From the IMG/VR virus record IMGVR_UViG_3300027797_000001, positions 32,001 to 96,000 of that record: a stretch of 64,000 bases of DNA; one strand, 5' to 3'. Both the position numbers and the translations under genes were made by a program. Position 1 is the first letter of the stretch; every line of letters starts with the position of its first letter. Origin of the DNA: a virus. The notes beneath the pieces are model-generated. The model had not been told where the DNA came from and ran no database searches. It saw only the letters and a list, made by a program, of their open reading frames with translations. Below are positions 1 through 64,000 of this stretch, piece by piece.

Positions 1-105
1 ACTAAAGGTACAAAGTCTGGAGTTAACTCTAAAGTCTCTGCATCTAAAGTAGCTAAAGGGCGTTCAGGTGGTGTATCTAAAGCTCCTAAAAAAGCAAACC
101 CATAA
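1..105 (+). CDS. 3' end of a small Lys/Ser-rich basic protein (truncated by window edge)
   Basis: Frame 1 reads TKGTKSGVNSKVSASKVAKGRSGGVSKAPKKANP to TAA at 103-105, overlapping the next ATG (TAATG). Composition matches the neighbouring genes. Confidence 0.75.
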   Translation, partial: TKGTKSGVNSKVSASKVAKGRSGGVSKAPKKANP

Positions 106-443
106 TGCCAAAGGATTCTTGCTATCATAGTGTAAAAGCACGGTATGCTGTGTTCCCTTCTGCAAGAGCTTCACAAGCTATTGCTAAATGTAGGAAAGGT
201 TCTGGTACTGTTAGAAAAACTAAAGCTGGAACAGACTTAAAAAGATGGCAAGCAGAAAAATGGCAAGATACTAAATCAGGAAAAGCTTGTGGTGCCGGTG
301 GTAAGAATGAATACTGCCGGCCTACAAAAAGAGTATCTAAGGATACACCAAAAACGAAGTATGAACTAACTCCTTCTAAACTAGCTGCTAAGAAAGCTGA
401 GAAGTCAAGAGTAGGTATGGGAAGTAGAGTTAAAAAAGCATAG
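105..443 (+). CDS. small basic phage protein (DUF5872-like)
   Basis: 112 aa. Motifs DSCYHSVKARY..FPSARAS..KCRK, LKRWQAEKW and CG..YCRPTKRVS resemble, from memory, a family of small basic phage/virus proteins. Confidence 0.7.
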   Translation: MPKDSCYHSVKARYAVFPSARASQAIAKCRKGSGTVRKTKAGTDLKRWQAEKWQDTKSGKACGAGGKNEYCRPTKRVSKDTPKTKYELTPSKLAAKKAEKSRVGMGSRVKKA

Positions 444-445
444 TT

Positions 446-688
446 ATGGCAATTAGAAAAACAACTACAAAAAAAGCACCAGCTAAGAAGTCAACTTCTT
501 CAGTTGGTATTTCTATTTTAGGTGGTAATAAAGCAGACATGAGAAAATGGGAAATTGAATCTGCTATGTCTACATTACAAAGAGCTTCTGAGATTCAGAA
601 GAATGCTAAGCTCATGAATGATGTTAAGAAGATGGCTGCTGAAAAAGCAAAAGAATTCAATAGCATTGCCGCTGGTAAAAAGTTTTAA
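446..688 (+). CDS. small basic hypothetical protein
   Basis: 80 aa, Lys-rich N-terminus, 2-nt gaps to both neighbours. Confidence 0.75.
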   Translation: MAIRKTTTKKAPAKKSTSSVGISILGGNKADMRKWEIESAMSTLQRASEIQKNAKLMNDVKKMAAEKAKEFNSIAAGKKF

Positions 689-690
689 TC

Positions 691-951
691 ATGGCACAGG
701 CAAAAGCAAAGAAAGTAAAAGTTACTGCCGGTGGAGAAAAACATGTAGTCTATAAAAAGACTACAAAAAAAGGTGAAGGAAAGGTTGGCAATATAATGGT
801 TAACCATCCCACAAAAGATAAAGGTCAGTGGGATACAATAGATCTTACTGCAAAAGGTAGAGCTAAGACAATTAAACAAGGAGTGGCAGCTACAAAGAAA
901 TGGCATAAGGACAACCCTTATCCTAAAAATAAAAAGAATGGCAAAAAGTAA
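691..951 (+). CDS. small basic hypothetical protein
   Basis: 86 aa, Lys-rich, tightly packed in the operon. Confidence 0.75.
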   Translation: MAQAKAKKVKVTAGGEKHVVYKKTTKKGEGKVGNIMVNHPTKDKGQWDTIDLTAKGRAKTIKQGVAATKKWHKDNPYPKNKKNGKK

Positions 952-1288
952 AGCACAACAAGCAGCAATTGCTATCTCTATGAAGAAAGCTGGTAAAACT
1001 CCTAAGATGAAATCTGGTGGTTCTACTCCTGCTTGGACACGTAAAGAAGGTAAGAATCCAGAAGGAGGTCTTAATGCTAAAGGAGTAGCTTCTTATAGAG
1101 CAGCTAATCCTGGAAGTAAACTTCAGACAGCTGTAACTACTAAGCCGTCAAAGCTTAAGCCTGGTAGCAAAGATGCAAAGAGACGTAAAAGTTTCTGTGC
1201 TAGAATGTCTGGAATGCCTGGACCAATGAAAGATGAAAAAGGAAGACCAACTAGAAAAGCTCTTTCTTTAAGAAAATGGAATTGTTAA
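938..1288 (+). CDS. small basic phage protein (DUF6321-like)
   Basis: 116 aa with AWTRKEGKNPEGGLNAKG...RRKSFCARM...SLRKWNC, a pattern recalled from aquatic phage proteins. Also has an MKSGG motif. Confidence 0.75.
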   Translation: MAKSKAQQAAIAISMKKAGKTPKMKSGGSTPAWTRKEGKNPEGGLNAKGVASYRAANPGSKLQTAVTTKPSKLKPGSKDAKRRKSFCARMSGMPGPMKDEKGRPTRKALSLRKWNC

Positions 1289-1304
1289 CTTATTATATAT
1301 AATT

Positions 1305-2159
1305 ATGAAAACTTGTAAAGTAGGTTGTGGTAAGATGAAATCTGGGGGCACAATCAAGAAAGTAAAAAAGATGGCTAAAGGTGGTGCCGCAGACTATAAT
1401 TATGGTATTCCATTAAATGGTTTACCAATGCGCCCTACTAATGGTAACACAGATATTTCTAAAAATCAAATGGGAACTAACCCTACCATGAAAAAAGGTG
1501 GCACCATGAAAAAAATGCAAAATGGTGGTCCTAATAACCTAAAAAAAAAAATAGGAAGATTAGAAAATAAAAAAGAAAGACTTGCAAATAAACGTTCAAG
1601 AGCCAGCTCTATAAGTAGGAACTTTCAAGGGGATCCTGATACTTTAAGTAAAGTTGTTGATAATGCTCTTCAGAAAAGAGCTATTAATGTAATGGAAAAA
1701 GTTTCAAATAAACGAGAAATGATTAATAAAAAAATTAAAGAACTAAAATCTTCAAATGCTTCATCAAGTATGAAAAAAATGGCAAAAGGTGGTGCTAAGA
1801 AAACTTTAATTAAAGCTCAAGCTGGACGTTCAATAGTCAATCCTAAAGAAATGTCTGATAAAATCAGAAGAGGACCAGGAATGCCACCTCCGACACCATT
1901 TGGTAAAGTTGATTCAGGTCCAATGGTAAATACAAGAGTTGATTCAGGTCCAACGATGAACCCATATTCTTCTACAAAAGAAGCTAAACTTCCTATTTCT
2001 GGACCTTCTTTTAAGAAGGGTGGTTCTACTTCCTTTGGTATGTTATCAGTTAAAGCTGGTGTAGATAAAAATCCTAAAGCAACTGCAGCAGATAGAATTG
2101 CTGGTGCAAAGATGAGTAAGAAACAAATGGGTGGTATGACAAAATCTAAAAAGAAGTAA
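1305..2159 (+). CDS. basic Lys/Met/Gly-rich protein with repeated [MF]xxGG motifs; putative internal virion protein
   Basis: 284 aa containing MKSGG, MAKGG (twice), MKKGG, MQNGG and FKKGG. Confidence 0.75.
   Translation: MKTCKVGCGKMKSGGTIKKVKKMAKGGAADYNYGIPLNGLPMRPTNGNTDISKNQMGTNPTMKKGGTMKKMQNGGPNNLKKKIGRLENKKERLANKRSRASSISRNFQGDPDTLSKVVDNALQKRAINVMEKVSNKREMINKKIKELKSSNASSSMKKMAKGGAKKTLIKAQAGRSIVNPKEMSDKIRRGPGMPPPTPFGKVDSGPMVNTRVDSGPTMNPYSSTKEAKLPISGPSFKKGGSTSFGMLSVKAGVDKNPKATAADRIAGAKMSKKQMGGMTKSKKK
1907..1953 (+). repeat. 17-bp direct repeat, 30-bp period (VDSGP x2)
   Basis: AGTTGATTCAGGTCCAA at 1907-1923 and 1937-1953. Confidence 0.85.
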
Positions 2160-2161
2160 TC

Positions 2162-2200
2162 ATGTGTAGCTGCAGAAATAAAGGTAAAGTTAAAAAGTAA
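2162..2200 (+). CDS. candidate 12-aa micropeptide MCSCRNKGKVKK
   Basis: The ORF fills the gap between 2159 and 2204. It has the same TAA-TC-ATG junction as 688/691 and the same Lys-rich style as its neighbours. Confidence 0.45.
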   Translation: MCSCRNKGKVKK

Positions 2201-2203
2201 GTC

Positions 2204-2488
2204 ATGGCAACTAAGAAGGCTACTGCAAAATTTGGTGCATCTGTAAAAGTGCAAAGAGGATATCCTGGAAAAATTAGATCTGCTAAAGATCAGGGATATA
2301 CTCCTGTGGGAGAAAGAGAACCTGACAGAACTAAGTTTAAAAAAGGTGGATCAACTGATAAAAAGTGGATTCAAAAAGCAATTAATCCTGCACATAAAGG
2401 ATATTGTACTCCTATGACTAAAGCTACTTGCACTCCTAAAAGAAAAGCTCTTGCTAAGACCTTAAAGAAAATTGCTAAAAATAAATAG
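2204..2488 (+). CDS. small basic protein with FKKGG motif
   Basis: 94 aa; FKKGG followed by KKWIQKAI...KALAKTLKK. Confidence 0.75.
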   Translation: MATKKATAKFGASVKVQRGYPGKIRSAKDQGYTPVGEREPDRTKFKKGGSTDKKWIQKAINPAHKGYCTPMTKATCTPKRKALAKTLKKIAKNK

Positions 2489-2490
2489 TA

Positions 2491-3192
2491 ATGTTAAATA
2501 GTACTATAACTGTAAAGATTAAACAAAGGCTAAATAAATTAGATAGTCAAGACTATGACAACTTAGAATGTTGGCAGATAGTTGAGGCATTTAATAAAGC
2601 CCAAGTAGAGTGGTCTAGAAGACAGTTGCATGGTATTAATATAACTAAAGAAGGTGATGAGCAATCAACCCGGAGAAAAGATGACCTACAAGTTCTTCTT
2701 AATAAAACTGCCATAACTAATTTAACGGATAAAGGAGACTATTCTTTCTTAGCTATTCCTAATAACTATTTACAATGGAAAAGAGTAGATGTATTTGCAC
2801 AAAGAGACTGTTGCGATAAAAGAAGAATGGTAATCTATCTTGCAGAAGAAGGTAATGTATCCATACTGCTGAGAGATAAATTAAAACAACCCAGTTTTGA
2901 ATGGGCAGAAACATTTGCAACATTAATTGATGATGGTATAAATATTTATACAAATAATCAATTTAATATTCCTGAAGTTGAATTAACCTATTACAGACAA
3001 CCTATTAAGATTCAAATCCAGGGTTGTGTAGATCCCTATACAAATTTACAATCTCAAGTAAATGTGGAATGTGAATTTAAAGATGATATAATTGAAGTAA
3101 TAATTGATGAAGCAGTTAGTATTATAGCTGGGGATATTGAGTCTGGAAACCAATTCTCTAGAGGTACAGAAACTGCAGAACGTAACAACTAA
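2491..3192 (+). CDS. crAss-like tail ring / head-tail connector protein
   Basis: 233 aa. The N-terminal pattern LNKLDS...FNKAQ...EQSTRRKDDLQVL and the C-terminal YYRQP...IIDEAV resemble crAss-like ring proteins encoded downstream of the capsid gene. Confidence 0.65.
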   Translation: MLNSTITVKIKQRLNKLDSQDYDNLECWQIVEAFNKAQVEWSRRQLHGINITKEGDEQSTRRKDDLQVLLNKTAITNLTDKGDYSFLAIPNNYLQWKRVDVFAQRDCCDKRRMVIYLAEEGNVSILLRDKLKQPSFEWAETFATLIDDGINIYTNNQFNIPEVELTYYRQPIKIQIQGCVDPYTNLQSQVNVECEFKDDIIEVIIDEAVSIIAGDIESGNQFSRGTETAERNN

Positions 3193-3194
3193 TA

Positions 3195-3713
3195 ATGGAA
3201 ACAAAATCTAGACTTTTAAAAAGAAATCCTGAGCCTACTAGAACATTGAGTAGACCACAGGTAACAGTAACTCAACCTAAATCAGAACCTTCAAAACCAC
3301 AACCAACTCCTGACACTGGGGTGGGTGGTAGCTCATTAGATAACATGGTATCTTCTTGTGCTAGTGAATTAATGAATGCAAGAACAAGTTTTCATAAACT
3401 TCATTTAAAAGTAACAGGAGAAGGATCTTATGCGGCACATAAAGCATTAAATGAATTATATGATGCATTACCTGATCATGCAGACACTCTTGTAGAAGGA
3501 TATCAAGGAGCGGCAGAGAAAATTCTTTCATACAAAGAAGTGTCACCAAGAACTCTTGATACTGTAGCAGATGGTGTAAATTATCTTAGAGATATTTATG
3601 CAATGATAAATAAACTACAAGGTATGCTACCTTATTCTGAAATTGTAAACAACTTAGATTTAGTAAAAGATTCAATTAATTCTACTAAGTATAAATTACT
3701 TTTCCTAAAATAA
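3195..3713 (+). CDS. ferritin/Dps-like four-helix-bundle protein (DUF5856-like) with Pro-rich N-terminal arm
   Basis: FHKLHL...SYAAHKALNELYD...DTLVEGYQG...STKYKL follows the Dps-like His/Asp/Glu spacing. Confidence 0.75.
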   Translation: METKSRLLKRNPEPTRTLSRPQVTVTQPKSEPSKPQPTPDTGVGGSSLDNMVSSCASELMNARTSFHKLHLKVTGEGSYAAHKALNELYDALPDHADTLVEGYQGAAEKILSYKEVSPRTLDTVADGVNYLRDIYAMINKLQGMLPYSEIVNNLDLVKDSINSTKYKLLFLK

Positions 3714-3714
3714 T

Positions 3715-3746
3715 TTTGATATTGTAAATATTTTTACTATATTATA
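3715..3746 (+). promoter_or_regulatory. putative late promoter TTTG-N19-TATATT
   Basis: TTTG at 3715-3718 and TATATT at 3738-3743. The same architecture occurs at four other plus-strand gene starts. Confidence 0.55.
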
Positions 3747-3777
3747 CTATATATATGTTTAACTAAAATTTAAAAAA

Positions 3778-5445
3778 ATGGCTTATTTTAATCACGCGTT
3801 TAAGAAAACGTTTCTTGCTACAGGAGCTACAATTGCTTCTGTTCCAATCACAAATCCTGCAGGTGGGTCTTTAGGTAATGCTGCTGCAACTGGTGGTTAC
3901 ATGACTACTGCTAGTTTACCTACTTATGCATTAAATCAAATTGCTGCAGCATCTACTCTAGTTAATGGTAGTTACGAAAACAACTATGTTGCTTTTTTTG
4001 ATCCTAGAACTAGTTTATCTGTTAATCCTTCTACATTAACTGACTGTTGTCCTCTTTATCTTGCAGGTTCTGCTATCTATTGTAAAGATAAAATTAGTCC
4101 TTTCTTAGGTGGGTACCAAGAGACAAACAAGTCTAAAGTTATCAATCCTAAATATGTTTCTAGATATTATAGTGTAGGTTCTTGCCCTCCATCTAATAAC
4201 GTAGTACACGTTGGTTCAACTTACTGGACTGCAGGTACTGCTGTTGCTACATTGGATGCTACAACTTTAGTTGGTGGTACTACTTATACTAATGGTACTA
4301 TTTGTTCTGTAACAGGTGGTACAGGTGAAGGTCTTGTAGTTCAAGTAACTACAGCTGGTGTACCTGGTCCTGTAGTTGCTGTAACAATTGTTTCTCCAGG
4401 GAAAGGATATTCTATTGGTGATACAGTAACTATTGCATGTGGAACTGGTGATGCTACTATTGATGTAGATACATTAATTCCTGCTGGAGTTGATCCATTA
4501 ACAGGAGCTGGTGGTGCATCTTGTTGCAAAGAGTTCTTATGTGGTGAGACTTACAGTCTACGTTTAGATGTTAAAGGTTCTCCTGCTTTAAGATTCTTAG
4601 ATCACAATGCTTACTATATTGCTACAGCTTATACTGGATGTTGTCCTGCAGGAGCTATTGCTCCAGTTGCAGTTGATTCAACTGAAGTTATGATCCTTTG
4701 GGCTAATGATTTATTAAATTCTCCAATTGTATCTCCATTTATTCAGATTGCAGTACAAGATGAGATGGGTGTTATCTGGTATGCTCCAGGAACAAATGCT
4801 ACTTTCTTAGCTTCAGTAGGTGCTGATACTTGGAATAACTATGTATCTCCGGGACATACAGCTAATGCTTGTGCTGGTTTAATCATCAATGGTGCTTATG
4901 TAGATACTAGATTTGGAGATTGTACTTTCCAAATTTCTGACTTCTATGAAAAACAACCAGTTAATTTATATCCAAGTGAAGTAGATTTAAATGGTGATCC
5001 ATGTGAGTTTACAGGAGTTTGTATTGTTAATGAGTGTTTAGGATCTCAAGCAATGGGTCTTGGAGAAACTGTTCTTAGAGATATCATTCTTTCTGAGTCT
5101 TACAGACAAAACTTCTTCTCTTCTGACTTCAGAATCCGGGAGATTACTCAAGGTAACCAAATTGTAAATGCTGTTAACAGACAAGCACTTTACTATAGAA
5201 ACTATATTCAACACAGCGTACCTAGATTTAACAATCCATCTGGAACATTTGATAATGATCAATACTTGTTAGAAGTTATCTTTACTAATGCTGGTACTGC
5301 AGCTGCATTTGAATTTAATACTACAACGTGGTTAAATAACTGTGGAGTATGTGAAATTGAAGTTGGTGCTATTGACGGATTTAACTGCTTGTCTACTTGT
5401 ACAGCAATTGAATTCCCTGTTCTTCCAGCTCAGTGTGGATTCTAA
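3778..5445 (+). CDS. virion structural protein, probably auxiliary capsid/decoration protein
   Basis: 555 aa, Ala/Gly/Thr/Cys-rich, with its own promoter and terminator (suggests high expression). Its position after the ring protein matches crAss-like auxiliary capsid genes. Has an internal VTIVSPGKGYSIGDTVTI beta-module. Confidence 0.55.
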   Translation: MAYFNHAFKKTFLATGATIASVPITNPAGGSLGNAAATGGYMTTASLPTYALNQIAAASTLVNGSYENNYVAFFDPRTSLSVNPSTLTDCCPLYLAGSAIYCKDKISPFLGGYQETNKSKVINPKYVSRYYSVGSCPPSNNVVHVGSTYWTAGTAVATLDATTLVGGTTYTNGTICSVTGGTGEGLVVQVTTAGVPGPVVAVTIVSPGKGYSIGDTVTIACGTGDATIDVDTLIPAGVDPLTGAGGASCCKEFLCGETYSLRLDVKGSPALRFLDHNAYYIATAYTGCCPAGAIAPVAVDSTEVMILWANDLLNSPIVSPFIQIAVQDEMGVIWYAPGTNATFLASVGADTWNNYVSPGHTANACAGLIINGAYVDTRFGDCTFQISDFYEKQPVNLYPSEVDLNGDPCEFTGVCIVNECLGSQAMGLGETVLRDIILSESYRQNFFSSDFRIREITQGNQIVNAVNRQALYYRNYIQHSVPRFNNPSGTFDNDQYLLEVIFTNAGTAAAFEFNTTTWLNNCGVCEIEVGAIDGFNCLSTCTAIEFPVLPAQCGF

Positions 5446-5467
5446 GGATTAAACGTTAATAAATAAA

Positions 5468-5506
5468 TAAAGGGGAGAGAGAGTTTATACTCCTCTCCTT
5501 TTTTAT
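5468..5506 (+). terminator. rho-independent terminator
   Basis: AAAAGGGGAGAGAGAG-tttata-CTCCTCTCCTTTTTT imperfect hairpin with U-tract after the 555-aa gene. Confidence 0.7.
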
Positions 5507-5520
5507 TAAAATAAAGCTAT

Positions 5521-6090
5521 ATGGCAAATCATGTATTAAGTTTAGAGGTGCCTCAAGTAATGAATGAATGCATTCTTAAGATACTTGACACAAGTGTATA
5601 TCAAACGGCAAATCCTGCTATTCCAATAGTATGCCCTACACTAAATGTTACAGTACCTGGATTTGGTTATTCTAACCAGATAGAAGGAACTGCTATGACT
5701 AATTTTGTTAATACAGGTCACATAACTTTAACTGCTTGTGATTTACAATTACAGACTGTAAATTGCGGAACTAAGTATTTTAATTTACCTGATGGCATAT
5801 ATATTATAAAATACAGTGTATCTCCAAATGATACTGTATATGTAGAGTATAATCATTTAAGATTTACAGCAGCATTAAATAAATATTACAAGATTCTTTG
5901 TGATGTAGATGTAGCTGCATGTGAGCCTCCATTTAAAATACAACAAAGATTAGAAGAACTTAGATTAATTTTTATGTATCTTCAAGCAGCAAAGTCTAAA
6001 GTAGAGTTTTGTCATGAGCCACAGAAAGGTATGAGCTTATACAACTATGCTGTTAAACTTTTGAATAAAATGGAATGTAGAAATTGTTAA
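5521..6090 (+). CDS. conserved structural-region protein (possible fibre-attachment/hub protein)
   Basis: 189 aa with LPDGIYIIKYSV beta motif and a helical C-terminus ending CRNC. Function inferred from position only. Confidence 0.55.
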   Translation: MANHVLSLEVPQVMNECILKILDTSVYQTANPAIPIVCPTLNVTVPGFGYSNQIEGTAMTNFVNTGHITLTACDLQLQTVNCGTKYFNLPDGIYIIKYSVSPNDTVYVEYNHLRFTAALNKYYKILCDVDVAACEPPFKIQQRLEELRLIFMYLQAAKSKVEFCHEPQKGMSLYNYAVKLLNKMECRNC

Positions 6091-6111
6091 ACCAAATAAA
6101 AACCAATAATT

Positions 6112-6255
6112 ATGTCAACATGTTCTAATTGCAAAGCAAAATTATCTTGTGGATGTCAGAAAAGAAAAGCATCTGATGGACAACAAGTATGTTCTAATTG
6201 TATAACAAAATATGAAGCAGGGTTAAAAGCTAATTTACAAAAGAAGAAAATTTAA
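6112..6255 (+). CDS. 47-aa Cys-rich mini-protein (CxxC-x5-CxC-x11-CxxC), absent from the ORF track
   Basis: ATG at 6112 reads MSTCSNCKAKLSCGCQKRKASDGQQVCSNCITKYEAGLKANLQKKKI to TAA at 6253-6255. It has an A-rich leader and fills the intergenic gap. Confidence 0.75.
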   Translation: MSTCSNCKAKLSCGCQKRKASDGQQVCSNCITKYEAGLKANLQKKKI

Positions 6256-6277
6256 AGAAATTTATAAAATAAATAAA

Positions 6278-8728
6278 ATGTCAGTACCTGTTCCTTATTA
6301 TTTAATAACTAGTTGTTGTTCTCAAGAAACAATGTCTGGTTTATATAGAATACCAGGTTTAGGAACAGTTCCAGATGGAGTATATGAATATACCGGACCT
6401 ACTTTTATAGAATCTGTAACAGGTATGGTATTTAATTCTAATTTTTGTTATACAGTAGTATTTCAAGGAACAGTTAATACAGCATATCCGTCAGCTTTTA
6501 ATTCATCTACTATAATATTAACTGCAAGCAATGACTGTGATGATCCAGTATGTGCACCATGTGGTTCTAAATTTCCAGCATATTCTATTTTTAATTGTTG
6601 TGATACTGCCAATGTTATTAGTTTAAATATTGATACAGATACCTGTTTACCAATAGATGGTGTCTGGGTATATAATGGTCCTGGTTATATAGTACCTATT
6701 AGTGGATTTATTTTTACTCCAGGAGAGTGTTATAATTTTACTGAGTTACCTGATGGAATATTTGAACAAGGTCCAGATTGTACAGATTTTGATATAACAA
6801 TTTATGACACATGTCAAGAAGCACAAGCTGATGCTGAATGTCCTGCTTGCGCATTAGCTTTAGAATTTTTAATATTCACAAGCTGTTGTGATGATACTCA
6901 AATTTTATTTAAAGGTCCTTTTCCTACATCAACTTATTATGGTGTAAAAGAATATTTAGGACTTCCAATAAATGGATTAGAAAATGTATGTTATTCAATT
7001 GAAACTGGTGTTGTAGGAGATCCATTAGTTCCAGATATTACAGCATATAATCTTTTACCAGATCCTCCAGTATATGTTGAAGGTCTTACTTTTAGTAGCT
7101 TATCGTCAATAAATACTGATTGTGCAATTTATGTTGATGAATGTCCAAGCTGCATTAAACAATGTTATACACTATATGATTGTGATGGTAACTCCTTTAA
7201 TACTGAGATAGATTTATCAGCATATTTAAATACTTTTATAACAATAATTCAATTAGGAGTTCCTTCAGGACCCTGGTATGTTATAGAAAATAATACTGGA
7301 TCTTGTAACAATGCTGTAACTGGATTTACAGTAAGTCCTACAGTTCCAGAGCCATGTGATTGTAATTGTTATATAGTTATTGCATCAGCTCAAAATTGTA
7401 TTTACCTAGATTGTGATGGAAATTTACAAAGCACAGGTTTTTTAAGTAATAATACTGCTGTACAATTTTGCTCATTAATATATCCTTCTATAATAGGTAA
7501 TGCTCAACTTCCTACTGGTGGACCTAGTCCCATATACATACAGAATGAAGGTCTTTGTATTGATGGGGAATGTCCACTTATATGTTACGTATTAGAAGAT
7601 TGTGCAGGTATTCAAGATCCTATTTATGCCACTAAACCTTCATTAAGTCCATATGCAATTTTAGGTCAAGTTGTAGTATTAGATAATTATCCAGGTACTT
7701 GTTGGGAGGTAATAGATACTGCAGAATGTGATTGTGCAATAGATGTTGTTGTAATACAATCATATGAAGATTGCCCTACATGTCAAAATGCACCAAAATA
7801 TAAACTAACTAATTGTGATGATAAAACATTAATAGTTTATACTAGTACAGATTTAAGTGCATATGTTGGACAAGTAATTATTAGATTAGACTGTCCAGGT
7901 TGTTGGTATGTAGAAGAAATAGAAGACATACCATCTGATGTACCTATCACTGTAGATGTAGCATATATAGATTGTATAGAGTGTGCTAGAGATTATTATT
8001 TACTTACAGATTGTACAGGATATAAAGATCCAATTATTACATATACTGATCTTAGTCAATATGTAGGTTCTGTAATTAAAATCAAATATTGTCCAGAAAC
8101 TTGTTGGACCGTAACTACTACACTATTAGCTACAAATGCTGGTATAGTAATTCCAGAAGTAGAATATGAAGATTGTCCAGAGTGTTTACTAACATTCCCA
8201 TGTATTTGTACTACAGTAAGAAATGACAGTGCTACATCAAAAGAATATAGATACTATGACTGCAATCTAGATATTCAGTTATTTACACTTGCACCGGGAG
8301 AAAAATCAGAAAGATTCTGTATCCGTGTATGGGCAATATATTTTCCAGAAACTGATTACATAGAAACATATGGTAATTGCTCAGAAACTACACCTGATAT
8401 TTGGGAATGCCCAGATATTATTTATCCAAGAAGAAGTGTGCAACCTGGATATAATACACCAGCATGTACTATAGTAAAGTATGAAAAAATTTCATGTAAA
8501 TCTGCAGAGGTATATTATAAGCAAGTACTTTATTTAAGATATGGTATATCAGATTGCTGTCCAGATGAAAATGATAAGTGGTTAATCAAAAAGGAATTAA
8601 TAGACTTAGATGCACTAAGAGATCCAGACTACGAATGTTCAGTAGTAAATTCATGTTGTCCAAGCACACCATCATGTGGACAATCTTCTTGTGGATGTAC
8701 TTCATCTATTCCTTGTAATTCTCATTAA
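6278..8728 (+). CDS. Cys-rich repeat protein, putative exterior virion/fibre component
   Basis: 816 aa with tandem ~70-100 aa units (Y-x-L-x-[DN]C...DLSxYVG...CW.V...Y.DC..C). Confidence 0.65.
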   Translation: MSVPVPYYLITSCCSQETMSGLYRIPGLGTVPDGVYEYTGPTFIESVTGMVFNSNFCYTVVFQGTVNTAYPSAFNSSTIILTASNDCDDPVCAPCGSKFPAYSIFNCCDTANVISLNIDTDTCLPIDGVWVYNGPGYIVPISGFIFTPGECYNFTELPDGIFEQGPDCTDFDITIYDTCQEAQADAECPACALALEFLIFTSCCDDTQILFKGPFPTSTYYGVKEYLGLPINGLENVCYSIETGVVGDPLVPDITAYNLLPDPPVYVEGLTFSSLSSINTDCAIYVDECPSCIKQCYTLYDCDGNSFNTEIDLSAYLNTFITIIQLGVPSGPWYVIENNTGSCNNAVTGFTVSPTVPEPCDCNCYIVIASAQNCIYLDCDGNLQSTGFLSNNTAVQFCSLIYPSIIGNAQLPTGGPSPIYIQNEGLCIDGECPLICYVLEDCAGIQDPIYATKPSLSPYAILGQVVVLDNYPGTCWEVIDTAECDCAIDVVVIQSYEDCPTCQNAPKYKLTNCDDKTLIVYTSTDLSAYVGQVIIRLDCPGCWYVEEIEDIPSDVPITVDVAYIDCIECARDYYLLTDCTGYKDPIITYTDLSQYVGSVIKIKYCPETCWTVTTTLLATNAGIVIPEVEYEDCPECLLTFPCICTTVRNDSATSKEYRYYDCNLDIQLFTLAPGEKSERFCIRVWAIYFPETDYIETYGNCSETTPDIWECPDIIYPRRSVQPGYNTPACTIVKYEKISCKSAEVYYKQVLYLRYGISDCCPDENDKWLIKKELIDLDALRDPDYECSVVNSCCPSTPSCGQSSCGCTSSIPCNSH

Positions 8729-8744
8729 TAATTAGTATATTATA
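8713..8744 (+). promoter_or_regulatory. putative late promoter TTG-N20-TATATT
   Basis: TTG at 8713-8715 and TATATT at 8736-8741; the ATG at 8748 is only 6 nt downstream. Confidence 0.5.
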
Positions 8745-8747
8745 GAT

Positions 8748-10457
8748 ATGAAACCTATAAATTTAGATAACAGTCCATGTAGTCCAATATCAAGTAATTG
8801 TGTGATTTGGCAAGGTCCAGATATTCCATGCATTAAACTTTGTAATGGTGACACAGTATCTGATGTAGTTTACAAGCTAGGAATGGAGCTTTGTAATATT
8901 ATGGATCTTTTGGATGTTAATGGTTATGACTTATCTTGTTTTGATTTAGCAAGTTGTAAGCCTCAAAATATTCAAGAGTTAATTCAATTTTTAATTGGAA
9001 GAATCTGTGATCTTGAAGCAGTGAATGCAGCAGAAGCTGCAATACCAACTACAACAGGAAGTGCAGCAAGATCTTCAGGTGCAGATACATTAGTTACTGT
9101 AGCATCTTGTTTTGTTGTAGGAACAACTACAGTAATGACTATTGCTGAGTATGCTCAAGCAATGGGAACTAGAATCTGTGGAATTATAGACCAGATTGCT
9201 ATCATAAATAATCAGATTAGTAATTTAAATACTAGAGTTACAGTTTTAGAAGGAGCCACTACTCCAGTATTTACAATGCCTTCAATTTCTGTTGACTGTA
9301 CTTTAAGTACCATTATTGTTTCTCCAGGAACATATACTATTACCGAAGTATTAGATGCATTAGTTAATGACAATACTTATGGTTATTGTGCTCTTACGTC
9401 AACTACAGGATTACCATCTGCTATTTTAGCAGCAGTGCAGTCACAATGTATAGTTGATACAGATACATCATTGGTATATGGAACTCCTTTCTCAATTGCT
9501 TATTTGGGACAGTGGGTGCCAATTGCATCTACAGATACTGTAGCAGATGCAATAAATAATATTTGGATAGCATTGTGTGATGTATATCAGTATGTAAGTT
9601 CACTTACATTTACTGGAAGCACAACATCTACAATTGCACTTTCTGTATCAACTGGTCCAGCTTATTCATTCTCTGCAAAAATTCTTGACACAGGTTGGGT
9701 AGATCTTAATGGATTTGGATATTATTCAGGAACTACAGGATCAACATTAGTACCACAAGCAAGAAGAATTGGTAATGTTGTATATTTTAGAGGACTATTA
9801 GTTGTTCCAATTGATGATGGAACAGGTTCTGTTTTAGGATGGAATTATAGCTTTGGACCTGCTGTAGATACGTATTATCTTTCTACTACTGTTACTCCAG
9901 CTTCTGTTGGAGCAGGATCAGTAGTTACATCAGCTGCTGGTTCAATTACATTTAACCAAGGTGTTTCAGTTATACCAACATCAATTATGGCTACTGGTGA
10001 ATTATTTGATAATGGATATTCAACTAATTTTTTAATTGGCGCAAGACCTGTAGAAATTGATGCTGCTCCAGTTACTAGTACAATTTTATCTGGATTATTT
10101 AATATTTCAATTTCTGAAAATAAACTATTAACAATTTCTCTTCCAAAAAATGCAGAACAAAATGCATTTTCAGGAACTGGAGCATTTGATACATCTCATT
10201 TAAATTACATTGTTTCTCATGTAATTGCAGGAGACAATGTACCTAAATTTGATAATGCTAATACTAATGTAAATAGTAATACTGGAGCTGGTACAATTGC
10301 ACTTGATTTAGAATATGATGCAACATTAGTATATCCTTTTACATGTAATGCAAATAATGAACAACAAGTAGCTGGATTTAGAATGCAACTTGACGGATTA
10401 GTTGCTTATATAGATCCTTGTACTACTGATATACCAACACCAATTGTTTGTCCTTAA
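8748..10457 (+). CDS. tail fibre / receptor-binding protein
   Basis: 569 aa. N-terminal CVIWQGPDIPC...GDTVSDV module, short coiled coil (INNQISNLNTRVTVLE), and the DTGWVDL...RRIGNVVYFRG fibre-tip motif. Confidence 0.65.
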   Translation: MKPINLDNSPCSPISSNCVIWQGPDIPCIKLCNGDTVSDVVYKLGMELCNIMDLLDVNGYDLSCFDLASCKPQNIQELIQFLIGRICDLEAVNAAEAAIPTTTGSAARSSGADTLVTVASCFVVGTTTVMTIAEYAQAMGTRICGIIDQIAIINNQISNLNTRVTVLEGATTPVFTMPSISVDCTLSTIIVSPGTYTITEVLDALVNDNTYGYCALTSTTGLPSAILAAVQSQCIVDTDTSLVYGTPFSIAYLGQWVPIASTDTVADAINNIWIALCDVYQYVSSLTFTGSTTSTIALSVSTGPAYSFSAKILDTGWVDLNGFGYYSGTTGSTLVPQARRIGNVVYFRGLLVVPIDDGTGSVLGWNYSFGPAVDTYYLSTTVTPASVGAGSVVTSAAGSITFNQGVSVIPTSIMATGELFDNGYSTNFLIGARPVEIDAAPVTSTILSGLFNISISENKLLTISLPKNAEQNAFSGTGAFDTSHLNYIVSHVIAGDNVPKFDNANTNVNSNTGAGTIALDLEYDATLVYPFTCNANNEQQVAGFRMQLDGLVAYIDPCTTDIPTPIVCP

Positions 10458-10468
10458 TAAATTAAACT

Positions 10469-10723
10469 ATGCCTACTAATACTTGTACAACTTGCGGATG
10501 TAGAAAATGTGGATGTTCAGATAATGCTCTGATATCTCCTGCACCATGTCCAACTCCAGAAGGTTGCCCAGACCCAATACTTTGTTCAGAAGTTTTTAAT
10601 GCAGAATGCGTGGTATATACTGGAGAACCAATTCTTTGTAATAATGATATTGTCGTTCCCACAGATACAAATATGGCAGAAGCTTTGCAATTAATTGTTG
10701 CATATTTCTGCCCAAACCTATGA
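10469..10723 (+). CDS. small Cys-rich protein paralogous to the fibre N-terminal module
   Basis: 84 aa. CSEVFNAECVVYTGEPILC...DTNMAEAL aligns by eye with CSPISSNCVIWQGPDIPC...GDTVSDVV of 8748..10457. Confidence 0.7.
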   Translation: MPTNTCTTCGCRKCGCSDNALISPAPCPTPEGCPDPILCSEVFNAECVVYTGEPILCNNDIVVPTDTNMAEALQLIVAYFCPNL

Positions 10724-10757
10724 AGTTGCAGTTTGTTGGTTTCTGTAACAACTGGTA

Positions 10758-10788
10758 GAACCCCTGCACTTGCGGGGGTTTTGCTTTT
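10758..10788 (+). terminator. rho-independent terminator
   Basis: GAACCCCTGC-actt-GCGGGGGTTT followed by TGCTTTT. Confidence 0.8.
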
Positions 10789-10797
10789 ATTCCTATA

Positions 10798-10832
10798 TTT
10801 GTTAAAGTCATTTATTTTTAGTATATTAAATA
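10798..10832 (+). promoter_or_regulatory. putative late promoter TTTG-N20-TATATT
   Basis: TTTG at 10798-10801 and TATATT at 10822-10827, directly after a terminator and before ATG 10840. Confidence 0.6.
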
Positions 10833-10839
10833 GTATAGC

Positions 10840-11421
10840 ATGAGGGATTTTAAAAAACCAAACTTAAATGCTTCAAGGTATAGACCTGAAGTTTATAGCG
10901 TAATGAACAAAGAGTTCTTTGACAGTTTTAAAAAAAAGTATCCAAAGTATAAAAATTTGGATAATAAAGACATAAGAAAGATAGTTAAATCCTTTAATGA
11001 ATTTTTATGTGAAAAAATAATTGACACTAGAGATGGTATACAATTACCAGAAGCAGTGGGTTGGTTATTTATTGGTACATGTCAAAGTCCTATTAAGGAA
11101 AATATTGACTATGCAAAATCAAATAAATATGGTGTTGCTGTATCAAATAAAAATTGGGAGACAGACGGCAAACTTGCTAAAATATTTTTTACAAATTATG
11201 CGTTAAAACACAAAATGAAGAATAGAGAATTTTGGAGTTTTACAGCTTGTAGAGAATTTAAAAGAAATGTTTCAAAAGCATATTCTGAAAATTGGAATAT
11301 GTATGTTGTAGTAAACCCAAATAAAAAATTAAAATTAGAGCATAAAAGAATATCTTTAAAAGAAAGTCTTATAAATAAAACTGCACAAGAACTAAAACAA
11401 TATAATGAATTTGAACTATGA
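10840..11421 (+). CDS. IHF/HU-like DNA-binding protein (crAss-like tail-module type)
   Basis: 193 aa, basic. IRKIVKSFNEFLCEKII...GIQLPEAVGWLFI...FTACREFKRNV follows the HU/IHF helix-strand pattern. IHF-like genes lie beside tail genes in crAss-like phages. Confidence 0.6.
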   Translation: MRDFKKPNLNASRYRPEVYSVMNKEFFDSFKKKYPKYKNLDNKDIRKIVKSFNEFLCEKIIDTRDGIQLPEAVGWLFIGTCQSPIKENIDYAKSNKYGVAVSNKNWETDGKLAKIFFTNYALKHKMKNREFWSFTACREFKRNVSKAYSENWNMYVVVNPNKKLKLEHKRISLKESLINKTAQELKQYNEFEL

Positions 11422-12083
11422 CAAGCATTGGTGAAGCTATATCAAGAGTTAGAAATACTTTAAAAGCAGTTAAGGAAGATCCATTCTTAACTGATAGAGT
11501 AATCTATAGTTCATTAATTAAATATGGCCAGACTCTTTTAAAGAGAGAGGATAACCAGTTTAGATTAATGAAGATAAGCTCTATCTTTCAGGTATTGCCT
11601 TACATTGAACTTATAGATGTAGATAAAGTAGAAGCTGGTTGTGTAGGCGTTTATTCTGGATGTTACTTTAAAAGATCTAAAGACAAACTTCCAACAATCC
11701 TTGAAGGAGCAATGGGTCCTATTATACGTACTACATCTTCAATAGATGGTACAATAGAAATGTTTAGAACAGATCCTGGTACTTGGGTATCCATGGTTAG
11801 AACAACAACTTTTAAATATAATACAAGAAAATATTTCTGGTACCTTAATGGATACTTATATGCACCAAACATTGATTGGGAAGCTGTAAGAATGGAAGCT
11901 ATATTTCAAGGAGTTACAGATCCATGTGATCCAAAACAAGAATGTGAAATAGCCCAAGATAAACCATTAACTATTCCAGAATATTTATTTTCTGAAGTAG
12001 AGCAATTTGTAATCAAAGAACTATCTATGTCTATGCAAATTCCAACGGATGGACAAGATGATGGTCAAAACTCACTTAGATAA
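11418..12083 (+). CDS. tail ring protein
   Basis: 221 aa, ATGA overlap. Motifs YFWYLNGYLY and IPEYLFSEVEQFV; position between the IHF-like and tubular genes. Confidence 0.55.
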   Translation: MTSIGEAISRVRNTLKAVKEDPFLTDRVIYSSLIKYGQTLLKREDNQFRLMKISSIFQVLPYIELIDVDKVEAGCVGVYSGCYFKRSKDKLPTILEGAMGPIIRTTSSIDGTIEMFRTDPGTWVSMVRTTTFKYNTRKYFWYLNGYLYAPNIDWEAVRMEAIFQGVTDPCDPKQECEIAQDKPLTIPEYLFSEVEQFVIKELSMSMQIPTDGQDDGQNSLR

Positions 12084-13141
12084 TGGATTTTAATTATACT
12101 CTTAAATACAGAACATTTGATCAATTGTTAGAAGATGTAACAGTTGACTTAAGTACTTTTGCTCTAGAAAACATGATAGAGCCTCAACAACTTATTAAAG
12201 TTGCTAAAAGAGTTAATTATGATTTGGGCTTAAGATTGAATCAGCAAAAAGAAATTATATTAGAAGTATGTCATGGAAGAGTAAAGCTTCCTGATGATTT
12301 TTATACATTTAATTTTGCATTCATCTGTGGAAACTTTGTACAGCAACTTGGTTATGGAGCACACGCTTCAGGAACTCATATTGTAGAAGTACCTTATCAA
12401 GAAGTACCAGCTAATGTAGATATATGCGCTCCGCCAACTGTAAACTGTAGAACATGTAATTCTAATCCATGTAATCAAACTGCAGGGTGTGATCTTAATT
12501 TCCCCATAGTAGATCCAATACCTACAGAGTATGATCCATTAAATCCTTATGGTAATACATGTATTGCTCCAAGAGTATTTATGAACTGTAAAGGTGAGAA
12601 GTGGGAACTTGTTCAAGTTTTAAATAACTCAGGTGCAACAAGAGTTTATACTGAACTTATTCCATTAAGAATGAAAGCCAGTCAAGAAATAGAATGTGAC
12701 TGTCCAAATCTTTATTGGAATACTGCAAACCAAGGATGGATTAAAGGAGGATTTTTATTTACAACATTTGAAACTGGAAAAGTATATTTAAACTATCAGG
12801 GACAATTGGAAGATGATAATGGAAACCTATTAGTTCCAGATCATGATCTTTTAAATGACTATTATGAATATGCATTTAAATCAAGAATTTTTGAAAACCT
12901 ATATCTTAATGGAGAGGATGTAGCACAAAGAATGCAGCTTATAGAACAAAGACTTAAGACAGCAAGAAATAATGCATTGAGCCTTGTAAACACTCCAAAC
13001 TTTAGAGAGCTTGAAGATATGTGGTGGACAAATAGAAAAGCCATGTATGGTAAATACTATTCTATGTTCCAAAGTCATTCACCTAATCAAGCATATCTTA
13101 GAAATAGAAATTATACTGGAAGCGCAAATAGAATAGTATAA
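12083..13141 (+). CDS. tail tubular/adaptor ring protein (P22 gp4-like of crAss-like phages) with Cys-rich insert
   Basis: 352 aa; GRVKLPDDFY and GKVYLNYQG..DDNGNLLVPD motifs; immediately precedes the muzzle gene. Confidence 0.6.
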   Translation: MDFNYTLKYRTFDQLLEDVTVDLSTFALENMIEPQQLIKVAKRVNYDLGLRLNQQKEIILEVCHGRVKLPDDFYTFNFAFICGNFVQQLGYGAHASGTHIVEVPYQEVPANVDICAPPTVNCRTCNSNPCNQTAGCDLNFPIVDPIPTEYDPLNPYGNTCIAPRVFMNCKGEKWELVQVLNNSGATRVYTELIPLRMKASQEIECDCPNLYWNTANQGWIKGGFLFTTFETGKVYLNYQGQLEDDNGNLLVPDHDLLNDYYEYAFKSRIFENLYLNGEDVAQRMQLIEQRLKTARNNALSLVNTPNFRELEDMWWTNRKAMYGKYYSMFQSHSPNQAYLRNRNYTGSANRIV

Positions 13142-13142
13142 C

Positions 13143-16100
13143 ATGGCAAAGCAAAGTGGTGAAAATAGTGCACAGTTAATTAGTAATAGTTTTACTAAAG
13201 GTCTCAACAAAGATTCAGATCCAACATATATCTCAGAAGGTATGTGGACGCATGCAAGAAATGCGTCTAATAATACTTGGGAGGGAGATGTTGGTACAAT
13301 ATCAAATGAGTCCTCAAATTATTTATGTGCTACAGCAGGTGCAACTATGCCATCTTCTGGACAATATCTTGCACCAAATAAATATATAATAGGTGCTATT
13401 CAATTATATAGTGATAGATGGATAATCTATACCGCAGCACATAATCAAATTGGTGTTCCTATTTTATCTGAGATAGGTTTATTAATTGAAGATAGATGTA
13501 TCTATATGCCTATTGTTCAAGATACATGTTTAGGTTTTGATAAAAGATATTTGATTACAGGATCTGCTAGAGAAAAAGAAGATTGTACATGGCAAGTATA
13601 TTGGGCAGATGGTTTAAATCCAGATAGATTTTTAAATATTGGAGATCCACAGACTTGGCCAGATCCATCTGTTTATACAACCTTTGGACAATATGGTACA
13701 GTTAATCAAAATACTTATTTGTCTGCAACCGGAAATACTTTACAATGGCCTGGTGTAACTTGGACTCAAATATGTTGTGCAAGTACAACCTGTTGTCAAA
13801 CTGCACCTGGAGTTTGGCCTACTAATATTCCAAACTGTCCACCAGATAATGCATGTATTACTTGTACAGATACTAAAGATCTTGACTGTAATGCATTAAG
13901 ACTTGCAAGATTAATGGAGACACCATGTCTTAATTTAGAACTTGGTGTATCAGGTGGAACATTATTAAATGGAACTTATTTTGCAGTTATAGCCTATAGC
14001 ATTAAAGGACAAAGAGTAACTGATTATTTTTCACCAAGTAATACTCAACCTATTTGGTATCCATCAGATAGTCAAGGATCTCTTACACTTAATCTAGAAG
14101 TTGATAGTGATAATTTTGATGAGTTTATTTTAGTAATGGTTCAAAATGTAAATCAAGGAACTGTTGCTAAACAAATTGGAATTTACTCTACTAGAACTAC
14201 TAGAATTGAATTAGATAGAATTAAGGAAGATTTAATAACTGTTCCTATTGAACAATTACCAATTCTTAATCCGGTATATGAAACATCTGATCAAATAACA
14301 GAAGCAAATAATTATCTATTAAGAATAGGACCAAGATCTAAATTTGATTTTAACTATCAACCACTAGCTAATTTAATTAGAGCTAAATGGGTTTCAGTAG
14401 AATATCCTGCAGACTATTATATAAAGGGAGGAAATAAAGGAAGTTATTATAGAGATGAAGTTTATGCTTTCTTTATCAGATGGGTATACGATACAGGAGA
14501 CAAATCTTCTTCTTATCACATACCAGGAAGACCTCCTGGAAATTATATTTATCAACCACCAAATGGTGGACCTTTACAGATTATTCCTGAAACTACAGAT
14601 GGTATAAATGATATAAATACACTTGATGATTCAGATAGAATTTTTGAGATGTATAATACAGCAACAGTACAACCTATTCCTGCAACATTAAATACTACTA
14701 TTAATGATGGTGGAGTTGTAATAGGTTATGGTGATATGGGATATTGGGAATCAACAGAAAGATATCCAGATGATAAACCTGAGATATGGAATTCAAGTTC
14801 ACATTGTTGGACGGGTCCATTAGGTAATTCACCTATTATTGTTAATGGATCTCAATGGTATCCAAATGACTTATGTGCTCAACAAATTAGACATCATAAA
14901 TTTCCAGACAATAGTTTAGTTGATAGTAATGGTAACCCAGTTGGTTTACATTATAGGCCAAATCCTGGTATTAATACTCAAGAACTTAAGATAAGAATAA
15001 TGGGGGTAACCTTTGAAGACATTATTCTTCCTGTAGATAATGATGGTAATTTAATTCCAAATATTGTAGGGTTTGAAATATTAAGGGGGTCAAGAGAAGG
15101 TAGTAGAACAATACTTGCAAAAGGTATGATTAATAACTTTAGAAGTTATGCATTACCTGAATATCCTCTTGGTCTTTCTGGAACATCAATACAACAAGGT
15201 CTTTATGCGAATTACCCTTTTAATACAATAACACCAGTACAAGCAGTTAATATTCCTGGAGGACCATATTCAGATCCATACGTTAAATCTAATTTGTTTC
15301 AACAAGTTCCACAGGATATAGTAAGTATACATTCACCTGACTTAATGTTTTCAACCCCATATCTTTCAGCAACAGAATTAAAGATATATGGTGAGTTAAG
15401 AGGAAATTCACAGCAGTTTTTTAAGTATCCTGATAATCATCCTAGGCACAAGTTGCTTAGTGATGTTGTTCCTATTACGGCATTTGTTGCTGGAGTAGCA
15501 GAAGCTATAATTGCAATGATTGGTAAGAGAACAACTAATCAACCAGAAATATCTTCATATGCTACAAACTACAGTGGTTCTGTTTTTACTGTACCAGGTG
15601 CTTCAACTCTTGTAACAGCTCCTCTTCAAACAACAGCTTTAACAGCAATAGGTACAGCAGTAACAGGTTGGAATGGTTTTATAAGTAGTTATTATACTGG
15701 TACCGCAATACTAGATGCACTAGCACCATTACTAAGTTTACCAACAACATATGAAACAACATTAAATGCATTTCTTACAACTGTAAATACTGCAGCAAAT
15801 AGTGCTAGAATTCCAAAATTAACAATAGCAGGAAGTATTGAATTACCTCCACATGCGTACTTACCAGTTGGTTTAAGATCTCTTGGTGCATTAAATGTTT
15901 TTTCTTACTATTGGTCAGAAGGTGCAAATGTTGCAATTGATGCTGTATACACATTTGTTAAATATGAACAATATGCATTACAATCAATTGCACATGGGTT
16001 TTATCCTAAGTGGGGACAAGCAAGAATTAATGAAGCAAAAAGATTTAAAATAGATGACTCATTTTATATTAGAGATAATATACAACAAATGAGTGCTTAT

Positions 16101-18653
16101 CAAAATAATACTACAGGTATTTACAAAAGATACACAATTAATAATTTACAAAGAGGAGATACTGCAGTCATAAGAACTTTATCTGGTCCATATTTTAATC
16201 CGGCAAATCCAAATGGTACAAGTACAGGACCATATTTTATTACGGGTGCTAATAGAGATGTTTCACTAGTAACAATGTCTGGTTTAAATGGAAACACAAG
16301 TATTAATAATAACGTTACAATTAACACTTTAAATAATCAAACTCCAAATTGGACAGATGTTGACCAACCATTTAGTTTACCAATTGCCAGTCATTATGCA
16401 GCATTAAAGTATAGAATAAGAAATCAATATGGACAATTAGAAAGTATTAAACAAATTCAAATTACTCCATGTGAGCAAAAACTTTCAGATTATTCTATTG
16501 TGACAGCAGGTAATGTTTTTTGTCCAGGTAATCAAAGTGTTCTTACTGGAATTGCAAGAACTAATATTTTCTTTGGCGGGGATGTATTTATAAATAGATA
16601 CACAGAAAAGAATACTATGTTATTCTTTTATAATTGGTTATATGGTCAACCAGATGGTTTTGAGTTTAATTATTATTTATACTCAATGATTCCAAAATCT
16701 AGATTCTGGGCTAATACTCTCGAGTATGAAGCTCAAAATATGGCAATCTCAAACTGGAATGCATCAATCACTAGTGTTACAGGGGTATTCCCTACTGCAT
16801 TTTATAAATTAGATAATACTAATTATAATTTTAATAATGATTCAGTATCTAATTATCCAGGTTTTTGGAGAGCAAAAGAATCTTATTTTTATTTAGCTAA
16901 TTCTGGAGTAAGAGATTTCTTTGTAGAAAGTGAAGTACTTGTAGATTTTAGAATTTCTGGAGACCTTGAATTTGAAAAACATTATGACCCATACAGATAT
17001 ACAGATTTATACTCTATGTTTAATATGGACCCTCAAGTTATTACAAGAGGTAACATATGGAGATATGATTATTCTTTTAGCATAACTAAATTATACAATC
17101 AATATTTTTCATCAGGTAATTTACAAAGTAGATACTATGATCCATTTGTTGCTCAGTTATGTTATACATATCTTCCAGATAGAATTATATATTCATTACC
17201 GCAGCAAGAAGCAGCATTTAAAGATAGTTGGTTTATATACTTAGTGAATAACTATAAGGATTTTATATCTCAAGTTTCTGGAGTTAAGTCAATTAATAAG
17301 AGTGGTATATTCATTACATTTAAAAATGATAGTCCAACAATGTACCAGGGTGTTGATACATTACAAACAGATTTAGGTACTAAGATTACTATAGGTGACG
17401 GAGGTTTGTTTAGTCAACCTGGACAGTTTGCATCTAATGCAGATAAGCCATATGAGTATGGATCTTCACAAGATAAGTTTTCAATTATAGGTACACCTGC
17501 AGGTATTTATTATATCTCACAAAATCAAGGTAAGATATTTTTATATTCTGGAAATTTAAAAGAGATTTCTCAAGCAGGTATGAAGTGGTGGTTTAATTAC
17601 TTTTTACCTTATAAACTTACAGAAGATTTTCCTGACTATCCTTGGCAAGATAATCCTGTAGCAGGTATCGGGTGCCAATCTACATATGATAACCAAAACT
17701 CTATAGTATATTTTTCTAAAAAAGATTATCAATTAAAACCTGAGTTTAAAGATAAAGTAAACTATATTCCTTTGATAACTTATGGTAAACGAAAAGGACA
17801 AGGTGACTACTTTACTCATGTTGATTATCCAGGATCTCATTTTTTATTGGGTGATGAAACTTTATTTTTACCAGCATCTTGGACTATTAGTTTTGACCCT
17901 AAGAATCAGTTCTTTATTTCATTCCATGATTGGCATCCTGATTTAGCAATACCTACTAAGAAAACATTCTTAACAACTAAGTTTGCTGGAATGTGGAAGC
18001 ATAATGATTTATGTGATAACTTCTGTAATTACTATGGATCTAATTACCCATTTGAAATTGAGTTGCCTGTAAATACTGGTCAAACAGTAACAACTTTAAA
18101 ATCAATTGAGTATATGCTTGAATCATATAGAAGAAAGAATAATTGTTATGATCAATTCCATGTATTAGACTTTAACTTTGATAGAGCTATTATATTTAAT
18201 TCAGAACAAGTTTCCGGATATTTAAATTTAAACTTATTTCCTAAAAACAATATTACATTAAGTTTGGACTACCCAAACCTAAATGCAAACAATAATTCAT
18301 TTGATGTATTATTTTCAAAAGAAGAAAATAAATATAGAATAAATCAATTCTGGGATATTACAAAAGATAGAGGTGAATTCCCTATAGGATCAAATTATCC
18401 TCCTACTGGACCAGTAATTCCAGGAAGTACAATTTTATTAGGTAACTATGATCAAGAAGCTATTTGGAGTACTGAGCCAAACGGATATATTAAAACACTA
18501 AATCCTATTAATCTTAATTACGCTAAACCTGAAATGCAAAGAAAAAAGTTTAGACATTACTTAAACTTTATTACATTTATTAAAGATATCTCAGGTGACA
18601 CAAATATGTTATTGAAAATAACTAATACTAAAAATCAAATTTCTCCAAGATAA
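13143..18653 (+). CDS. tail stabilization / muzzle protein (P22 gp10-like)
   Basis: 1836 aa, beta-rich. NSFTKGLNKD...WTHARN N-terminus, SYYRDEVYAFFIRW, IRHHKFPD, FGGDVFINRY and WTISFDP...SFHDWHP resemble crAss-like stabilization proteins. Confidence 0.75.
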   Translation: MAKQSGENSAQLISNSFTKGLNKDSDPTYISEGMWTHARNASNNTWEGDVGTISNESSNYLCATAGATMPSSGQYLAPNKYIIGAIQLYSDRWIIYTAAHNQIGVPILSEIGLLIEDRCIYMPIVQDTCLGFDKRYLITGSAREKEDCTWQVYWADGLNPDRFLNIGDPQTWPDPSVYTTFGQYGTVNQNTYLSATGNTLQWPGVTWTQICCASTTCCQTAPGVWPTNIPNCPPDNACITCTDTKDLDCNALRLARLMETPCLNLELGVSGGTLLNGTYFAVIAYSIKGQRVTDYFSPSNTQPIWYPSDSQGSLTLNLEVDSDNFDEFILVMVQNVNQGTVAKQIGIYSTRTTRIELDRIKEDLITVPIEQLPILNPVYETSDQITEANNYLLRIGPRSKFDFNYQPLANLIRAKWVSVEYPADYYIKGGNKGSYYRDEVYAFFIRWVYDTGDKSSSYHIPGRPPGNYIYQPPNGGPLQIIPETTDGINDINTLDDSDRIFEMYNTATVQPIPATLNTTINDGGVVIGYGDMGYWESTERYPDDKPEIWNSSSHCWTGPLGNSPIIVNGSQWYPNDLCAQQIRHHKFPDNSLVDSNGNPVGLHYRPNPGINTQELKIRIMGVTFEDIILPVDNDGNLIPNIVGFEILRGSREGSRTILAKGMINNFRSYALPEYPLGLSGTSIQQGLYANYPFNTITPVQAVNIPGGPYSDPYVKSNLFQQVPQDIVSIHSPDLMFSTPYLSATELKIYGELRGNSQQFFKYPDNHPRHKLLSDVVPITAFVAGVAEAIIAMIGKRTTNQPEISSYATNYSGSVFTVPGASTLVTAPLQTTALTAIGTAVTGWNGFISSYYTGTAILDALAPLLSLPTTYETTLNAFLTTVNTAANSARIPKLTIAGSIELPPHAYLPVGLRSLGALNVFSYYWSEGANVAIDAVYTFVKYEQYALQSIAHGFYPKWGQARINEAKRFKIDDSFYIRDNIQQMSAYQNNTTGIYKRYTINNLQRGDTAVIRTLSGPYFNPANPNGTSTGPYFITGANRDVSLVTMSGLNGNTSINNNVTINTLNNQTPNWTDVDQPFSLPIASHYAALKYRIRNQYGQLESIKQIQITPCEQKLSDYSIVTAGNVFCPGNQSVLTGIARTNIFFGGDVFINRYTEKNTMLFFYNWLYGQPDGFEFNYYLYSMIPKSRFWANTLEYEAQNMAISNWNASITSVTGVFPTAFYKLDNTNYNFNNDSVSNYPGFWRAKESYFYLANSGVRDFFVESEVLVDFRISGDLEFEKHYDPYRYTDLYSMFNMDPQVITRGNIWRYDYSFSITKLYNQYFSSGNLQSRYYDPFVAQLCYTYLPDRIIYSLPQQEAAFKDSWFIYLVNNYKDFISQVSGVKSINKSGIFITFKNDSPTMYQGVDTLQTDLGTKITIGDGGLFSQPGQFASNADKPYEYGSSQDKFSIIGTPAGIYYISQNQGKIFLYSGNLKEISQAGMKWWFNYFLPYKLTEDFPDYPWQDNPVAGIGCQSTYDNQNSIVYFSKKDYQLKPEFKDKVNYIPLITYGKRKGQGDYFTHVDYPGSHFLLGDETLFLPASWTISFDPKNQFFISFHDWHPDLAIPTKKTFLTTKFAGMWKHNDLCDNFCNYYGSNYPFEIELPVNTGQTVTTLKSIEYMLESYRRKNNCYDQFHVLDFNFDRAIIFNSEQVSGYLNLNLFPKNNITLSLDYPNLNANNNSFDVLFSKEENKYRINQFWDITKDRGEFPIGSNYPPTGPVIPGSTILLGNYDQEAIWSTEPNGYIKTLNPINLNYAKPEMQRKKFRHYLNFITFIKDISGDTNMLLKITNTKNQISPR

Positions 18654-21600
18654 TGTTTAATAAGAAGCTCCTTTCAAGTATAGATTTAGGGAAGTATAAA
18701 AAAAAGAATCCCTATAAGAAAGATATGATTTTAGATCCTATGGGTCAATGGAAACATCCTGGGAAAAATACTAGAATACCCTCTGACCGGATTACAATGA
18801 AAGGAGTTAATTATCCTGTCTTGGGTGTATCAAATACTGGACAAAAACAAATGATGCAACCCGGAAGAGAATATAATTTTCCTGGAGCAGATTATGTTGA
18901 TGAATATCCACAGATGAAAAACGGTGGTTTACCTAAAGCTCAAAAAGGTGCAGCTACATACCAAGATAGTTTAGATGTATATAATAATGCTTTAAAACTA
19001 AAAGCTTTTTATGATTCAAAAAAACAATTATATAATATATCTACTAGACCATGGTATGGTACAAGCAATTTAAAAAAGGAAGAAAAAGAAACATATGATT
19101 ATGATAAAAATCCGGCTAACAATCCGGATGTAAAAACTTGGACACCTCAACAAAAAAGAAATTTTCAAAAAACAAAAGATTTAATTAAAGCAAATAAAGA
19201 TCCAAACATTGCTTATATTACAGATCTAATAACAGGTGCTTTAGATCCAGATGCTCCTGCTTCAAGATATGATAATAGAATTAAACCTCAATCAGAAATA
19301 GCATATTCGCCTTATAAAGCTCAATATTCAAAAACAGAAGACTCACTTTATGACAAACTTCAGAAAAACTATGATGGTATGAGTAGTTATGGTGATCCAA
19401 GATTTCCTACCTTAACTCCAAGTAAAAAAGATCTTTTAGATTATGCTAAAAAACTTGGTTATAGTCAAAAAGATGCTATAAGTCTTTTATATAAACTTAA
19501 AAGAGAAAATCTTGCTATGGCAAACACACCTGGAGTTAATACTATCTTACCATATTATGATCCTCTTGCAGTAAAACCTGGGAAACTCCTTACAGATGAT
19601 GAAATAAGAATTAGAGTTAAGAAATATGGTACAACTGGTATTCCTCAAAATAGATTAGACAAACTTGGTTTAAATAGTTCAAACCCACCAAAAAGTTCAA
19701 ACCCACCGAAAAAAAGTACATCTTCTACAGTTACTAAATCACCATGTTCAAATCCAACAACTACTGTTATAAATAATGTACCAGATAAAATTCCTTTTGG
19801 AAAAAAGTTAGTTGGTACAGATGAAGAAACATTACCAGTAACTGGGAAAAAATGTGAGTATGTTAAAACTATAAATCCAATTTATGAGGATGTTACAATA
19901 GATCCTATTAAACCCCCAGCAATTGCATTAAGAGTAGACAATGGTATTTTACCACCATTGCAACAATCAACTTATGTTCCACAAGAACCTATTGAAGCTC
20001 CACAATATGCATTAGGCCCTTATACTGCTGATAGATTACGTTTATCAGTAACACCTGGAAAAACAAAAAAAGTAACAAAACGTGGAAGATTGTTTGATGG
20101 TAAAGGTCAAGGATATAAACATACAGAATATAAATCAACTAAAGATTTGGAGTTTGGAAAAAAAGAAGTTACTAGATTAATACCAAGAATTGTTCAGAAG
20201 ATTACTGGTTATGATCCAGAATACTTTGAAGGTTCTTATGATGAAGAAGGTAACTATATTCCTGGAGAATTAGACTTTGGTAATGAGGTTGGTGGTAGAA
20301 TGGAATTTAGAGGAGCTGCATCTTTACAAGATTTAATAAATCAACAGAAGTATGCAAAAGACTGGGAAGAGTATGAAAGAAAGATTGATGAGAGAGAAGA
20401 ACAATCAAAGAAAAAACAAGAAGAGGGTAGAGCATTTAAAAAAGGTGGAACAAAGAAAAGAATATATAACCCTAATGCAAAGTATTATGCGGATGGTGGA
20501 GAAAATTTACAAGAAGAATGTCCACCATATCACTATTGGAATGGAGAAACTTGTGTTCCAGTTAGTAGAGAGCTTGCTCCTCTTGATCCACAATACTTAT
20601 CAGAAAATCCAGATGTTGCAACAAACATGCAAATTGAACCAGAAGTAAGTGTTAGTCCATTAGGTTCGGATTTTTCCAAGGCAAAGTCATGGATTGATAA
20701 ATGGCATGATTCTCCAATGCATGATAAAATGCTTATGAAATCATTACAGGGTAATAAAAAACTTTTTAAAGAATATAAGGATAAAAGAAAAAAAAATATA
20801 CAAACTATTCCAGCACTAAATATTAGTTTAGATAAAAGTGATCCTTTATATAAAGAAATAAAAGATTATTATGGGTTTGCTCCATGGGGAGCATCGGATA
20901 GTAATACAGGTGCTGTTTCAATATATAATTCTCATCCTGGAAATAAACAAATGTTAATTCATGAGGTTACTCATTCTTCTGATAGACCAGATGATAAATT
21001 AGGTAGACTTATTCCACCTAATGACCAATTAACAATACAATATAGAATCCCATTAAATTGGAAATATAGTCAATATGGTAAAGATATGATGAAAGAATAT
21101 AAAGAAAAAGGGTGGCGGTTAGATGATGAATATATGGGTGAAGAAGAAATACCAAGAGATATATATGAACAACAACAATTTAATGATTGGAATAAATATT
21201 TATTAAGTGACCAAGGAACTGAGGTTAGAGCAAGATTAAGTGAGATAAGACAGGATGCACAAGAACAAAATATTTATGACCCTTTTAATAAAAAAATAAC
21301 AAGAAGGCAATTTAAAAATTTAAAAAATATAAAATATCCTGATTCATTAGATGACCTTAAAAAAACTTTTTCTGATAAAGATATAAAGTGGATGTTAAAT
21401 AACATTTCTAAAAACAATAATGAAACTGAAGATGCTATTCAATATGGTAAAAAAGGTGGGGCAAAGAAAAAATACACAAGTGATATAATTAATAGTACTA
21501 ATTATCTTTTTGCGGAACATCCTTTATTTAAAAAGAAGAAACAATCTAAGAAAAGAATATATAACCCTAATGCAAAGTATTATCAATTAGGTGGATTAAC

Positions 21601-24463
21601 ACGATTTGTACCACAAGCTGGTAGAATGTTTGCTTTACCACCTATTACTAATACAATTGCAAATACTGCACCAGGTATTTTAAATTCTATAAAGACTATA
21701 TCGCAAAAACTTCCTACTAATTTATTAGATGAAGGTGCAAGAGATTTATTACATTATCCTAGTTTTGATGTTACACTTGGAGAATCAAATTTAACAGGAG
21801 TTGATGCTGCAAAGTATTTGGGAGACTTTGGCTTTAAACCATATTCAGAAGGTTGGACAGCTCTAAGTGACATGAAAAATGCATTTGAAGGAAAACAATG
21901 GAATCCTAGTAAAGAAGATTATTATACTCTTGATGAAATTTATAATTTAATAAATAAGCAAACAAATTATTTAAATGATCTTGCTAAGTTTAATGAAACA
22001 AATCCTGATGAATTAGGTGAGTATGGAAATTTATTAAGATGGATGCAAAATGATTTTAGTAGAGATGAATTATTTTCATTGTTATTTCCAAATTCTAGTA
22101 GACCAAATTTTAAAGAAAAATTTTATCGCCCAGAACATATAAATTTATTAAAACAAACTACACCCAATCCTGAAACTGGTATAAATTTATATGATAATTT
22201 AATTAAAAATACCAATTTTGGAGATAAAGGTTTAGTAGATAAGTATACATTAAGAAGATCAATAACAGAACCTAATACTGAAATATTACCGGGATCTGAA
22301 GATCTAATGTTATATAGACAAAGATATGAACCCTACAGAGGTTTAGATGCTGGTAATTTAAGTGAACGTAAAGATGTAATAGAGTTTCTTAAAGATCATG
22401 ATGGCATTTTAGGTTTTGAATTTAAAGATCTTAATAATGAATATTCCAATAATTTAAATTATTGGAAAGAACAAATATTTGAAAAGTTTGATAATCGACA
22501 ATATAAAAAATTTCAAAAGAAGTTTAAAGAACAATCTAAACCTGGAACTAGCTCTAAACTTAAAGGATTAGATGCTTATAATCAAATAATTAATAGAACT
22601 GGTTCTAGAAATAAATACGGAGGAGAACTACCTAAAGGTAAATACGGATACTCTGTTGGTAATCTTATAAGAAAACAATTTGGTGGTTTAGGTAGAGATC
22701 AAAGTTTATCAGTTTCACCATATGATCTTGATACTTACATTGGAGCTTCTGGAAATCAAATATATAATCCAGGATATAGTCTTACATATAATAAGCCAAA
22801 CCTTTTTAAAAAATTAGATGTAGTTGGAACTCCTTTTCAAGTATCAATAGGAAGACCTTATAATACTGATCCAAATAGTTTAACTAATCAATCTTTAAAT
22901 TTTGGAACATCATATGACTATGAATATATGGATCCAGGAGTACAACAAGGTCCACAACAAGAAGCTATAAATAATGCAGCTGCACAATATTTAGGAAAGG
23001 ATGTTCAAGATTTAAACCAATCTGATTTAAATAAATTTTCAGCATTTAAATCATTAGGGGAAATTAAAAATGCTTATGCTCCAGGAAAACCAATTAATTT
23101 ATCTACAAAACTTTCATTTTTAGGTAAAGCATTTAGTGACCAACCTGTTAGAGGTTTTGGATCAATATCTGGTGGTTATAATCCTGAAGCAGGTTTTTGG
23201 GCAGGAGCTGATCTTGGAGGTTTTGGAGTAATCTCAAATAAAAAACCAAAAACATATTTTGATAGAGGTTTATCTAGAAAAGGAGATTGGGCGGTTATTC
23301 CTAGTCTTTCTTTATTCTCTCCAGCAATTAGACAAAAAGGAATTGCAAATCTAGAACAATCTGCAGAGTATAAACGCTTATTAGAAAAAGATATACAAGA
23401 GGGTACTGATTCAGCACAAAATTATTATGATAATCAATTAGATGATCAGGGTAAGTCAACAATGACATTTAATGCAAGACCGGAAATTAAAGCGCAACTT
23501 AAACCATTTAAAAAGTTTCCCGGAATCTTAGAAGGGGTAGTTGGAGCTAATATAGATTTTATAAGTGGTGGTAAGGATTCTATGGATAAAATTACAACTA
23601 ATATAAACCCATACGGCAAAATATCATATGCTGTTTCTATTCAAGATGAGTTAGATAGAATGAAACGTAAGATGAAAAATGTAGAATTTCCTGATAAAAA
23701 ACACTATGAAGATTACGTAGAAGAATATGAAAATCAAACTACAGAAGAAACTCCTACAGAAACTGATAATCAAATTAATCCACCGGAGGTTGAATTAAAT
23801 TTTGATGGTCAAGGAGTAGGAAAAGCAGACTGCCCTAAAGGCTATGAAAGACCATGTGAAAAATGCAGATGTCAAAAAATAAAAATGCCTCAAATGTATA
23901 CAGACAAAAGAGGTAAACAGTTATTTGGCAATGAGCCTATTAGATTTCAAGATGGTGGAGAACAGGATGCAATGAATGCTATGATGAAAGCAAGACTTGC
24001 TTATGCTAATATGTTTGGTAATCCCTCAGCACAAAGAATGATTAATCTTCCAGATCAACCTTATGAATTTGATAATGGGAATACAGGCACACACTACATG
24101 GCAAGTATGGATAACTATGCTGTACCTCAAATTCAAGATGAGAATGGAGTATTACAGATTGGAAACTATGGTCCAGAATCTACTGAGGCAATGAGATTTG
24201 ACTCAGATGAAGATGCTAATTATTTTGCAGAAAACTATAAAGATGTTTCACCAGGATTTATGGATCTAGAACTTGATGATAATGAGATAGAAGAATACAG
24301 AAAAGGTGGTTATATAATAGAAGATATTTCTGTGCCTTCACTAACTAGAATGCAGCCTGTTGGTAAATATCAAGATGGTGGAGAATATCAATTGGGTGAT
24401 GAAGTAGATGAAGCTACTATGAAACAATTAAAAAAATTAGGTTTTACATTTGAACAAATTTAG
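18653..24463 (+). CDS. modular cargo/internal virion protein with zincin-like HExxH module
   Basis: 1936 aa, modules separated by xxGG linkers. HEVTH at 20960-20974 with a downstream TEVRARL; N-terminal ITMKGVNYPVLG...MMQPG module. Confidence 0.65.
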   Translation: MFNKKLLSSIDLGKYKKKNPYKKDMILDPMGQWKHPGKNTRIPSDRITMKGVNYPVLGVSNTGQKQMMQPGREYNFPGADYVDEYPQMKNGGLPKAQKGAATYQDSLDVYNNALKLKAFYDSKKQLYNISTRPWYGTSNLKKEEKETYDYDKNPANNPDVKTWTPQQKRNFQKTKDLIKANKDPNIAYITDLITGALDPDAPASRYDNRIKPQSEIAYSPYKAQYSKTEDSLYDKLQKNYDGMSSYGDPRFPTLTPSKKDLLDYAKKLGYSQKDAISLLYKLKRENLAMANTPGVNTILPYYDPLAVKPGKLLTDDEIRIRVKKYGTTGIPQNRLDKLGLNSSNPPKSSNPPKKSTSSTVTKSPCSNPTTTVINNVPDKIPFGKKLVGTDEETLPVTGKKCEYVKTINPIYEDVTIDPIKPPAIALRVDNGILPPLQQSTYVPQEPIEAPQYALGPYTADRLRLSVTPGKTKKVTKRGRLFDGKGQGYKHTEYKSTKDLEFGKKEVTRLIPRIVQKITGYDPEYFEGSYDEEGNYIPGELDFGNEVGGRMEFRGAASLQDLINQQKYAKDWEEYERKIDEREEQSKKKQEEGRAFKKGGTKKRIYNPNAKYYADGGENLQEECPPYHYWNGETCVPVSRELAPLDPQYLSENPDVATNMQIEPEVSVSPLGSDFSKAKSWIDKWHDSPMHDKMLMKSLQGNKKLFKEYKDKRKKNIQTIPALNISLDKSDPLYKEIKDYYGFAPWGASDSNTGAVSIYNSHPGNKQMLIHEVTHSSDRPDDKLGRLIPPNDQLTIQYRIPLNWKYSQYGKDMMKEYKEKGWRLDDEYMGEEEIPRDIYEQQQFNDWNKYLLSDQGTEVRARLSEIRQDAQEQNIYDPFNKKITRRQFKNLKNIKYPDSLDDLKKTFSDKDIKWMLNNISKNNNETEDAIQYGKKGGAKKKYTSDIINSTNYLFAEHPLFKKKKQSKKRIYNPNAKYYQLGGLTRFVPQAGRMFALPPITNTIANTAPGILNSIKTISQKLPTNLLDEGARDLLHYPSFDVTLGESNLTGVDAAKYLGDFGFKPYSEGWTALSDMKNAFEGKQWNPSKEDYYTLDEIYNLINKQTNYLNDLAKFNETNPDELGEYGNLLRWMQNDFSRDELFSLLFPNSSRPNFKEKFYRPEHINLLKQTTPNPETGINLYDNLIKNTNFGDKGLVDKYTLRRSITEPNTEILPGSEDLMLYRQRYEPYRGLDAGNLSERKDVIEFLKDHDGILGFEFKDLNNEYSNNLNYWKEQIFEKFDNRQYKKFQKKFKEQSKPGTSSKLKGLDAYNQIINRTGSRNKYGGELPKGKYGYSVGNLIRKQFGGLGRDQSLSVSPYDLDTYIGASGNQIYNPGYSLTYNKPNLFKKLDVVGTPFQVSIGRPYNTDPNSLTNQSLNFGTSYDYEYMDPGVQQGPQQEAINNAAAQYLGKDVQDLNQSDLNKFSAFKSLGEIKNAYAPGKPINLSTKLSFLGKAFSDQPVRGFGSISGGYNPEAGFWAGADLGGFGVISNKKPKTYFDRGLSRKGDWAVIPSLSLFSPAIRQKGIANLEQSAEYKRLLEKDIQEGTDSAQNYYDNQLDDQGKSTMTFNARPEIKAQLKPFKKFPGILEGVVGANIDFISGGKDSMDKITTNINPYGKISYAVSIQDELDRMKRKMKNVEFPDKKHYEDYVEEYENQTTEETPTETDNQINPPEVELNFDGQGVGKADCPKGYERPCEKCRCQKIKMPQMYTDKRGKQLFGNEPIRFQDGGEQDAMNAMMKARLAYANMFGNPSAQRMINLPDQPYEFDNGNTGTHYMASMDNYAVPQIQDENGVLQIGNYGPESTEAMRFDSDEDANYFAENYKDVSPGFMDLELDDNEIEEYRKGGYIIEDISVPSLTRMQPVGKYQDGGEYQLGDEVDEATMKQLKKLGFTFEQI
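19676..19711 (+). repeat. 18-bp tandem repeat (SSNPPK x2)
   Basis: AGTTCAAACCCACC at 19676 and 19694. Confidence 0.85.
20453..21583 (+). repeat. perfect 36-bp direct repeats flanking the zincin module
   Basis: AAGAAAAGAATATATAACCCTAATGCAAAGTATTAT at 20453-20488 and 21548-21583, each encoding KKRIYNPNAKYY. Confidence 0.9.
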
Positions 24464-24465
24464 TG

Positions 24466-27400
24466 ATGGCAAAGTATAGAATTACAAGTTTACCGCAGTC
24501 TTTACCTAAAGCACAAAAAGGATTATTTAATAAAAGAAATAAAATATCTGTTAGAAACGGTGAAGTTAAATTGTTTCCAAATTTATTTGGTGATAAAAAA
24601 AGAAACAATATAGATACTCAAGATCAATCAGATGATACACAATATAACTGGTCTGGCACAACTCCAGAATTAATGCAACCTGATCAAGAGTCTTTTGAAT
24701 TAAAACCTACATATGCACCAACACCAGAGTTTACTCAAGCAGATGTTAATTTAAGTTCTACTCTTAGTAAAATACAAGAGGAGAGAGACAGATTAGCTCA
24801 AGAAAAAGAAAACAAGGATTGGGAAGAGATGATGAAAAAAAGAGATGAGAAATTTAAAACTTCTAAAAAATATGATAAAATAGAACCTTTGCTTACAATT
24901 GATTCTGAAGGATATGCAGATGAGGATCTTGCTTATTTTCAAGAGGCTGGATATTTTCCAGTAAAAGATTCAAAAACAAATAAAATAAATTTATATCCAT
25001 CAAATGAAATAAATTCAAAAATTATTAATAATGGTTTAAGAACAGATGAGATTGTTAAAAAACTTGGAATAGGTGATGCTGAATCTGTGAAGTCTGCTTT
25101 TGGAGATTTAATGACTGCTGCAGATCAACAGTATTCGGCTACTGTTCAAAACAAATTATTACAAAAATCACTAGATGAAGGTATTAGTTTAGAAGACGCA
25201 GTTAAAAAATTATCTGGTAAACTTGGAACTGAAAAAGGTCTTCAAAAATATGTTGCGCCTACTACTGATTTAATAAATAATTATATTGATGAAATTAAAA
25301 AAAATGTAAACCAACCTGCGGAGAAAGAACTTCAGTCAATGTACTATGATAATAGAAATCCTAATCAAGGTTATTCTCCAAAGATTGATTATAATTCATA
25401 TGATCCAGGGTTAAAATATAACACGGATTATTATAATACTACAAATAATTGGGGACAATTTCTTAAAGACTATTCTGATTATAATAAAGAGTATGATAAA
25501 GAATATGCAGATTCATTTTATAATAAACAAAATCAAACTGCTGATAAATTAAATTTACCTGTGTCAGATAGAACAGGAAATTTAAAAAATCAACAAGATG
25601 TGATTAATCAAAATATATCATTAACTAAACAAGTTGGAGATGTTTCTACAGAAGCAGGAAATAAAACAATAAATAAGAAGTATATAGAACAACTACAGGC
25701 AGACATGGCAAGAGTTTCTGATCCTTTAGTTAAATATGAACTAAGTAAAAAACTTGATGCAGTAAAAAATAATCCAGAAGCTTTTTCTAAACTCTTAAAA
25801 GGTTTTGAATCTGGAGAAGTCTTTACAAAAGAAGATGAAGATAATATCAATGCTTTAACTTTTAGTATCCTTCAAAAAGAATCAAATCCAGATACTATAA
25901 AAGCTGGTGTAGATAGACCTAAACTTACAACATCAGATAAAGTATTTGATGTATTAACTAATCCATTTGACGCATTTAAATATTCAAACCAAGGAGGTTT
26001 AGATAATATGTGGACTAGCGGTATGGGTTATAATGAAAGAAAACTTTTAGAAAGAGCTAATCCAGAATTAAATCTTGGAACACAAGATAATCTAGTTGGT
26101 AATGCTTTGAATACATGGAATCCAATGAGATTTGCAAGAGATGTAGATTCTGATCTAGATAGAGAAGACTATGCTTCTGCTGGTTTAGAGGCACTTGAGT
26201 TTGCTACTCCTGCAATGTTTTCAAAAGCTGCAAGAGCTGGTAGATTAGCTAGAGACGCAAGTAAGTTTTTTCCAACTGGTTCAATCACACCAGGATTAAA
26301 AGGATTTACCGGATCTGCTTTTGAATCATTAAATCCCTATTTTGCATATGAGGCAATAAGACCAGGGGGAGAATTAAATAGATCATACGATTTACTTAAA
26401 GAAGGAAATATTAAAGAAGGACTTCAAGAAGGTGCTTTTGGTCTATTAAATCTTTTACCTGCAGCTGGTACTTTTAAAAGTTTAAAAAGTGCTGAAAACA
26501 TAGGTGGTGCTAAACCATTTGTATCACAACAATTAAGTTTTAAGAAAGGAGGAGAGTTACCTACTTATCAAGGGCCAATAAGATCAATTGTAAAAAGTAT
26601 TCCTTCTAAACTTGGTAATTTAGCAATGAAGACTGGAATAAAAACATTGCAACTTCCCGGAGTTAAACCTTTTTTTAGAAGTAACTATAATCCAATTAGT
26701 TATCCAATTAGTTATCCAATAAAACTTTTAGGTGAAAAAATAGCTAGACAATCTCTTAGTCCAAGTAGAAATAAAGAACAAGTTATTGCTGCACTTACTA
26801 AAAAAGCAGCCCCAGAAGAAAACCTTTATTTTGGTAATGTAACTGCTGTGGATCCAGAATATGGTTATGGTAAAAGAGATTTAATTGCTAATTATTTTAG
26901 AGGTATAGATACTGGTTTTAAACCAATTGACTATGATATTTATTCAGATCCTGGTTTAAAAAAATATATAGATAGATATGGACCTTTAAAAACATATGAA
27001 CTTAATTCATCTGTTAAACATGGTCAACCTTTAGACATTGCTGATTTTACTAGGCTGCTAAATATAGATGATACTAAATTAAGTAATTTTGATCAAGATC
27101 TTTATGAAGATGAAGTTTTTCAAAATATGCCTGGTTTAGAAGATTATTACTATAATGAGTATATGAATAATCTTCCTGGAACTAGTACTCCTAGTCCATA
27201 TAAAGCACAAAGACAATACTATAAAAAAATGTTACATCAATATTTTGATAAACGCGGTATAGAAGTTCTCCCTCTAGTTGTTGATCCAGATTTGAATACA
27301 TTAGGTAATGTTAAAAATTATTTAAGCCGTAATCCCGCTATATCATATGATGATCTTGCTGGTCATATGGGTTATTTAAAAAGATTGCCAAACAAAGAAG

Positions 27401-27654
27401 ATTTTGAATTTACTACAAGAGATATATGGAAATTTACACCTGATGACTATCATTCTAAATGGGCAGGATCTTCAAATAAAGATGAACTGTTTAAACAATT
27501 ACAAGTTGAGGCTATGGATGCATTTGGAAAACCATTTGTTTTAACCCAAACAAATCCAATGAAATTTAAAAACGGTGGTTCAATGGAATTAGAATTAACA
27601 CCAAAACAAATTAAAGAGTATATAAAAGCTGGATATATCATTGAAGATATCTAA
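24466..27654 (+). CDS. modular cargo/internal virion protein
   Basis: ~1062 aa (ATG 24466 preferred over GTG 24463). N-terminal KYRITSLP..LPKAQKG, FKKGG and FKNGG linkers, C-terminal MELELT...GYIIEDI. Confidence 0.65.
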   Translation: MAKYRITSLPQSLPKAQKGLFNKRNKISVRNGEVKLFPNLFGDKKRNNIDTQDQSDDTQYNWSGTTPELMQPDQESFELKPTYAPTPEFTQADVNLSSTLSKIQEERDRLAQEKENKDWEEMMKKRDEKFKTSKKYDKIEPLLTIDSEGYADEDLAYFQEAGYFPVKDSKTNKINLYPSNEINSKIINNGLRTDEIVKKLGIGDAESVKSAFGDLMTAADQQYSATVQNKLLQKSLDEGISLEDAVKKLSGKLGTEKGLQKYVAPTTDLINNYIDEIKKNVNQPAEKELQSMYYDNRNPNQGYSPKIDYNSYDPGLKYNTDYYNTTNNWGQFLKDYSDYNKEYDKEYADSFYNKQNQTADKLNLPVSDRTGNLKNQQDVINQNISLTKQVGDVSTEAGNKTINKKYIEQLQADMARVSDPLVKYELSKKLDAVKNNPEAFSKLLKGFESGEVFTKEDEDNINALTFSILQKESNPDTIKAGVDRPKLTTSDKVFDVLTNPFDAFKYSNQGGLDNMWTSGMGYNERKLLERANPELNLGTQDNLVGNALNTWNPMRFARDVDSDLDREDYASAGLEALEFATPAMFSKAARAGRLARDASKFFPTGSITPGLKGFTGSAFESLNPYFAYEAIRPGGELNRSYDLLKEGNIKEGLQEGAFGLLNLLPAAGTFKSLKSAENIGGAKPFVSQQLSFKKGGELPTYQGPIRSIVKSIPSKLGNLAMKTGIKTLQLPGVKPFFRSNYNPISYPISYPIKLLGEKIARQSLSPSRNKEQVIAALTKKAAPEENLYFGNVTAVDPEYGYGKRDLIANYFRGIDTGFKPIDYDIYSDPGLKKYIDRYGPLKTYELNSSVKHGQPLDIADFTRLLNIDDTKLSNFDQDLYEDEVFQNMPGLEDYYYNEYMNNLPGTSTPSPYKAQRQYYKKMLHQYFDKRGIEVLPLVVDPDLNTLGNVKNYLSRNPAISYDDLAGHMGYLKRLPNKEDFEFTTRDIWKFTPDDYHSKWAGSSNKDELFKQLQVEAMDAFGKPFVLTQTNPMKFKNGGSMELELTPKQIKEYIKAGYIIEDI
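26690..26720 (+). repeat. 12-bp tandem repeat (PISY x2.5)
   Basis: ATCCAATTAGTT ATCCAATTAGTT ATCCAAT. Confidence 0.85.
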
Positions 27655-27699
27655 ACCTTTGAAGTTTACTCATTAAATTTATTTTTAGTATATTTAATA
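27652..27699 (+). promoter_or_regulatory. palindromic box TAAAC-N7-GTTTA plus TAGTATATT promoter element
   Basis: Box at 27652-27668 and TATATT at 27689-27694; identical spacing at 34004-34046. Confidence 0.55.
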
Positions 27700-27712
27700 T
27701 ATAACGTGCACA

Positions 27713-30700
27713 ATGACAAAAAAGAAAGTAAGAATATACAAGGCTCCAGATGGTAAAGGTCAGTATATAAATAAAACTGCAAAGTTCTTAAAGAAAGCTG
27801 CATTTGGTGGTCAATCAGATACTCCGCAAGAGGATATGTATTCTCAATTGGCACAAGCTTCATATATGTCTATTAAAAAGGGACAAAGTCCAAAGGCAGT
27901 ATATGACTTTTTAATTAATAATAAAATTAGTAAAGATGTTGCTGAGAAAATTGTGACAAGTGTTATACAGTTCATGATGTCAAAAGGTGAATTAGAACAA
28001 GAAGACCTTGACGAAGATCAGCAAAAAGAGCAACAGATGCAAGCTCAAATGCAACAACAGCAACAAGAAAAAGAACAAATGGCTTCTGAACAAGATGCTG
28101 CTAATGAAGCACAGATGGACATGTACAACAAACAAAGTATGGATGTTGCTAATGACATGTCTCAGTATGATCAAGAAGCAGAAGCTAACTTAGATACAGA
28201 AGATATATTAGGTTTTCAGGCTGGTGGTCAAATGACTACAGATGATTTATTGTCAGAACTTAATAAGCATGATAATGATATTAATTTCCAAGATTTAGAA
28301 TCATTAATTCAGTCTACTCCTGGAACACAAAGTGCATCATTCCCAGGGATTGAAGAATACTACTTACCTTATATTCCACTTTATAGTGAAAGCAATGAGA
28401 TTCCAATTTATAATCCAATACAAAGTGATAATCAATATAAGTTTGGGGGAAAAACAAAAAAGAAATTTATAGGATCAGTACTAGAACTTTTAAAGAAAGA
28501 AGAGGGTGGCGAGGATGAAGTAATTAATAATACTACAGCTACTCCTAAAGATGATCTTACAAATACTGTTAAGAGAAAACAAGATTCATTTGTATCAGCA
28601 TTAAGTGACGAAGCTAAAAAAATAAAAATAGAAGAGTATTATAATCAAATTAAAAATACAAATGATCCAGATACTCAAGAAATTTTAGGTGGAGGCCCTG
28701 ATCAAATGAAAAGGGGTGGCAGAACTAAAAGAAAAGATAATAGACTGCTTAGAAAATTAAATAGAATACTAGGACAAAATGATATGTATGGTATGCAAGG
28801 GTATATGCCATATAATTATTTTAATAAGCGTAGTGGAGATTTTGCAAATCAAAGATTTGATACTTTAGACTATCCATCAATTGCAGAATACTATAAAGCA
28901 TTGTTAGAGAAAATGCCAGTGTTAAATCAAATGTCAAGAGTATTGCCTCAAGTAGATGTTTATGACACAGGTTTATTTGGTAGACCAAAGAAGTATAAGA
29001 TTTCATATAACATTCAACCAGTAGATAAATCTGCAGAAAGACAAGCTATGGAAGCTGTTATTAAGAACAATACTGGATCATCTTTCCCAATGTTATATCC
29101 AAATCCTGGTTATGATGGTTCTCCTGCTCCAGCTGGTACAATGTTAGATGTAGTTAATGACCGCTCTATAGCTCCTATACAATATGATGCATCTGTAAAA
29201 CCTATGGTTCCTACAGGTCCAATGGCTTTTCAGTTTGGAGGTTCAGCTATTTTTGATCCTTCTGCAAGTACATTAGCAAAATATATCTATGGTGGCAATG
29301 ATTTTCCAGAAGATTCTAAGAATGTAAATGATCCATACTTTTCAGATACTACACCATATCCACAAATGCAAAATGGCGGAGATCCCACTGAATATACACA
29401 TTATACTCATGGAGCTAATGATGTATTTCATGATAACATGAATATGATAAATCAAGCTAAGGATGGTTTAGAAACTGGTGGTGATGAATATGCTCTTGAT
29501 TATATAAGACAACTTGCTGGTCAAATGAAGCAGTATAATAAAGCTTCTAGAAAATTAGGAAGGCAGGCAAGAAGAATGACTGGAAATACCATGTTAGATT
29601 ATTTAATTCCTATCAATAGACCTTTTGAGTATGCAGGAAGTTATGGTCAACAAAGGGGAATGCCATTTGATTATGAGACCGGTGAAGAATACACCGGTGA
29701 AATAGACCCATCTAATTTTGTAGCAAGGGATAATTATAAAATAGGAATGTTTGGTAAACCTAAAAAATTTATAGATTATTATTCAGTAGGTAATGAAGGA
29801 CTTAATGTTCCAGATGATTTTTCAGAAATTGAACCATATACAAAGTCAAAACAAAAAGCTCCTGCTCAACAAGATGTTTATAATGAACAAGAAGAGGAAG
29901 ACATTTCTTTTCGTCAAGCAAGAAGGAATGATGGCGTAAGTAATATTAGAGGTGCTTTTGCAAGAATGTTTCCTGAAAGTTCAGGTAGAGAAGATAGAGA
30001 AAGAATGTTTCCTATGCTCAGAGCTCAAGACTCAGATAGAAGTGAAGACAGAAGATTGTTTCCAATGATGAGGGCGGATAAAAAACAAGAAGGTGGAGAA
30101 CCAAACCAGGATGATTATTATAATGATTTATTTTCTAAATTAAACTATAGTAATACCTATAGCAATTATTACAATGAATTAGAATTTAGAAAAGGTGGAA
30201 GAGTATTAAGAAAAGCATTTGCGGGTTTAGAAAATACACCTGTTTCATATAATGACAATCCAGTTACTTCACAAAATATTATTAGTCAAAATACTCCAGA
30301 TCCTATGGAGCAAATGACAGCATTTCAAGGACCTATTATAGAAGATAGTGACTTTAATTTTCCAACTGATCTTCCTGGACCAGTTTCTACAACTAAACCT
30401 TATGTTGAACCTGCAGAAGATGATTGGTCAGGTCCTCAAATGAGTAATCCAGACATAGATTATCCTGCTGGTCCTGAGAAACTTAAAAATAAATTAGTAG
30501 GTGTTAAGAGAAAAAGAAAAGATATGTTTAATATAGATCCAGAAGCAGGTGTTAATGCATTTAATGCTGGAGCTAGAGGAGTTCTTGGTGGTATTGATAG
30601 AATGAGGAATAAGAAACAAGAAGCAAACATGTATGCTAAAAACTTTGACCCTACTAAAATTTATGGACAAAAATCAAGAATAGATAAAGGTGACTATGAT

Positions 30701-31069
30701 GTAAATAAAGGATTGTATAGAGTAAATCAAATGGGTGCTGATAGATTAGGCCGCTCTAAAAAGTATGGAGGTTATATGCAACCAGGAGGATCAGTAGATC
30801 AACAAATGTATTACCCTGAAGACAATATGGTTTATCCTCCAGGAGATAGTCAGTATCCAATGATTCCTTTGAATCAAGATATTATGGATATGATGTATAA
30901 CCAATACTATTCTGATCCTAACTTTGCACCTTATATGGAAGACCCATATATGGAAGAAACTCCAGAGCAAATGGACTACAGAATGGTAAAAGAAGGTGGA
31001 GAAACCTATATGTCAGATGAACAAATAAATGCCTTCTTAGCTGAAGGAGGAGAAATTGAATATTTATAA
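27713..31069 (+). CDS. low-complexity cargo/internal virion protein with many xxGG motifs
   Basis: 1118 aa, acidic and Gln/Met-rich, ~15 xxGG motifs, N-terminal KVRIYKAP, C-terminal GGEIEYL. Confidence 0.65.
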   Translation: MTKKKVRIYKAPDGKGQYINKTAKFLKKAAFGGQSDTPQEDMYSQLAQASYMSIKKGQSPKAVYDFLINNKISKDVAEKIVTSVIQFMMSKGELEQEDLDEDQQKEQQMQAQMQQQQQEKEQMASEQDAANEAQMDMYNKQSMDVANDMSQYDQEAEANLDTEDILGFQAGGQMTTDDLLSELNKHDNDINFQDLESLIQSTPGTQSASFPGIEEYYLPYIPLYSESNEIPIYNPIQSDNQYKFGGKTKKKFIGSVLELLKKEEGGEDEVINNTTATPKDDLTNTVKRKQDSFVSALSDEAKKIKIEEYYNQIKNTNDPDTQEILGGGPDQMKRGGRTKRKDNRLLRKLNRILGQNDMYGMQGYMPYNYFNKRSGDFANQRFDTLDYPSIAEYYKALLEKMPVLNQMSRVLPQVDVYDTGLFGRPKKYKISYNIQPVDKSAERQAMEAVIKNNTGSSFPMLYPNPGYDGSPAPAGTMLDVVNDRSIAPIQYDASVKPMVPTGPMAFQFGGSAIFDPSASTLAKYIYGGNDFPEDSKNVNDPYFSDTTPYPQMQNGGDPTEYTHYTHGANDVFHDNMNMINQAKDGLETGGDEYALDYIRQLAGQMKQYNKASRKLGRQARRMTGNTMLDYLIPINRPFEYAGSYGQQRGMPFDYETGEEYTGEIDPSNFVARDNYKIGMFGKPKKFIDYYSVGNEGLNVPDDFSEIEPYTKSKQKAPAQQDVYNEQEEEDISFRQARRNDGVSNIRGAFARMFPESSGREDRERMFPMLRAQDSDRSEDRRLFPMMRADKKQEGGEPNQDDYYNDLFSKLNYSNTYSNYYNELEFRKGGRVLRKAFAGLENTPVSYNDNPVTSQNIISQNTPDPMEQMTAFQGPIIEDSDFNFPTDLPGPVSTTKPYVEPAEDDWSGPQMSNPDIDYPAGPEKLKNKLVGVKRKRKDMFNIDPEAGVNAFNAGARGVLGGIDRMRNKKQEANMYAKNFDPTKIYGQKSRIDKGDYDVNKGLYRVNQMGADRLGRSKKYGGYMQPGGSVDQQMYYPEDNMVYPPGDSQYPMIPLNQDIMDMMYNQYYSDPNFAPYMEDPYMEETPEQMDYRMVKEGGETYMSDEQINAFLAEGGEIEYL

Positions 31070-31078
31070 TTTTGTATT

Positions 31079-34006
31079 ATGTATCATAGAGTAAGAATTA
31101 AAAAATTGCCACAGGCAAGAACAGGTTACCAAGTACAAGGTTCACTAGCTAATGATGTACCAGCTTTTGGTGGAGCAGATTATAATGCATATATAGGAAA
31201 ACCAAATCTTAGACAAAGTAAATATATTACAGCTGTACCAAGAGATGAAGCTAACTTAGAAGCAGAAGGTGGAGAAACTGTATATGGTGACATCAATGGA
31301 GATGGTTTTCCAGAACACAAAGTTATAAAAGGACCAAGACACTCAGCAGGTGGTGTACCATTATCATTACCAGATGATACATTTATTTTTAGTGATACTA
31401 AATCAATGAAGATAAATGATCCTAATGTTTTACAAATGTTTGGTAAAGCACCTAAGAAAGGAAAAGGTCAACATGGCTTTACTCCAGCAGATCTTGCTAA
31501 GCAATATGATATAGATAAGTATAGAAAAATATTACAAGATCCTGACTCAGATCATATTGCTAGAAAAACTGCTGAACTAATGATCCGTAACTATAATATG
31601 AAGTTAGGAGCTTTAGCATTAGCACAAGAAGCTAAAAAAGGATTTCCTCAAGGTATACCAGTAGTAGCTAAACCTTACATGGAAGCTATGGGTCTTACAG
31701 AAGATAAACTTCTACCAGCTGAATATAGAACATTGTCAGCTCCACAAGAAGAAGAAGAAATGCCAGAAGATCAAATGCAAGATCCTTCACAACAATATGC
31801 TTCTGATGATTATGATGTAGAGAATACACCATATGATACAGAAGAAGAAATGGGAATGCAACCTGGTATGGGATTAGATCAAGCAGCCATGGAAGGGCAA
31901 ATGCAAATGCCACCTATGGCTATGTATGGTATGGAGATGGGAGGTTATGATATGCCTTTTGCTGCATATGGTATGCCTATGGGAGCTAATTCTAGTAACT
32001 ATATGGGAAGAACTAAAAGAATCCAAGGTAGTGGTCCATTTCCAAACCGTCAAATGGCTAGAGAAGGAATTATTGCGGGTGGTGTATTAGGTATGCCATT
32101 GGTAATGCAAGATGGTGGATATTTACCTAAAGCTCAAACAGGACCAACAACACCTAAATATAAAACATATAATGAGGCTGATCTTCCTGCAGGAACTGCA
32201 GTTAAAGATCCTAAAGATATGAGTCTTAAGGTTGGTGATTATGTAAGACAAGCAGATGGTACAGTAACTAAAGTTACTAGTGCGGCTTTAAAAACAAAAG
32301 TTGATACACAAACTCGACCTGGTACAAGAGCAGACTTTATGAATGCATCTGCTGATAACAAAGCTATACTAGAAGCAGGAGATAAAATTATTGATAAAGC
32401 AATAGCCAGTGGACAAGCTGTAAGAGGTTATAAAAAACCAGATGGTACTTGGGTAAATGACAAAACAAAATCTGGTGTAAGATTATTAGGAGATTTAAAT
32501 TTACCATTTGAAGATAGAATTATACTAAGTAGAGCACTTAATTCTTCTCAAGAATTTGGTACTAATAAATATAAGGTTGAATCTCAAGCAATGACCAAAG
32601 GTTATTCTAGAAAAGTTGATGGTAAATTTAAAGGTTCAGGATCTTTTGTTTCTGGATTTACACCTGAAGATTATGAGAAGAGATATCTTTTTGAAAAAGC
32701 TAGAGGATTTGGTTTAAATGATCAAGAAGCATTTGATCAAATAAATAAAATATATGCGGATCCAGCAAAAACTTCTGAGATTAGAAAAGAATATTTAAAT
32801 TATTTAGGAAAAGGAAATTTAGCTACTGGTAAATCAGATGCTGATTTATTAAATCCTAATTTTTATAAAGCTAATTATGCTGAAGTAACTTCTGGAATTG
32901 AATCAGTATTAGGTGCAGCAGCAAATAGACCTACAATAGGTGATGAGCAATTATCTGGTTTTGAGCACTTTGATGCTGCTGGTTTAAGTCCAGAGTTTAA
33001 TTATGAACCACCTGAGAATCCATGTCCATGTAAAGATGATAGTGGTCAAACAGTAGTTAGAGATGCTGATGGAAATTGCCCATGTCCAGATAAACCAAAA
33101 GATTGTCCTTGTGGTAAAGATCCTATAACTGGACAATGTAAACCATGTGACGAAATACCACCGGGAAAAAAACCTCCTGTTACTCCACCAGCTAAATGGT
33201 GGTTGCAAGATACAATTAAAACTACTGGTGCATTTGGGGATTTAATGGGTATTAAAAAATATATGCCATGGTCACCTAAAGTAGATCTTGAAGAACCAAG
33301 ACCTACATTCTTAGATCCTACAAGAGAACTTGCTCAACAGTCTGAACAAGCAAATCTTGCCATCATGAATTTAGCTGCATTTGCTGGACCACAAGCTTTA
33401 TCTAGTAGAGCATCAAGCATACAAGGAACTGGGGCTAAATCAGCCGCAGATACTTTATCTAGAATAAATAATGCTAATGTTGGTATAGCAGATAATTTTG
33501 AGATGAAACAAGTAGATATTAGAAATCAAGAAGCACTTGCTAATCAAGCTGGACAGCAAAAACTTTATGATGCAAATACTATAGCTAATCAACAGTTTGA
33601 TAATTCAAGAATGGCATTAAGAAATCAAATGAGAAATCATTATACAAATGCTATTACTAATAAAGCTAAAACAGCTACATTAAATCAGTTGTATCCACAG
33701 TACGCAGTCTTGCCAGAGACTGGTGGTATGCCAGGATTTAAAGGCGGTAAGCCAATTAAACCTGAAGTTACAAAAACTGCTCAAGAATACTTTGATGAGA
33801 TAAAACTACAGTATCCTGATATGGATGACAAAACCGCATATCAAATGGCTAAAGATAGAGCAGGTACTCAAACAACCGATGATAATGCTATGGATGTTGT
33901 TAATGCACAATACAATGTTCCATCTGGAACAGATATGAGATATGGAGGATTTGCTAATGGAGGCTTTGTTTATGGAGACTCAATCTATCCTTTCTTTTTT
34001 ACTTAA
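31079..34006 (+). CDS. crAss-like cargo protein (E-x-E-GGE...G..H..GG...IFSD family)
   Basis: 975 aa. ANLEAEGGETV...KGPRHSAGGVP...TFIFSD resembles the conserved protein found after the muzzle gene in crAss-like phages. Has a Gln/Asn-rich helical C-terminal region and a CPC cluster. Confidence 0.65.
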   Translation: MYHRVRIKKLPQARTGYQVQGSLANDVPAFGGADYNAYIGKPNLRQSKYITAVPRDEANLEAEGGETVYGDINGDGFPEHKVIKGPRHSAGGVPLSLPDDTFIFSDTKSMKINDPNVLQMFGKAPKKGKGQHGFTPADLAKQYDIDKYRKILQDPDSDHIARKTAELMIRNYNMKLGALALAQEAKKGFPQGIPVVAKPYMEAMGLTEDKLLPAEYRTLSAPQEEEEMPEDQMQDPSQQYASDDYDVENTPYDTEEEMGMQPGMGLDQAAMEGQMQMPPMAMYGMEMGGYDMPFAAYGMPMGANSSNYMGRTKRIQGSGPFPNRQMAREGIIAGGVLGMPLVMQDGGYLPKAQTGPTTPKYKTYNEADLPAGTAVKDPKDMSLKVGDYVRQADGTVTKVTSAALKTKVDTQTRPGTRADFMNASADNKAILEAGDKIIDKAIASGQAVRGYKKPDGTWVNDKTKSGVRLLGDLNLPFEDRIILSRALNSSQEFGTNKYKVESQAMTKGYSRKVDGKFKGSGSFVSGFTPEDYEKRYLFEKARGFGLNDQEAFDQINKIYADPAKTSEIRKEYLNYLGKGNLATGKSDADLLNPNFYKANYAEVTSGIESVLGAAANRPTIGDEQLSGFEHFDAAGLSPEFNYEPPENPCPCKDDSGQTVVRDADGNCPCPDKPKDCPCGKDPITGQCKPCDEIPPGKKPPVTPPAKWWLQDTIKTTGAFGDLMGIKKYMPWSPKVDLEEPRPTFLDPTRELAQQSEQANLAIMNLAAFAGPQALSSRASSIQGTGAKSAADTLSRINNANVGIADNFEMKQVDIRNQEALANQAGQQKLYDANTIANQQFDNSRMALRNQMRNHYTNAITNKAKTATLNQLYPQYAVLPETGGMPGFKGGKPIKPEVTKTAQEYFDEIKLQYPDMDDKTAYQMAKDRAGTQTTDDNAMDVVNAQYNVPSGTDMRYGGFANGGFVYGDSIYPFFFT

Positions 34007-34050
34007 ACTTTTAAGATTTATTAAACTTAATAAATTTTAATATATTTATA
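34004..34050 (+). promoter_or_regulatory. palindromic box TAAAC-N7-ATTTA plus TAATATATT promoter element
   Basis: Box at 34004-34020 and TATATT at 34041-34046; ATG at 34066. Confidence 0.55.
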
Positions 34051-34065
34051 TTATAATAATAAAAT

Positions 34066-37000
34066 ATGGCAACGTATATACAAGGGGTTACAGATTATAT
34101 ACCAGATTACCAGCCTTTTCAGCCTGACTTAAATTTCTATGCAAGTGCTTTGCAGACAAAACAAAATCAGTATGATAGTAATTATAAGGCTTTAAATAAT
34201 TTATATGGTCAATATTTTTATGCTGATTTAACAAGACCTGATAATATTAAAAAGAAAGATCAATTACTTAAGAATATTGACTTTAATTTAAACAGGGTAG
34301 CTGGTTTAGATTTATCATTAGAACAAAATGTTCAACAAGCTACTCAGATCTTTACACCATTTTATGAAGACCAATTCTTGATGAAAGATATGGCCTATAC
34401 TAAAAACTTTAGCAGTTCTTATAATGGTGCATTAGCATTACAGAAAAGTAAAGACAAAGAAACATATTCTAAATACTGGAATGAGGGAGTTAAGTATATG
34501 TTATATGAAAGAGAAAAGTTTAAAAAATCAACTGATGAAGAATCATTAGGATTTGCTAATGCAGAGTATGTGCCTTATAAAAATGCAGTTGAAACTTACA
34601 TGAAACTTGCAAAAGATATGGGTATATCAGCTGATATAACTCAATCCAATGGTAGATACTTTGTTCGTCAAAAAAATGGAGATTTAATTCTTCAAGATTT
34701 AAGTAGAATTTTTACATCTGCTTTTGCTAATGACCCTCAACTTCAAAAAATAGCTCAAGTTCAAGCTGTAGTAAATAGAGAAGATAAGATTAGAGAACTT
34801 GCTGGTAAATATAATGGAGATATTGCTGCTGCAGAAAGAGAATATTTACAAACTCAAAACGCAACTATCCAAGAATATATTGCATTAAAAAATTCTAAGA
34901 ATAAAGAGAATTTAAAAACTGTAGAAAATAAAACTGAATCTGTAAATAAAAAACTTGAATTTGGTGAAGGAAATCAATTTACAGAATCTTATGTAAAGTC
35001 TCTTGAGAAAGCATATGGTATTGCACAAGATAATGTTAATTATAGTGATGCTTTAAGTAATGAAATTTCTGATGACAAAAACAGAACATTAACTACTGCT
35101 GGAGGAACATCTAATCCTGATGATATTGAACAATTAAGATATAAAGTAGATGCGGGTACTGCATCAATGTTTGCAGAACAAGATATTGCTGAAGCAGCAT
35201 ATCAACGTTCTAGAGTAGATATGGTAGTTGATATATCAGCAGATCCATATGGTGTGTCCGCACAAAATCATGCATTTGCATTATCTAGACAGAGAGAAGC
35301 ACAAGCCCATAAAGAGTTCATGCTTGAACAAAAAGATATAAAAGATAAAGAAAATCTTGTTCTTAATGCTGGATTAGTTAATGGTACTTATATTGGTACA
35401 CAACAGGTAATGGGTGCAGATGGTAAAATGCATACTGAAGGAATTCCAAATCCAGCACTATTCAATAGAAGAACATTATTAGATACTGACTCTGGTGCAG
35501 CTACAGATGGAGAAAATAAACTTGTTGCAAATAGAGATAAATTAAAAGAAGTTACATCTGAATATGCAGATCCAATGATTAAAAACATTGTTAATACTCT
35601 TAACATGTTTGTTAAAGCTGGATATTTAAATAAGGGTGATATTGCTCCAATGTTTTTTAATGGTAAAATGGACGCAAATCAGTTCCTTAAAAATTATCAA
35701 GATAAGTCATACGGATATTTAAGTGGAAAAGGTGCTGATTATTTAGAAACACTTTATAATAAAGTTACTACATTTGCTATGGCACACAGAGGTGATGCTG
35801 GAGTAGCTGATTCATATTTAAGTAGTTCTTCTCATGAGAAGTTTGATGACTATGTAACATATCTTAGAGCAAATAAAAAACTTAAAGCTGATAATGCAGA
35901 AGTTATAAATAAGAATTTATATTCTTCTGTTGCTTTAAGCAGCTTAGGTTTAGATGATAAAATGAAAGAAAAACTAATAAGTAGTTTTTATGATAAAAAC
36001 AGTTTAATGATTTTATCAAAAGATGATTTTATCAATAGTAATAAAAATATGAAAGTTAATTCTGCTTTGCATTATCCTCTTTCCGTAACTAGTCCTGAAC
36101 AAACTGATAAAAGTTTTTCAATGACTCAGAAAGAATATAATACTTGGAAGCAAAATGTTTTAAAACTTGACAAAGAGTTATTCTCTATAGATCCAGCTGG
36201 AAAATTTTCAAATAAACTTATTGGTAATGTTGCAAGTATTGGTGATCCAAATCTTAGAAAAAAATATAACAGAGTACAACAAATCAAAAGTGATCTACAA
36301 AGAATGGGTGCTTGGAATGGTGAGAGAAAAATTGTTATTACTGATCATAAAGATGTAAACGGTAATGTAAAACCAATAGGTGTAAAACATAATGGATCTT
36401 CAATTTGGGATAATGTTAGTAGAGACAAAGAAGAAGTACTATCTGGAATATATGATGAGTTTGCAAGAAATTTTGTAAACACATCAAAAAGTAGAGAAAT
36501 TAAAAGTGTCTATGACTCTCCACATTTTAAAGGTACTGGTTTAGCAAGTACAGGAATTAATGGTTTAGATGTTTCAATGGCTGCACCTACTAGTCCTGGA
36601 TTTAAAGCTTATATAGATTTTATGGAAAAGGATATGACTAGAATAAATCTATATGATGGAAAAAATAAAGTAAGTTTCTTTGGTGCTAATAAAACTGGTG
36701 TAAATGATACTGAAGATTTATTGGATAATAATGATGCTGCTAAAGTAACTGAATTAATTCTAGAGCACTACTATAAAAATATTGGTAAAAAAGATATTAA
36801 ACCATTCTTCTTTGGTTCAAGACAAATTGCTCTTGAAGATAAAAATACCGGAGCAATGGTTATTAAACCAGACAATCAAGTATTAAAAGAACTTATAGAA
36901 TCAGATACTCAAGGTTTAATTACTAAAGAAGTACAACAAGCCATATTAAAAAATGGCATCTCTATTATATCTAATAAAAATAATTTCAGTAATGATATCT

Positions 37001-37308
37001 TTAAAGGTAATGAAACAACACCTTTAGAAAGTATGGTAAATGCATTAGAGGAAATTACTTATGTTAATCCTATGGGTGGTGGTGAAGTAACTGTTGCAAA
37101 AAATACAACTGGTACATCTGATTATAATATTTATGGAATACAATATTATATGGACAAAAATGGTCAGAAAAAATCAGAAAAATTTACACTACCTGTATTG
37201 ATGTATCAAAATAATATTGATCAACTTTTTTATCAGGCTAAGCAAATGCTTAGAGAGAATGCGGAAGATTATGCTGCAGAATATAGAAGATTCCATCAAA
37301 ATAAATAA
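34066..37308 (+). CDS. cargo/ejection protein
   Basis: 1080 aa, no Cys seen. N-terminal YIPDYQPFQPDLNF...KQNQYD resembles crAss-like proteins preceding the giant-gene block. Confidence 0.65.
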   Translation: MATYIQGVTDYIPDYQPFQPDLNFYASALQTKQNQYDSNYKALNNLYGQYFYADLTRPDNIKKKDQLLKNIDFNLNRVAGLDLSLEQNVQQATQIFTPFYEDQFLMKDMAYTKNFSSSYNGALALQKSKDKETYSKYWNEGVKYMLYEREKFKKSTDEESLGFANAEYVPYKNAVETYMKLAKDMGISADITQSNGRYFVRQKNGDLILQDLSRIFTSAFANDPQLQKIAQVQAVVNREDKIRELAGKYNGDIAAAEREYLQTQNATIQEYIALKNSKNKENLKTVENKTESVNKKLEFGEGNQFTESYVKSLEKAYGIAQDNVNYSDALSNEISDDKNRTLTTAGGTSNPDDIEQLRYKVDAGTASMFAEQDIAEAAYQRSRVDMVVDISADPYGVSAQNHAFALSRQREAQAHKEFMLEQKDIKDKENLVLNAGLVNGTYIGTQQVMGADGKMHTEGIPNPALFNRRTLLDTDSGAATDGENKLVANRDKLKEVTSEYADPMIKNIVNTLNMFVKAGYLNKGDIAPMFFNGKMDANQFLKNYQDKSYGYLSGKGADYLETLYNKVTTFAMAHRGDAGVADSYLSSSSHEKFDDYVTYLRANKKLKADNAEVINKNLYSSVALSSLGLDDKMKEKLISSFYDKNSLMILSKDDFINSNKNMKVNSALHYPLSVTSPEQTDKSFSMTQKEYNTWKQNVLKLDKELFSIDPAGKFSNKLIGNVASIGDPNLRKKYNRVQQIKSDLQRMGAWNGERKIVITDHKDVNGNVKPIGVKHNGSSIWDNVSRDKEEVLSGIYDEFARNFVNTSKSREIKSVYDSPHFKGTGLASTGINGLDVSMAAPTSPGFKAYIDFMEKDMTRINLYDGKNKVSFFGANKTGVNDTEDLLDNNDAAKVTELILEHYYKNIGKKDIKPFFFGSRQIALEDKNTGAMVIKPDNQVLKELIESDTQGLITKEVQQAILKNGISIISNKNNFSNDIFKGNETTPLESMVNALEEITYVNPMGGGEVTVAKNTTGTSDYNIYGIQYYMDKNGQKKSEKFTLPVLMYQNNIDQLFYQAKQMLRENAEDYAAEYRRFHQNK

Positions 37309-40300
37309 ATGGATATGGCAGAAAATGAAAATTTAGATGTAACTGGTAGAGCAGAATTTTTAAGAAAAGGAACAACAGAACTTAATGATTTTCTTCCATT
37401 TGGTGGAGAGCAAATAAATACTCAGAATAATTTATTTGCACAAAATCCTCAAAGACCGCCTATTCAAATTGAGAGTCCTAATAGTGATCCTCAAAAACCT
37501 ACTATACAAAAAGATTATATTCAGGACAATGGTCCTGGGATTATGCCATATAGTTCTAATCAACTTGCTAATACTTCACAGCAAAGAACACAAGCTAGAT
37601 TAAAAAAATTACAGAATGCTGCTTATAGTCTAGAAGATAATTCTCAGTACTCTAAACCATTTATGTATGACTCTACAGCAACAGGGGCACATAAAGCTAA
37701 GTATAAAGGATACGGACAAAGAACATATGATAGAATTGGTTTTAGCCCACTTGTAAACAATGAAGAAATCTTTATTAATAATACATCTATAGCAGATGAT
37801 TTCATAAGAACTGCTACAAACTCATTTTTCCCTATGGTTGGTCAGGGGTTAATTGCTAATCCTAAAAGTTATGCTCAATTGTTTCAAGGAAATATTGGAC
37901 AAGACTATGATCAATCTGAAGATTATGAAGAGTATTCTAATATAGGATACAGTAGTAGAGGTGGACCATTGGCTTTTATAAACAATGTCTTTAACTCACT
38001 TGGATATAGTGCCGGGGTAATGTTTGAAGCAGGTGCAGAGATGGCACTTGAAGGAGCTATAGAAGGTGCTATTGTTGGTAGTATTGAACCAGGAGCAGGA
38101 ACAGCTGCTGGTGGAGTTATAGGTGGAGCAATAGGTGGTGCAGTTGGAGTTGCTAGAGGATTGTTTGCTTTGCCAAAGTCTTTATTTAATATGGGGAAGT
38201 ATGGTGGTAAGATGTTATCTTCTTTAAAAAATGCTGAGAAATTTACAGAAGCTAAAAACTTATTCAATACTGCTGTAAAGTCTACAGCAAATTTTGTTAA
38301 TCCGGTAAATAATACACTTACTGCCTATAAAGAATATGATAATTTAACTGGATTAGCAAGAGCATCAAGAACAGCCGGGGGTTTCTTTAGAGATGTTATT
38401 GGTATGAATGCTGCCTTAAGTGAAGGTAGACTAGAAGGTGGGTTTGTAGAAAATAAAACTTATGAAAGATCCTATGATGAGTTTTGGAAAAAATTTAATA
38501 GAGCTCCTGATGATAAAGAACAACTTGAATTAAGAAAAAGATCTAAGATTGCTGGTTTTCAGGATACATGGAAAAATGGTATGCTTGTTTTTTATTCTAA
38601 TAAACTTGCGTTTCCAAATCTTTTTGGTAACAAGCTTTTTTCTAAAATGTCTAGAACAGTTGGTGAAATAGGAAATGAGTTTGATTTAGTTTATCAAGCT
38701 GGTAAGAAAGGTATTCAAGAAGGAAGTTATGAGTTAGTAGATTACAATATAAAAAATGCTCTTAAAGGTTTTATTAAACCAGCAAACTTCGGTAAGGCTT
38801 CATTAATGTATTTTAAGACTAACCTGGTAGAAGGTACACAAGAAGTTTTACAAGATGTGTTGGCAGATGCTACTGAAGAGTATTATGTAAATTCTTACTT
38901 TGATCCAACTAAAGCAAACTTTGATTATTCAATGTCCACATTGGGTAATGCTTTTGGACATCAAGTTTCTGAACAAGGTTTTGAAACCTTTATGTCTGGT
39001 TTTGTAATGGGTGCATTTTTAAAGCCAGTATCTGGTGTGCCAAGATTTGCTACTATCCAGTACAATAAAATGAAAATGACTCCAGAAGAGTATAAGACAT
39101 ATACTAATGATAGGAAAACATATGGTGAGCAGGTGAAGAATGCAATGAATAAGATGCATAAAAATCCTGTTGACTTTTTAAATGATAGAATGGTTAACTA
39201 TGGTAACCAAAGTATTATATCTAAAAAATTAGCAGATGATGAAACAGATGAGAAAGAAATGTGGGATGGTGTTAATGCATCTTTCTTATCAGATGTAATT
39301 ACTACATTAAGGGCTGGTACATTTAAAGTTTGGTTAAGTAATTTTGAAAAATATAACCAGATGAGTGATAAAGACTTAGAAGATACTCTAAGTCTTAAAG
39401 GAGGAGAAGGTCAAAAAATGCGGGAAACAATGTCAAACTATGTTTCTAAAGCTAAAAAAATACAAGCAAGATATGATGAAGGCCAAAATACTTTTGGCAA
39501 AAGAATGATTCCCCTTACTAATTTAAAAGAAGGTAGTCCTGAATATGAAAAAGCTCAGATATATAATAAAGCATTAGAAAGAGGTCTTTATAACTTAACC
39601 TTTTTAGGAGAGACCTTTGATTTAAATCTTGAAAGAATAAATGCAATGACTCAAAAACTTGGGTCATTGGATGCAATTAAAAACTTACCTGGTGCAGATT
39701 TTCAAACATTACTTGATCATGAAAGATTGACCAATAATATTAAAATACTTCAAACAGAAATTGAAACACTAAAACAAACTGGTGATCAAGCTGCAGTTAC
39801 ACAAGCAGAAAAGAAAGAAAGATTGTTAACTAAGTTACAGAAGTTTCAAGATACTCAAATTGATTATTTAACTCTTAAGAAAGCAACTGAATCTTTAGAA
39901 TTACTTAAACGTGAAGCAAAAGCTGCTGGTAAAAAAGCAAATATAGAAGATCTAGAAGTTGCTAAAGAGATTATTGATTATTATAAAAAGAATGGAAAGA
40001 ATCCTAAAAAAGATCATAAAAAAGCATTTGAAGAATTATTAAAAGATTTATCTGGCTCAGATGTCAACTTCATGAAAATGATGAGACAATTAAAAGCTAA
40101 TGATGGCATGAGAGATTTATTTACAAAGTTAACAGACATATACGACTTAACTTTAGAAAATAAAAACATAGTACCATATGTTACAACTCTTACAGATCCT
40201 GATGGTTTCTATGAGCATGTAAATAGAAACTTTGAGTGGATGAGAAATCTTTGGCTTAGTAGGCAAAACTATTACAAAGAAGTAATAGATAAGTCTATTA

Positions 40301-43300
40301 AGATGAAAGAAAATAATGATGCATTAAGAGAATTAGCTAATCTAAATATATATGTTGATCTTGATCAATTTGCAGATTGGACAGAAAATCCAAATGCATT
40401 ACCAGAATATTTTATTGATGCCAGTCAAGGGTCAGAAAGAATTATTCCAAAAGGTAGTGTGCTTTATGATAAGTATGTTAAAGTTCTTAATGATACAGCA
40501 AGAGCTCAAGAAACAAAAGCTGCTGGAGATCCAGTAGATATTAATGGTCAGCTTGATGAGGCTATAGAAGATTTAATGAATAAAAAATCTGTAGAAATTG
40601 ATGAAGCAGATAAACAATTCAAAGAAGCAATTAAGGTTGAGACTACATTTACATATGACGAACTCTTACAACAAGAAGAAGACTTAAGAAAATCACAAGA
40701 GGCTGTAGTACTTACTGAAACACAAAAGAAAGTAATTGATGCTGATATAAGTAAACTGTTTGAAAATATGCCAGCAGATGATCCTGCTGCTATATTACAA
40801 CAACTTAGAAATTTTGTTAATAGAGGTGTTATTCCTGAAGAGTTTTTAAATGATGATAAAATAGTTGAGTTTAGAGATGAGTTCTTAGTTAGTCCTTCTG
40901 ATGACAACATGCTTGGATTATCAGAGAAAAGAATGAAAGAAATCAAAGCTGAAGCTATTGAGTTATATAGATCTTTTCCAGAAACCTATGATGATACACA
41001 AAGAAGAGATGCAGCTGGTAGATACATGGCAGTTTTTGAATTAATAAACAACTACTTAAATTCTACAGAAGTAATTAGTTCGAAAGAAAAACAAGAGAAA
41101 GCTAAAGAAAAAGTAGATAGCAATATCATTAATACTACTCAAGCATATGCAGATTATCAAATTACACTTAAAGATATAGATGAGAGATATGCTGGATTAT
41201 TGCAAGAGTTAAAAGATCTCTTTATTAAAAGAGGTGCATCAACTACACCTACAGAAAAAGAAATATCTACAAAATCATCATGGGCTGATATACAAAAATC
41301 TGCACCAGCGTTATACAAAACTTTGTTAGAGCAATTTAATAAAGAAGTTGTTGAAGGTATGGGTATTAATGAATCTGATGAAAACTTTGAAGGAGTTAAG
41401 AATAACTGGTTAGAACAACAAGGTGAAACAATCAACAGATATAATGTTGAAAAAGAATCTGAAAAAATTATTAAACAACAAGAGGCTAAACAATTTAAAG
41501 TACCGACATTAAAGTATTTTAAATTACCAGCACGTATTGCAAATATAACTCCTTCATCAAGGATTAAACCATATCAAGATGTTATTTCTGCATTGAAGTT
41601 AATGTTACAAACAAAAATTGCTGTTGATTTAAAAACACAAAAACAAATAAAGCTAACAAATGAAGATTTAACAAATATTAAAAGTGATATTGTAGAATTA
41701 GAAAGATTAGTAAACTGGTTAAGTGAAAATGGAGTTGTAGAAAATGAAACTTTATTTGATGTTACGGATAATATCTTTACTGAAAAAGTAAAAAATAGAG
41801 CTGGTGAAATAGAAGAAGTAAGGGATGAGAATGGTGTACTAATTGAAAGAAGAATAGATGGTGCTCCTGCAAGAAGGGTAACTAAAGAAGCTGAGAAATT
41901 AGATATAGAAAGTACACCTGGAAAAGAAAGTTTTGTTTATGAACCTTTAAAAACAAAAACAAAGACTAAATATGATGCAGAAGGTAATGTTACTGAAGTA
42001 TATGATGTACCATCACCAATCATGTCTGCATATGATGCTATTATAGAAAGTGATGACATTGCTGATAACAAAAAGTTAGATGCTTTCTTAAAGTCATTTA
42101 CTCAATGGGTGATGGCATCCGGTCTAGTATTTAAAGATAAGACAGGTAAAAAAATAAACAAAGAGAAATATGATCTATTAAAAGAATCTTTAGAACAAGA
42201 TTTCTCTAGAGAGAATGTTTACAATACTGTTGGAAGTCTAGCATTTAAACACTCATCAGATGCTGGTAATATAATTGATGATTTAATAAAAGATTTTTTA
42301 ACTAGAGAAGGTACATCATTTAAAGAAATAACCAAACCTGAAAAAATGTCTAAAAAAGCATTTGATAATTTGTTTGGTAAGAATGGTGTAATTAGAAAAT
42401 TTAGAGATGGTATAATTGATGGTGATTATATTATTGTTGGTGCTGGAGATTTAGTATTTGATAAAACTCTTTTTGAAAATGGTATAGTAGGTGAGACAGA
42501 TTTAGTAGCTATAAATACTAGAGGTGAGTTACAAATTATTGATATTAAAGCTCTTGGTTCTGGAAGTTGGGCTATATTTAATTCTGATTTGGAATTAAAT
42601 AAAAAAATTAACGCTCTTAAAAAACAGGGGTTAACAGATCAAGAAATTGAAAAAGATTCTGATGTTGCTCTAATAAAACGAAACTTATTAAAAAGTAAAA
42701 AGCAATATTATAGAATTCAACAATCTATTTATAGAAACTTAATCTGGAGAATGACGGGGATTAAACCTACAAGAATTGGTTTAATGGCCTTAGAGGTAGA
42801 TGTAGATACTGAAGGCAATATTAATAATGCAAACATTTCAAATATAGTTCCTAAAGGAGAAAGCACACTTGAACTAGAATACTTCCCTGGTGTTGAATCA
42901 ATTGTTCCAGAACCTGAAGTTACAAGTCAACCTACAAAAGGTCTTGTTTCTGAAATAACAGAAGAAGAATTTAATGATTTTGTTAACAACGGTGTTGTTT
43001 CAGAAGATAGACTTAATTCTATTGCTAATAAGATTAAAAATAATCAATCATTAACAACTCAAGAAACTGCAATATTCAATGATAAAACTTCTGAAGTAAA
43101 TGCAAAAATTCAAGAAATATTTACTTTAGAAGATAATCCAGAAAGATCTAACGTTGTAGCTGATAATGTAAATCAACAAATCATTTATAATGGTAGGGTT
43201 GGAACACTTAGACTTGTAGGTAATGTTTACACTATATTTTATAGTGATGGCACTGGTGGACAGTTATTATATAAGCAAAATGCATTAACTGATGGAAGTG

Positions 43301-45024
43301 TAAAACTAGATGAGATAGGTGCTATTCTTCCAACAATAATTACAAATGTTGGACAAGTTAAAATTATTAATGGTAAAAAAATAGATGCTGAAATAATCAG
43401 TGAGTCTAGAGTTAGGATTAATCGTGTATTCTATAGAATAAACAAAAACAAACTTGGTGCAGTATCTTCTATGTCATATCAATCTAATGATGCAGAAATA
43501 AATGAACTAGAAGACGAGATCAAAATTTATAAATCTGAAATACAAAGATTACAAAAGGAGAATGCTCAATTGTTATCTAAAACAAAATCAGATAGTTACA
43601 AAAGTCAAATTGCAAAGTTAACTACGCAAATAGAAACTGCGCAAGAAGAAGCTAAAGTAACAGAGTCTCTTTCTGAAAGAGCTAGATTAGAAAGTGAATT
43701 ATATGATTTAAATAATCAACAGAATTCAAACATCAGAACCATTGCTGATTATAACACAGAAATTGAATTAGTAAATAGTAGGATAGAAGATCTTAAACAA
43801 TCTAATGAATCTGTTAAAATTACCAGTGGTAATTTAAATGATCTTATTGCCGCATTAAATCTTCTACCCGGAAGCTTTAAGTTCTATGCAGGTAAGACAG
43901 CTCAAGATCAGAAAAAAGATTTAGCTTCTATACAGGGTAAATCAGTTACCCCAAATCTTAGTCAAAAGATAACTGAGATTATGGAGAAAGATTTCCCTAA
44001 TGCATATAATAAACTTATTGACTCTGGTGTAACTGCAATATCATCTGAAGAACTTAATACTATAAAAGATTGGACAAATAAAACAATTGAAGAGTTATCT
44101 GCTTTAGGTACTGCAGAAGCAATTGCTAATAATCTTACTGATGAATTAGATAATCAGATCAATGTTTTACAAGGAATGTTAAATGACTTAGAATTAATTA
44201 AATTAAATAAAGATGGAAGCATCAGTAAAAAACCGCAAACAGCAGCAAGCAAAGTCTTTGGACCTAAAAAAATATCAGACGGGACTGGTATATCTTCGCC
44301 TGTCAAGCCTACCAGTGAACAAACAGAAGGAATTTCTGTCGGAGAAGGAACAAAACCAAGACAAGGAACAGTAGATGAAGCTAAAAAATCTTTAGAGGAA
44401 TCATTAGCTATATCTGCTAGTTTATCAGGAATCAATGTATCAATGCAAATTAAGTCAACTAAGCAAGCTGACAAGTTAATTGATAAAATGAGAAATGCTA
44501 ATACAGAACAAGAGCTTAATGATGCATACTTTGAAGCATTAAATTATCTAAGTAATAATCCTGGAAAAATTGATCCAAACATTATTGCTAATACATTTAC
44601 TGCAGTAACAGAAGAGAAAAACTTTAATGATGAGAATCCAACTCCTACTTACGAATCTATTAAGAAAGGAACATATTTGATGCCTAAAACACCTATGTTT
44701 AAAAATGAAAATCCAAGTCCGGTAGAAATTGTTAGAAAAGGACCTAAAGCTATTGTTATAAAAGACATTAATACTAATGAGTCTATGAATATAAAACCAG
44801 AAGATTTGTCTAAATTTGTAACTATGACAGAAGAAGGATTAAAGCAATTGGGTGGAGTGGAACTTACTCAAGAAGACATTAGAGAAATAGAAGAAAATGC
44901 ACAAGTAATTGCAGATACTCTTGAGAATACAGCTGAGTTAAACAAAGCTGCAGATGAAGTTAAAAATGCTGAGACAAAGGGTAGCTTCAGAGATAGATTG
45001 AAAAATAAAAATTGTAATATTTAG
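37309..45024 (+). CDS. giant virion cargo protein 1: Gly-zipper membrane segment, coiled coils, PD-(D/E)XK nuclease-like domain
   Basis: 2571 aa. GAIEGAIVG...GGVIGGAIGGAVG at ~38041-38170; GETDLV...IIDIKA...YRIQQSIY at ~42490-42732. Confidence 0.7.
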   Translation: MDMAENENLDVTGRAEFLRKGTTELNDFLPFGGEQINTQNNLFAQNPQRPPIQIESPNSDPQKPTIQKDYIQDNGPGIMPYSSNQLANTSQQRTQARLKKLQNAAYSLEDNSQYSKPFMYDSTATGAHKAKYKGYGQRTYDRIGFSPLVNNEEIFINNTSIADDFIRTATNSFFPMVGQGLIANPKSYAQLFQGNIGQDYDQSEDYEEYSNIGYSSRGGPLAFINNVFNSLGYSAGVMFEAGAEMALEGAIEGAIVGSIEPGAGTAAGGVIGGAIGGAVGVARGLFALPKSLFNMGKYGGKMLSSLKNAEKFTEAKNLFNTAVKSTANFVNPVNNTLTAYKEYDNLTGLARASRTAGGFFRDVIGMNAALSEGRLEGGFVENKTYERSYDEFWKKFNRAPDDKEQLELRKRSKIAGFQDTWKNGMLVFYSNKLAFPNLFGNKLFSKMSRTVGEIGNEFDLVYQAGKKGIQEGSYELVDYNIKNALKGFIKPANFGKASLMYFKTNLVEGTQEVLQDVLADATEEYYVNSYFDPTKANFDYSMSTLGNAFGHQVSEQGFETFMSGFVMGAFLKPVSGVPRFATIQYNKMKMTPEEYKTYTNDRKTYGEQVKNAMNKMHKNPVDFLNDRMVNYGNQSIISKKLADDETDEKEMWDGVNASFLSDVITTLRAGTFKVWLSNFEKYNQMSDKDLEDTLSLKGGEGQKMRETMSNYVSKAKKIQARYDEGQNTFGKRMIPLTNLKEGSPEYEKAQIYNKALERGLYNLTFLGETFDLNLERINAMTQKLGSLDAIKNLPGADFQTLLDHERLTNNIKILQTEIETLKQTGDQAAVTQAEKKERLLTKLQKFQDTQIDYLTLKKATESLELLKREAKAAGKKANIEDLEVAKEIIDYYKKNGKNPKKDHKKAFEELLKDLSGSDVNFMKMMRQLKANDGMRDLFTKLTDIYDLTLENKNIVPYVTTLTDPDGFYEHVNRNFEWMRNLWLSRQNYYKEVIDKSIKMKENNDALRELANLNIYVDLDQFADWTENPNALPEYFIDASQGSERIIPKGSVLYDKYVKVLNDTARAQETKAAGDPVDINGQLDEAIEDLMNKKSVEIDEADKQFKEAIKVETTFTYDELLQQEEDLRKSQEAVVLTETQKKVIDADISKLFENMPADDPAAILQQLRNFVNRGVIPEEFLNDDKIVEFRDEFLVSPSDDNMLGLSEKRMKEIKAEAIELYRSFPETYDDTQRRDAAGRYMAVFELINNYLNSTEVISSKEKQEKAKEKVDSNIINTTQAYADYQITLKDIDERYAGLLQELKDLFIKRGASTTPTEKEISTKSSWADIQKSAPALYKTLLEQFNKEVVEGMGINESDENFEGVKNNWLEQQGETINRYNVEKESEKIIKQQEAKQFKVPTLKYFKLPARIANITPSSRIKPYQDVISALKLMLQTKIAVDLKTQKQIKLTNEDLTNIKSDIVELERLVNWLSENGVVENETLFDVTDNIFTEKVKNRAGEIEEVRDENGVLIERRIDGAPARRVTKEAEKLDIESTPGKESFVYEPLKTKTKTKYDAEGNVTEVYDVPSPIMSAYDAIIESDDIADNKKLDAFLKSFTQWVMASGLVFKDKTGKKINKEKYDLLKESLEQDFSRENVYNTVGSLAFKHSSDAGNIIDDLIKDFLTREGTSFKEITKPEKMSKKAFDNLFGKNGVIRKFRDGIIDGDYIIVGAGDLVFDKTLFENGIVGETDLVAINTRGELQIIDIKALGSGSWAIFNSDLELNKKINALKKQGLTDQEIEKDSDVALIKRNLLKSKKQYYRIQQSIYRNLIWRMTGIKPTRIGLMALEVDVDTEGNINNANISNIVPKGESTLELEYFPGVESIVPEPEVTSQPTKGLVSEITEEEFNDFVNNGVVSEDRLNSIANKIKNNQSLTTQETAIFNDKTSEVNAKIQEIFTLEDNPERSNVVADNVNQQIIYNGRVGTLRLVGNVYTIFYSDGTGGQLLYKQNALTDGSVKLDEIGAILPTIITNVGQVKIINGKKIDAEIISESRVRINRVFYRINKNKLGAVSSMSYQSNDAEINELEDEIKIYKSEIQRLQKENAQLLSKTKSDSYKSQIAKLTTQIETAQEEAKVTESLSERARLESELYDLNNQQNSNIRTIADYNTEIELVNSRIEDLKQSNESVKITSGNLNDLIAALNLLPGSFKFYAGKTAQDQKKDLASIQGKSVTPNLSQKITEIMEKDFPNAYNKLIDSGVTAISSEELNTIKDWTNKTIEELSALGTAEAIANNLTDELDNQINVLQGMLNDLELIKLNKDGSISKKPQTAASKVFGPKKISDGTGISSPVKPTSEQTEGISVGEGTKPRQGTVDEAKKSLEESLAISASLSGINVSMQIKSTKQADKLIDKMRNANTEQELNDAYFEALNYLSNNPGKIDPNIIANTFTAVTEEKNFNDENPTPTYESIKKGTYLMPKTPMFKNENPSPVEIVRKGPKAIVIKDINTNESMNIKPEDLSKFVTMTEEGLKQLGGVELTQEDIREIEENAQVIADTLENTAELNKAADEVKNAETKGSFRDRLKNKNCNI

Positions 45025-45027
45025 GAA

Positions 45028-48000
45028 ATGGCTTGTTTATTAAATGAGAAAGATGTACTAGACATCTATAGTGATATATATGAGAATTTTTTAGAAGTAC
45101 TTGATTCTAAATCTAAGACACCATTTAGTCCTATAGATTATATTAAGACAATGCATTCTGACATTGCAGAGAATAATGATCCAAAGTTTGCATTAGAAGT
45201 AGTTCAGGCAATCCCACAAATCATGTTGCAAGTAATTGCAACTAGAGGAGATGTTAGAAAATATATTGCTCTTAATAATATTGATACTAATTCTTTAATT
45301 AAGTTATCTGTAGACTTTGAGAAAATTGAAAATGTAAAAAAGTTTATAGCAGGTAAGATGCCATCTTTGTCTGATGTTAAATCTAAGATAGCTACAAAGA
45401 ATAAATCTGATAAAGAAGTTAAATTAAAAAATCCAGAAGATACATCTGAAAATAGTGATAATAAAGTATCTAATACAAAAATAGAAGATCCTTTAACATC
45501 TACATTTCAATATGCAAAAGCAGTTAATCCTGACACAGCTACAGAAGAAGAGTTAGAGCAAAGAGATCCTGAAAAAAATACCACACACTCTGTAGTAAAA
45601 CAAATCATTGGTCTATTTGATAATAGACCTGCAAATAGTGATGAAGTTATCTATCAAGGTACATCAGTTGCTTTAAGACCTATGATGCTTAACATGGTTC
45701 CTAAAGAACAATTGTTTAGTGATGATGCAAAATTTTTAGAAGAAAATCCAGAATATAATGGGATAGTAGTTATTATCTCAGATGTTGATGGTAATATTTT
45801 AAACTTTGATGAAGATGGTAACTTAGTTGATGATGGTAAAATTGCATATCAGTATTTAAGAGATTTAGAATTAAAAAATTCAAAGATCTCTTTAATGAAT
45901 AGATCAGGATATAAGTATGAACTAGTAAGTGCAGAACAAACTTTAAAAGCTGAAGACAAAAAAGAAAAAGAAAGGAATGGTCTTGGAATGTCTCAGAAAC
46001 AAAAAGAAAATAGACTCATAGAAATTGAAAATGAGCAAAAACAAAAAATGAATGATCTATATAGAATCAGACAGTTTGTTATGCGTAATCCAGAAGAGGT
46101 ATTTACTTTAAAGATTATAGGTGGCTCATATGGTAATTTTAAAAATAAGTTTATACCACTTTCAGAAACTGGATTAAATTTAAATGAGATTACATTACCT
46201 ATTGCTGCAGGTCCGCAAAAAGGTTATATAAAGGTTAGAATTAAAACTAAAGGTGCTGGTGGTTACATAGATCACTATGTCTTATTACAAAGAGGGGATG
46301 TAACTTCAGAGATAGCAGATAAGATAGCTACAATATTAACTACTGATGCTGTATATAGAGGAAAACCATTATCAGATCTTGCTAAATATACATATGCAAA
46401 TGTATTTTTAGATAATGCTATTGAAAAAAATAACATTAGAATAGATCTAAAAAAAGTTAATGGATTTAATGAATTACAAGTTTCTATCAAAGGAGAGAAG
46501 GTTGATTTAGATTCACCAACAGCTTTTGATGAAATTAAAAATCATTTACTTAAAGCGGTAGAACTAGGGAGTAAAACATATCCTGCTAATTTAAATTACA
46601 ATAAAGATTTAATTGGAGGATCTTTTACTGATTATATAATTAAAGATGGAAAAGTAAGCACTAGAAAACAAGATTACTTTGAGTTTATTAAACCTTATAT
46701 GAAAATTGAGTTTAGTAAATTATCTGGAGGCTTCTTTATGAATAGTAATTCATATCTACAATTTGCGGTTCCAGAAGAAATTTTACCACCTAGTAAAAGA
46801 AATTATAGTTTAGCATCAACTACATCTACAACAAATAAAGTAAAAGAAGTAGAAACACAAGATGTTGAAGATGAAGAAAGTGTAGATGTAGAACCAGGTG
46901 AGGTAGTATACAATCTTAAAAAACAAGTTGGGTACGCACTTGCTACAGAGAATGCACAGAATACTGATGTAACATTAAACATTGCTGTTAATTTTGAACA
47001 GGGAGAAGCTAAGATTGCAAAGAGAAGTGCAAAGAATCATGTTCCAGTTACACTTAATAAAAAAAGATCTACACAAAAAAGCTTTGGTAATTTAACTACC
47101 ATAGCTGGAAATGTAATTAAACAACTAAATAGATTCAAGTCAGATACATTAAATGTAGCAGGTAATGATATTGTTACATCTATATTTAATGGTTATACAC
47201 AACAAGATCTTGATCAGTTTATGAATCAGTTATTTGAAAGAATAGTTAATTCAGATAGCTTAATTACTCCAATTAAAAAGATTGTAACTACTGGTGAATC
47301 AGGAGTTCCTGAATCAGCAATTAAGGCAGCTAAGAAAAATGGAATTGGTGTTGAAATTACTGTACCTACAGGATGGACTTTCTTTGTCTATAGAAAAAAT
47401 AGTGCAAATAAAAAATACAAAATATCAAACCTTGAAGAATTTAAGGCAAGATTTGGGGATGCTAAAGTAAAGACAACAGCTAAAAGAAAAACTAGTAGTA
47501 CTATTAATAAAACTAAAAGTAAATTTACTAAGGCTAAAACAACTAGTAGAAAGACAACTCCTAAGAAGACTACTAAACAAGCAAATAAGAAAGTAGATAC
47601 TCAATTAAATAAATCTGCAATAAGCACACAGTTTAGTTTATTATCTAGACTTGGTGAAAGAAGAGAGTTATTTAAAGGAGACAATGACGAACTTAATAGA
47701 TTAGATACTTTAGAAAGAAAAGTGGGTAATTTCTTTGAGAGATTATTTACTACTAAAGCTCAGAGAGATTCTATTTATAAGTGGTGGGAAACTCATCCAA
47801 TGTCTAAGCATGTTCCTTTAGATATTATAACCGGGATTGTTAATTCTGATGCTTTTGCAACTTGGAGCCAACATGGTATTACTTTGCACTTAGCAAATAA
47901 TGCTACCCCTATTGACTTATGGCATGAGGCATGGCATGGATTTACTCAGTTATACTTAACTCCTGAAGAAAAAACTAAACTCTATGATGAGATTAGAAAA

Positions 48001-51000
48001 ACTCCAAAGTTTGAGAATGCTACATACTTTGATATAGAAGAAGTATTAGCAGAAGATTATAGAAACTATTTGAGAGATAATACTTTATTTACAGGTTTTA
48101 TCGGAACCATATATAAAAAGATCAGAGATTTTTTAAGAACAATGTTTGGTAAAATTACCAGACAAGACATGACAAGACCTAGAGATATTGCCATTGTTAA
48201 AGAGTTATATGATAAACTATATAGGGGTGATATACTTGATCTAGAACCAAGTATGGATAACATTATGTTTACTAAACTTAATAGATCTAGTAAAACGATT
48301 AACTTATTACAATCACAAGAAGAAAAGTATTCTCCATTTAGCCCTAAAGAAAGTGACCACATTCTTAAAATGTTTGATACTCTCGTAGCAGATAATATCA
48401 AATATTACAATTCCAAAAATAATTCTAAGGCTGGTGTAGTTAGACTCTTTGCAGATAAAGATCTTAAAACAAAACTTTATTATTCAATAAAACAACAGTT
48501 TGCAGACATGGTCAGTGAGCTAATGTCAGAATATAAAACATTAGCATTAGCAAATAGTGATGACCCAGCTATACCGGAACTACAAGCTAAAATAGATTTA
48601 TTAATTAAAGCATTAGATAATTTTGGAAACATAGATGCTGCAATTAATGACAAGAATGTAGGTGGTGTAATAGGATATATTGTAAAGAAATCTAGATTTA
48701 ATCAAATTCAAGAAGAAGTAATTGAAGATCCCAATGATCTTGAAAACACACGTGTACTACAAGACTATAAGGGTAATGTAATTAATCCTAAGAACCTTGC
48801 ATCTCCTACCACCTTAGCTCTTATATCTACAACATTTAAAGTTGAGAAAACAGAGGACGGACAAGTTCTTCCTGTGTTAGATTATTTTGGACTTCCTCAA
48901 CTAGAAAATCTTGATGATATATGGAATAAATTAGCTAAAGTTTTAGCAGGTTCATTTGACTATACAGAGATGTATCAGAGATTGACAGACAGTCTTGAAA
49001 ATTATCCTGAGTTTCAAGATATACTAGATTCATTAAGAAGTCCTTCTGATTATGATTTTAAAGATAAAACACAATGGAGGTTAGAAACTAACTTTTGGCA
49101 AGACTTTAAAAAGCCAAGAGTTCCTTTTTTACAATATAATATCAATAAGAATATTGTAAAGAAAAAACAATTAGATGAAGAAACTGGAAGAGAAATATCT
49201 CCTGAAGTTGCAAATTATGAAAGTGTAGTTACTAATGCAAGCTTTGCCATTAATTCTGTAATATCTGATTGGAAATTTAATTTCATTACTAGCACAAGAG
49301 ATATTAATCCATACATAGATATTCAAGATAATCAAGTCTTACTTGATACTGGTAAAATAATTCAAAAGTTTTCTGATAGAAATGGAATTTTTACAGATAG
49401 TAAATCAAGAGAATTTTTGGAAGCATTAGGTATCTATATGGATAGATCAAGTGCTGAGATAAATGCAATCTTTGCTGATCCTGTAAAAGTTTCAAATGCA
49501 TTTTTCTTACCATTTATGTTTGATGTAATTAAGCTTGTTGACAAAGCTTCTCAAACAACAGATGTTGGTAAAGTTGCAGCTGCTGAGAAATTTAAAAGTG
49601 ATCCAGTTACATATTTGTTGAGAGGTTTAGGTGGTGCTGATACTAAAGCATTAGTAGAAAATGATGCTGCAAAGTATGATGTTGCTTCCAGGATCAAAGC
49701 TTTAGCTACTTTGCAAAATGCATACTCTGATGGCTATTCTAATTTTAGTGTACTTACTCCAGAAGGTAATCGTGTTTGGGAGCAAGTAGTTGATAATACA
49801 ATCACAAGAATTGTTACAGCTATTAACAAAGCTGAAGATTGGCAACAACTTACTAATGCAGCATCAGATCCTGATAATATGTTCCAGCATATGCGTTGGT
49901 TAGGGAATGAAAATAATCCATATAGTAAACACTCAAAACTTTTAAACTCCATATTTATATTGGATGTAGAGGAATCAGATCCATCATATGGTGCAAAGAG
50001 AACAAAGATAGAAGGTGGAAATTCTGTTCCAATTCAATTAAAAATAAATAACATCGGTGGTACTCAGCTTATTGTAAACAATGAGAATGATGGTACAGGA
50101 GCTTCTACAGCTTCATTAGATGCAACTAGTAAGTTTTTACAAGAGATGCATACCATGTTATTAAATGGTATTGAAGAATTCATGAGGCACGCATCTAAAA
50201 ATACTGCAATGTCTTTGAAGCCAGATGAAATAGAAACATATCCTGAAAAAACTGATAAACATTTATATGTAGATATTGATCTATTTAGTCCTAAATATCA
50301 AGGTCTTGGTGAGACAGAAGCATTTGAAATTATTCTTGGTTATATTGCTGGAGAATTAGAAAGGGTAAATAGATATAAAAACAATGATGATTATAAACAA
50401 TATAAAGGTTATAACAGAGAAGTTTATGATGACCGTGGTAAGGTTGTAGATGCTGGTTCTGTATTTACTGCATTTGATGATGTATTAAGTACCAAGGTAA
50501 AAGATGAACTATATAAAATAGAAGGAGATTTATTTGAAGCATTAGATAATAACCCGGATCTTAGACAAAGAATAGAGAATGATGTAACAGAATATTTCCA
50601 AAAAGAAACTGAAGCTAACTTAGAAAGATTAGAATCTGCAAGATATGTAGATGCAAATCTTTTTGATAAAACTTTAGATCCATCATTAACTCAAGCACAA
50701 AGAGATGAAATACTTGTTAAAGCCTACACGTATAATTCTTGGATACATAAATTTGAAACACTAATCTTAGCATACGGGGATCTTGTTCAATATGATCATA
50801 GTAAAGAAGAGTTCCATAAAAGAAATGCTGGATTAGGTTCAGGTGGTAGAGGATTTAGATCAGATGTACAAGCTATACAATACATAAACTCTTTAACAAA
50901 TGTTTATGCTGACAAATATGGATATACTCTTAGACCATATGATGGTACTCTGAGAACAGCCATAATGAAAGAAAAGAAAGTTAAAGAGTCTATTTACTAT

Positions 51001-54000
51001 AAAGAATATCTTAAAGAACTTACTGATTCAATAAATAAAAGAATTAAGAATAAAGTAAAAGCTGCTGAGATGGCAGAAACAGCTTTAGGAGAATATTTAG
51101 GTATGAAAGAGGGTGATGGTCAAGGTCATATCACTCTTGAAGCATACAGAAACTTAAAAGAACTTGAAGGTAAGTGGACAGATCAACAGGAGTTACTTTA
51201 TTTAAAAGTTGCTAATGGAGAAACTATTACTGCAGAAGATGTAATTGAATTCTTTCCTTCTTATAAATTACAATACTTTGGTGCAATAGATAGTGAAGGT
51301 TTGGCTATAACATCGTTCCATAAGTTCTCATTAGCACCTATTATTCCATTTACGACTGCTTCTAATAGCTATTTAGAGAAGCTGAATAAAAAAATGATGG
51401 AGCAAAATATAGACTATGTAACATTTGAAACTGGTTCTAAAGTATCTCACATTGGATCTGGAGATGTAGTAATTGATGAGAATGGTAATTTTAATGATGA
51501 TGTTGTATTTACAGAAAATAAAATCTTTACAGAATTCTTAAAGAATCAGACAGAAATTAATTCAGTTTATAAAGGAAAAAGTATATTCTCTACACAGTTA
51601 AGAAAGCTTATTCTTGAGGGTCTTTATGAAAAAGGTGTAATAGACACTACAGAGGAAGATAAAATTACAGATCCAAGAGTTAGAAAATATCTTAAAGATG
51701 TTGCTGAATATAGTGAGACATTAAGAGTTGAACTATTAGAAGAAATTGGATTTGAAAAAGAAGGAGATAAATATATTCCTAAAAATAAAGATAGCATAAC
51801 TAAACTTACAGAACTCATTAGAGAGAATCTTACAAAAGAAGATGTAGTTGGTGATCATCTTATAGATATTATAGATGTAACAGATAGCGGATCACTTGCT
51901 TTTGACTTATCTATACATCCAGAAGCAGTTAAAATTGAAAAACTTTTAACATCACTTATTAATAAAAGACTAATTAAACAGCAGTTTAATGGTGAGCCTT
52001 TAGTACAAGTATCCGGTGCTTTTTATACAGATGCATTTGGATTAACTGAGGGCAAATTTAAAAATGCTTCAGATGAAGATCGTAAAAAATGGATGGGTTC
52101 CAATGTTTTACCTACATATCATAAAAAGAAAGATGGCTTTACAGCTGCAATGAAAGTTGCTATTGCATTACAAGGTGATTATACCAACTTATTAAACTTA
52201 GAATATAAGGGTAATGTTATTGGAGATATAGACACATTGAATCTAGCTATTAAAGATGATGAATGGTTAGATGCTAATAATGGAGCTAACAGAAAAGCAA
52301 TAACAATGGTTGCAGTTAGGATTCCAGTACAGGGTCTAAACTCTATGGAGTTCATGGAAGTATATCATTTCTTACCACCACAAGCAGGAAATATTATTGT
52401 TCCTCCAACAGAAATAGTTGCTAAGTCAGGAGCTGACTTTGATATAGATAAGATGACTATTTATATGAACAATATAAATGAGGATGGTACAACACCAGAA
52501 AGATTCTTTGAAAATATAGAAGAGCTAAAAGATTATTTAAATGATCCAGAAGTATCAGATGATGAGAAGTTTCTTGCAATGAAATCTCAAAAACAATACT
52601 TACAAAACTCAATCATTAACAGTATGAAAGAGCTTTTAGAGTTACCTCAAAACTATGTCTCATTAATTACTCCTAATGGAACTTTCTTAGTTAAAGAACT
52701 AGCTGATGAATTATCACAGTATGTTATGGACTATAATCCATTTAATGTTAAAAATGGAAAGGAAAGAAAAGATGTTAAAACAGGTAAAAAATCTATTAGT
52801 CCAACCAGAGTTCTAGAGTCATTATATAACTTATATAAGCATGAGTCAAATGTAGTAGGTAAGAATACTTTGGGTCTTGGTGCTGTAGAAAATACATTCC
52901 ATACACTTATTAATTCTGTAGAGACAGCGGGTGGAGTTGCAATGCCAGATAGCTTTATGCATGGTAAAGAAAAAGATTTAAGAAAATCATTACTTTGGTT
53001 AAGACACAACATAACTAAAAAGAATGGTAAAGAATTAATATCTATTGCAAGTAGGTATGATGTAGATGGTATAAATAAAATTGCAGATATTATATCTCAG
53101 CTTATGAACGGCTGGGTAGATGTTGAGAAAGAGGCCTGGGTATTCTTTGTTCAAGGAAACTATGAAGTAGCACCTATACTACTTTACTTACTTAAAACAG
53201 GAGTACCTGTAGATGAGGCTGTATACTTTGTATCTCAACCATTAGTAAGAGAGTATGTAAAAGAACAACGTCTTGCTAAATCTACTTTTGCTGATGTATT
53301 AGGTAAAAAACCAGACTCAAGAAACTTTGTAAGATATCAAGCTGCGTCAGAAGTATTGCTAAATGCTTTACCAAAAGAAATGCATTCTAGTGTATCTAAT
53401 AACAGAAAGAGATATGAACTTGGTTTAGAACTTGCAGAAAGAATCTTTAAGTCAAAGAAAGAAAAGAGCTTTACAAAAAAACAAATGCTTGATCTTATTA
53501 CACAGACTAAAAAGAAACCGGAGACCGCAAACTCAGGATTATCAATTGCAATGTTCTTACACTATCTACAGATAGAACAACAAATTACAGGACTTACAGA
53601 ACTTAAAATGGCAGCTAATCCAGATACATCTACAGATGCTACGGCAGGAGAAGCAGAACAAAGTCTTGCGCAAATTGAAAGAGTAAAGACTAATACTAAA
53701 AATGAAGACTATTTATTTGATGCATTAAAAAATGACTCAATTATTAGCTCACTATTTAACTATGACTTAATTCTTTCACTTAATGAGATGATGTTCCCAT
53801 TAAGATATAATAGAGCTATCTCTGATTATCTAATGGCTAAGTCTGATGTTTTAAGAGAAGACTCTCAAATGATTTTTGGAGAAAATAAAACTGATGTATT
53901 TATGAATACATTCAGAAATGATATTATTAGTTTCTTATTTCAACAGGCAGCTAGAAAATTCAAGCTTGGAGATTCTTATAAATCATACACTCTAAAAAAA

Positions 54001-55554
54001 TCTGTACCAACTAAATTAGTAGATCAGTTAAAATTTGGAGCATTTGTTAAAAAAGATCCATCAGGAGTTACTACTATGTATATAGACCAGGCAGCTATTG
54101 AAAATGACTTTGATAGAGGTATATGGATTAATACATCTGAGGATCAAGACAGTTATATAAACAGAGGTTTATATCCACTTACTGAAGCACACTTTCATTC
54201 AAATGTAACTACCAACAAAGATGAGTATGTGAAATTTGTTACTGAAAGAGAGTATTTAAGATCTATTTATCCTAAGTCAGAGATAACTAAAACAATTCAG
54301 TTTGAAGAAGAATTAATAAATGTTAAAGGAGAGAAACCAGACTTATCTGAGGCTAAAGCAGAAAGCTATACTTATGAGAAAATCTTAGCAATTAAAGCTC
54401 TAGAAAATACATTAAATCCATATCACATGTTTAATGATCCTGTATATGCATATGCTGTACAATTCAATAAGCTAATGGAAAAATATGGAGAGATTAAAAA
54501 ACAATATTCTTTACTTAATAAATTAAAGCCTGAGCCTAATAAAGCTAAAAATATGTTTAATCTTTATGTGGCTGAAAAAGACTTTACAAATGATTCTTCT
54601 AACTTGTATTATGAAAATTTACAAGAGCTTTCAAATCCAGCAATTAAAAAAGTTGTTGATGAAAGACAGAATCAAGAGATAAGTGATTTCTTTGGTAAGT
54701 TATCTATGTATGCATTTATGCAGACTGGTATAAATAAGACCAAGTTTAATTTTAATAACATAGTGGATTTTAAAGAATACATGTATTTAATTAATGATGA
54801 GATAGCTACTTTTACTAAGGCATTAGAAAATTCTAAAACTGCAAATAAATTCTTAGATGATTTTTATAAAAGATTTGTTTCAGAAAATTCTAAAATAAAT
54901 AAAGACCGTGGTAGATATAAAAACTATCTCTTTAATGTAAGCATGACTGAGTTAGCAAAAATTGCAGATGTTGATACTAATGGTCTTACATTAACAGAAA
55001 GATATAAATTAATGGAGAGTAAAGAAGAGGGGCAATTTATATACGATAATATTAAGGCTACTCCAACAGATTATAATCTAATGCTTAGTAGAAATGAAGA
55101 TGTTACTTTTGCATATCCAGCTCCCGTAGTTGTATTGCAAGGGCAGTCATCTGGAATTGGAGACTCTGTAATTAGAAATATATCTAAAGAAATGTCAGTA
55201 GGTTTTGCTACATCATTGCTTGTAGATTCTGATGCACTAACTGAACTAGAGGCAGAGGATTATGAAGCAATTAAAAATTCATATGATGCAGCAATTGAAA
55301 GACTATTAAACTTAAAGAAAGATGGTAAAATGATTGCCTTCCCATTAAAAGGAATTGGTAATGCAGCAGCCATGCCTCAAGAATTATTCGTATATTTATC
55401 TAGAAGATTATACCAAGAATTTGGGTATCTAAATCCGGGCTCTACTATGTATAAAGAAATTAGTGAATTAGTTGGAGAAAAACAAGGGATATCTGATGCT
55501 GAGATATTAGCAGAACTTGGACTTGAAGAAGATCCTTTTGCATGTAAAATTTAA
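45028..55554 (+). CDS. giant virion-packaged DNA-dependent RNA polymerase (crAss/phi14:2 gp66 type) with accessory domains
   Basis: 3508 aa. Catalytic GADFDIDK (DFDID at 52435-52449), RIPVQGLNSM at 52318, and DGQG, TQLRK, GWVDVEK motifs. Zincin-like HEAWH at 47923-47937 with downstream EEVLAE. Confidence 0.9.
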   Translation: MACLLNEKDVLDIYSDIYENFLEVLDSKSKTPFSPIDYIKTMHSDIAENNDPKFALEVVQAIPQIMLQVIATRGDVRKYIALNNIDTNSLIKLSVDFEKIENVKKFIAGKMPSLSDVKSKIATKNKSDKEVKLKNPEDTSENSDNKVSNTKIEDPLTSTFQYAKAVNPDTATEEELEQRDPEKNTTHSVVKQIIGLFDNRPANSDEVIYQGTSVALRPMMLNMVPKEQLFSDDAKFLEENPEYNGIVVIISDVDGNILNFDEDGNLVDDGKIAYQYLRDLELKNSKISLMNRSGYKYELVSAEQTLKAEDKKEKERNGLGMSQKQKENRLIEIENEQKQKMNDLYRIRQFVMRNPEEVFTLKIIGGSYGNFKNKFIPLSETGLNLNEITLPIAAGPQKGYIKVRIKTKGAGGYIDHYVLLQRGDVTSEIADKIATILTTDAVYRGKPLSDLAKYTYANVFLDNAIEKNNIRIDLKKVNGFNELQVSIKGEKVDLDSPTAFDEIKNHLLKAVELGSKTYPANLNYNKDLIGGSFTDYIIKDGKVSTRKQDYFEFIKPYMKIEFSKLSGGFFMNSNSYLQFAVPEEILPPSKRNYSLASTTSTTNKVKEVETQDVEDEESVDVEPGEVVYNLKKQVGYALATENAQNTDVTLNIAVNFEQGEAKIAKRSAKNHVPVTLNKKRSTQKSFGNLTTIAGNVIKQLNRFKSDTLNVAGNDIVTSIFNGYTQQDLDQFMNQLFERIVNSDSLITPIKKIVTTGESGVPESAIKAAKKNGIGVEITVPTGWTFFVYRKNSANKKYKISNLEEFKARFGDAKVKTTAKRKTSSTINKTKSKFTKAKTTSRKTTPKKTTKQANKKVDTQLNKSAISTQFSLLSRLGERRELFKGDNDELNRLDTLERKVGNFFERLFTTKAQRDSIYKWWETHPMSKHVPLDIITGIVNSDAFATWSQHGITLHLANNATPIDLWHEAWHGFTQLYLTPEEKTKLYDEIRKTPKFENATYFDIEEVLAEDYRNYLRDNTLFTGFIGTIYKKIRDFLRTMFGKITRQDMTRPRDIAIVKELYDKLYRGDILDLEPSMDNIMFTKLNRSSKTINLLQSQEEKYSPFSPKESDHILKMFDTLVADNIKYYNSKNNSKAGVVRLFADKDLKTKLYYSIKQQFADMVSELMSEYKTLALANSDDPAIPELQAKIDLLIKALDNFGNIDAAINDKNVGGVIGYIVKKSRFNQIQEEVIEDPNDLENTRVLQDYKGNVINPKNLASPTTLALISTTFKVEKTEDGQVLPVLDYFGLPQLENLDDIWNKLAKVLAGSFDYTEMYQRLTDSLENYPEFQDILDSLRSPSDYDFKDKTQWRLETNFWQDFKKPRVPFLQYNINKNIVKKKQLDEETGREISPEVANYESVVTNASFAINSVISDWKFNFITSTRDINPYIDIQDNQVLLDTGKIIQKFSDRNGIFTDSKSREFLEALGIYMDRSSAEINAIFADPVKVSNAFFLPFMFDVIKLVDKASQTTDVGKVAAAEKFKSDPVTYLLRGLGGADTKALVENDAAKYDVASRIKALATLQNAYSDGYSNFSVLTPEGNRVWEQVVDNTITRIVTAINKAEDWQQLTNAASDPDNMFQHMRWLGNENNPYSKHSKLLNSIFILDVEESDPSYGAKRTKIEGGNSVPIQLKINNIGGTQLIVNNENDGTGASTASLDATSKFLQEMHTMLLNGIEEFMRHASKNTAMSLKPDEIETYPEKTDKHLYVDIDLFSPKYQGLGETEAFEIILGYIAGELERVNRYKNNDDYKQYKGYNREVYDDRGKVVDAGSVFTAFDDVLSTKVKDELYKIEGDLFEALDNNPDLRQRIENDVTEYFQKETEANLERLESARYVDANLFDKTLDPSLTQAQRDEILVKAYTYNSWIHKFETLILAYGDLVQYDHSKEEFHKRNAGLGSGGRGFRSDVQAIQYINSLTNVYADKYGYTLRPYDGTLRTAIMKEKKVKESIYYKEYLKELTDSINKRIKNKVKAAEMAETALGEYLGMKEGDGQGHITLEAYRNLKELEGKWTDQQELLYLKVANGETITAEDVIEFFPSYKLQYFGAIDSEGLAITSFHKFSLAPIIPFTTASNSYLEKLNKKMMEQNIDYVTFETGSKVSHIGSGDVVIDENGNFNDDVVFTENKIFTEFLKNQTEINSVYKGKSIFSTQLRKLILEGLYEKGVIDTTEEDKITDPRVRKYLKDVAEYSETLRVELLEEIGFEKEGDKYIPKNKDSITKLTELIRENLTKEDVVGDHLIDIIDVTDSGSLAFDLSIHPEAVKIEKLLTSLINKRLIKQQFNGEPLVQVSGAFYTDAFGLTEGKFKNASDEDRKKWMGSNVLPTYHKKKDGFTAAMKVAIALQGDYTNLLNLEYKGNVIGDIDTLNLAIKDDEWLDANNGANRKAITMVAVRIPVQGLNSMEFMEVYHFLPPQAGNIIVPPTEIVAKSGADFDIDKMTIYMNNINEDGTTPERFFENIEELKDYLNDPEVSDDEKFLAMKSQKQYLQNSIINSMKELLELPQNYVSLITPNGTFLVKELADELSQYVMDYNPFNVKNGKERKDVKTGKKSISPTRVLESLYNLYKHESNVVGKNTLGLGAVENTFHTLINSVETAGGVAMPDSFMHGKEKDLRKSLLWLRHNITKKNGKELISIASRYDVDGINKIADIISQLMNGWVDVEKEAWVFFVQGNYEVAPILLYLLKTGVPVDEAVYFVSQPLVREYVKEQRLAKSTFADVLGKKPDSRNFVRYQAASEVLLNALPKEMHSSVSNNRKRYELGLELAERIFKSKKEKSFTKKQMLDLITQTKKKPETANSGLSIAMFLHYLQIEQQITGLTELKMAANPDTSTDATAGEAEQSLAQIERVKTNTKNEDYLFDALKNDSIISSLFNYDLILSLNEMMFPLRYNRAISDYLMAKSDVLREDSQMIFGENKTDVFMNTFRNDIISFLFQQAARKFKLGDSYKSYTLKKSVPTKLVDQLKFGAFVKKDPSGVTTMYIDQAAIENDFDRGIWINTSEDQDSYINRGLYPLTEAHFHSNVTTNKDEYVKFVTEREYLRSIYPKSEITKTIQFEEELINVKGEKPDLSEAKAESYTYEKILAIKALENTLNPYHMFNDPVYAYAVQFNKLMEKYGEIKKQYSLLNKLKPEPNKAKNMFNLYVAEKDFTNDSSNLYYENLQELSNPAIKKVVDERQNQEISDFFGKLSMYAFMQTGINKTKFNFNNIVDFKEYMYLINDEIATFTKALENSKTANKFLDDFYKRFVSENSKINKDRGRYKNYLFNVSMTELAKIADVDTNGLTLTERYKLMESKEEGQFIYDNIKATPTDYNLMLSRNEDVTFAYPAPVVVLQGQSSGIGDSVIRNISKEMSVGFATSLLVDSDALTELEAEDYEAIKNSYDAAIERLLNLKKDGKMIAFPLKGIGNAAAMPQELFVYLSRRLYQEFGYLNPGSTMYKEISELVGEKQGISDAEILAELGLEEDPFACKI

Positions 55555-55558
55555 AAAA

Positions 55559-58500
55559 ATGGTTTGTAATTCTAAAGAAAACTCTATTCAATATTTAGTA
55601 TCAAAAGGTGCTATAAATGATGTTAGAAAAGTAATTGATAGAGACTTATTTGATAAGTTAAATGACAGTTTAACAAGGTATGCTGAGACTAAATATGGTC
55701 TTGATACTATGGGTGCACAGTTGTTTACGGCAGCTACAGAACAAACTAGATATTTAAAAGATACTCCAGCATATAGAGAATCCACATATTCTATTAAACG
55801 GGCAGTTCCTAATGAGGTATTATTTCAAAGACTAGATCAGTTAGTTACACAATATGAGAACAGATCTGATACAGATCAATCTATGTTTAATAGACCTTTA
55901 GAACTTGAAATTAATGCAGATATAAAAGAAGTATTTGCAGCTTTCCCTAGACTTGCTTCAGTTGGAACATTAGATCAATATAGAGAATACTTAAATTCAA
56001 GACTTACATTTCCAAAAATATTAGTTCATGCAACAGTAGTTCCTTTTGAAACTTTTGATGAGGATCTTACAACAATGAAATCAAAAGATTTGGGTTCCGG
56101 TTTATATGTCTCTGATCTTAAAAATAATTGGTCAAAATATCAAGAACAAAATAAACGTAATATATCAAGACAATTAAGAAATAATTTTGAAGATGCTCTT
56201 GAAGATTATTTTGACATGTCAATTGACGATATAAATGATAAATATTTTAAAAGGGTAGAGTCAAAGTTTATAAATCCAATATCTAAACTTAAACAATTAC
56301 TTGATTCTCGTTCAATTAATGCATTTGAATTTAATGATCAATTAAAAACTATTGAAGTTGCTAGACAGTATGAAATTTTTAGACTTGCAATTGGGGATAT
56401 AAAAAGTAAAAAAACTAAAGAGAGATTGTCAAAACTACTTGATAAAGTAATAACTCCATTTGCTATTTTAGATAAACCAATTAATCAATATTATGGATAT
56501 ACTGGAAACAGTATAAAATATGTTAAAGATGGATATTTAGAACTTAAAGGAAATGAAAAAGAATCATTGATCATTGAAGGTACAGTGAATGATGTTAAAC
56601 AAGCTGTTTTAAAAAATCCAAAAGATTATTTTGTTTTAGGTACTAACCCAGATATAAATGCATTTAAAGAGTTTGTTGCTACAACAAAAGATATGCCTAT
56701 GATGATGAGAGAATCATCAAAAATTACACAAGATGATAAAAGTTACTATAGAGGTCAAATAGAAAAACCTTTTATTGATAAAGACGGAAACTTAATTCTT
56801 TTTGGTAGAGAAGATGAGCTTTATAAAAAAGCAGGTCTTAAAAGTTATGGCATATCAATGACAGATAATTTAAAAACTGCTGTTGGATATGGAGAAGGTC
56901 AATTTGAACGTGAAAATCTATTATTTGATGATGTATGGGGATATGACGTAAATACATGGGAAGCTGAGGATGCTTACAATGAACTTCAAGAAAACGGATG
57001 GTGGTTAATTCAAATTCCTAAAAATATTAACTATGAGATAGTTAAAGAAGCTGGTGAAGTTAAAGTTATTGGGAATAAAATTATTGTACCAAAAGGTCAA
57101 TATAAAATTCAACAGTTTGCAGATAATGTAAAAGAAACAATAGAAACAAATGATTTTGATTTACCAATTTTTAAATTTGATGCAGCAACAATTGTAAATG
57201 CAAGATCAAAAGAAGTAGCTACAATTTTAGCTAACAGACTTGCATTAGGTTTAAAAGTTAATTACTATAATATTACAGAAGCAGAGGCTCGAGATATTCT
57301 TAAAAATAGTAAGATACCATATCAAGGTGAGCCAGCATTCTTTTTTGCGGGAACTGTTTATACTGTAGGAGATAATGTAAACTTAAATACAGTACTCCAT
57401 GAATTCTCACACCCATTACTACAGGGAATAAGAAAAACTAACAAAGGGAAAGAGCTATTTAATAAATTATATGCGCAGTTAGATGGTACTACAGAAGGAG
57501 ATGCAATAGTTAATCACTTAAAAGCAGAATACCCGGAACTTGAAGAAGGATCAGATAGATTTAAAGAAGAAGCTTTAGCTTATGCACTACAATTGCGTGC
57601 AGTAAACTTGGTAAATAATAAAATAGAGTCTGAAGGTTTTGATAAATTTATTAAAAACTTATTATATCAAATCAAGCAATTCTTAAAATCTATATTTGGC
57701 AACAAAGTAAATGTAGCCAAGTTAGATGTAAATACTTCTTTAGAGGAACTTGCAGACATGCTTCTTGAAAAAGATTTCATTTATGATACTGATAAAATAA
57801 CATATGATGATCTTGTAGCTTTTGCAAGATATACAAAAGCAAGGGTGGATTTTCTCACTAAAAATGCAAGTAAAAATGCAGTTACAGACTCTATTAATAG
57901 TTGGTATACATCTACTAATGCAGTTTTAGAAAGAGCAAAAAATTTTAAGGGTAATAAAGTAACAAGAGAAATTGTAAAAAATAGTTTACTTAGAAAAGGA
58001 ACTACTGAATTAACTCCTGGAATTAAAAGATCTCTTTCTGGATATCAAACAATTAATAAAGGAAGACAACAATCTGTTGATGAAGTTATAGAGGGTGCAA
58101 TAAATGCTGAAGAACTTAGAATTAAAGATCTAACTAACAGATCAACTGCATTTGTAAGCTCATTAGAAATTACAAATAATTCCATCAAAGAAATTGAAAA
58201 TGAATTAAAGTTACTTCAGAAAAAGAAAAATTTTGGTGGAAGATCTGATATTGCATTACTCGGTTTATATGAGAGTTCATTAACAAGATGGTATAGAAGT
58301 ATATCAGATGTTTATGACATATTAAAGAGTGACTTTAATATGACAACGGATAATCCTTTTTCTAGACTTTTAAATGAAATGTCTACAAACATTAGTGAGT
58401 CACGAAAAATTATTATTGATCTTTATAGAAAGAATACTAAGTATTTATTTGTTTCAATTACTGGTTACATGTCAGACTTTGTTAAAGATGAATTAAATAC

Positions 58501-61500
58501 TGAGCTTGGAAAAATCTTAAAAGATAAAATGTCTCAACAGGAATATGAAGATTTCTTTAATAAAATCATACATCAGAAGTTAGAAAAAAATGATGTAGAA
58601 AATCTTACTAAAAAATATGGAGTTCCTGCACTATTTGTCAATAGATTGATAGAGAGATATAACTATTTTATAATTAATGAAACTACTATATCTGACATAT
58701 TAAAAGGTAAGTTCAAGGATGTTAGCATTTTAAATAGATTCTTTGAAAGTTATTCTTCAAGTACAAGTCCTATTGTAGGAGCATTATCTATTTATTTGGA
58801 GAACCAAGAAAGACAAGCAGAGCAAAGAGCATGGGATAAGAGTTCTAAATTTAGAAAGAAGTTAGAAGGTATATTACCATCAGTAATAGAATTTAATAAA
58901 TGGAATACCCGTCAAATGCTCGACTTAGTTACTGAAAAAGATACAGTAGCATTTTTTGATAGCAAGGAAGGTAATATGATTAAGAAAGATGTTTATACTT
59001 TCTTAAATGAATTTGGTAATGGCTGGAGGTATGACTTAGATATACTAGATCATGCTATTGATGAGGCAAGAAAAGCTGGTGACCCAGAAGCTCTAAAAAA
59101 TGCAGAATTAGCATTAAGACAATTTAAAAGGGATTACATGCATGATGAGTATGTTCCTGAGTATTATGAGAAAGATGACATATTTAATTCATCACCTATA
59201 GGACAAAAGGCATGGGTAGAAAGAAAACTTGCATTAGATGAGTTTTCAGCAGAAGCAAATAAACTTCATAATGAGTCAGAAAGATTTGAGGCATATGGTG
59301 TTTTACAAGAACTGTGGAGAAAATATCAAATGCTTTACTCATTAGTAAATGAAGATGGTACACCTAAAACAGGAGAAGACTTAGAAAAAGCTGAGCTTTT
59401 ACTAAAACATAGAAAAGAAACATCTAAGTTTCATGAGTTTGTTCCTGTTCCTGGATCATTACAGACAGCATATAATGAATTTATCAATCTTAAAAAAGCT
59501 GAGGGAAAATCACAAGCAGATATTGATGAGTTATTAAAAGCTTGGTTAAAGCAAAATACAAGATTAGTTTACTCTCCTAAGTTTTATGAAGAAAGAACTA
59601 AGTTACTTAATAGATTACAAGAGCTTCAGGAGAAAGTAAATATTACAGGATTTAATCCAAGTGATAATTACAAAACAATTTCTAACTTAATATATGGTTT
59701 TAAAGATGAACAAGGACAGCCTGATCCTAATGCATTAGGAGAAGAAAGACTAGAACAAATTAAACAACTACAGCAAGAAATAATTGATTTTAGATTTAAT
59801 TTTGATAGTAACTCTGGCCTTTCAAGAGAAGATCTTGATGAGTTAAAAGGTTATGTAATGGCAATTAAGAATAGAAAATTGACAGAGCCAGAACAAAAAA
59901 GATACTTATATCTTATTGAGAAGCAGACTGATCAAGGTCTTACAATGGAAGAAGCATTTGAGATGCAATCTATTTTTGATGAGCTTGGTGAGCTAAGCAT
60001 GAAAGTTCCTACTGAATATTACTTAGATCAATTAAACTTTAATCTTTCTAAGTTTAACATTGCTGCTGTAACAGAAGATAAAGTCAATGAGTATATTAAC
60101 TCAGATGAATTTAAAGAGCTAGTAAAAACTGATGAGAACTTTTATAACTGGTTTTTACTTAATCACGTAAATAAAAAAGTATTTAAAAAAGGAGTTGGTC
60201 TAACAAATGTTTTTGAAAGAACTCTTGCTAACTCTGTTACAGTACCAAAAAATGCTTCAATGATAGAAACTACAACTATTATTGATGAATCTACAGGAGA
60301 AGAAATAAATTTAATGGGTGTCCCTAATAGCAGACACTCAATCTATACTGTAAAAGATCAATATAGATCTATTCCATTTGGTTTAACAGCAGAAGAAAAG
60401 AAAAAGTATGTAGGTAAGATAATTGATAATAAAGGAAACTTCTTACCTAGACTTTATGATGGAACAAAGACTGGAGCTAAAACTGATAAGTATATAAACA
60501 AAAGATACTTTGATTTAAAAAGATCAAACAGTGCACAGTTTCAGGTAATTGAAACTATTAAACAATATTTTCTAGAAGCTCAAGAAGGTAAAGCAAATAT
60601 GGCAAAACTATATTTAGATTTACCAAGATATGCTATAGATAATATTGTAGAGTCTTTTCAAGCTGGAAAATATTTAGATAGATATCAGCAAGCTAAAGCT
60701 GGACTCAGTGAGTTTTGGGATACTACATTTGGAAAGGCTACTAGAAATGCGCAAGATACATTTAACTATAATCCAGAGTTTAATCTTGTTAATACAGACA
60801 TGGATGGAGATCAAGTAACTTATATCCCTGTGTCTGGTCTTTATAATATTGATGCTGATAAAGTTTCTCCAGATGTATTTCAAAGTATAATGAAGTATGC
60901 ATTATCTCTAGAGATACATGATACTCTTTTACAAAATTTACCATTAGCTGAATCAATAGTAGAAGTATTCTCTTCTCCAGAAGCACAGCCAAAAGCTATA
61001 AATAAATATAGAAGAGATATATTTAAAGCTACTGGAGAGTTAAAAGAAGCTAATGCAAAAACAGGCACTAATCAAATGCTTGGTCAATTAAACTCTTTAA
61101 TTGAAAGACAATTCTATGGTGTACATAATCAGGATTTATCTGAAAAATATCCTAGAATAACTAAAGCAATTAATGCAATGCAGAAAGCTTCATCTACTGC
61201 ATCTTTAGCTATTAATATTCCATCTGACCTTAAAAACAAATATGGTGCAATGGTTCAGTTAATCATTGAAGCAGCAGGTGCAGAATTTGTTAACTTAAAA
61301 GATTTAGCAGCAGGTAGACTTTGGGCATTTAAAGCTATGACAAGTTGGTCTTCTAAAACCGGTATCTATGCTGTTGGCCCTGGATCGTTTACTACACAGT
61401 TAGTTGAAATGTTTGACCCAACATTTAGAGGTAGAGATAATACAGGTAGAAGTGTAAGTAGAAGTTTATACAAAGATCTTGTTAACGGAGAGTGGATGTA

Positions 61501-62692
61501 TATGCACAGAAAGTTTGGTGAGATGGAAGTTGCTTTAAGTTTGTTTGGTTCTTTTATGAATGCACAAAAAGTTGAGCAAGTTGTAGATGGTAAGACACAA
61601 ACAATAAGATACATTGATGCTTGGGAACAAGATGCTGATGGTATTGTAAGACTTAAAAAAGGGATACATCCAAAATGGAATAACCTACATGTTTATCATA
61701 CTGTTGCAAAAGGAGATACTTTACAAAAACTTGCTAAACAATACTATGTAACTGTAGAAGAATTAAAAGCTAAAAATAGAATTGCAAGTGATATAGAACT
61801 TGTAGAGGGTGATGAGATAGTAATTGCTAAATCAGAAGGCTTTGACTTATTTAGAAATCAAGTTCAGGGAACGTCAAGATATCTATTTGGTGCATATGAT
61901 AAATTTGGACAACCAGAAGCTAATAAATATTTGCTATATAGACTATGGGTATTCATGAGAAAATGGTTTACAACAATGTTTGTAAATAGATTTGGATCTC
62001 AAGTTATCTTTACTGAAGGTAAAAAATTACCAACATTAGTTGCAAGATATGACTGGGCATTAGGTAAAACTAAAAAAGGATACTATGTTACTGGGTTTCA
62101 GTTCTTAGTTGATATGCTTAAAACAAAAGGTCAGAATATTAAGTATATGAGGGAAGAAGAAAAGGTTGCTTTTAGAAAACTATCTGCAGAGGGATTGTTT
62201 ATCATAGCATCTGCTTTAATTGTGTCAGCATTATTTGGATATGATGAGGATGATGAAGATAAGTGGAAAAAAATAGCTGAAAGATCAGAAGCATTTGGTA
62301 CTGATGGTTATAATACTTATGGATTCTTAACTAATCACGCATTACTATTATTACTAGGAACACAAGCTGAGACTACAGCGTTTATTCCACTACCAAAAAT
62401 AGGAGGAATTAACCTTGGTGCTGATGATTATATCAAAATGGTTACTCAAACATCTACAGCATTTAATAATACTATACAGTTGTACATAGAAATTTTCTCA
62501 GACTTTTTAAATATGGTTACCTTCAATGGTGCATCTAGATATAAAAGAGATGCTGGACCATATCCTTGGGAACAAAAGGATGATTTAAAAATTATTGATC
62601 ACGTACTTAAAACTGTAGGATTTACAGGTTCTTCTGGAGACCCCGAAACTGTACTTAAAAATCTTAAAGCTTCAGGTGAAAGAGTAAGATAA
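55559..62692 (+). CDS. giant virion cargo protein 3: ART-like modules, zincin HExxH, LysM, C-terminal hydrophobic helices
   Basis: 2377 aa from ATG 55559 (A-rich leader; preferred over TTG 55517, which overlaps the RNAP gene). HEFSH at 57398-57412 plus KEEALA; LysM at ~61694-61825. Confidence 0.75.
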   Translation: MVCNSKENSIQYLVSKGAINDVRKVIDRDLFDKLNDSLTRYAETKYGLDTMGAQLFTAATEQTRYLKDTPAYRESTYSIKRAVPNEVLFQRLDQLVTQYENRSDTDQSMFNRPLELEINADIKEVFAAFPRLASVGTLDQYREYLNSRLTFPKILVHATVVPFETFDEDLTTMKSKDLGSGLYVSDLKNNWSKYQEQNKRNISRQLRNNFEDALEDYFDMSIDDINDKYFKRVESKFINPISKLKQLLDSRSINAFEFNDQLKTIEVARQYEIFRLAIGDIKSKKTKERLSKLLDKVITPFAILDKPINQYYGYTGNSIKYVKDGYLELKGNEKESLIIEGTVNDVKQAVLKNPKDYFVLGTNPDINAFKEFVATTKDMPMMMRESSKITQDDKSYYRGQIEKPFIDKDGNLILFGREDELYKKAGLKSYGISMTDNLKTAVGYGEGQFERENLLFDDVWGYDVNTWEAEDAYNELQENGWWLIQIPKNINYEIVKEAGEVKVIGNKIIVPKGQYKIQQFADNVKETIETNDFDLPIFKFDAATIVNARSKEVATILANRLALGLKVNYYNITEAEARDILKNSKIPYQGEPAFFFAGTVYTVGDNVNLNTVLHEFSHPLLQGIRKTNKGKELFNKLYAQLDGTTEGDAIVNHLKAEYPELEEGSDRFKEEALAYALQLRAVNLVNNKIESEGFDKFIKNLLYQIKQFLKSIFGNKVNVAKLDVNTSLEELADMLLEKDFIYDTDKITYDDLVAFARYTKARVDFLTKNASKNAVTDSINSWYTSTNAVLERAKNFKGNKVTREIVKNSLLRKGTTELTPGIKRSLSGYQTINKGRQQSVDEVIEGAINAEELRIKDLTNRSTAFVSSLEITNNSIKEIENELKLLQKKKNFGGRSDIALLGLYESSLTRWYRSISDVYDILKSDFNMTTDNPFSRLLNEMSTNISESRKIIIDLYRKNTKYLFVSITGYMSDFVKDELNTELGKILKDKMSQQEYEDFFNKIIHQKLEKNDVENLTKKYGVPALFVNRLIERYNYFIINETTISDILKGKFKDVSILNRFFESYSSSTSPIVGALSIYLENQERQAEQRAWDKSSKFRKKLEGILPSVIEFNKWNTRQMLDLVTEKDTVAFFDSKEGNMIKKDVYTFLNEFGNGWRYDLDILDHAIDEARKAGDPEALKNAELALRQFKRDYMHDEYVPEYYEKDDIFNSSPIGQKAWVERKLALDEFSAEANKLHNESERFEAYGVLQELWRKYQMLYSLVNEDGTPKTGEDLEKAELLLKHRKETSKFHEFVPVPGSLQTAYNEFINLKKAEGKSQADIDELLKAWLKQNTRLVYSPKFYEERTKLLNRLQELQEKVNITGFNPSDNYKTISNLIYGFKDEQGQPDPNALGEERLEQIKQLQQEIIDFRFNFDSNSGLSREDLDELKGYVMAIKNRKLTEPEQKRYLYLIEKQTDQGLTMEEAFEMQSIFDELGELSMKVPTEYYLDQLNFNLSKFNIAAVTEDKVNEYINSDEFKELVKTDENFYNWFLLNHVNKKVFKKGVGLTNVFERTLANSVTVPKNASMIETTTIIDESTGEEINLMGVPNSRHSIYTVKDQYRSIPFGLTAEEKKKYVGKIIDNKGNFLPRLYDGTKTGAKTDKYINKRYFDLKRSNSAQFQVIETIKQYFLEAQEGKANMAKLYLDLPRYAIDNIVESFQAGKYLDRYQQAKAGLSEFWDTTFGKATRNAQDTFNYNPEFNLVNTDMDGDQVTYIPVSGLYNIDADKVSPDVFQSIMKYALSLEIHDTLLQNLPLAESIVEVFSSPEAQPKAINKYRRDIFKATGELKEANAKTGTNQMLGQLNSLIERQFYGVHNQDLSEKYPRITKAINAMQKASSTASLAINIPSDLKNKYGAMVQLIIEAAGAEFVNLKDLAAGRLWAFKAMTSWSSKTGIYAVGPGSFTTQLVEMFDPTFRGRDNTGRSVSRSLYKDLVNGEWMYMHRKFGEMEVALSLFGSFMNAQKVEQVVDGKTQTIRYIDAWEQDADGIVRLKKGIHPKWNNLHVYHTVAKGDTLQKLAKQYYVTVEELKAKNRIASDIELVEGDEIVIAKSEGFDLFRNQVQGTSRYLFGAYDKFGQPEANKYLLYRLWVFMRKWFTTMFVNRFGSQVIFTEGKKLPTLVARYDWALGKTKKGYYVTGFQFLVDMLKTKGQNIKYMREEEKVAFRKLSAEGLFIIASALIVSALFGYDEDDEDKWKKIAERSEAFGTDGYNTYGFLTNHALLLLLGTQAETTAFIPLPKIGGINLGADDYIKMVTQTSTAFNNTIQLYIEIFSDFLNMVTFNGASRYKRDAGPYPWEQKDDLKIIDHVLKTVGFTGSSGDPETVLKNLKASGERVR

Positions 62693-62716
62693 AAAAAAGG
62701 AAGATTATCTCTTCCC
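62691..62716 (-). terminator. rho-independent terminator at the convergence of the two modules
   Basis: Minus strand GGAAGA-gataa-TCTTCC followed by T8. Confidence 0.7.
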
Positions 62717-62902
62717 CTTCTTAACTTTTTTAAGTTTACTTATATCAACTCCTACAAGATTACTTGTATCAAGTTTAAACTTACCAAGTGTACCTTCTTT
62801 GTCTTTGCTTACAAGAACATAGCTACTATCTTCTGATATAAAGTTGATATACAACTCTTGACCATTGAATTCAATTTTCATTTTTCTTTTTGTTTTTGAC
62901 AT
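62705..62902 (-). CDS. small hypothetical protein
   Basis: 65 aa, flanked by a canonical promoter and a terminator; leader AAAACCAACAAATA-ATG. Confidence 0.75.
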   Translation of the reverse strand: MSKTKRKMKIEFNGQELYINFISEDSSYVLVSKDKEGTLGKFKLDTSNLVGVDISKLKKVKKGKR

Positions 62903-62924
62903 TATTTGTTGGTTTTAGGTTATT

Positions 62925-62955
62925 CAAAGTTAAGAAAAAAAAGGGGGAACAGCAA
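62925..62955 (-). promoter_or_regulatory. canonical Bacteroidota primary-sigma promoter TTG-N20-TAACTTTG
   Basis: Minus strand TTG (62955-62953), 20-nt spacer, TAACTTTG (62932-62925), matching the -33/-7 consensus TTTG/TAnnTTTG. Confidence 0.7.
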
Positions 62956-62968
62956 TAGCCATTCCCCC
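62935..62968 (-). terminator. rho-independent terminator
   Basis: Minus strand GGGGGAATGGC-tatt-GCTGTTCCCCC followed by T8. Confidence 0.85.
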
Positions 62969-63009
62969 AATTTTAGTGATAATAAAACATAACCTGATAA
63001 ACAGGATCT

Positions 63010-64000
63010 TTAGAAGAAGTCTGATGAATCATTATCTTCATCATCATTGATGTTAAAGATTAAGTCATCAAAATTTGCTGCTCGTACAGCATCTTCTTCA
63101 TATTCTTTAGCATTTTCTTCTATACTCATATAAGAAGAATTCTCACCTGTATACTCCTGATTCTCATCTGGAGCATAAGTAGGTGCATCATCTTTATCTG
63201 ATTCTAGTGGTAAATTCATCCAATCATTTAGGTCTTCTTCATCTTCTGGATCTTCCAATTGGTTAGTATAACTAACCACCTCATTGTGAAAATCTCTTGT
63301 TTCAAAAGTATTCCCTGCAGGGTCAGTATAAAGAATTGATACTTCTTCAGCTTCTTCTGCATGTTTGTATCTAAGATCTTCATCCATTAGATCTGCTTCT
63401 AGATCTGCTTCAGCTGCAGCAATTTGATCTAATAAATTAGTTTGATTAGGATCAACAAAAACTGTCTCAGCTTCAACAACTACAGGAGCAGGTGCAACTA
63501 TCTGTGCAGATGGTGTGCACTGTTGGAAATTATTCACAGTAGAAATAAAATAATGCAAGACTCTTTGATCTTCCATCCAAGTCTTAGGATGTGAATGCTG
63601 TAATGCAATAGTCACATAGTTATAGAATGCCCATAAGCTATTACTATCAGCATAAACATGACTTGGTCTATCCATTTGTTGTCTTACAATACTAGATTGC
63701 TCTGTAGTAAGAATCTGATACTCCGCAAATAGGATACCTAGTAGCTGAGCTTGTTTTCTCTTGTTTAGAGTAATACCTTTCATAGATTCTTTGTCAGAAC
63801 ATAGCTGATTATAATACATGTGTGCATTAGCTATTTGATCTTGTATGGTTTTAACTGTCTCTTCATCCGCAGTACCAGTATGTTTACGAGCCCAGCTTCC
63901 CATATCCCCACATACCATAGTAGTACCTGTTAGGTTGATATAGCCACCCACACCACATTTAAATCTCACTTGTTTGTTATAACTGTTTGTCCATGCAAAC
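63010..64000 (-). CDS. DUF932-like protein with long acidic C-terminal tail (5' end outside window)
   Basis: The frame stays open to the window edge (FAWTNSYNKQVRFKC...). NSYNK, RKHTG and SLWAFYNYVT resemble DUF932-type phage/plasmid proteins. Confidence 0.6.
   Translation of the reverse strand, partial: FAWTNSYNKQVRFKCGVGGYINLTGTTMVCGDMGSWARKHTGTADEETVKTIQDQIANAHMYYNQLCSDKESMKGITLNKRKQAQLLGILFAEYQILTTEQSSIVRQQMDRPSHVYADSNSLWAFYNYVTIALQHSHPKTWMEDQRVLHYFISTVNNFQQCTPSAQIVAPAPVVVEAETVFVDPNQTNLLDQIAAAEADLEADLMDEDLRYKHAEEAEEVSILYTDPAGNTFETRDFHNEVVSYTNQLEDPEDEEDLNDWMNLPLESDKDDAPTYAPDENQEYTGENSSYMSIEENAKEYEEDAVRAANFDDLIFNINDDEDNDSSDFF

What the first reader, a model, noticed from the sequence alone, without database searches (positions are those of the whole stretch)
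938..34006. [MFY]xxGG linker repeated ~29 times, shared by tiny basic proteins and four large cargo proteins
Seen (manual count of strict [MFY]xxGG): 1 in 938..1288, 6 in 1305..2159, 1 in 2204..2488, 7 in 18653..24463, 2 in 24466..27654, 8 in 27713..31069 and 4 in 31079..34006. There are also looser K-x-x-GG variants. I found none in the ~9,500 aa of the last four proteins and one in the muzzle. The motif often continues as LPKAQxG (TTTACCTAAAGC at ~18928, 24501, 32122) and sits at apparent module boundaries. Established analogies: di-Gly cleavage sites of adenovirus protease, ASFV polyprotein processing, and C39 double-glycine leaders; the register here differs from adenain's (M/I/L)xGG. Inference: a maturation-protease site that cuts polyproteins into effectors, or a multivalent capsid-interior packaging tag.
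Basis: partly seen in the sequence, partly recalled or inferred. Interest (0 to 1): 0.82.

Follow-up and report, generated by a model that had tools for sequence, protein, structure and literature searches.

The report
Gly-Gly junction tag on crassvirus cargo
A crAss-like phage marks the joints and ends of the proteins it most likely packs and injects, and of a cluster of tiny basic proteins, with one short peptide (Met/Phe/Tyr, two residues, Gly-Gly); the tag is real, conserved and apparently undescribed, but whether it is a docking joint or a cutting site remains open.

Summary
Observation confirmed. The window is the late region of a complete 114.9-kb environmental crassvirus. Strict [MFY]-x-x-G-G occurs 30 times in the seven named ORFs, against 4.4 ± 2.1 in shuffles, and never in the 9,550 aa of the four giants. 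Two complete relatives and 13 further loci show the same distribution, although the cargo sequences barely align.

The motifs are conserved islands in predicted disordered linkers. They sit at homology-block edges and at protein termini. Small basic modules that follow a leader plus GG here are encoded bare in sister phages, starting exactly after the GG.

The genome has no C39, adenain, Ulp1 or HK97-type protease. The first cargo protein does carry a gluzincin-like HExxH domain. In 140 diverged proteins that domain is bracketed by motifs (509 observed, 111 expected; 4 inside the domain, 505 outside).

Cutting directly after GG is disfavoured: Pro is not depleted at the next position, the downstream side is conserved, the motif is about 2.7-fold enriched at C-termini, and other virion proteins do not avoid it.

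Best reading (0.42): an uncut junction or docking tag with an unidentified reader. Main rival (0.35): a processing site for the co-packaged zincin peptidase.

This scan found the same motif in at least ten other crass-like genomes. I found no published description.

The parts
105..443 (+). Small basic Cys-containing protein (DUF5872), first member of the basic cluster lying inside the window; it has one GG, which is not of the strict type.
   Evidence: Pfam PF19197, E 2.5e-14; sequence; near-identical in relatives.
446..951 (+). Two small basic proteins (80 and 86 aa). Each is a Lys-rich N-terminal stretch, then a single conserved GG, then a conserved body.
   Evidence: exactly one GG per protein in every relative examined.
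938..1288 (+). DUF6321 protein with a 28-aa basic leader ending in the motif (1007-1021). The conserved module starts at the residue after GG.
   Evidence: Pfam PF19846, E 1.1e-24. Orthologs in L001, L003, L006, L011 and L014 lack the leader and start at the module. The pelagiphage homolog HTVC115P gp68 likewise starts at the module, and Jormungand gp21 has no tagged leader.
1305..2159 (+). 284-aa Lys-rich protein with six strict motifs (1335, 1371, 1488, 1515, 1779, 2010).
   Evidence: The first three motif positions are conserved in all relatives.
2204..2488 (+). 94-aa basic protein: a 49-aa extension ending in the motif (2336-2350), then a conserved two-Cys module.
   Evidence: In L001 the module is encoded with only a 5-residue N-terminus. 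In L008, L011 and L014 it follows a longer extension whose junction with the module keeps the K-K-G-G element but has Ala at -3, so that junction copy is not strict; the one strict motif lies further upstream.
13143..18653 (+). Muzzle protein (context). It marks the start of the cargo block and has one chance-level motif.
   Evidence: Pfam PF25731 crAss_MUZ, E 4.5e-18.
18653..24463 (+). First post-muzzle cargo-position protein (1936 aa) with eight motifs. It is modular, and the conserved E-E-Y-R-K-G-G-Y-I-I-E-D-I element lies about 40 residues from its C-terminus.
20666..21475 (+). Gluzincin-like peptidase domain (HEVTH at residue 770 of the protein) inside the first cargo protein.
   Evidence: 287 homologs. 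AF2 pLDDT 87, pTM 0.85. Best structural matches are neprilysin, Zmp1, lethal factor and PepO, Z 7.4-6.0, and nearly all of the top 50 are zinc peptidases. HExxH is intact in 93 of 95 homologs covering the site.
20453..20488 (+). Left copy of a perfect 36-bp direct repeat, running into motif 20486-20500. With its partner it flanks the peptidase cassette.
   Evidence: family D5.
21548..21583 (+). Right copy of the 36-bp repeat, running into motif 21581-21595. The spacing is 1095 bp, so it is in frame.
   Evidence: family D5.
24463..27654 (+). Extra cargo-position protein (1063 aa, no Cys) with two motifs, an N-terminal L-P-K-A-Q-K-G and the shared C-terminal element. It has no counterpart in G001 or G004.
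27713..31069 (+). Cargo-position protein (1118 aa, no Cys) with eight strict motifs and 18 GG. It evolves very fast: only about 60 N-terminal residues align to a phage sharing 80% identity in the conserved 816-aa structural protein (6278-8728).
31079..34006 (+). Best-conserved cargo-position protein (975 aa, more than 1,500 homologs) with four strict motifs, all in predicted disordered segments. The composite element motif + L-P-K-A-Q-x-G (32105-32143) is a conserved island.
34066..62692 (+). Four motif-free giants (1080, 2571, 3508, 2391 aa). The 3508-aa protein has a conserved HEAWH zincin-like site and the DFDID RNAP site. The 2391-aa protein has HEFSH and a LysM domain.

Best explanation
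The motif is a short linear junction and terminus tag. Its extended form is [LI]-P-[QK]-[MFY]-[QKA]-[DK]-G-G-x-[IVT]. It is specific to the set of proteins this crassvirus carries inside the particle: the modular proteins encoded right after the muzzle gene, and a cluster of small Lys-rich, two-Cys modules encoded right after the capsid genes.

Shown here: it lies in disordered linkers between folded modules and at protein ends. It is conserved while the flanks are not. Modules are gained, lost, fused or encoded separately exactly at it.

Inferred: the chain stays intact in the virion. The GG pair acts as a flexible joint that lets a beads-on-a-string protein be stored and threaded through the portal and tail module by module. 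The conserved Met/Phe/Tyr and its neighbours are a handle read by one common partner. That partner could be the capsid, portal or tail-barrel interior, the packaged DNA, or other cargo chains. The partner has not been identified.
For: Enrichment is class-specific and conserved.
- Basic proteins: 32 observed, 3.1 expected. Cargo: 51 observed, 11.0 expected, over three complete genomes.
- In 13 further loci: 135 vs 33.6 upstream of the 975-aa homolog and 44 vs 10.3 within it.

The motif has the signature of a short linear motif.
- In 121 homologs the composite element at residues 343-355 of the 975-aa protein is a conserved island between gap-rich stretches.
- All four strict motifs of that protein lie in AF2 segments with pLDDT below 50. 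A confident domain starts 2 residues after the element ends.
- Homology-block edges lie within 10 aa of a motif in 20% of cases, against 8.3 +/- 2.0% for random positions.
- The same small modules occur with or without a tagged leader, or fused behind another module. In each case the boundary falls right after GG.

Several results point to a specific reader.
- Position -3 is Met 6.1x, Phe 3.5x and Tyr 2.1x, but Leu 0.44x.
- Codon use at GG is ordinary, so selection is on the protein.

Several results point to an uncut state.
- Pro directly after GG is at expectation: 5 vs 5.1, and 30 vs 32.7.
- The downstream side is conserved, with I/V/T at +2 at 3-4x.
- Motifs are 2.7x enriched in the last 30 residues and about 2x in the first 30.
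- A 25-residue element conserved on both sides of GG ends many of these proteins.
- Other virion proteins show no avoidance: 12 observed, 11.8 expected. The capsid protein keeps a conserved M-I-K-G-G.
- No GG-directed protease is encoded.

In PhicrAss001 the two gp45 pieces resolved by cryo-EM (214-245 and 425-552) start just after GG elements and the second ends just before one. The modelled 425-552 piece runs through the GG at 427-428.
Against: No partner was identified.

Sister phages encode the DUF6321 and other small modules without the tagged leader, so the tag is not needed for those modules to function. The giants lack it entirely, although their homologs are virion proteins in cultured crassviruses.

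A conserved, apparently active zincin peptidase travels in the same polypeptides and is bracketed by motifs. A leader that ends exactly where the leaderless ortholog begins is also what a cleaved propeptide looks like.

No peptide-level proteomics exists for this lineage. 'Uncut' therefore rests on indirect sequence statistics and on one distant phage.
Confidence: 0.42

Rival explanations
1. Processing site. The motif is the recognition code of the gluzincin-like peptidase domain(s) carried in the cargo proteins and giants. Cutting happens in the filled capsid or, more plausibly, after ejection into the host. It would release effector modules from a threaded string and small basic peptides from their precursors. 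The scissile bond may lie in front of the Met/Phe/Tyr (a P1' residue in a zincin S1' pocket) rather than after GG.
For: A confident zincin-like fold with invariant H-E-x-x-H plus a downstream Glu sits inside the first cargo protein. HExxH is intact in 93 of 95 homologs.

In 140 proteins under 50% identical to each other, motifs number 509 against 110.8 expected. They pile up just before and just after the domain, with 4 inside and 505 outside.

A second zincin-like site (HEAWH) is conserved in the RNAP giant of all three genomes. The giants, which must stay whole, are about 2-fold depleted in the motif: 4 vs 9.2 and 8 vs 15.7.

Leaders of 15-49 aa end in GG exactly where leaderless orthologs begin.

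Published proposals exist: zincin peptidases process polyvalent phage proteins (PMC5512222), and phi14:2 gp65 carries such a domain.
Against: Pro is not depleted directly after GG, and the downstream side is conserved. Motifs are enriched within 30 residues of C-termini, where cutting would release only a few residues.

Other virion proteins show no avoidance. Leu, usually a good zincin P1' residue, is depleted at -3.

Bracketing is not specific to the peptidase domain, because every module is bracketed.

PhicrAss001 virions show bands at 270 and above 300 kDa and at 85-100 kDa, which is compatible with full-length giants and gp45.
Confidence: 0.35
2. Passive structural element with no dedicated reader. 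The motif would be a helix stop or turn (a hydrophobic residue three positions before a Gly-Gly cap) that simply ends each small module and gives a flexible hinge.
For: Pro at -5 with hydrophobic residues at -6, -3 and +2 around GG fits a one-turn helix plus cap, or a turn between strands. The motif lies between modules. GG is a classic hinge.
Against: A generic cap should accept Leu, Ile and Val and should occur in all protein classes. Instead Leu is depleted and Met is 6x enriched, and the motif is at chance level in 64,000 aa of other proteins from the same three genomes. AF2 gives it no local structure. It is conserved as an island when both flanks change.
Confidence: 0.13
3. DNA-level recombination box. 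The conserved coding sequence at joints would serve as a homology patch for swapping cargo modules between phages, like the demarcation motifs of polymorphic toxins.
For: A perfect 36-bp direct repeat flanks the peptidase cassette, in frame. There are three copies of a 12-nt identical stretch at the L-P-K-A-Q element. Modules are visibly exchanged at motifs.
Against: Gly-Gly codon pairs in motifs follow ordinary usage (GGT-GGA 0.26 against 0.27 in non-motif GG) and nine different pairs are used. A 15-nt core is too short for homologous recombination. Selection is clearly on residues such as Met/Phe/Tyr.
Confidence: 0.04

Closest known systems
Cargo proteins C1/C2 (gp45, gp46) of Bacteroides phage PhicrAss001 (Bayfield et al. 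2023, PMC10172136)
   Same: The genes occupy the same position, directly after the muzzle gene and before the RNAP-associated giants. gp45 is also GG-rich (21 GG in 842 aa, 3 of them strict motifs). Its two structurally resolved pieces are bracketed by GG elements, and it has a basic N-terminus ending in the motif and a Lys-rich C-terminus after GG.
   Different: No detectable homology: BLASTP, hhalign, a PDB profile search, Pfam PF25725 and Foldseek were all negative. This lineage has three or four such proteins, a far higher motif density, and an added cluster of tagged small basic proteins. The paper does not mention the motif or any processing.
Polyvalent proteins with zincin-like metallopeptidase domains (Iyer, Burroughs, Anand, de Souza, Aravind 2017, PMC5512222)
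   Same: Both are large multi-module proteins delivered with phage DNA, with mobile domains at variable positions and an embedded HExxH peptidase proposed to process the chain.
   Different: No junction or cleavage motif was defined there (0 hits for 'linker' or 'glycine'). The peptidase family found here matches no Pfam model. The atlas link to the LPD domains is only a weak lead at 0.82-0.85.
Adenovirus protease sites, (M/I/L)-X-G-G|X, in core-protein precursors pVII, pX and others (my own knowledge)
   Same: Both have a hydrophobic residue upstream of GG. Both are shared by small basic DNA-associated proteins and larger internal proteins of the same particle.
   Different: The hydrophobic residue is one position further from GG, and it is Met/Phe/Tyr with Leu depleted. 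No adenain-like gene is present. Pro is tolerated after GG.
T4 capsid targeting sequence plus gp21 cleavage (internal proteins IPI-III, Alt), and the PhiKZ/SPN3US prohead-protease processing of ejection proteins (PMC9026906, PMC5694885, PMC7411985, listed; details from my own knowledge)
   Same: One short signal is shared by tiny basic internal proteins and large injected enzymes of one phage.
   Different: Those signals are N-terminal only and end in Glu, not GG, and a dedicated prohead protease is encoded. Here the motif is internal and at both termini, and no HK97-type prohead protease was found.
Demarcation motifs of polymorphic toxins (VENN in CdiA, DPxGL in Rhs) and encapsulin C-terminal cargo-loading peptides (my own knowledge)
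   Same: Both are short conserved peptides at the border between conserved and swappable modules, or at a cargo's end, that dock it to an HK97-fold shell.
   Different: Different sequences and different systems. No binding to the capsid protein was tested here.

Membership tests
Crassvirales virion module | Crassvirus major capsid, tail ring 1 and 2, and muzzle proteins in conserved order | tested here: met
   Pfam Crass_capsid 2.6e-29, CrAss_Ring_2 2.4e-20, CrAss_Ring_1 2.1e-9 and crAss_MUZ 4.5e-18.
PhicrAss001 cargo protein C1 family (Pfam PF25725 crAss_CARG1) | Match to the portal-bound domain model | tested here: not met
   No match in six frames of the whole genome at E <= 1. hhalign probability 0.1. 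No PDB profile hit.
PhicrAss001 cargo protein C1 family (Pfam PF25725 crAss_CARG1) | Gene position directly downstream of the muzzle gene and upstream of the RNAP-associated giants | tested here: met
Adenain-type (peptidase C5) maturation sites | A clan CE cysteine protease encoded by the virus | tested here: not met
   PF00770 and PF02902: no match at E <= 1. Three of the cargo-region proteins (1063, 1118 and 1080 aa) have no Cys at all.
Adenain-type (peptidase C5) maturation sites | Consensus (M/I/L)-X-G-G|X or (M/I/L)-X-G-X|G | tested here: not met
   The hydrophobic residue sits one position further upstream. Leu is 0.44x and Ile 0.84x at that position.
Double-glycine leader peptides (peptidase C39) | C39 peptidase domain | tested here: not met
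   PF03412: no match at E <= 1. A host-encoded enzyme could not be tested.
Double-glycine leader peptides (peptidase C39) | N-terminal leader of about 15-30 aa ending in GG, with the mature part starting after it | tested here: inconclusive
   Leaders of 15-49 aa ending in GG precede conserved modules that are leaderless in sister phages. Most motifs are internal or C-terminal, however, and the leader consensus differs.
T4/HK97-type prohead-protease processing | Prohead protease gene in the head module | tested here: not met
   PF04586 (S78): no match. No peptidase family appeared among the 25 of 42 families listed in the all-ORF Pfam scan, other than DUF2201_N/PhageMetallopep in the replication module. 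S77, S49 and ClpP were not searched individually.
Polyvalent proteins with zincin metallopeptidase (Iyer et al. 2017) | Zincin-like HExxH peptidase domain within a large multi-module phage protein | tested here: met
   The Z scores of 6.0-7.4 are moderate, but nearly all top matches are zinc peptidases, and H, E, H and a later E are near-invariant.
Polyvalent proteins with zincin metallopeptidase (Iyer et al. 2017) | Delivery into the host with the DNA | not testable with these tools
   Inferred from synteny with PhicrAss001 cargo genes only.
Encapsulin-type cargo-loading peptide | Short terminal peptide that binds the inner face of an HK97-fold shell | not tested
   Terminal enrichment (2.7x at the C-terminus) is compatible. 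No binding test to the capsid protein was run.

The most novel reading that the evidence does not exclude
The motif is the cleavage code of a virion-borne gluzincin peptidase. The phage would inject its effectors as intact beads-on-a-string chains, which the co-injected peptidase then cuts at the joints inside the host. The same enzyme would trim precursors of small basic DNA-associated peptides. That would be an adenovirus-like maturation and uncoating logic in a tailed phage, and the first defined site for the long-postulated processing of polyvalent phage proteins.
Probability: 0.3. Interest if true: 0.85.

Novelty: new variant of a known kind. Interest (0 to 1): 0.62.

Why it matters
Crassviruses are among the most abundant phages known. 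Their particles carry megadaltons of cargo protein, and how that cargo is loaded, stored and ejected is unknown.

A short, order-wide peptide tag that marks exactly this protein set gives a concrete handle for experiments. It can be mutated, fused to reporters, used as bait, or searched for as a neo-terminus in cultured systems such as PhicrAss001 and the Cellulophaga phages.

It also delimits the exchangeable modules of very fast-evolving injected proteins. That helps in annotating candidate anti-host effectors. It further links those proteins to a family of small basic modules (DUF5872, DUF6321) that are widespread in marine cyanophages and pelagiphages.

If the tag proves to be a peptidase site, it would define the first processing code for polyvalent phage proteins.

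Tried and rejected
1. Stop-codon recoding in relatives. The apparent lack of a long muzzle ORF in six loci arose only because the ORF ran off the locus end. Alternative codes add nothing.

2. Homology of the 975-aa protein to PhicrAss001 gp45. A resemblance seen by eye was not supported by BLASTP, hhalign, a PDB profile search, PF25725 or Foldseek.

3. A composition-based disorder proxy showed no difference between motif flanks and background. The AF2 model was needed.

4. The protease-avoidance test found no depletion in other virion or non-virion proteins.

5. The DNA-level box hypothesis: codon usage at GG is ordinary.

6. Sequence searches gave nothing useful for the cassette or the 975-aa N-terminus against PDB, or for the peptidase family against Pfam. 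The 'phages' collection had no match to the 816-aa or 1936-aa proteins. The single-protein pattern scan with the 1118-aa protein found nothing.

7. One complex prediction, of the peptidase domain with its own upstream 41-residue motif-bearing linker, returned 'no answer'. It counts neither for nor against.

A graded series of very close relatives for the fastest-evolving cargo proteins therefore could not be fetched, and IMG/VR loci were used instead.

9. Literature searches found no description of the motif or of GG-directed processing in phages.


Full report
WHAT THE WINDOW IS. The window is bases 32001-96000 of a complete 114,922-bp IMG/VR virus record with direct terminal repeats. Pfam identifies a crassvirus: Crass_capsid, CrAss_Ring_1, CrAss_Ring_2 and crAss_MUZ.

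The late-gene order is as follows.
- The major capsid gene and a 341-aa gene, both just upstream of the window.
- A cluster of small Lys-rich proteins (genome 31605-34488, which is window -395 to 2488).
- A 233-aa virion protein, an HU/IHF-like protein and tail genes.
- Ring 2 (11418-12083), ring 1 (12083-13141) and the muzzle (13143-18653).
- Four proteins of 1936, 1063, 1118 and 975 aa.
- Four giants of 1080, 2571, 3508 and 2391 aa. The 3508-aa protein carries the DFDID RNAP site.

This mirrors PhicrAss001, where the muzzle gp44 is followed by cargo proteins gp45 and gp46 and the RNAP-associated gp47, gp49 and gp50. 'Cargo' status here rests on that synteny alone.

A regex on the translations gives 30 strict [MFY]-x-x-G-G in the seven named ORFs. 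There is one in the muzzle and none in the 9,550 aa of the giants (coordinates). Composition-preserving shuffles give 4.4 +/- 2.1. Of the 57 GG dipeptides in these ORFs, 30 have M, F or Y at -3, against 1 of 45 elsewhere in the window. Two more tagged basic ORFs lie outside the window.

IT IS CONSERVED AS A DISTRIBUTION, NOT JUST AS SEQUENCE. I pooled three complete genomes: this one, G001 (80% identity in the conserved 816-aa structural protein, 6278-8728) and G004 (about 58%). Observed against expected counts were as follows.
- Basic cluster: 32 vs 3.1.
- Post-muzzle proteins: 51 vs 11.0.
- Giants: 4 vs 9.2.
- Other virion proteins: 12 vs 11.8.
- Non-virion proteins: 16 vs 16.6.

Yet the 1118-aa protein aligns to its G001 counterpart over only about 60 residues. 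Thirteen further loci give 135 vs 33.6 (upstream cargo genes), 44 vs 10.3 (975-aa homologs) and 8 vs 15.7 (giants).

Weaker versions occur in one post-muzzle protein of Cellulophaga phage phi4:1 (4 of 14 GG), in Leptolyngbya phage Lbo-JY46 (2 of 5), and in PhicrAss001 gp45 (3 strict among 21 GG).

ANATOMY. The 975-aa protein has more than 1,500 homologs. In a 121-sequence alignment, the element [YMF]-x-x-G-G-[YE]-L-P-K-A-Q-x-G is a conserved island (G 95/121, K 96/121, final G 104/121). The stretches on either side are 80-90% gaps.

An AF2 model built on 43 sequences has mean pLDDT 63.9. It puts all four strict motifs and the L-P-K-A-Q element in segments below pLDDT 50 (residues 220-357 and 929-975). 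A confident domain starts two residues after the element ends.

Across 33 cargo proteins, homology-block starts lie within 10 aa of a motif in 20.1% of cases, against 8.3 +/- 2.0% for random positions. Block ends do so in 19.0% of cases against 8.6 +/- 1.9%. None of 500 random sets reached either value. Blocks typically begin or end exactly on the motif. These pairs are related sequences, so the numbers are descriptive.

The clearest evidence comes from the small proteins.
- The DUF6321 module follows a 28-aa leader plus motif here. In five sister phages the gene starts at the module itself. Pelagiphage HTVC115P gp68 does the same, and Jormungand gp21 likewise has no tagged leader.
- A second two-Cys module follows a 49-aa tagged extension here, but only five residues in L001.
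- A third module sits either behind the same leader plus motif, or fused behind another protein through K-K-K-M-G-G.
- Cyanophage S-CAM8 fuses DUF5872-like and DUF6321 modules in one 455-aa protein.

Motifs are also 2.7-fold enriched in the last 30 residues and about 2-fold in the first 30. Many of these proteins end in a conserved element of about 25 residues, of the form ...L-T-P-E-E-I-E-E-Y-R-K-G-G-Y-I-I-E-D-I....

THE MOTIF IS SPECIFIC. At -3, Met is 6.1x, Phe 3.5x and Tyr 2.1x, while Leu is 0.44x, Ile 0.84x, Val 0.73x and Trp absent. The extended consensus over 552 instances in mutually diverged proteins is [LI]-P-[QK]-[MFY]-[QAK]-[DK]-G-G-x-[IVT]. Gly-Gly codon pairs follow normal usage, so selection acts on the peptide.

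PROTEASE SEARCH. Six-frame searches of the whole genome found no Peptidase_C39, C5 (adenain), C48 or S78, even at E <= 1. The only Pfam peptidase-like gene is a DUF2201_N/PhageMetallopep + VWA protein in the minus-strand replication module.

The first cargo protein, however, holds an HEVTH site at residue 770. It lies in a 365-aa cassette flanked by a perfect, in-frame 36-bp direct repeat (20453-20488 and 21548-21583). An earlier first-reader note had pointed this out, and I confirmed it.

The core domain has 287 homologs, at widely varying positions in large proteins and also as stand-alone proteins. It matches no Pfam or PDB sequence. It folds confidently (pLDDT 87, pTM 0.85).

Its best structural matches are neprilysin, Zmp1, lethal factor, PepO and ECE-1, at Z 7.4-6.0. 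Nearly the whole top-50 list is zinc peptidases. These Z values are moderate. H, E, H and a later Glu are near-invariant, and HExxH is intact in 93 of the 95 homologs that cover the site.

In 140 such proteins, each under 50% identical to the others, the motif occurs 509 times against 110.8 expected. Four lie inside the domain and 505 outside, with pile-ups just before and just after it. G001 and G004 carry a different HExxH module in their first cargo protein, and the RNAP giant has a conserved HEAWH site. Published work already proposes that such zincin domains process polyvalent phage proteins and notes one next to the phi14:2 RNAP.

CUT OR UNCUT? For cutting: the peptidase co-occurrence, the leader architecture, and the roughly 2-fold depletion in the giants.

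Against cutting directly after GG:
- Pro at the next position is at expectation (5 vs 5.1, and 30 vs 32.7), although Pro is strongly depleted at -4, -2 and -1.
- The downstream side is conserved.
- Motifs concentrate near C-termini.
- Other virion proteins show no avoidance, and the capsid protein has a conserved M-I-K-G-G.
- Bracketing is a property of every module, not of the peptidase alone.

In PhicrAss001 the gel shows bands at 270 and above 300 kDa and at 85-100 kDa. The cryo-EM pieces of gp45 (214-245 and 425-552) are bracketed by GG elements, and the chain is modelled through the GG at 427-428.

I therefore rank an uncut junction or docking tag first (0.42). Processing by the zincin, in another register or after ejection, comes second (0.35). 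A passive cap or hinge is third (0.13), and a DNA recombination box fourth (0.04).

COMPARISON AND NOVELTY. The closest biological counterpart is the PhicrAss001 cargo set. The closest concepts are polyvalent proteins with zincin peptidases, T4 capsid-targeting sequences, adenovirus protease sites, and polymorphic-toxin demarcation motifs. None of their defining molecular features that I could test is met, apart from the polyvalent-protein architecture.

I found no paper describing the motif. This scan has met the same motif in at least ten other crass-like genomes. Those follow-ups are unchecked by me and were used only as leads. The PF25725 lead was tested here and gave no match.

LIMITS. 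There are no experimental data for this lineage. The one complex prediction gave no verdict.

Noticed in passing
window 20453-20488 and 21548-21583: A perfect 36-bp direct repeat, 1095 bp apart and in frame, flanks the zincin-like cassette of the first cargo protein. Identity at every synonymous site suggests a recent insertion, duplication or gene conversion. Recombination between the copies would excise the cassette cleanly. The cassette is absent from G001 and G004 but present in L039 (31% identity).
   Followed up: partly
window 24463-62692: Extreme cysteine depletion: no Cys in the 1063-, 1118- and 1080-aa proteins, and only 1, 2 and 1 in the 2571-, 3508- and 2391-aa giants. I confirmed the counts only.
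   Followed up: partly
window 105-2488; L032 (S-CAM8), L033 (HTVC115P), L034 (Jormungand): The small basic two-Cys modules (DUF5872, DUF6321 and others) are shared with T4-like cyanophages and pelagiphages (546 phage records for DUF6321). There they lie next to capsid or scaffold genes, or are fused into one multi-module protein. They look like a widespread class of internal, probably DNA-associated, head proteins of aquatic phages.
   Followed up: partly
window 24290-24330 and 27565-27651; many proteins: A conserved element of about 25 residues (...L-T-P-E-E-I-E-E-Y-R-K-G-G-Y-I-I-E-D-I-S-V-P...) lies at or near the end of several cargo proteins and follows the zincin domain in many unrelated large proteins. 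It is conserved on both sides of GG and may be a small docking domain in its own right.
   Followed up: partly
window 45028-55554 and 55517-62692: The 3508-aa giant combines a conserved HEAWH zincin-like site (residue 966) with the DFDID RNAP site (residue 2470). That makes it a fusion of what are separate gp65-like and gp66-like proteins in phi14:2. The 2391-aa giant has HEFSH (residue 628) and a LysM domain (residues 2061-2103).
   Followed up: partly
window 24463-27654: The 1063-aa cargo-position gene has no counterpart in the two complete relatives (G001, G004). It appears to be an extra cargo gene built from the same N-terminal and C-terminal elements.
   Followed up: no
window 6278-8728: The 816-aa structural protein has an N-terminal segment of about 195 residues that is missing from most relatives (621-727 aa there). 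It matches no Pfam or PHROG family. I first took it for the portal, but the 914-aa gene upstream of the capsid gene is the likelier portal.
   Followed up: no

Follow-up and report, generated by a model that had tools for sequence, protein, structure and literature searches.

Why would three consecutive proteins of a phage end in the same kind of short acidic unit, and why would the protein encoded behind each of them open with a basic strand? We asked this of a 64,000-nucleotide stretch of DNA (the window) that holds the virion module of a 114.9-kb uncultured crAss-like phage, in which an earlier note had proposed a docking code linking four cargo proteins. How podoviruses and crassviruses load megadaltons of protein into their heads, and eject it in an ordered manner, is an open question.

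The cargo block and its relatives

The cargo block starts at the gene for the crassvirus muzzle protein (1836 aa; 13143..18653, + strand; Pfam PF25731 crAss_MUZ, E 4.5e-18). Genes A–E lie directly downstream on the same strand, which is the position of the cargo block in Crassvirales; next come giant RNAP-type proteins of 2571, 3508 and 2377 aa. The cargo proteins at issue are A (1936 aa, 18653..24463), B (1062 aa, 24466..27654), C (1118 aa, 27713..31069) and D (975 aa, 31079..34006), and all coordinates given below are likewise on the + strand. Protein A has the same position and the same ends throughout the L001–L010 clade; its body is modular with Gly-Gly tags at intervals, and A-type proteins share a conserved HExxH segment. 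Protein D has a conserved N-domain and a hydrophobic tail. Our comparison set comprised about 57 related contigs and more than 130 homologues, and the gene order of the block is the same in 57 related loci.

Database searches placed none of these proteins in a known family. Pfam and PHROGs hold no family for A–E, Pfam searches at E <= 1 with pieces of A, D and E returned noise only, and the sole Pfam hit near the termini, SutA-RBD, reached 16.5 bits, under its cut-off of 29.3. A tblastn search of 50,697 phage records gave a single weak and partial match, blastn and tblastn yielding nothing useful, and scans of viral contigs with the single proteins B and P0050 gave no matches. A model of the D N-domain found nothing in the PDB at E <= 0.001 (Foldseek), and comparison with curated families and with the crAss001 proteins detected no similarity to gp45 or gp46 of that phage.

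Acidic units at the ends of A, B and C

A, B and C all end in an acidic strand-helix-strand unit of about 22 residues, and every string that the earlier note had quoted for these three ends was reproduced. The terminal unit of A (24383..24460) is of A-type with a longer helix, that of B (27583..27651) is of B-type and preceded by a Gly-Gly tag, and that of C (31001..31066) is of C-type; D, the last protein, has no such unit at its C-terminus, as had been claimed. Protein A additionally carries an internal unit of B-type (24260..24328), which is followed in cis by an S-V-P-S-L ... G-G tag (24329..24382) resembling the second half of the N-terminal motif of B (hhalign against the B N-terminus, 56%, E 1e-4). 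An HMM made solely from B homologues finds this internal unit at E 6e-8. Profile-profile comparisons gave 98.9% for the B end against the A-internal unit, 91% for the B end against the C end and 84% for the C end against the A-internal unit, but just 37% for the A end against the B end; controls pairing C-terminal with N-terminal units stayed below 1%.

The acidic motif is restricted to this gene block. Across the whole genome, with its 77 ORFs and 34,481 residues, a core pattern chosen post hoc (G-[YFG]-x-[IVF]-E-x-[ILV]) has four matches, one at each of these units and none elsewhere; residue shuffles average 0.74 matches. Beyond this genome the unit is widespread: a search of 1.84 billion proteins gave 1048 cluster representatives at E <= 0.001. 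Neither Pfam nor PHROGs has an entry for it. The internal copy in A, which had been taken for an extra peculiar to this phage, is in fact conserved across almost all relatives: one to three internal copies stand in nearly every A or AB protein, there are two to four units in all per A-type protein, and 228 of 354 copies are internal.

Basic strands and Gly-Gly tags at the starts of B, C and D

The proteins encoded behind the three acidic ends all open with a basic strand and then a Gly-Gly tag, and the N-termini lie where the earlier note had placed them, at 24466, 27713 and 31079. Its N-terminal motif is real, but it runs on into a P-K-A-Q-x-G(G) tag. Of 28 homologues of B, some as distant as 26% identity, 27 keep the basic strand plus P-K-A-Q-x-G tag (24466..24522); the start of the remaining one (P0013) lies inside the protein. 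In C, the strand VRIYK is followed by a probable hairpin and short helix, with the Gly-Gly tag at the end (27713..27811), and V-R-I-Y is nearly invariant across 33 diverse homologues. In D, the strand RVRIKK precedes an L-P-Q-A-R-T-G tag (31079..31126). Profile-profile comparison of these N-ends gave 89% for B against D, 59% for C against D and 0.1% for B against C. The first protein of the series, A, lacks the VRI-type strand as proposed, yet its N-terminus is also conserved and basic, of a type of its own (MFNKKLL).

In 150 representative proteins, none of the 228 internal units is followed by a basic strand, which is confined to new N-termini. Units and N-strands all lie outside a tag of the form [FYM]-x-x-G-G or P-K-A-Q-x-G, and among the 33 diverse C proteins hardly any alignment column is invariant apart from the Gly-Gly pairs.

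Two further observations concern these elements outside the cargo proteins. Gly-Gly tags are present in small basic virion proteins too, and a 128-aa protein elsewhere in the genome starts with a similar N-motif although no unit-bearing gene lies upstream of it; this protein was not found in the five related records in which it was sought.

Conserved ends on exchangeable bodies

Among 25-residue windows of the cargo proteins, conservation peaks at the termini, while the bodies diverge and exchange modules. In family B, conservation is 0.64 in the first window and 0.55 in the last, against 0.30 in the interior; the corresponding figures for family C are 0.45, 0.53 and 0.16. Many of the 104 C homologues are alike at their ends only, and the length of protein between conserved ends ranges from 183 to 2789 aa. 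Bodies have been exchanged even among close relatives, for instance between the window and L011 or L052. Within the motif codons, third positions differ in 36–51% of comparisons and positions 1 and 2 in 11–25%; this preference for third positions shows selection on the protein, not on the DNA.

Paired pieces at gene junctions in related phages

We then surveyed the junctions across the related loci, where the pair recurs at most breaks; this is the co-occurrence for which the earlier note had proposed a test. Each of the 14 distinct A|B junctions has a terminal unit and, 2 nt further on or overlapping by 1 nt, a gene starting MAKY[RK]I, so that both pieces are present at 14/14 junctions into B. 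Junctions into C have both pieces at 42 loci, neither at 4 and the N-strand only at 7, the last (L017, L023/L030 and the L025 group) being exceptions to this co-occurrence; in the L025 group an Amidase_2 domain has been added behind the acidic unit. Junctions into D have both pieces at 46 loci and neither at 4, and the single mismatch, L027, is a pattern miss in which the strand is present.

Natural variants show the two pieces behaving jointly. In two C-D fusions (P0067 and P0068) the acidic unit and the basic strand are exactly gone and the flanking tags are retained, although fusion by deletion necessarily removes both ends; no further fusions were found among longer C homologues. In L052, L053, L056 and L057 both pieces are absent at B|C alone while the C|D pair is retained, and L052 retains the A|B pair as well; a single clade has substituted both pieces, at the B|C joint and nowhere else. 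In L037–39 and L042, the last strand of the C unit and the basic strand of D have decayed together. Gaps between genes measure 2 nt at A|B, 57–58 nt at B|C and 8 nt at C|D in the L001–L010 clade, and are similar elsewhere (46–64 nt and 3–10 nt). Unit and strand, being at most about 60 nt apart, are therefore inherited together in any recombination, and such linkage can mimic co-evolution. On a tree of the D domain the upstream state changes six times and the downstream state twice, and independent pairs are too few to give a phylogeny-aware sign test on co-loss any power. At the level of residues, the sequences give an anecdotal hint of covariation between unit and strand: between L043 and L044 a Glu-to-Lys change in the unit is paired with an Arg-to-Gln change in the strand, whereas the identical Glu-to-Lys change between L018 and L033 is uncompensated.

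Programmed read-through at C|D was considered as well and rejected: an in-frame 9-nt gap is common there, yet relatives show gaps of 8, 10, 5 or 3 nt.

Structure predictions

AF2 models the natural in-frame C|D read-through as strand-helix-strand-strand with pLDDT 59–74 (low overall confidence, mean 53 for the C|D construct), a result biased by the 4-residue linker, which tethers the pieces and favours a hairpin. The C unit is predicted to form a strand (residues 24–27 of the construct), a helix (29–37) and a second strand (41–48), and the D N-terminus adds a strand at pLDDT about 65–74. When D(1-140) is predicted alone from the same 14-row alignment, residues 1–48 have pLDDT 25–39 and no secondary structure. 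The acidic acceptor completed by a basic donor strand, as envisaged in the earlier note, thus appears in the model in which the C end is tethered to the D start, with the bias that the tether brings, and its matched pair is conserved at the gene breaks. A predicted complex of B residues 1018–1062 with C residues 1–45, each entered as an alignment and run without controls, scored 0.20 (mark 0.32).

Discussion

We favour a reading in which the end pieces clip separately made neighbouring cargo proteins together, a putative docking to which we assign a probability of slightly under one half (about 0.47). The cargo proteins would be strings of exchangeable modules with Gly-Gly tags between them, split into genes at A|B, B|C and C|D, with an acidic unit left upstream and a basic beta-strand downstream of each split, both outside the flanking tags. 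The basic strand would extend the acidic unit's sheet by way of a hydrophobic face and Glu/Asp-Arg/Lys pairs, and this non-covalent re-joining of separately translated proteins might lead to their co-packaging and perhaps to a sequential exit from the virion. Contact between the partners, its specificity, the order that would result and any later removal of the pieces at the Gly-Gly tags are all expectations of this scheme.

The conserved ends might instead be features of the DNA, such as promoters, translational coupling signals or recombination anchors for cargo cassettes. Fixed gap sizes, a TTAGTATATT box upstream of C and the exchange of bodies between close relatives would all suit such a role, but amino acids are kept while third codon positions vary freely, the motifs persist at 25% overall protein identity, and internal copies have no adjoining gene boundary. 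The synonymous-site evidence leads us to reject this explanation, which keeps a very small residual probability. At the protein level, the acidic unit could be an autonomous handle for the portal, the capsid interior, a scaffold or itself, and the basic strand an unrelated leader that threads into an electronegative channel or binds DNA, their matching at junctions being a by-product of fixed gene order. Segments of crAss001 gp45 separately bind portal and tail barrel (PMC10172136), and such a handle accords with the mostly internal placement of the unit, with the excess of sockets (units) over plugs (strands) in every genome examined and with the seven loci that have only the N-strand. It leaves unexplained, however, that the basic strand is limited to new N-termini immediately downstream of a gene that encodes the unit, that both pieces are lost at one junction alone in L052–L057 and L037–42, and that both are dispensable in the C-D fusions, and we hold it to be unlikely.

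The end pieces could also be removable pro-peptides that act in assembly and are then clipped, with the Gly-Gly tags as sites for a maturation protease; this would be compatible with docking, and we rate it as distinctly improbable. Gly-Gly processing by a maturation protease is known from adenovirus and ASFV, and T4 capsid-targeting sequences are likewise removable. The position of every unit and N-strand outside a Gly-Gly-type tag, the near-invariance of the Gly-Gly pairs, the tags in small basic virion proteins and the HExxH segment of A-type proteins point in this direction; against it, Pfam finds no protease family in A–E, and the tags could equally be uncut hinges.

Returning to docking, the acidic unit also lies inside unbroken A-type proteins and therefore needs a further role or partner, whether as spare sockets, in self-association or at a common virion site. 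As sockets outnumber plugs, the unit cannot be a terminal docking piece only, and the strict one-to-one linear chain in gene order that the earlier note had drawn does not follow: A-type proteins hold one to three internal units, and loci with only an N-strand exist. Its suggestion that the internal copy is a branch point is possible. A bolder version, which we regard as conceivable but doubtful, is that a portable split clasp of acidic socket and basic plug non-covalently re-joins a fragmented cargo 'polyprotein', that several giant proteins are loaded as a single ordered string and later threaded through the tail in that form, and that spare internal sockets are branch points for further plug-bearing proteins.

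In crAss001, the cargo proteins gp45 (C1) and gp46 (C2) are large virion-borne proteins, unfolded in part, that are expected to leave first, and their order of ejection is probably set by packing and mutual interactions (PMC10172136). If our reading is true, a socket-and-plug pair at each cargo break would provide a concrete molecular basis for order via mutual interactions, and would explain how cargo modules can be freely exchanged with assembly still working. The crAss001 cargo genes also lie directly behind the muzzle gene, but there are two cargo proteins, with no terminal docking motifs described (PMC10172136), compared with four or five here.

Our search of the literature found no published description of these matched end pieces; several known systems resemble them in part. 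The docking domains of PKS/NRPS are likewise short portable pieces, at the C-terminus upstream and the N-terminus downstream of consecutive genes, that are thought to set partner and order. The arrangement found here is the same, without sequence relation or Pfam match to known docking domain families; it differs in fold type (about 22 residues of strand-helix-strand plus one strand), in belonging to phage virion cargo, in the presence of the acidic piece within chains as well, and in that binding is putative. T4 capsid-targeting sequences (CTS) and encapsulin cargo-loading peptides are likewise short tags at the termini of proteins destined for the capsid interior, but they are single and bind shell or scaffold, whereas the pieces here are complementary pairs at gene junctions. 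In chaperone-usher pili each subunit is completed by an N-terminal strand that its successor adds to its sheet, giving an ordered chain; the acceptor in pili is an incomplete Ig fold (about 150 residues), the one proposed here a 22-residue mini-domain with no homology to it. A precedent for contact comes from the pre-ejectosome of cyanopodophage A4, in which the C-terminal helix of gp27 and its Cys1715, joined to Cys5 of gp26 (PMC12002296), show ejection proteins of adjacent genes meeting C-end to N-end inside the capsid. That joint uses a helix in a cleft and a disulfide, in contrast to the acidic and basic pieces described here, which are without cysteines and form a family recurring at three junctions.

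A cargo gene block behind the muzzle gene

The window (parent virus record 114,922 bp; G+C ~30%) encodes a crassvirus muzzle protein of 1836 aa (13143-18653; Pfam PF25731, E 4.5e-18), with five genes downstream on the same strand, whose products we call A (1936 aa, 18653-24463), B (1062 aa, 24466-27654), C (1118 aa, 27713-31069), D (975 aa, 31079-34006) and E (1080 aa, 34066-37308). In the crAss001 virion structure, the genes after the muzzle gene encode cargo proteins that are held in capsid and tail and ejected ahead of the DNA (PMC10172136). A-E showed no Pfam or PHROG family and no useful match against 50,697 phage records; the same gene order and family-specific ends recur in 57 related loci on viral and metagenome contigs.

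Further downstream are three giant proteins of 2571, 3508 and ~2377 aa. Giant-protein C-termini read C-N-I or C-K-I and the next proteins begin M-A-C or M-V-C (45007-45036, 55537-55567); these cysteines on facing ends are a second type of head-to-tail feature.

Acidic units and basic strands at the cargo junctions

An earlier reading of this DNA had proposed a docking code at the A|B, B|C and C|D gene junctions, and all of its quoted motif strings were reproduced at the positions it gave. Acidic units of ~22 residues lie inside A (24260-24328) and at the ends of A (24383-24460), B (27583-27651) and C (31001-31066), and basic N-strands open B (MAKYRITSLP), C (MTKKKVRIYK) and D (MYHRVRIKKLP). 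As that reading had also claimed, the first protein lacks the N-motif, having a basic N-terminus of another type, and the last lacks the C-motif, ending in a hydrophobic tail without a unit. The D tail (G-G-F-[IV]-Y ... P-F-[FI]-[LFM]) and the very conserved E start (M-A-T-Y-[IL]-Q-G-V-T-D-Y-I-P; both within 33950-34140) may be a junction pair of a different kind.

A core pattern from these units has no other match among the genome's 77 ORFs; this pattern is post hoc, and independent tests were therefore added. An HMM built from database homologues of B alone matched the internal unit of A (E 6e-8). In profile-profile comparison, the units at the ends of B and C and inside A were related to one another at 84-99% probability, and the terminal unit type of A weakly (37%); among N-ends, B and D were related at 89% and C and D at 59%, with unit-versus-strand controls below 1%.

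A Gly-Gly tag, [FYM]-x-x-G-G, precedes every unit and follows every N-strand, there often as L-P-K-A-Q-x-G, so that a gene break reads body, tag, acidic unit, stop, then start, basic strand, tag, body. In 33 diverse C proteins, nearly all of the invariant columns are Gly-Gly pairs. In A-type proteins the unit also occurs within the continuous chain, with S-[VI]-P-S-L...G-G directly behind it, a stretch similar to the tag half of the B N-motif (hhalign 56%). Searching 1.84 billion proteins with a profile of 74 units gave, at E <= 0.001, 1048 cluster representatives, of which the best 150 carry 2-4 units each, with a unit at most 5 residues from the C-terminus in 126. In the best 150, a basic strand follows none of the 228 internal units, which leaves the N-terminal basic strand as the sole element confined to broken chains.

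The same tags, with x-L-P-K-A-Q-x-G often behind them, are spread through A-D (18653-34006; A 91, A 1323, B 695 and D 346 among others) and recur many times in small basic proteins upstream (1-2488); they may be cleavage sites or hinges. A peptide ending Y-N-P-N-A-K-Y-Y occurs twice in A (residues ~600-613 and 968-978; 20441-21595), both copies running into a G-G tag. Outside the window, a 128-aa basic protein (genome 19393-19779; L059:394-777) begins M-K-K-I-T-K-K-M-P-K-A-Q-A-G with no unit-bearing gene upstream, and may serve as the plug of a spare internal socket; a search of five related records turned up no homologue. The B|C spacer is conserved in relatives, mostly at 57-58 nt. Three start codons, among them the one of C, have TTAGTATATT 7-19 nt ahead of them (8732-8741, 10818-10827, 27685-27694), a possible phage promoter box (0.9 matches expected and 3 observed, a count reached in 7 of 100 shuffles).

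Conservation and natural variants

Nearly all of 28 B homologues keep both ends, at identities down to 26%, and for the 104 C homologues the alignment is often limited to ~8% of the query, which is the two ends. Conservation in both families is highest in the 25-residue windows at the two ends. The bodies between these ends vary in length from 183 to 2789 aa and hold differing enzyme modules; those of A-type proteins include an Amidase_2 peptidoglycan hydrolase domain (L025:5021-6067, E 3e-20) and a SET domain (L020:683-1282, E 2e-10), which fit injected effector strings. HExxH-x-x-D-R-P is also present in A-type proteins of relatives.

Unit and strand are lost or decay together in several relatives. 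In two C-D fusions (P0067, P0068) both are absent and the flanking tags are joined. In loci L052, L053, L056 and L057, C has a short N-terminus that lacks the VRIYK strand, and no unit is present in the protein upstream; all four retain the C|D pair, and L052 the A|B pair too. The last strand of the C unit and the D basic strand decay jointly in L037-39 and L042. Neither A|B piece occurs in genomes with a single, unsplit AB protein, and on a tree of D domains the A/B split state changes at least 5 times.

Co-occurrence of the motifs at adjacent junctions held for proteins ending in an A-type unit, where the next gene begins MAKY[RK]I in 14/14 distinct cases, but not throughout, as in seven loci C has its strand and the preceding protein does not end in a unit. 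The L025 group has the unit in an internal position, the Amidase_2 domain being appended behind it; L023/L030 and L017 lack a terminal unit; L007/L008 have it in the +1 frame. A +1 frameshift breaks B in L007 and L008 (12400-13000), where the terminal unit goes on in the other frame; the sequence is identical in two metagenome samples, so the shift is either genuine or an error of assembly. Also, unit and strand lie at most ~60 nt apart and therefore travel together in any recombination, fusion by deletion necessarily removes both, and a test that takes the phylogeny into account has no power. The evidence for covarying residues is anecdotal: the sister loci L043 and L044 differ by Glu-to-Lys in the unit together with Arg-to-Gln in the strand, and L018 and L033 show the same Glu-to-Lys change uncompensated.

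Predicted structure of the C|D joint

As C and D are separated by an in-frame gap of 9 nt, here and in ~20 loci, we folded the natural read-through with AlphaFold2 (the 45 C-terminal residues of C, a Gly for TAA, three residues, D 1-140; 14 rows). In the model a helix (29-37) lies between the first two of three predicted strands (24-27, 41-48 and 51-58); the third strand is the D N-strand, and these elements have pLDDT 59-74. From the same 14 loci, D 1-140 alone gave pLDDT 25-39 and no secondary structure for residues 1-48. A D strand predicted to be ordered beside the tethered C end and disordered alone fits fold completion. The predicted strand-helix-strand-strand arrangement matches the proposal that a basic donor strand completes an acidic acceptor, but the model is of low confidence (mean pLDDT 53) and its 4-residue tether favours a hairpin.

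Interpretation and known systems

The best-supported reading, to which we give a probability of about 45-50%, is a clasp in which the acidic unit (socket) and the basic strand (plug) would re-join the cargo string where it is split into separate genes. A DNA-level function of the end motifs is disfavoured: third positions of motif codons differ in 36-51% and positions 1+2 in 11-25%, so the constraint acts on the peptide.

The docking chain of the earlier note is partly supported, in the form of this probable clasp; the internal sockets show that the unit has a wider role. That such a role, as spare docking sites, in self-association or as a shared virion site, accounts for the motifs is unlikely, if a serious alternative. 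It is improbable that the Gly-Gly tags flanking units and strands are cut, making the clasp pieces removable assembly pro-peptides, a scheme compatible with docking.

Our literature search found no paper describing the unit or strand motifs. By gene position the closest known proteins are crAss001 gp45 and gp46, which have no sequence relation to the A-E cargo (PMC10172136). Likewise without sequence relation to the clasp motifs, PKS/NRPS docking domains and cyanophage A4, in which adjacent ejection proteins touch C-to-N (PMC12002296), are the closest systems in concept.

Follow-up and report, generated by a model that had tools for sequence, protein, structure and literature searches.

The locus analysed here raises the question of why four ORFs of a virus are almost free of cysteine, and why the few cysteines that they keep lie where they do. 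In the window (the whole 64,000-nucleotide stretch of DNA that was analysed), the four ORFs at 34066-62692 were found by translation to comprise 9,536 residues with 4 Cys in all. A preliminary description, made by manual scan, had placed the only four Cys at gene junctions and none in the 1080-aa protein. Translation gave exactly these positions (giant1 Cys2569, polymerase Cys3 and Cys3506, giant3 Cys3) and a count of 0 for the 1080-aa protein, and the scan had overlooked no further internal Cys. The features are listed below.

34066..37308, + strand: cargo-type protein, 1080 aa; 0 Cys, no terminal Cys.
37309..45024, + strand: giant1, 2571 aa, first member of the proposed chain; sole Cys at 2569, N-terminus free of Cys, tail ..KNCNI.
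42205..42813, + strand: giant1 domain of the PD-(D/E)XK nuclease type, residues 1633-1835, common to crAss001 gp47.
45013..45015, + strand: giant1 Cys2569, codon TGT, third residue from the end; proposed partner, polymerase Cys3.
45028..55554, + strand: homologue of the crAss-type virion RNA polymerase, 3508 aa, middle member; Cys at 3 and 3506 only.
45034..45036, + strand: polymerase Cys3, codon TGT (MAC); M1, A2 and C3 invariant in alignment A1.
47923..47937, + strand: HEAWH, zincin-like HExxH motif of the polymerase protein; H966, E967 and H970 invariant in A1.
52429..52452, + strand: GADFDIDK, DxDxD catalytic-type motif of two-barrel RNA polymerases, residues 2468-2475; invariant in A1.
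55543..55545, + strand: polymerase Cys3506, codon TGT, third from the end (..FACKI) in a conserved ..DPFxC tail; proposed partner, giant3 Cys3.
55559..62692, + strand: giant3, 2377 aa from ATG, last member; sole Cys at 3, C-terminus free of Cys.
55565..55567, + strand: giant3 Cys3, codon TGT (MVC); M1 and C3 invariant in alignment A2.
57398-57412, + strand: giant3 HEFSH motif (HExxH); invariant in A2.
61697-61825, + strand: giant3 LysM domain (Pfam, E 9e-9).

From base composition, ~2.5% Cys was expected, and the 12 non-cargo ORFs upstream within the window contained 168 Cys in 7,356 residues (2.3%) versus 4 in 9,536 in the four ORFs. The probability that all four Cys would fall no more than 3 residues from a terminus by chance was ~3e-11, and the probability that they would occupy only the four junction-facing ends was ~1.4e-12. 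The 1080-aa protein is outside the proposed Cys-linked chain; its homologues, which start with MATY(L/I)QG and lie upstream of giant1, contained 0 Cys in most loci and 2 Cys in two, and PHROG and Pfam searches with it gave no match. Two large upstream ORFs (24463-27654 and 27713-31069) likewise contained no Cys.

Other parts of the window were of a different composition, with up to 65 Cys per 816 aa in Cys-rich tail and fibre ORFs. A cluster of 8 Cys with the look of a metal-binding site was kept in a neighbouring cargo protein. The ORF at 3778-5445 was considered as a capsid protein and rejected, its match to cyanophage structural proteins being limited to a short repeat.

The 3508-aa protein was matched by tblastn to phi14:2 (E 1e-14) and to crAss001 gp50 (E 4e-15), and the crAss002 polymerase was matched too. 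By blastp in a small database, its residues 1883-2824 aligned with residues 837-1758 of phi14:2 gp077, the protein of PDB 6VR4 (E 4e-22). PDB sequence searches with the polymerase, as a single sequence or as a profile of alignment A1 (39 homologues), did not reach 6VR4; the homology rests on these tblastn and blastp matches. The phi14:2 preprint names DFDxD as the polymerase motif. PHROG and Pfam gave almost no matches to the four proteins. The N-terminal 1,324 residues of the polymerase yielded only short, weak tblastn matches, its HEAWH region had no Pfam match, and blastn of the junction region against a phage collection found nothing. Two single-protein scans of IMG/VR also gave no match, and an alignment-based scan was needed to reach relatives.

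The flanking giants were related to known proteins in part. A giant1 profile matched crAss001 gp47 (hhalign 98%, E 1.2e-13), and precomputed Pfam annotation placed PF12705 on two distant giant1 homologues; giant1 had no match to phi14:2 gp078. The N-terminus of giant3 matched phi14:2 gp076 (E 3e-8). HExxH was invariant in both the polymerase protein and giant3, yet in the search for a zincin-like metallopeptidase no Pfam or PHROG domain matched it. From its homologues, which have been found by virion mass spectrometry, the trio most likely serves a crAss-like phage as RNA-polymerase cargo, packaged in the virion and injected.

The preliminary description had left the conservation of the terminal Cys to be checked in orthologues, and there it held. 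Polymerase homologues carried the C-terminal Cys in 120/120 cases and the N-terminal Cys in 118/120, and 116 of the 120 (39-95% identity) contained exactly two Cys, in MAC and DPFxC. The C-terminal Cys of giant1 was found in 78/78 homologues, with identity as low as 24%, and the N-terminal MxC of giant3 in 110/120, the other 10 being truncated or start-shifted gene calls (P0294, P0276 and P0242 among the start-shifted ones). The longest giant3 frame in the window opens at TTG 55517, and homologues begin at the MxC methionine. The C-terminal 'CxI' of the earlier account is present in the window and proved to be clade-specific, with 0 to 10 residues following the C-terminal Cys in relatives. Around the Cys, residues varied widely between clades while the Cys itself was fixed, and short motifs near it were conserved (DPFxC and MxC(E/Q)V).

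The pairing and the Cys-free outer ends that had been described for the window were then borne out across 69 non-redundant loci. Cys stood on both sides of 124/126 adjacent-ORF junctions, the other two of which adjoin non-cargo genes, and the outer chain ends carried none (N-termini 0/54, C-termini 0/59). Among the 490,834 residues of chain proteins at these loci, 251 Cys were terminal and 32 internal, the latter a density of ~0.07 per 1,000 residues. Two apparent exceptions were rejected, L075 for a frameshift within an A10 run and L049 for an out-of-frame 70-aa deletion with flanks 100% identical. L047 has a broken giant3, and the 5'-cut L155 and L132 read through from family residues 24 and 489, respectively. 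The same layout was observed in cultured phages: in phi14:2, gp078 has Cys at -1, gp077 at 3 and -2, and gp076 at 3; in crAss001, gp47 has Cys at -3, gp50 at 5 and -9 plus one internal, and gp49 at 5; DAC15 is arranged as crAss001. The ends in question read, in crAss001, ..LRCNS for gp47, MSKRC.. and ..ICGANTLYEL for gp50, and MAKKC.. for gp49. Some gut lineages carried several internal Cys (LMMB 7 in 4,070 aa, IAS 9 in 2,159 aa), and an upstream cargo protein of Intestiviridae (LMMB, crAss002) had a lone C-terminal Cys without an adjacent partner. The Cys rule holds across the whole order Crassvirales.

A junction nucleotide signal (translational coupling, recoding or a processing site) that incidentally encodes Cys might be suspected, as the two window junctions are alike as DNA (TGTAAnATTTA..AAATGGnTTGT) and the polymerase follows giant1 in the same reading frame (TAG-GAA-ATG). 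In crAss001 and DAC15, however, the first giant is encoded on the opposite strand and the Cys rule is still kept, and therefore neither junction DNA nor translational coupling is involved. The distance from Cys to stop also ranges from 0 to 10 codons. Chance would have to account for ~1e-12 in the window alone and for the pattern in 124/126 junctions. With the opposite-strand giant1 and these junction counts, a nucleotide signal or chance is refuted and deserves practically no credence; the Cys rule is neither.

The number of terminal Cys followed the number of chain members and was always 2 x (members - 1). In LMMB and crAss002 the polymerase is fused with subunit 3, in five Suoliviridae giant1 is fused with the polymerase, and each of these two-member chains had one Cys pair only, with no Cys at the termini that fusion had removed. 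The fusion points within the LMMB, crAss002 and cr4_1 fusion proteins were sought with HMMs built on the terminal 200-250 residues and were not found. Four-member chains had three Cys pairs. Their additional link protein (242-261 aa in L058, L072 and L075; 655 aa in L087) carried Cys at 3 and -1 in each case, and its last 120 residues shared homology with the C-terminus of polymerases that are not split; these polymerases have Cys at their own two termini only. A recent split was observed in L030, where a GIY-YIG homing-endonuclease cassette cuts giant3 into pieces with 94% and 98.6% identity to P0228, which is unsplit; ..VDCG and MAC.. are the sequences at the new ends, where P0228 has no Cys. 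Because fusion removes termini along with their Cys, the fusion data alone also fit a rule that each terminus needs a Cys. The specific argument for pairing is the Cys-free outer ends only.

We infer the pairing, and with it a bond, its chemistry and its purpose, by comparison, from the Cys rule as observed, from its conservation and from the way in which it follows fusion and splitting. On this basis, the three proteins are probably joined head to tail by Cys-Cys links, most simply disulfides, into a linear chain of cargo that corresponds to the fused forms. The preliminary description had proposed such an end-to-end joining of the three giants; the checks of conservation, of pairing and of overlooked internal Cys did not refute it, and the comparison supports it. 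The bodies would have been purged of Cys, with one Cys kept at each terminus facing the next protein, and each C-terminal Cys would bond to the N-terminal Cys of the protein that follows, the simplest bond being a disulfide formed inside the particle. The product would be an almost unbranched chain of ~8,450 residues, because each Cys is within a few residues of an end, and it would match, by a step after translation, what other crassviruses encode as fused polyproteins. Such a chain could be threaded through the portal and tail as a single string, holding the partners at 1:1:1, until thiol reductants of the host cytoplasm reduce the links and the chain falls apart.

Disulfide chemistry operates in crassvirus particles, as the tail proteins of crAss001 are disulfide-linked (PMC10172136). 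The termini of phi14:2 gp66 are disordered in the crystal (preprint) and therefore free to reach a partner. Co-fold prediction of the window polymerase C-terminus with the giant3 N-terminus, run without controls, scored 0.04 and points neither way. Against a disulfide, the cytoplasm in which the particles are assembled is reducing, and the lumen that gut crassviruses inhabit is anoxic. A Pfam search of the genome for PF00085 (thioredoxin) found nothing; a search for PF04777 (Erv1-type oxidase) also found nothing, as was the case in all 14 control genomes, and is hence uninformative. No feature was found that would prevent mispairing at the junctions, as in a circular polymerase or homodimers, which speaks against the chain.

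A metal ion bridging the two Cys could hold the same head-to-tail pairs together, for instance Cu(I) or Zn bound by two thiolates, with carboxylates close by to complete the site. All of the pairing evidence fits this equally, acidic residues stand beside many of the C-terminal Cys (e.g., EEDPFKC), the neighbouring 8-Cys cluster may itself bind metal, and a metal site would work under the reducing conditions of cytoplasmic assembly. Yet no His or second Cys is conserved near any terminus, two-member chains offer only two thiols, and a site with two ligands would hold poorly when a chain is drawn through a channel, while structural disulfides are documented in crAss001 particles (PMC10172136); we regard a metal bridge as quite unlikely. 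Unlikely, though to be taken somewhat more seriously, is that the terminal Cys attach elsewhere, for instance to a portal or tail protein rich in Cys or to another copy of the same protein, or act after injection as a redox switch or in membrane or host attachment. Structural proteins rich in Cys and linked by disulfides occur here and in crAss001, a particle may contain multiple copies of each cargo protein (PMC10172136), the upstream cargo protein of LMMB and crAss002 has its lone C-terminal Cys, and loss of Cys on fusion would be expected here too, since fusion removes termini. Left unexplained would be the first N-terminus (0/54) and last C-terminus (0/59) without Cys when all inner termini have one, and the constant pairing of a C-end with the next N-end, even after recent splits.

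The Cys might also belong to terminal peptides for packaging or proteolytic maturation, as remnants of polyprotein sites cleaved by a zincin-like protease whose products are not covalently linked. The fused polyproteins of some crassviruses are thought to be cleaved (preprint), HExxH is invariant in the polymerase protein and giant3, and the DPFxC and MxC(E/Q)V motifs are short and conserved. These points are opposed by separately encoded proteins, which need no cleavage and still keep the Cys, and by flanking residues that vary widely between clades around a fixed Cys; a sorting signal, moreover, should not be absent from the giant1 N-terminus and the giant3 C-terminus. In AB toxins the nick falls between two Cys that are bridged, and therefore cleavage and linkage could coexist. 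We consider processing without linkage improbable. The preferred reading thus remains the head-to-tail Cys-Cys chain.

The closest known system is the Crassvirales cargo module, phi14:2 gp65-gp66-gp67 (GenBank gp078/077/076; gp66 is PDB 6VR4) and crAss001 gp47/gp50/gp49. Like these, the window has three homologous giant proteins of the late module, the two-barrel polymerase with its DFDxD motif standing between two giant partners at the end of the structural module, and the same terminal-Cys layout; mass spectrometry has detected the phi14:2 and crAss001 homologues in virions. The window lineage differs in being very divergent (~23% identity over the polymerase core), in a polymerase protein of 3508 rather than 2180 aa with HExxH, and in a giant3 with LysM. 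In the fused polyproteins of LMMB, crAss002 and Suoliviridae, the same domains follow in the same N-to-C order as in the proposed chain, and the remaining separate partner still has its Cys pair; there the link is a peptide bond, whereas in the window it would be a post-translational Cys-Cys bond.

N4 of the Schitoviridae (gp50 vRNAP, gp51 and gp52) resembles the window in having a giant virion polymerase injected ahead of the DNA and strongly suppressed Cys, and such suppression in Schitoviridae ejection proteins has been published (PMC11445570). The preliminary description had taken the N4 ejected proteins to be Cys-free, and indeed gp50, gp51 and gp52 contain 0 Cys. Unlike N4, the window trio keeps four conserved terminal Cys in otherwise Cys-free bodies, and the N4 polymerase is of the T7-like single-subunit type, not homologous to that of the window. 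In di-chain AB toxins of the diphtheria or clostridial neurotoxin type, one interchain disulfide ties the translocated polypeptide to its partner and is reduced once in the cytosol of the target cell. These toxins may serve as an analogue of mechanism, with no homology, for the proposed Cys-Cys tie of translocated chains; each is a single chain that has been nicked and is bridged across a loop, unlike the window proteins, which come from separate genes and would be joined at their extreme ends. Polyvalent proteins are giant, multidomain and codelivered with DNA, with zincin-like HExxH and swappable effector domains (Iyer et al., 2017, PMC5512222). Homologues of the window proteins likewise carry precomputed Pfam domains (PF06414, PF13671, PF18760, PF00583 and PF12705) that vary among close homologues, and LysM in giant3 and the PD-(D/E)XK-type domain in giant1 are encoded with virion genes. 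What the polyvalent-protein paper suggests is processing by proteolysis rather than a covalent union of separate proteins, and cysteine and disulfide are absent from it (PMC5512222).

A more general statement, to which we give an even chance, is a cysteine 'coupling code', under which a pair of terminal Cys would mend, once translation is done, every break in the cargo polyprotein, whether ancient or newly made by a mobile element. Cargo of ~1 MDa would then leave the capsid as one covalent, near-linear string in fixed order and at 1:1:1, and reduction in the host cytoplasm would release the proteins and may switch on the polymerase. Other Cys would have been purged against wrong links, and not only for passage through the periplasm.

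In the accessible literature, no published description of the terminal-Cys rule was found, and the cargo is invisible in the cryo-EM maps of crAss001 (PMC10172136). The rule of two Cys per junction gives a concrete model for the order, stoichiometry and release of a polymerase cargo of about a megadalton. Crassviruses are among the most abundant viruses of the human gut. The rule corrects start-codon calls, such as that of crAss002 gp33, provides a simple sequence signature for chain members in metagenomes, and is already present in the cultured phi14:2, crAss001 and DAC15. Coupling by terminal Cys would explain how cargo genes tolerate fusion, splitting and insertion of mobile elements, and would offer a second reason for the suppression of Cys in ejected proteins.

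The cysteine content of the cargo ORFs in the window, which covers bases 32001-96000 of an IMG/VR virus record of 114,922 bp with direct terminal repeats, was determined by translation.

34066-37308, cargo-type ORF: 1080 aa, no cysteine
37309-45024, giant1: 2571 aa, a single cysteine at residue 2569 (tail ..KNCNI)
45028-55554, polymerase protein: 3508 aa, cysteines at residues 3 and 3506
55559-62692, giant3: 2377 aa counted from the ATG, cysteine at residue 3

This tally agreed exactly with that of the preliminary description, whose manual scan had overlooked no internal cysteine. Cysteine made up 2.3% of the 12 ORFs upstream of 24463, with about 2.5% predicted from base composition, and the computed probability of four cysteines falling by chance at just the four junction-facing ends was about 1e-12. 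The ORFs at 24463-27654 and 27713-31069 likewise contained no cysteine. The cargo-type ORF at 31079-34006 (975 aa) carried eight cysteines, all within 42 residues (649-690; window 33023-33148) reading CPC..CPC..CPC..CKPC, and was otherwise cysteine-free; the cluster looks like a small metal-binding knot. The tail/fibre-type ORFs were the opposite of the cargo proteins, with 65 cysteines in 816 aa (6278-8728), 21 in 555 aa (3778-5445), and 17 in 569 aa (8748-10457), as would fit a tail braced by many disulfides, like that of crAss001. At 45022-45030, giant1 and the polymerase gene share one frame with just TAG-GAA before the ATG, and a TAG-recoding relative would read the two as a single fused protein.

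PHROG and Pfam searches with the cargo proteins were nearly empty, the sole match being LysM in giant3. The motifs GADFDIDK and HEAWH were invariant in the polymerase protein, the core of which matched the polymerase genes of phi14:2, crAss001 (gp50), crAss002, and the p-crAssphage-like LMMB (tblastn, E down to 5e-22); the protein also aligned across about 1,000 residues with phi14:2 gp077, a chain of PDB 6VR4 annotated as DNA-dependent RNA polymerase. The giant1 profile matched crAss001 gp47 over a PD-(D/E)XK-type domain (hhalign 98%, E 1e-13), and the N-terminus of giant3 matched phi14:2 gp076. By mass spectrometry, the virion cargo of crAss001 includes gp45, gp46, gp47, gp49, and gp50 (PMC10172136), and MS/MS underlies the structural annotation of the phi14:2 proteins. 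The three sets of matches and the virion status of these homologues place the window proteins, as a divergent lineage, in the crass-type virion polymerase cargo module, and we infer that they are packaged in the window's own phage. Invariant HExxH motifs were present in the polymerase protein (HEAWH, 47923-47937) and giant3 (HEFSH, 57398-57412), although Pfam found no peptidase domain in either. Inserted domains varied among close homologues (P0024, P0059, P0203, P0230, P0240, P0247, and others; precomputed Pfam PF06414, PF13671, PF18760, PF00583, PF09397, and PF12705), which suggests that the giants are carriers of swappable effector-type modules.

The terminal cysteines were conserved in all three homologue sets, as the idea of an end-to-end link between the giants had anticipated. 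Exactly two cysteines were found in 116/120 polymerase homologues (39-95% identity), one in an N-terminal MAC and one in a C-terminal (D/N)P(F/L)xC with 0-2 residues after it; two of the others had one extra cysteine, and two lacked the N-terminal cysteine and had a different, shorter N-terminus. All 78 giant1 homologues (to 24% identity) carried a cysteine in the last seven residues, the sole one in 76. MxC occurred at or shortly past the called start in 110/120 giant3 homologues, and the other 10 started at least 15 family positions downstream or were without the N-terminal domain. Clades differed in the residue separating Met from Cys and in those flanking the C-terminal cysteine, the cysteine itself being the conserved element.

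Pairing in gene order was examined in 79 loci from an alignment-based IMG/VR scan (polymerase gene plus 10 kb either side), 69 of which, the window included, were tabulated after duplicate removal. A junction was scored as paired when the upstream protein had a cysteine among its final ten residues and the downstream protein one among its first seven. The predicted pairing in orthologous trios was borne out, with cysteine on both sides at 124/126 adjacent-ORF junctions and on none of the outer ends (first N-terminus 0/54, last C-terminus 0/59). The two remaining "junctions" border non-cargo genes, a homing endonuclease and the first cysteine-rich gene past the module. Across 490,834 residues, the chain proteins held 251 terminal and 32 internal cysteines, and further junctions from a second scan, with giant3, followed the same pattern with no exceptions. 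The pattern was exact in phi14:2 (cysteines at -1; at 3 and -2; at 3). In crAss001 and DAC15, the giant1 homologues (gp47 and gp078) are encoded on the other strand from the polymerase and the partner downstream of it, and the layout still held (C-terminal; N- plus C-terminal; N-terminal cysteine), so the pattern is not a DNA signal.

Where proteins were fused or split, the terminal cysteines changed with the breaks. LMMB and crAss002 encode the polymerase and third protein as one ORF of 4,070-4,245 aa that keeps an N-terminal MSC and has no C-terminal cysteine, and the separate upstream protein retains its C-terminal cysteine. The MSC of crAss002 gp33 lies 32 codons inside the annotated start (L006 13948-14052; residues 33-35) and matches the LMMB start; this start is probably annotated 32 codons too early, as MSC fits both LMMB and the family rule. 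In five Suoliviridae (cr4_1, cr118_1, cr7_1, cr60_1, and cr10_1), giant1 and the polymerase are fused (4,460-5,443 aa), the N-terminal cysteine is absent, the C-terminal cysteine lies at -1 to -11, and the next protein begins MIC, MFC, MTC, or MKIIC. An extra ORF between polymerase and last protein was found in L058, L072, and L075 (242-261 aa) and L087 (655 aa), each with exactly two cysteines, at 3 and -1, between a polymerase ending in cysteine and a protein starting MxC or MxxC. Over their last 120 residues, the link proteins show homology (E to 1e-17) to the C-terminal end of the polymerases in L064, L065, and L081, which are unsplit and have no cysteine beyond the two terminal ones. Giant3 of L030 is interrupted (20710-22548) by a GIY-YIG homing-endonuclease gene of 197 aa; the pieces of 396 and 2,232 aa are 94% and 98.6% identical to residues 1-374 and 425-2460 of the unsplit P0228, and the ends created by the split are ..VDCG and MAC.., in a region where P0228 has no cysteine. 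By this comparison, the split is recent. At its N-terminus, the downstream piece (P0230, precomputed Pfam PF13671) gains roughly 196 residues, and the cysteine-bearing ends appear to have come with the cassette. Through fusions and splits, the terminal cysteine count was thus always twice the number of breaks.

Two apparent exceptions were rejected. The L075 polymerase lacks the N-terminal cysteine through a frame shift in a run of ten A (9690-9710; a sequencing error or slippery site), and the upstream 51-codon frame starts MVNC. In L049, giant1 lies in two overlapping frames (7560-7680) with about 70 codons missing versus L042 and flanks 100% identical, reflecting either a recent deletion (a defective variant) or misassembly. 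The L047 giant3 breaks after 128 residues; the giant3 frame is unbroken in the 5'-cut L155 (from family residue 24 onward) and in L132 (from 489). IAS virus was ambiguous, with undetermined bases in the record and more internal cysteines. A 290-nt non-coding gap between two annotated CDS of the L089 (cr108_1) polymerase gene (15876-16165) probably represents a self-splicing intron such as those reported for crAss polymerase genes. The upstream cargo protein at the crAss001 gp45 position in LMMB (L005 2805-5390) and crAss002 (L006 3253-4926) has a single cysteine near its C-terminus (-2 and -8), and the next protein has no N-terminal cysteine; an unpaired terminal cysteine can therefore occur.

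One rule fits these sequences: one cysteine per inner terminus and none per outer terminus. Most economically, the C-terminal cysteine of one protein would bond the N-terminal cysteine of the next, by disulfide or metal bridge, giving a chain in the order of the fused polyproteins. The phi14:2 preprint describes the three proteins as fused in some phages and the gp66 termini as disordered in the crystal. With cysteines so near the ends, the joined product would be almost linear and suited to threading through the tail; crAss001 has tail constrictions narrower than 50 A and structural disulfides in its particles (PMC10172136). Because fusion removes termini along with their cysteines, the pairing argument rests on the cysteine-free outer ends and the strict layout of C-terminal end and next N-terminal end. 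Oxidation to a disulfide would have to occur at a stage compatible with cytoplasmic assembly and an anoxic gut, and the two or three junctions would have to avoid mispairing. The proposed chain may also set order, stoichiometry, and release of the cargo.

Loss of all other cysteines would avert wrong links and would also serve avoidance of periplasmic disulfide catalysts, the published reason for cysteine absence in Schitoviridae (PMC11445570). N4 gp50, gp51, and gp52 indeed contain no cysteine anywhere, as had been stated for N4-type ejected proteins, whereas crassvirus cargo keeps the terminal ones, which marks these as a crassvirus feature. A full-text literature search (crAss001 atlas, phi14:2 preprint, crAss diversity, N4 and DEV ejection, and polyvalent-protein papers) turned up nothing on cysteines in the cargo or disulfides between cargo proteins, and the rule is, as far as searched, unreported. 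The data suggest a head-to-tail cysteine link, a reading supported by every comparative test available and directly testable in cultured phages.
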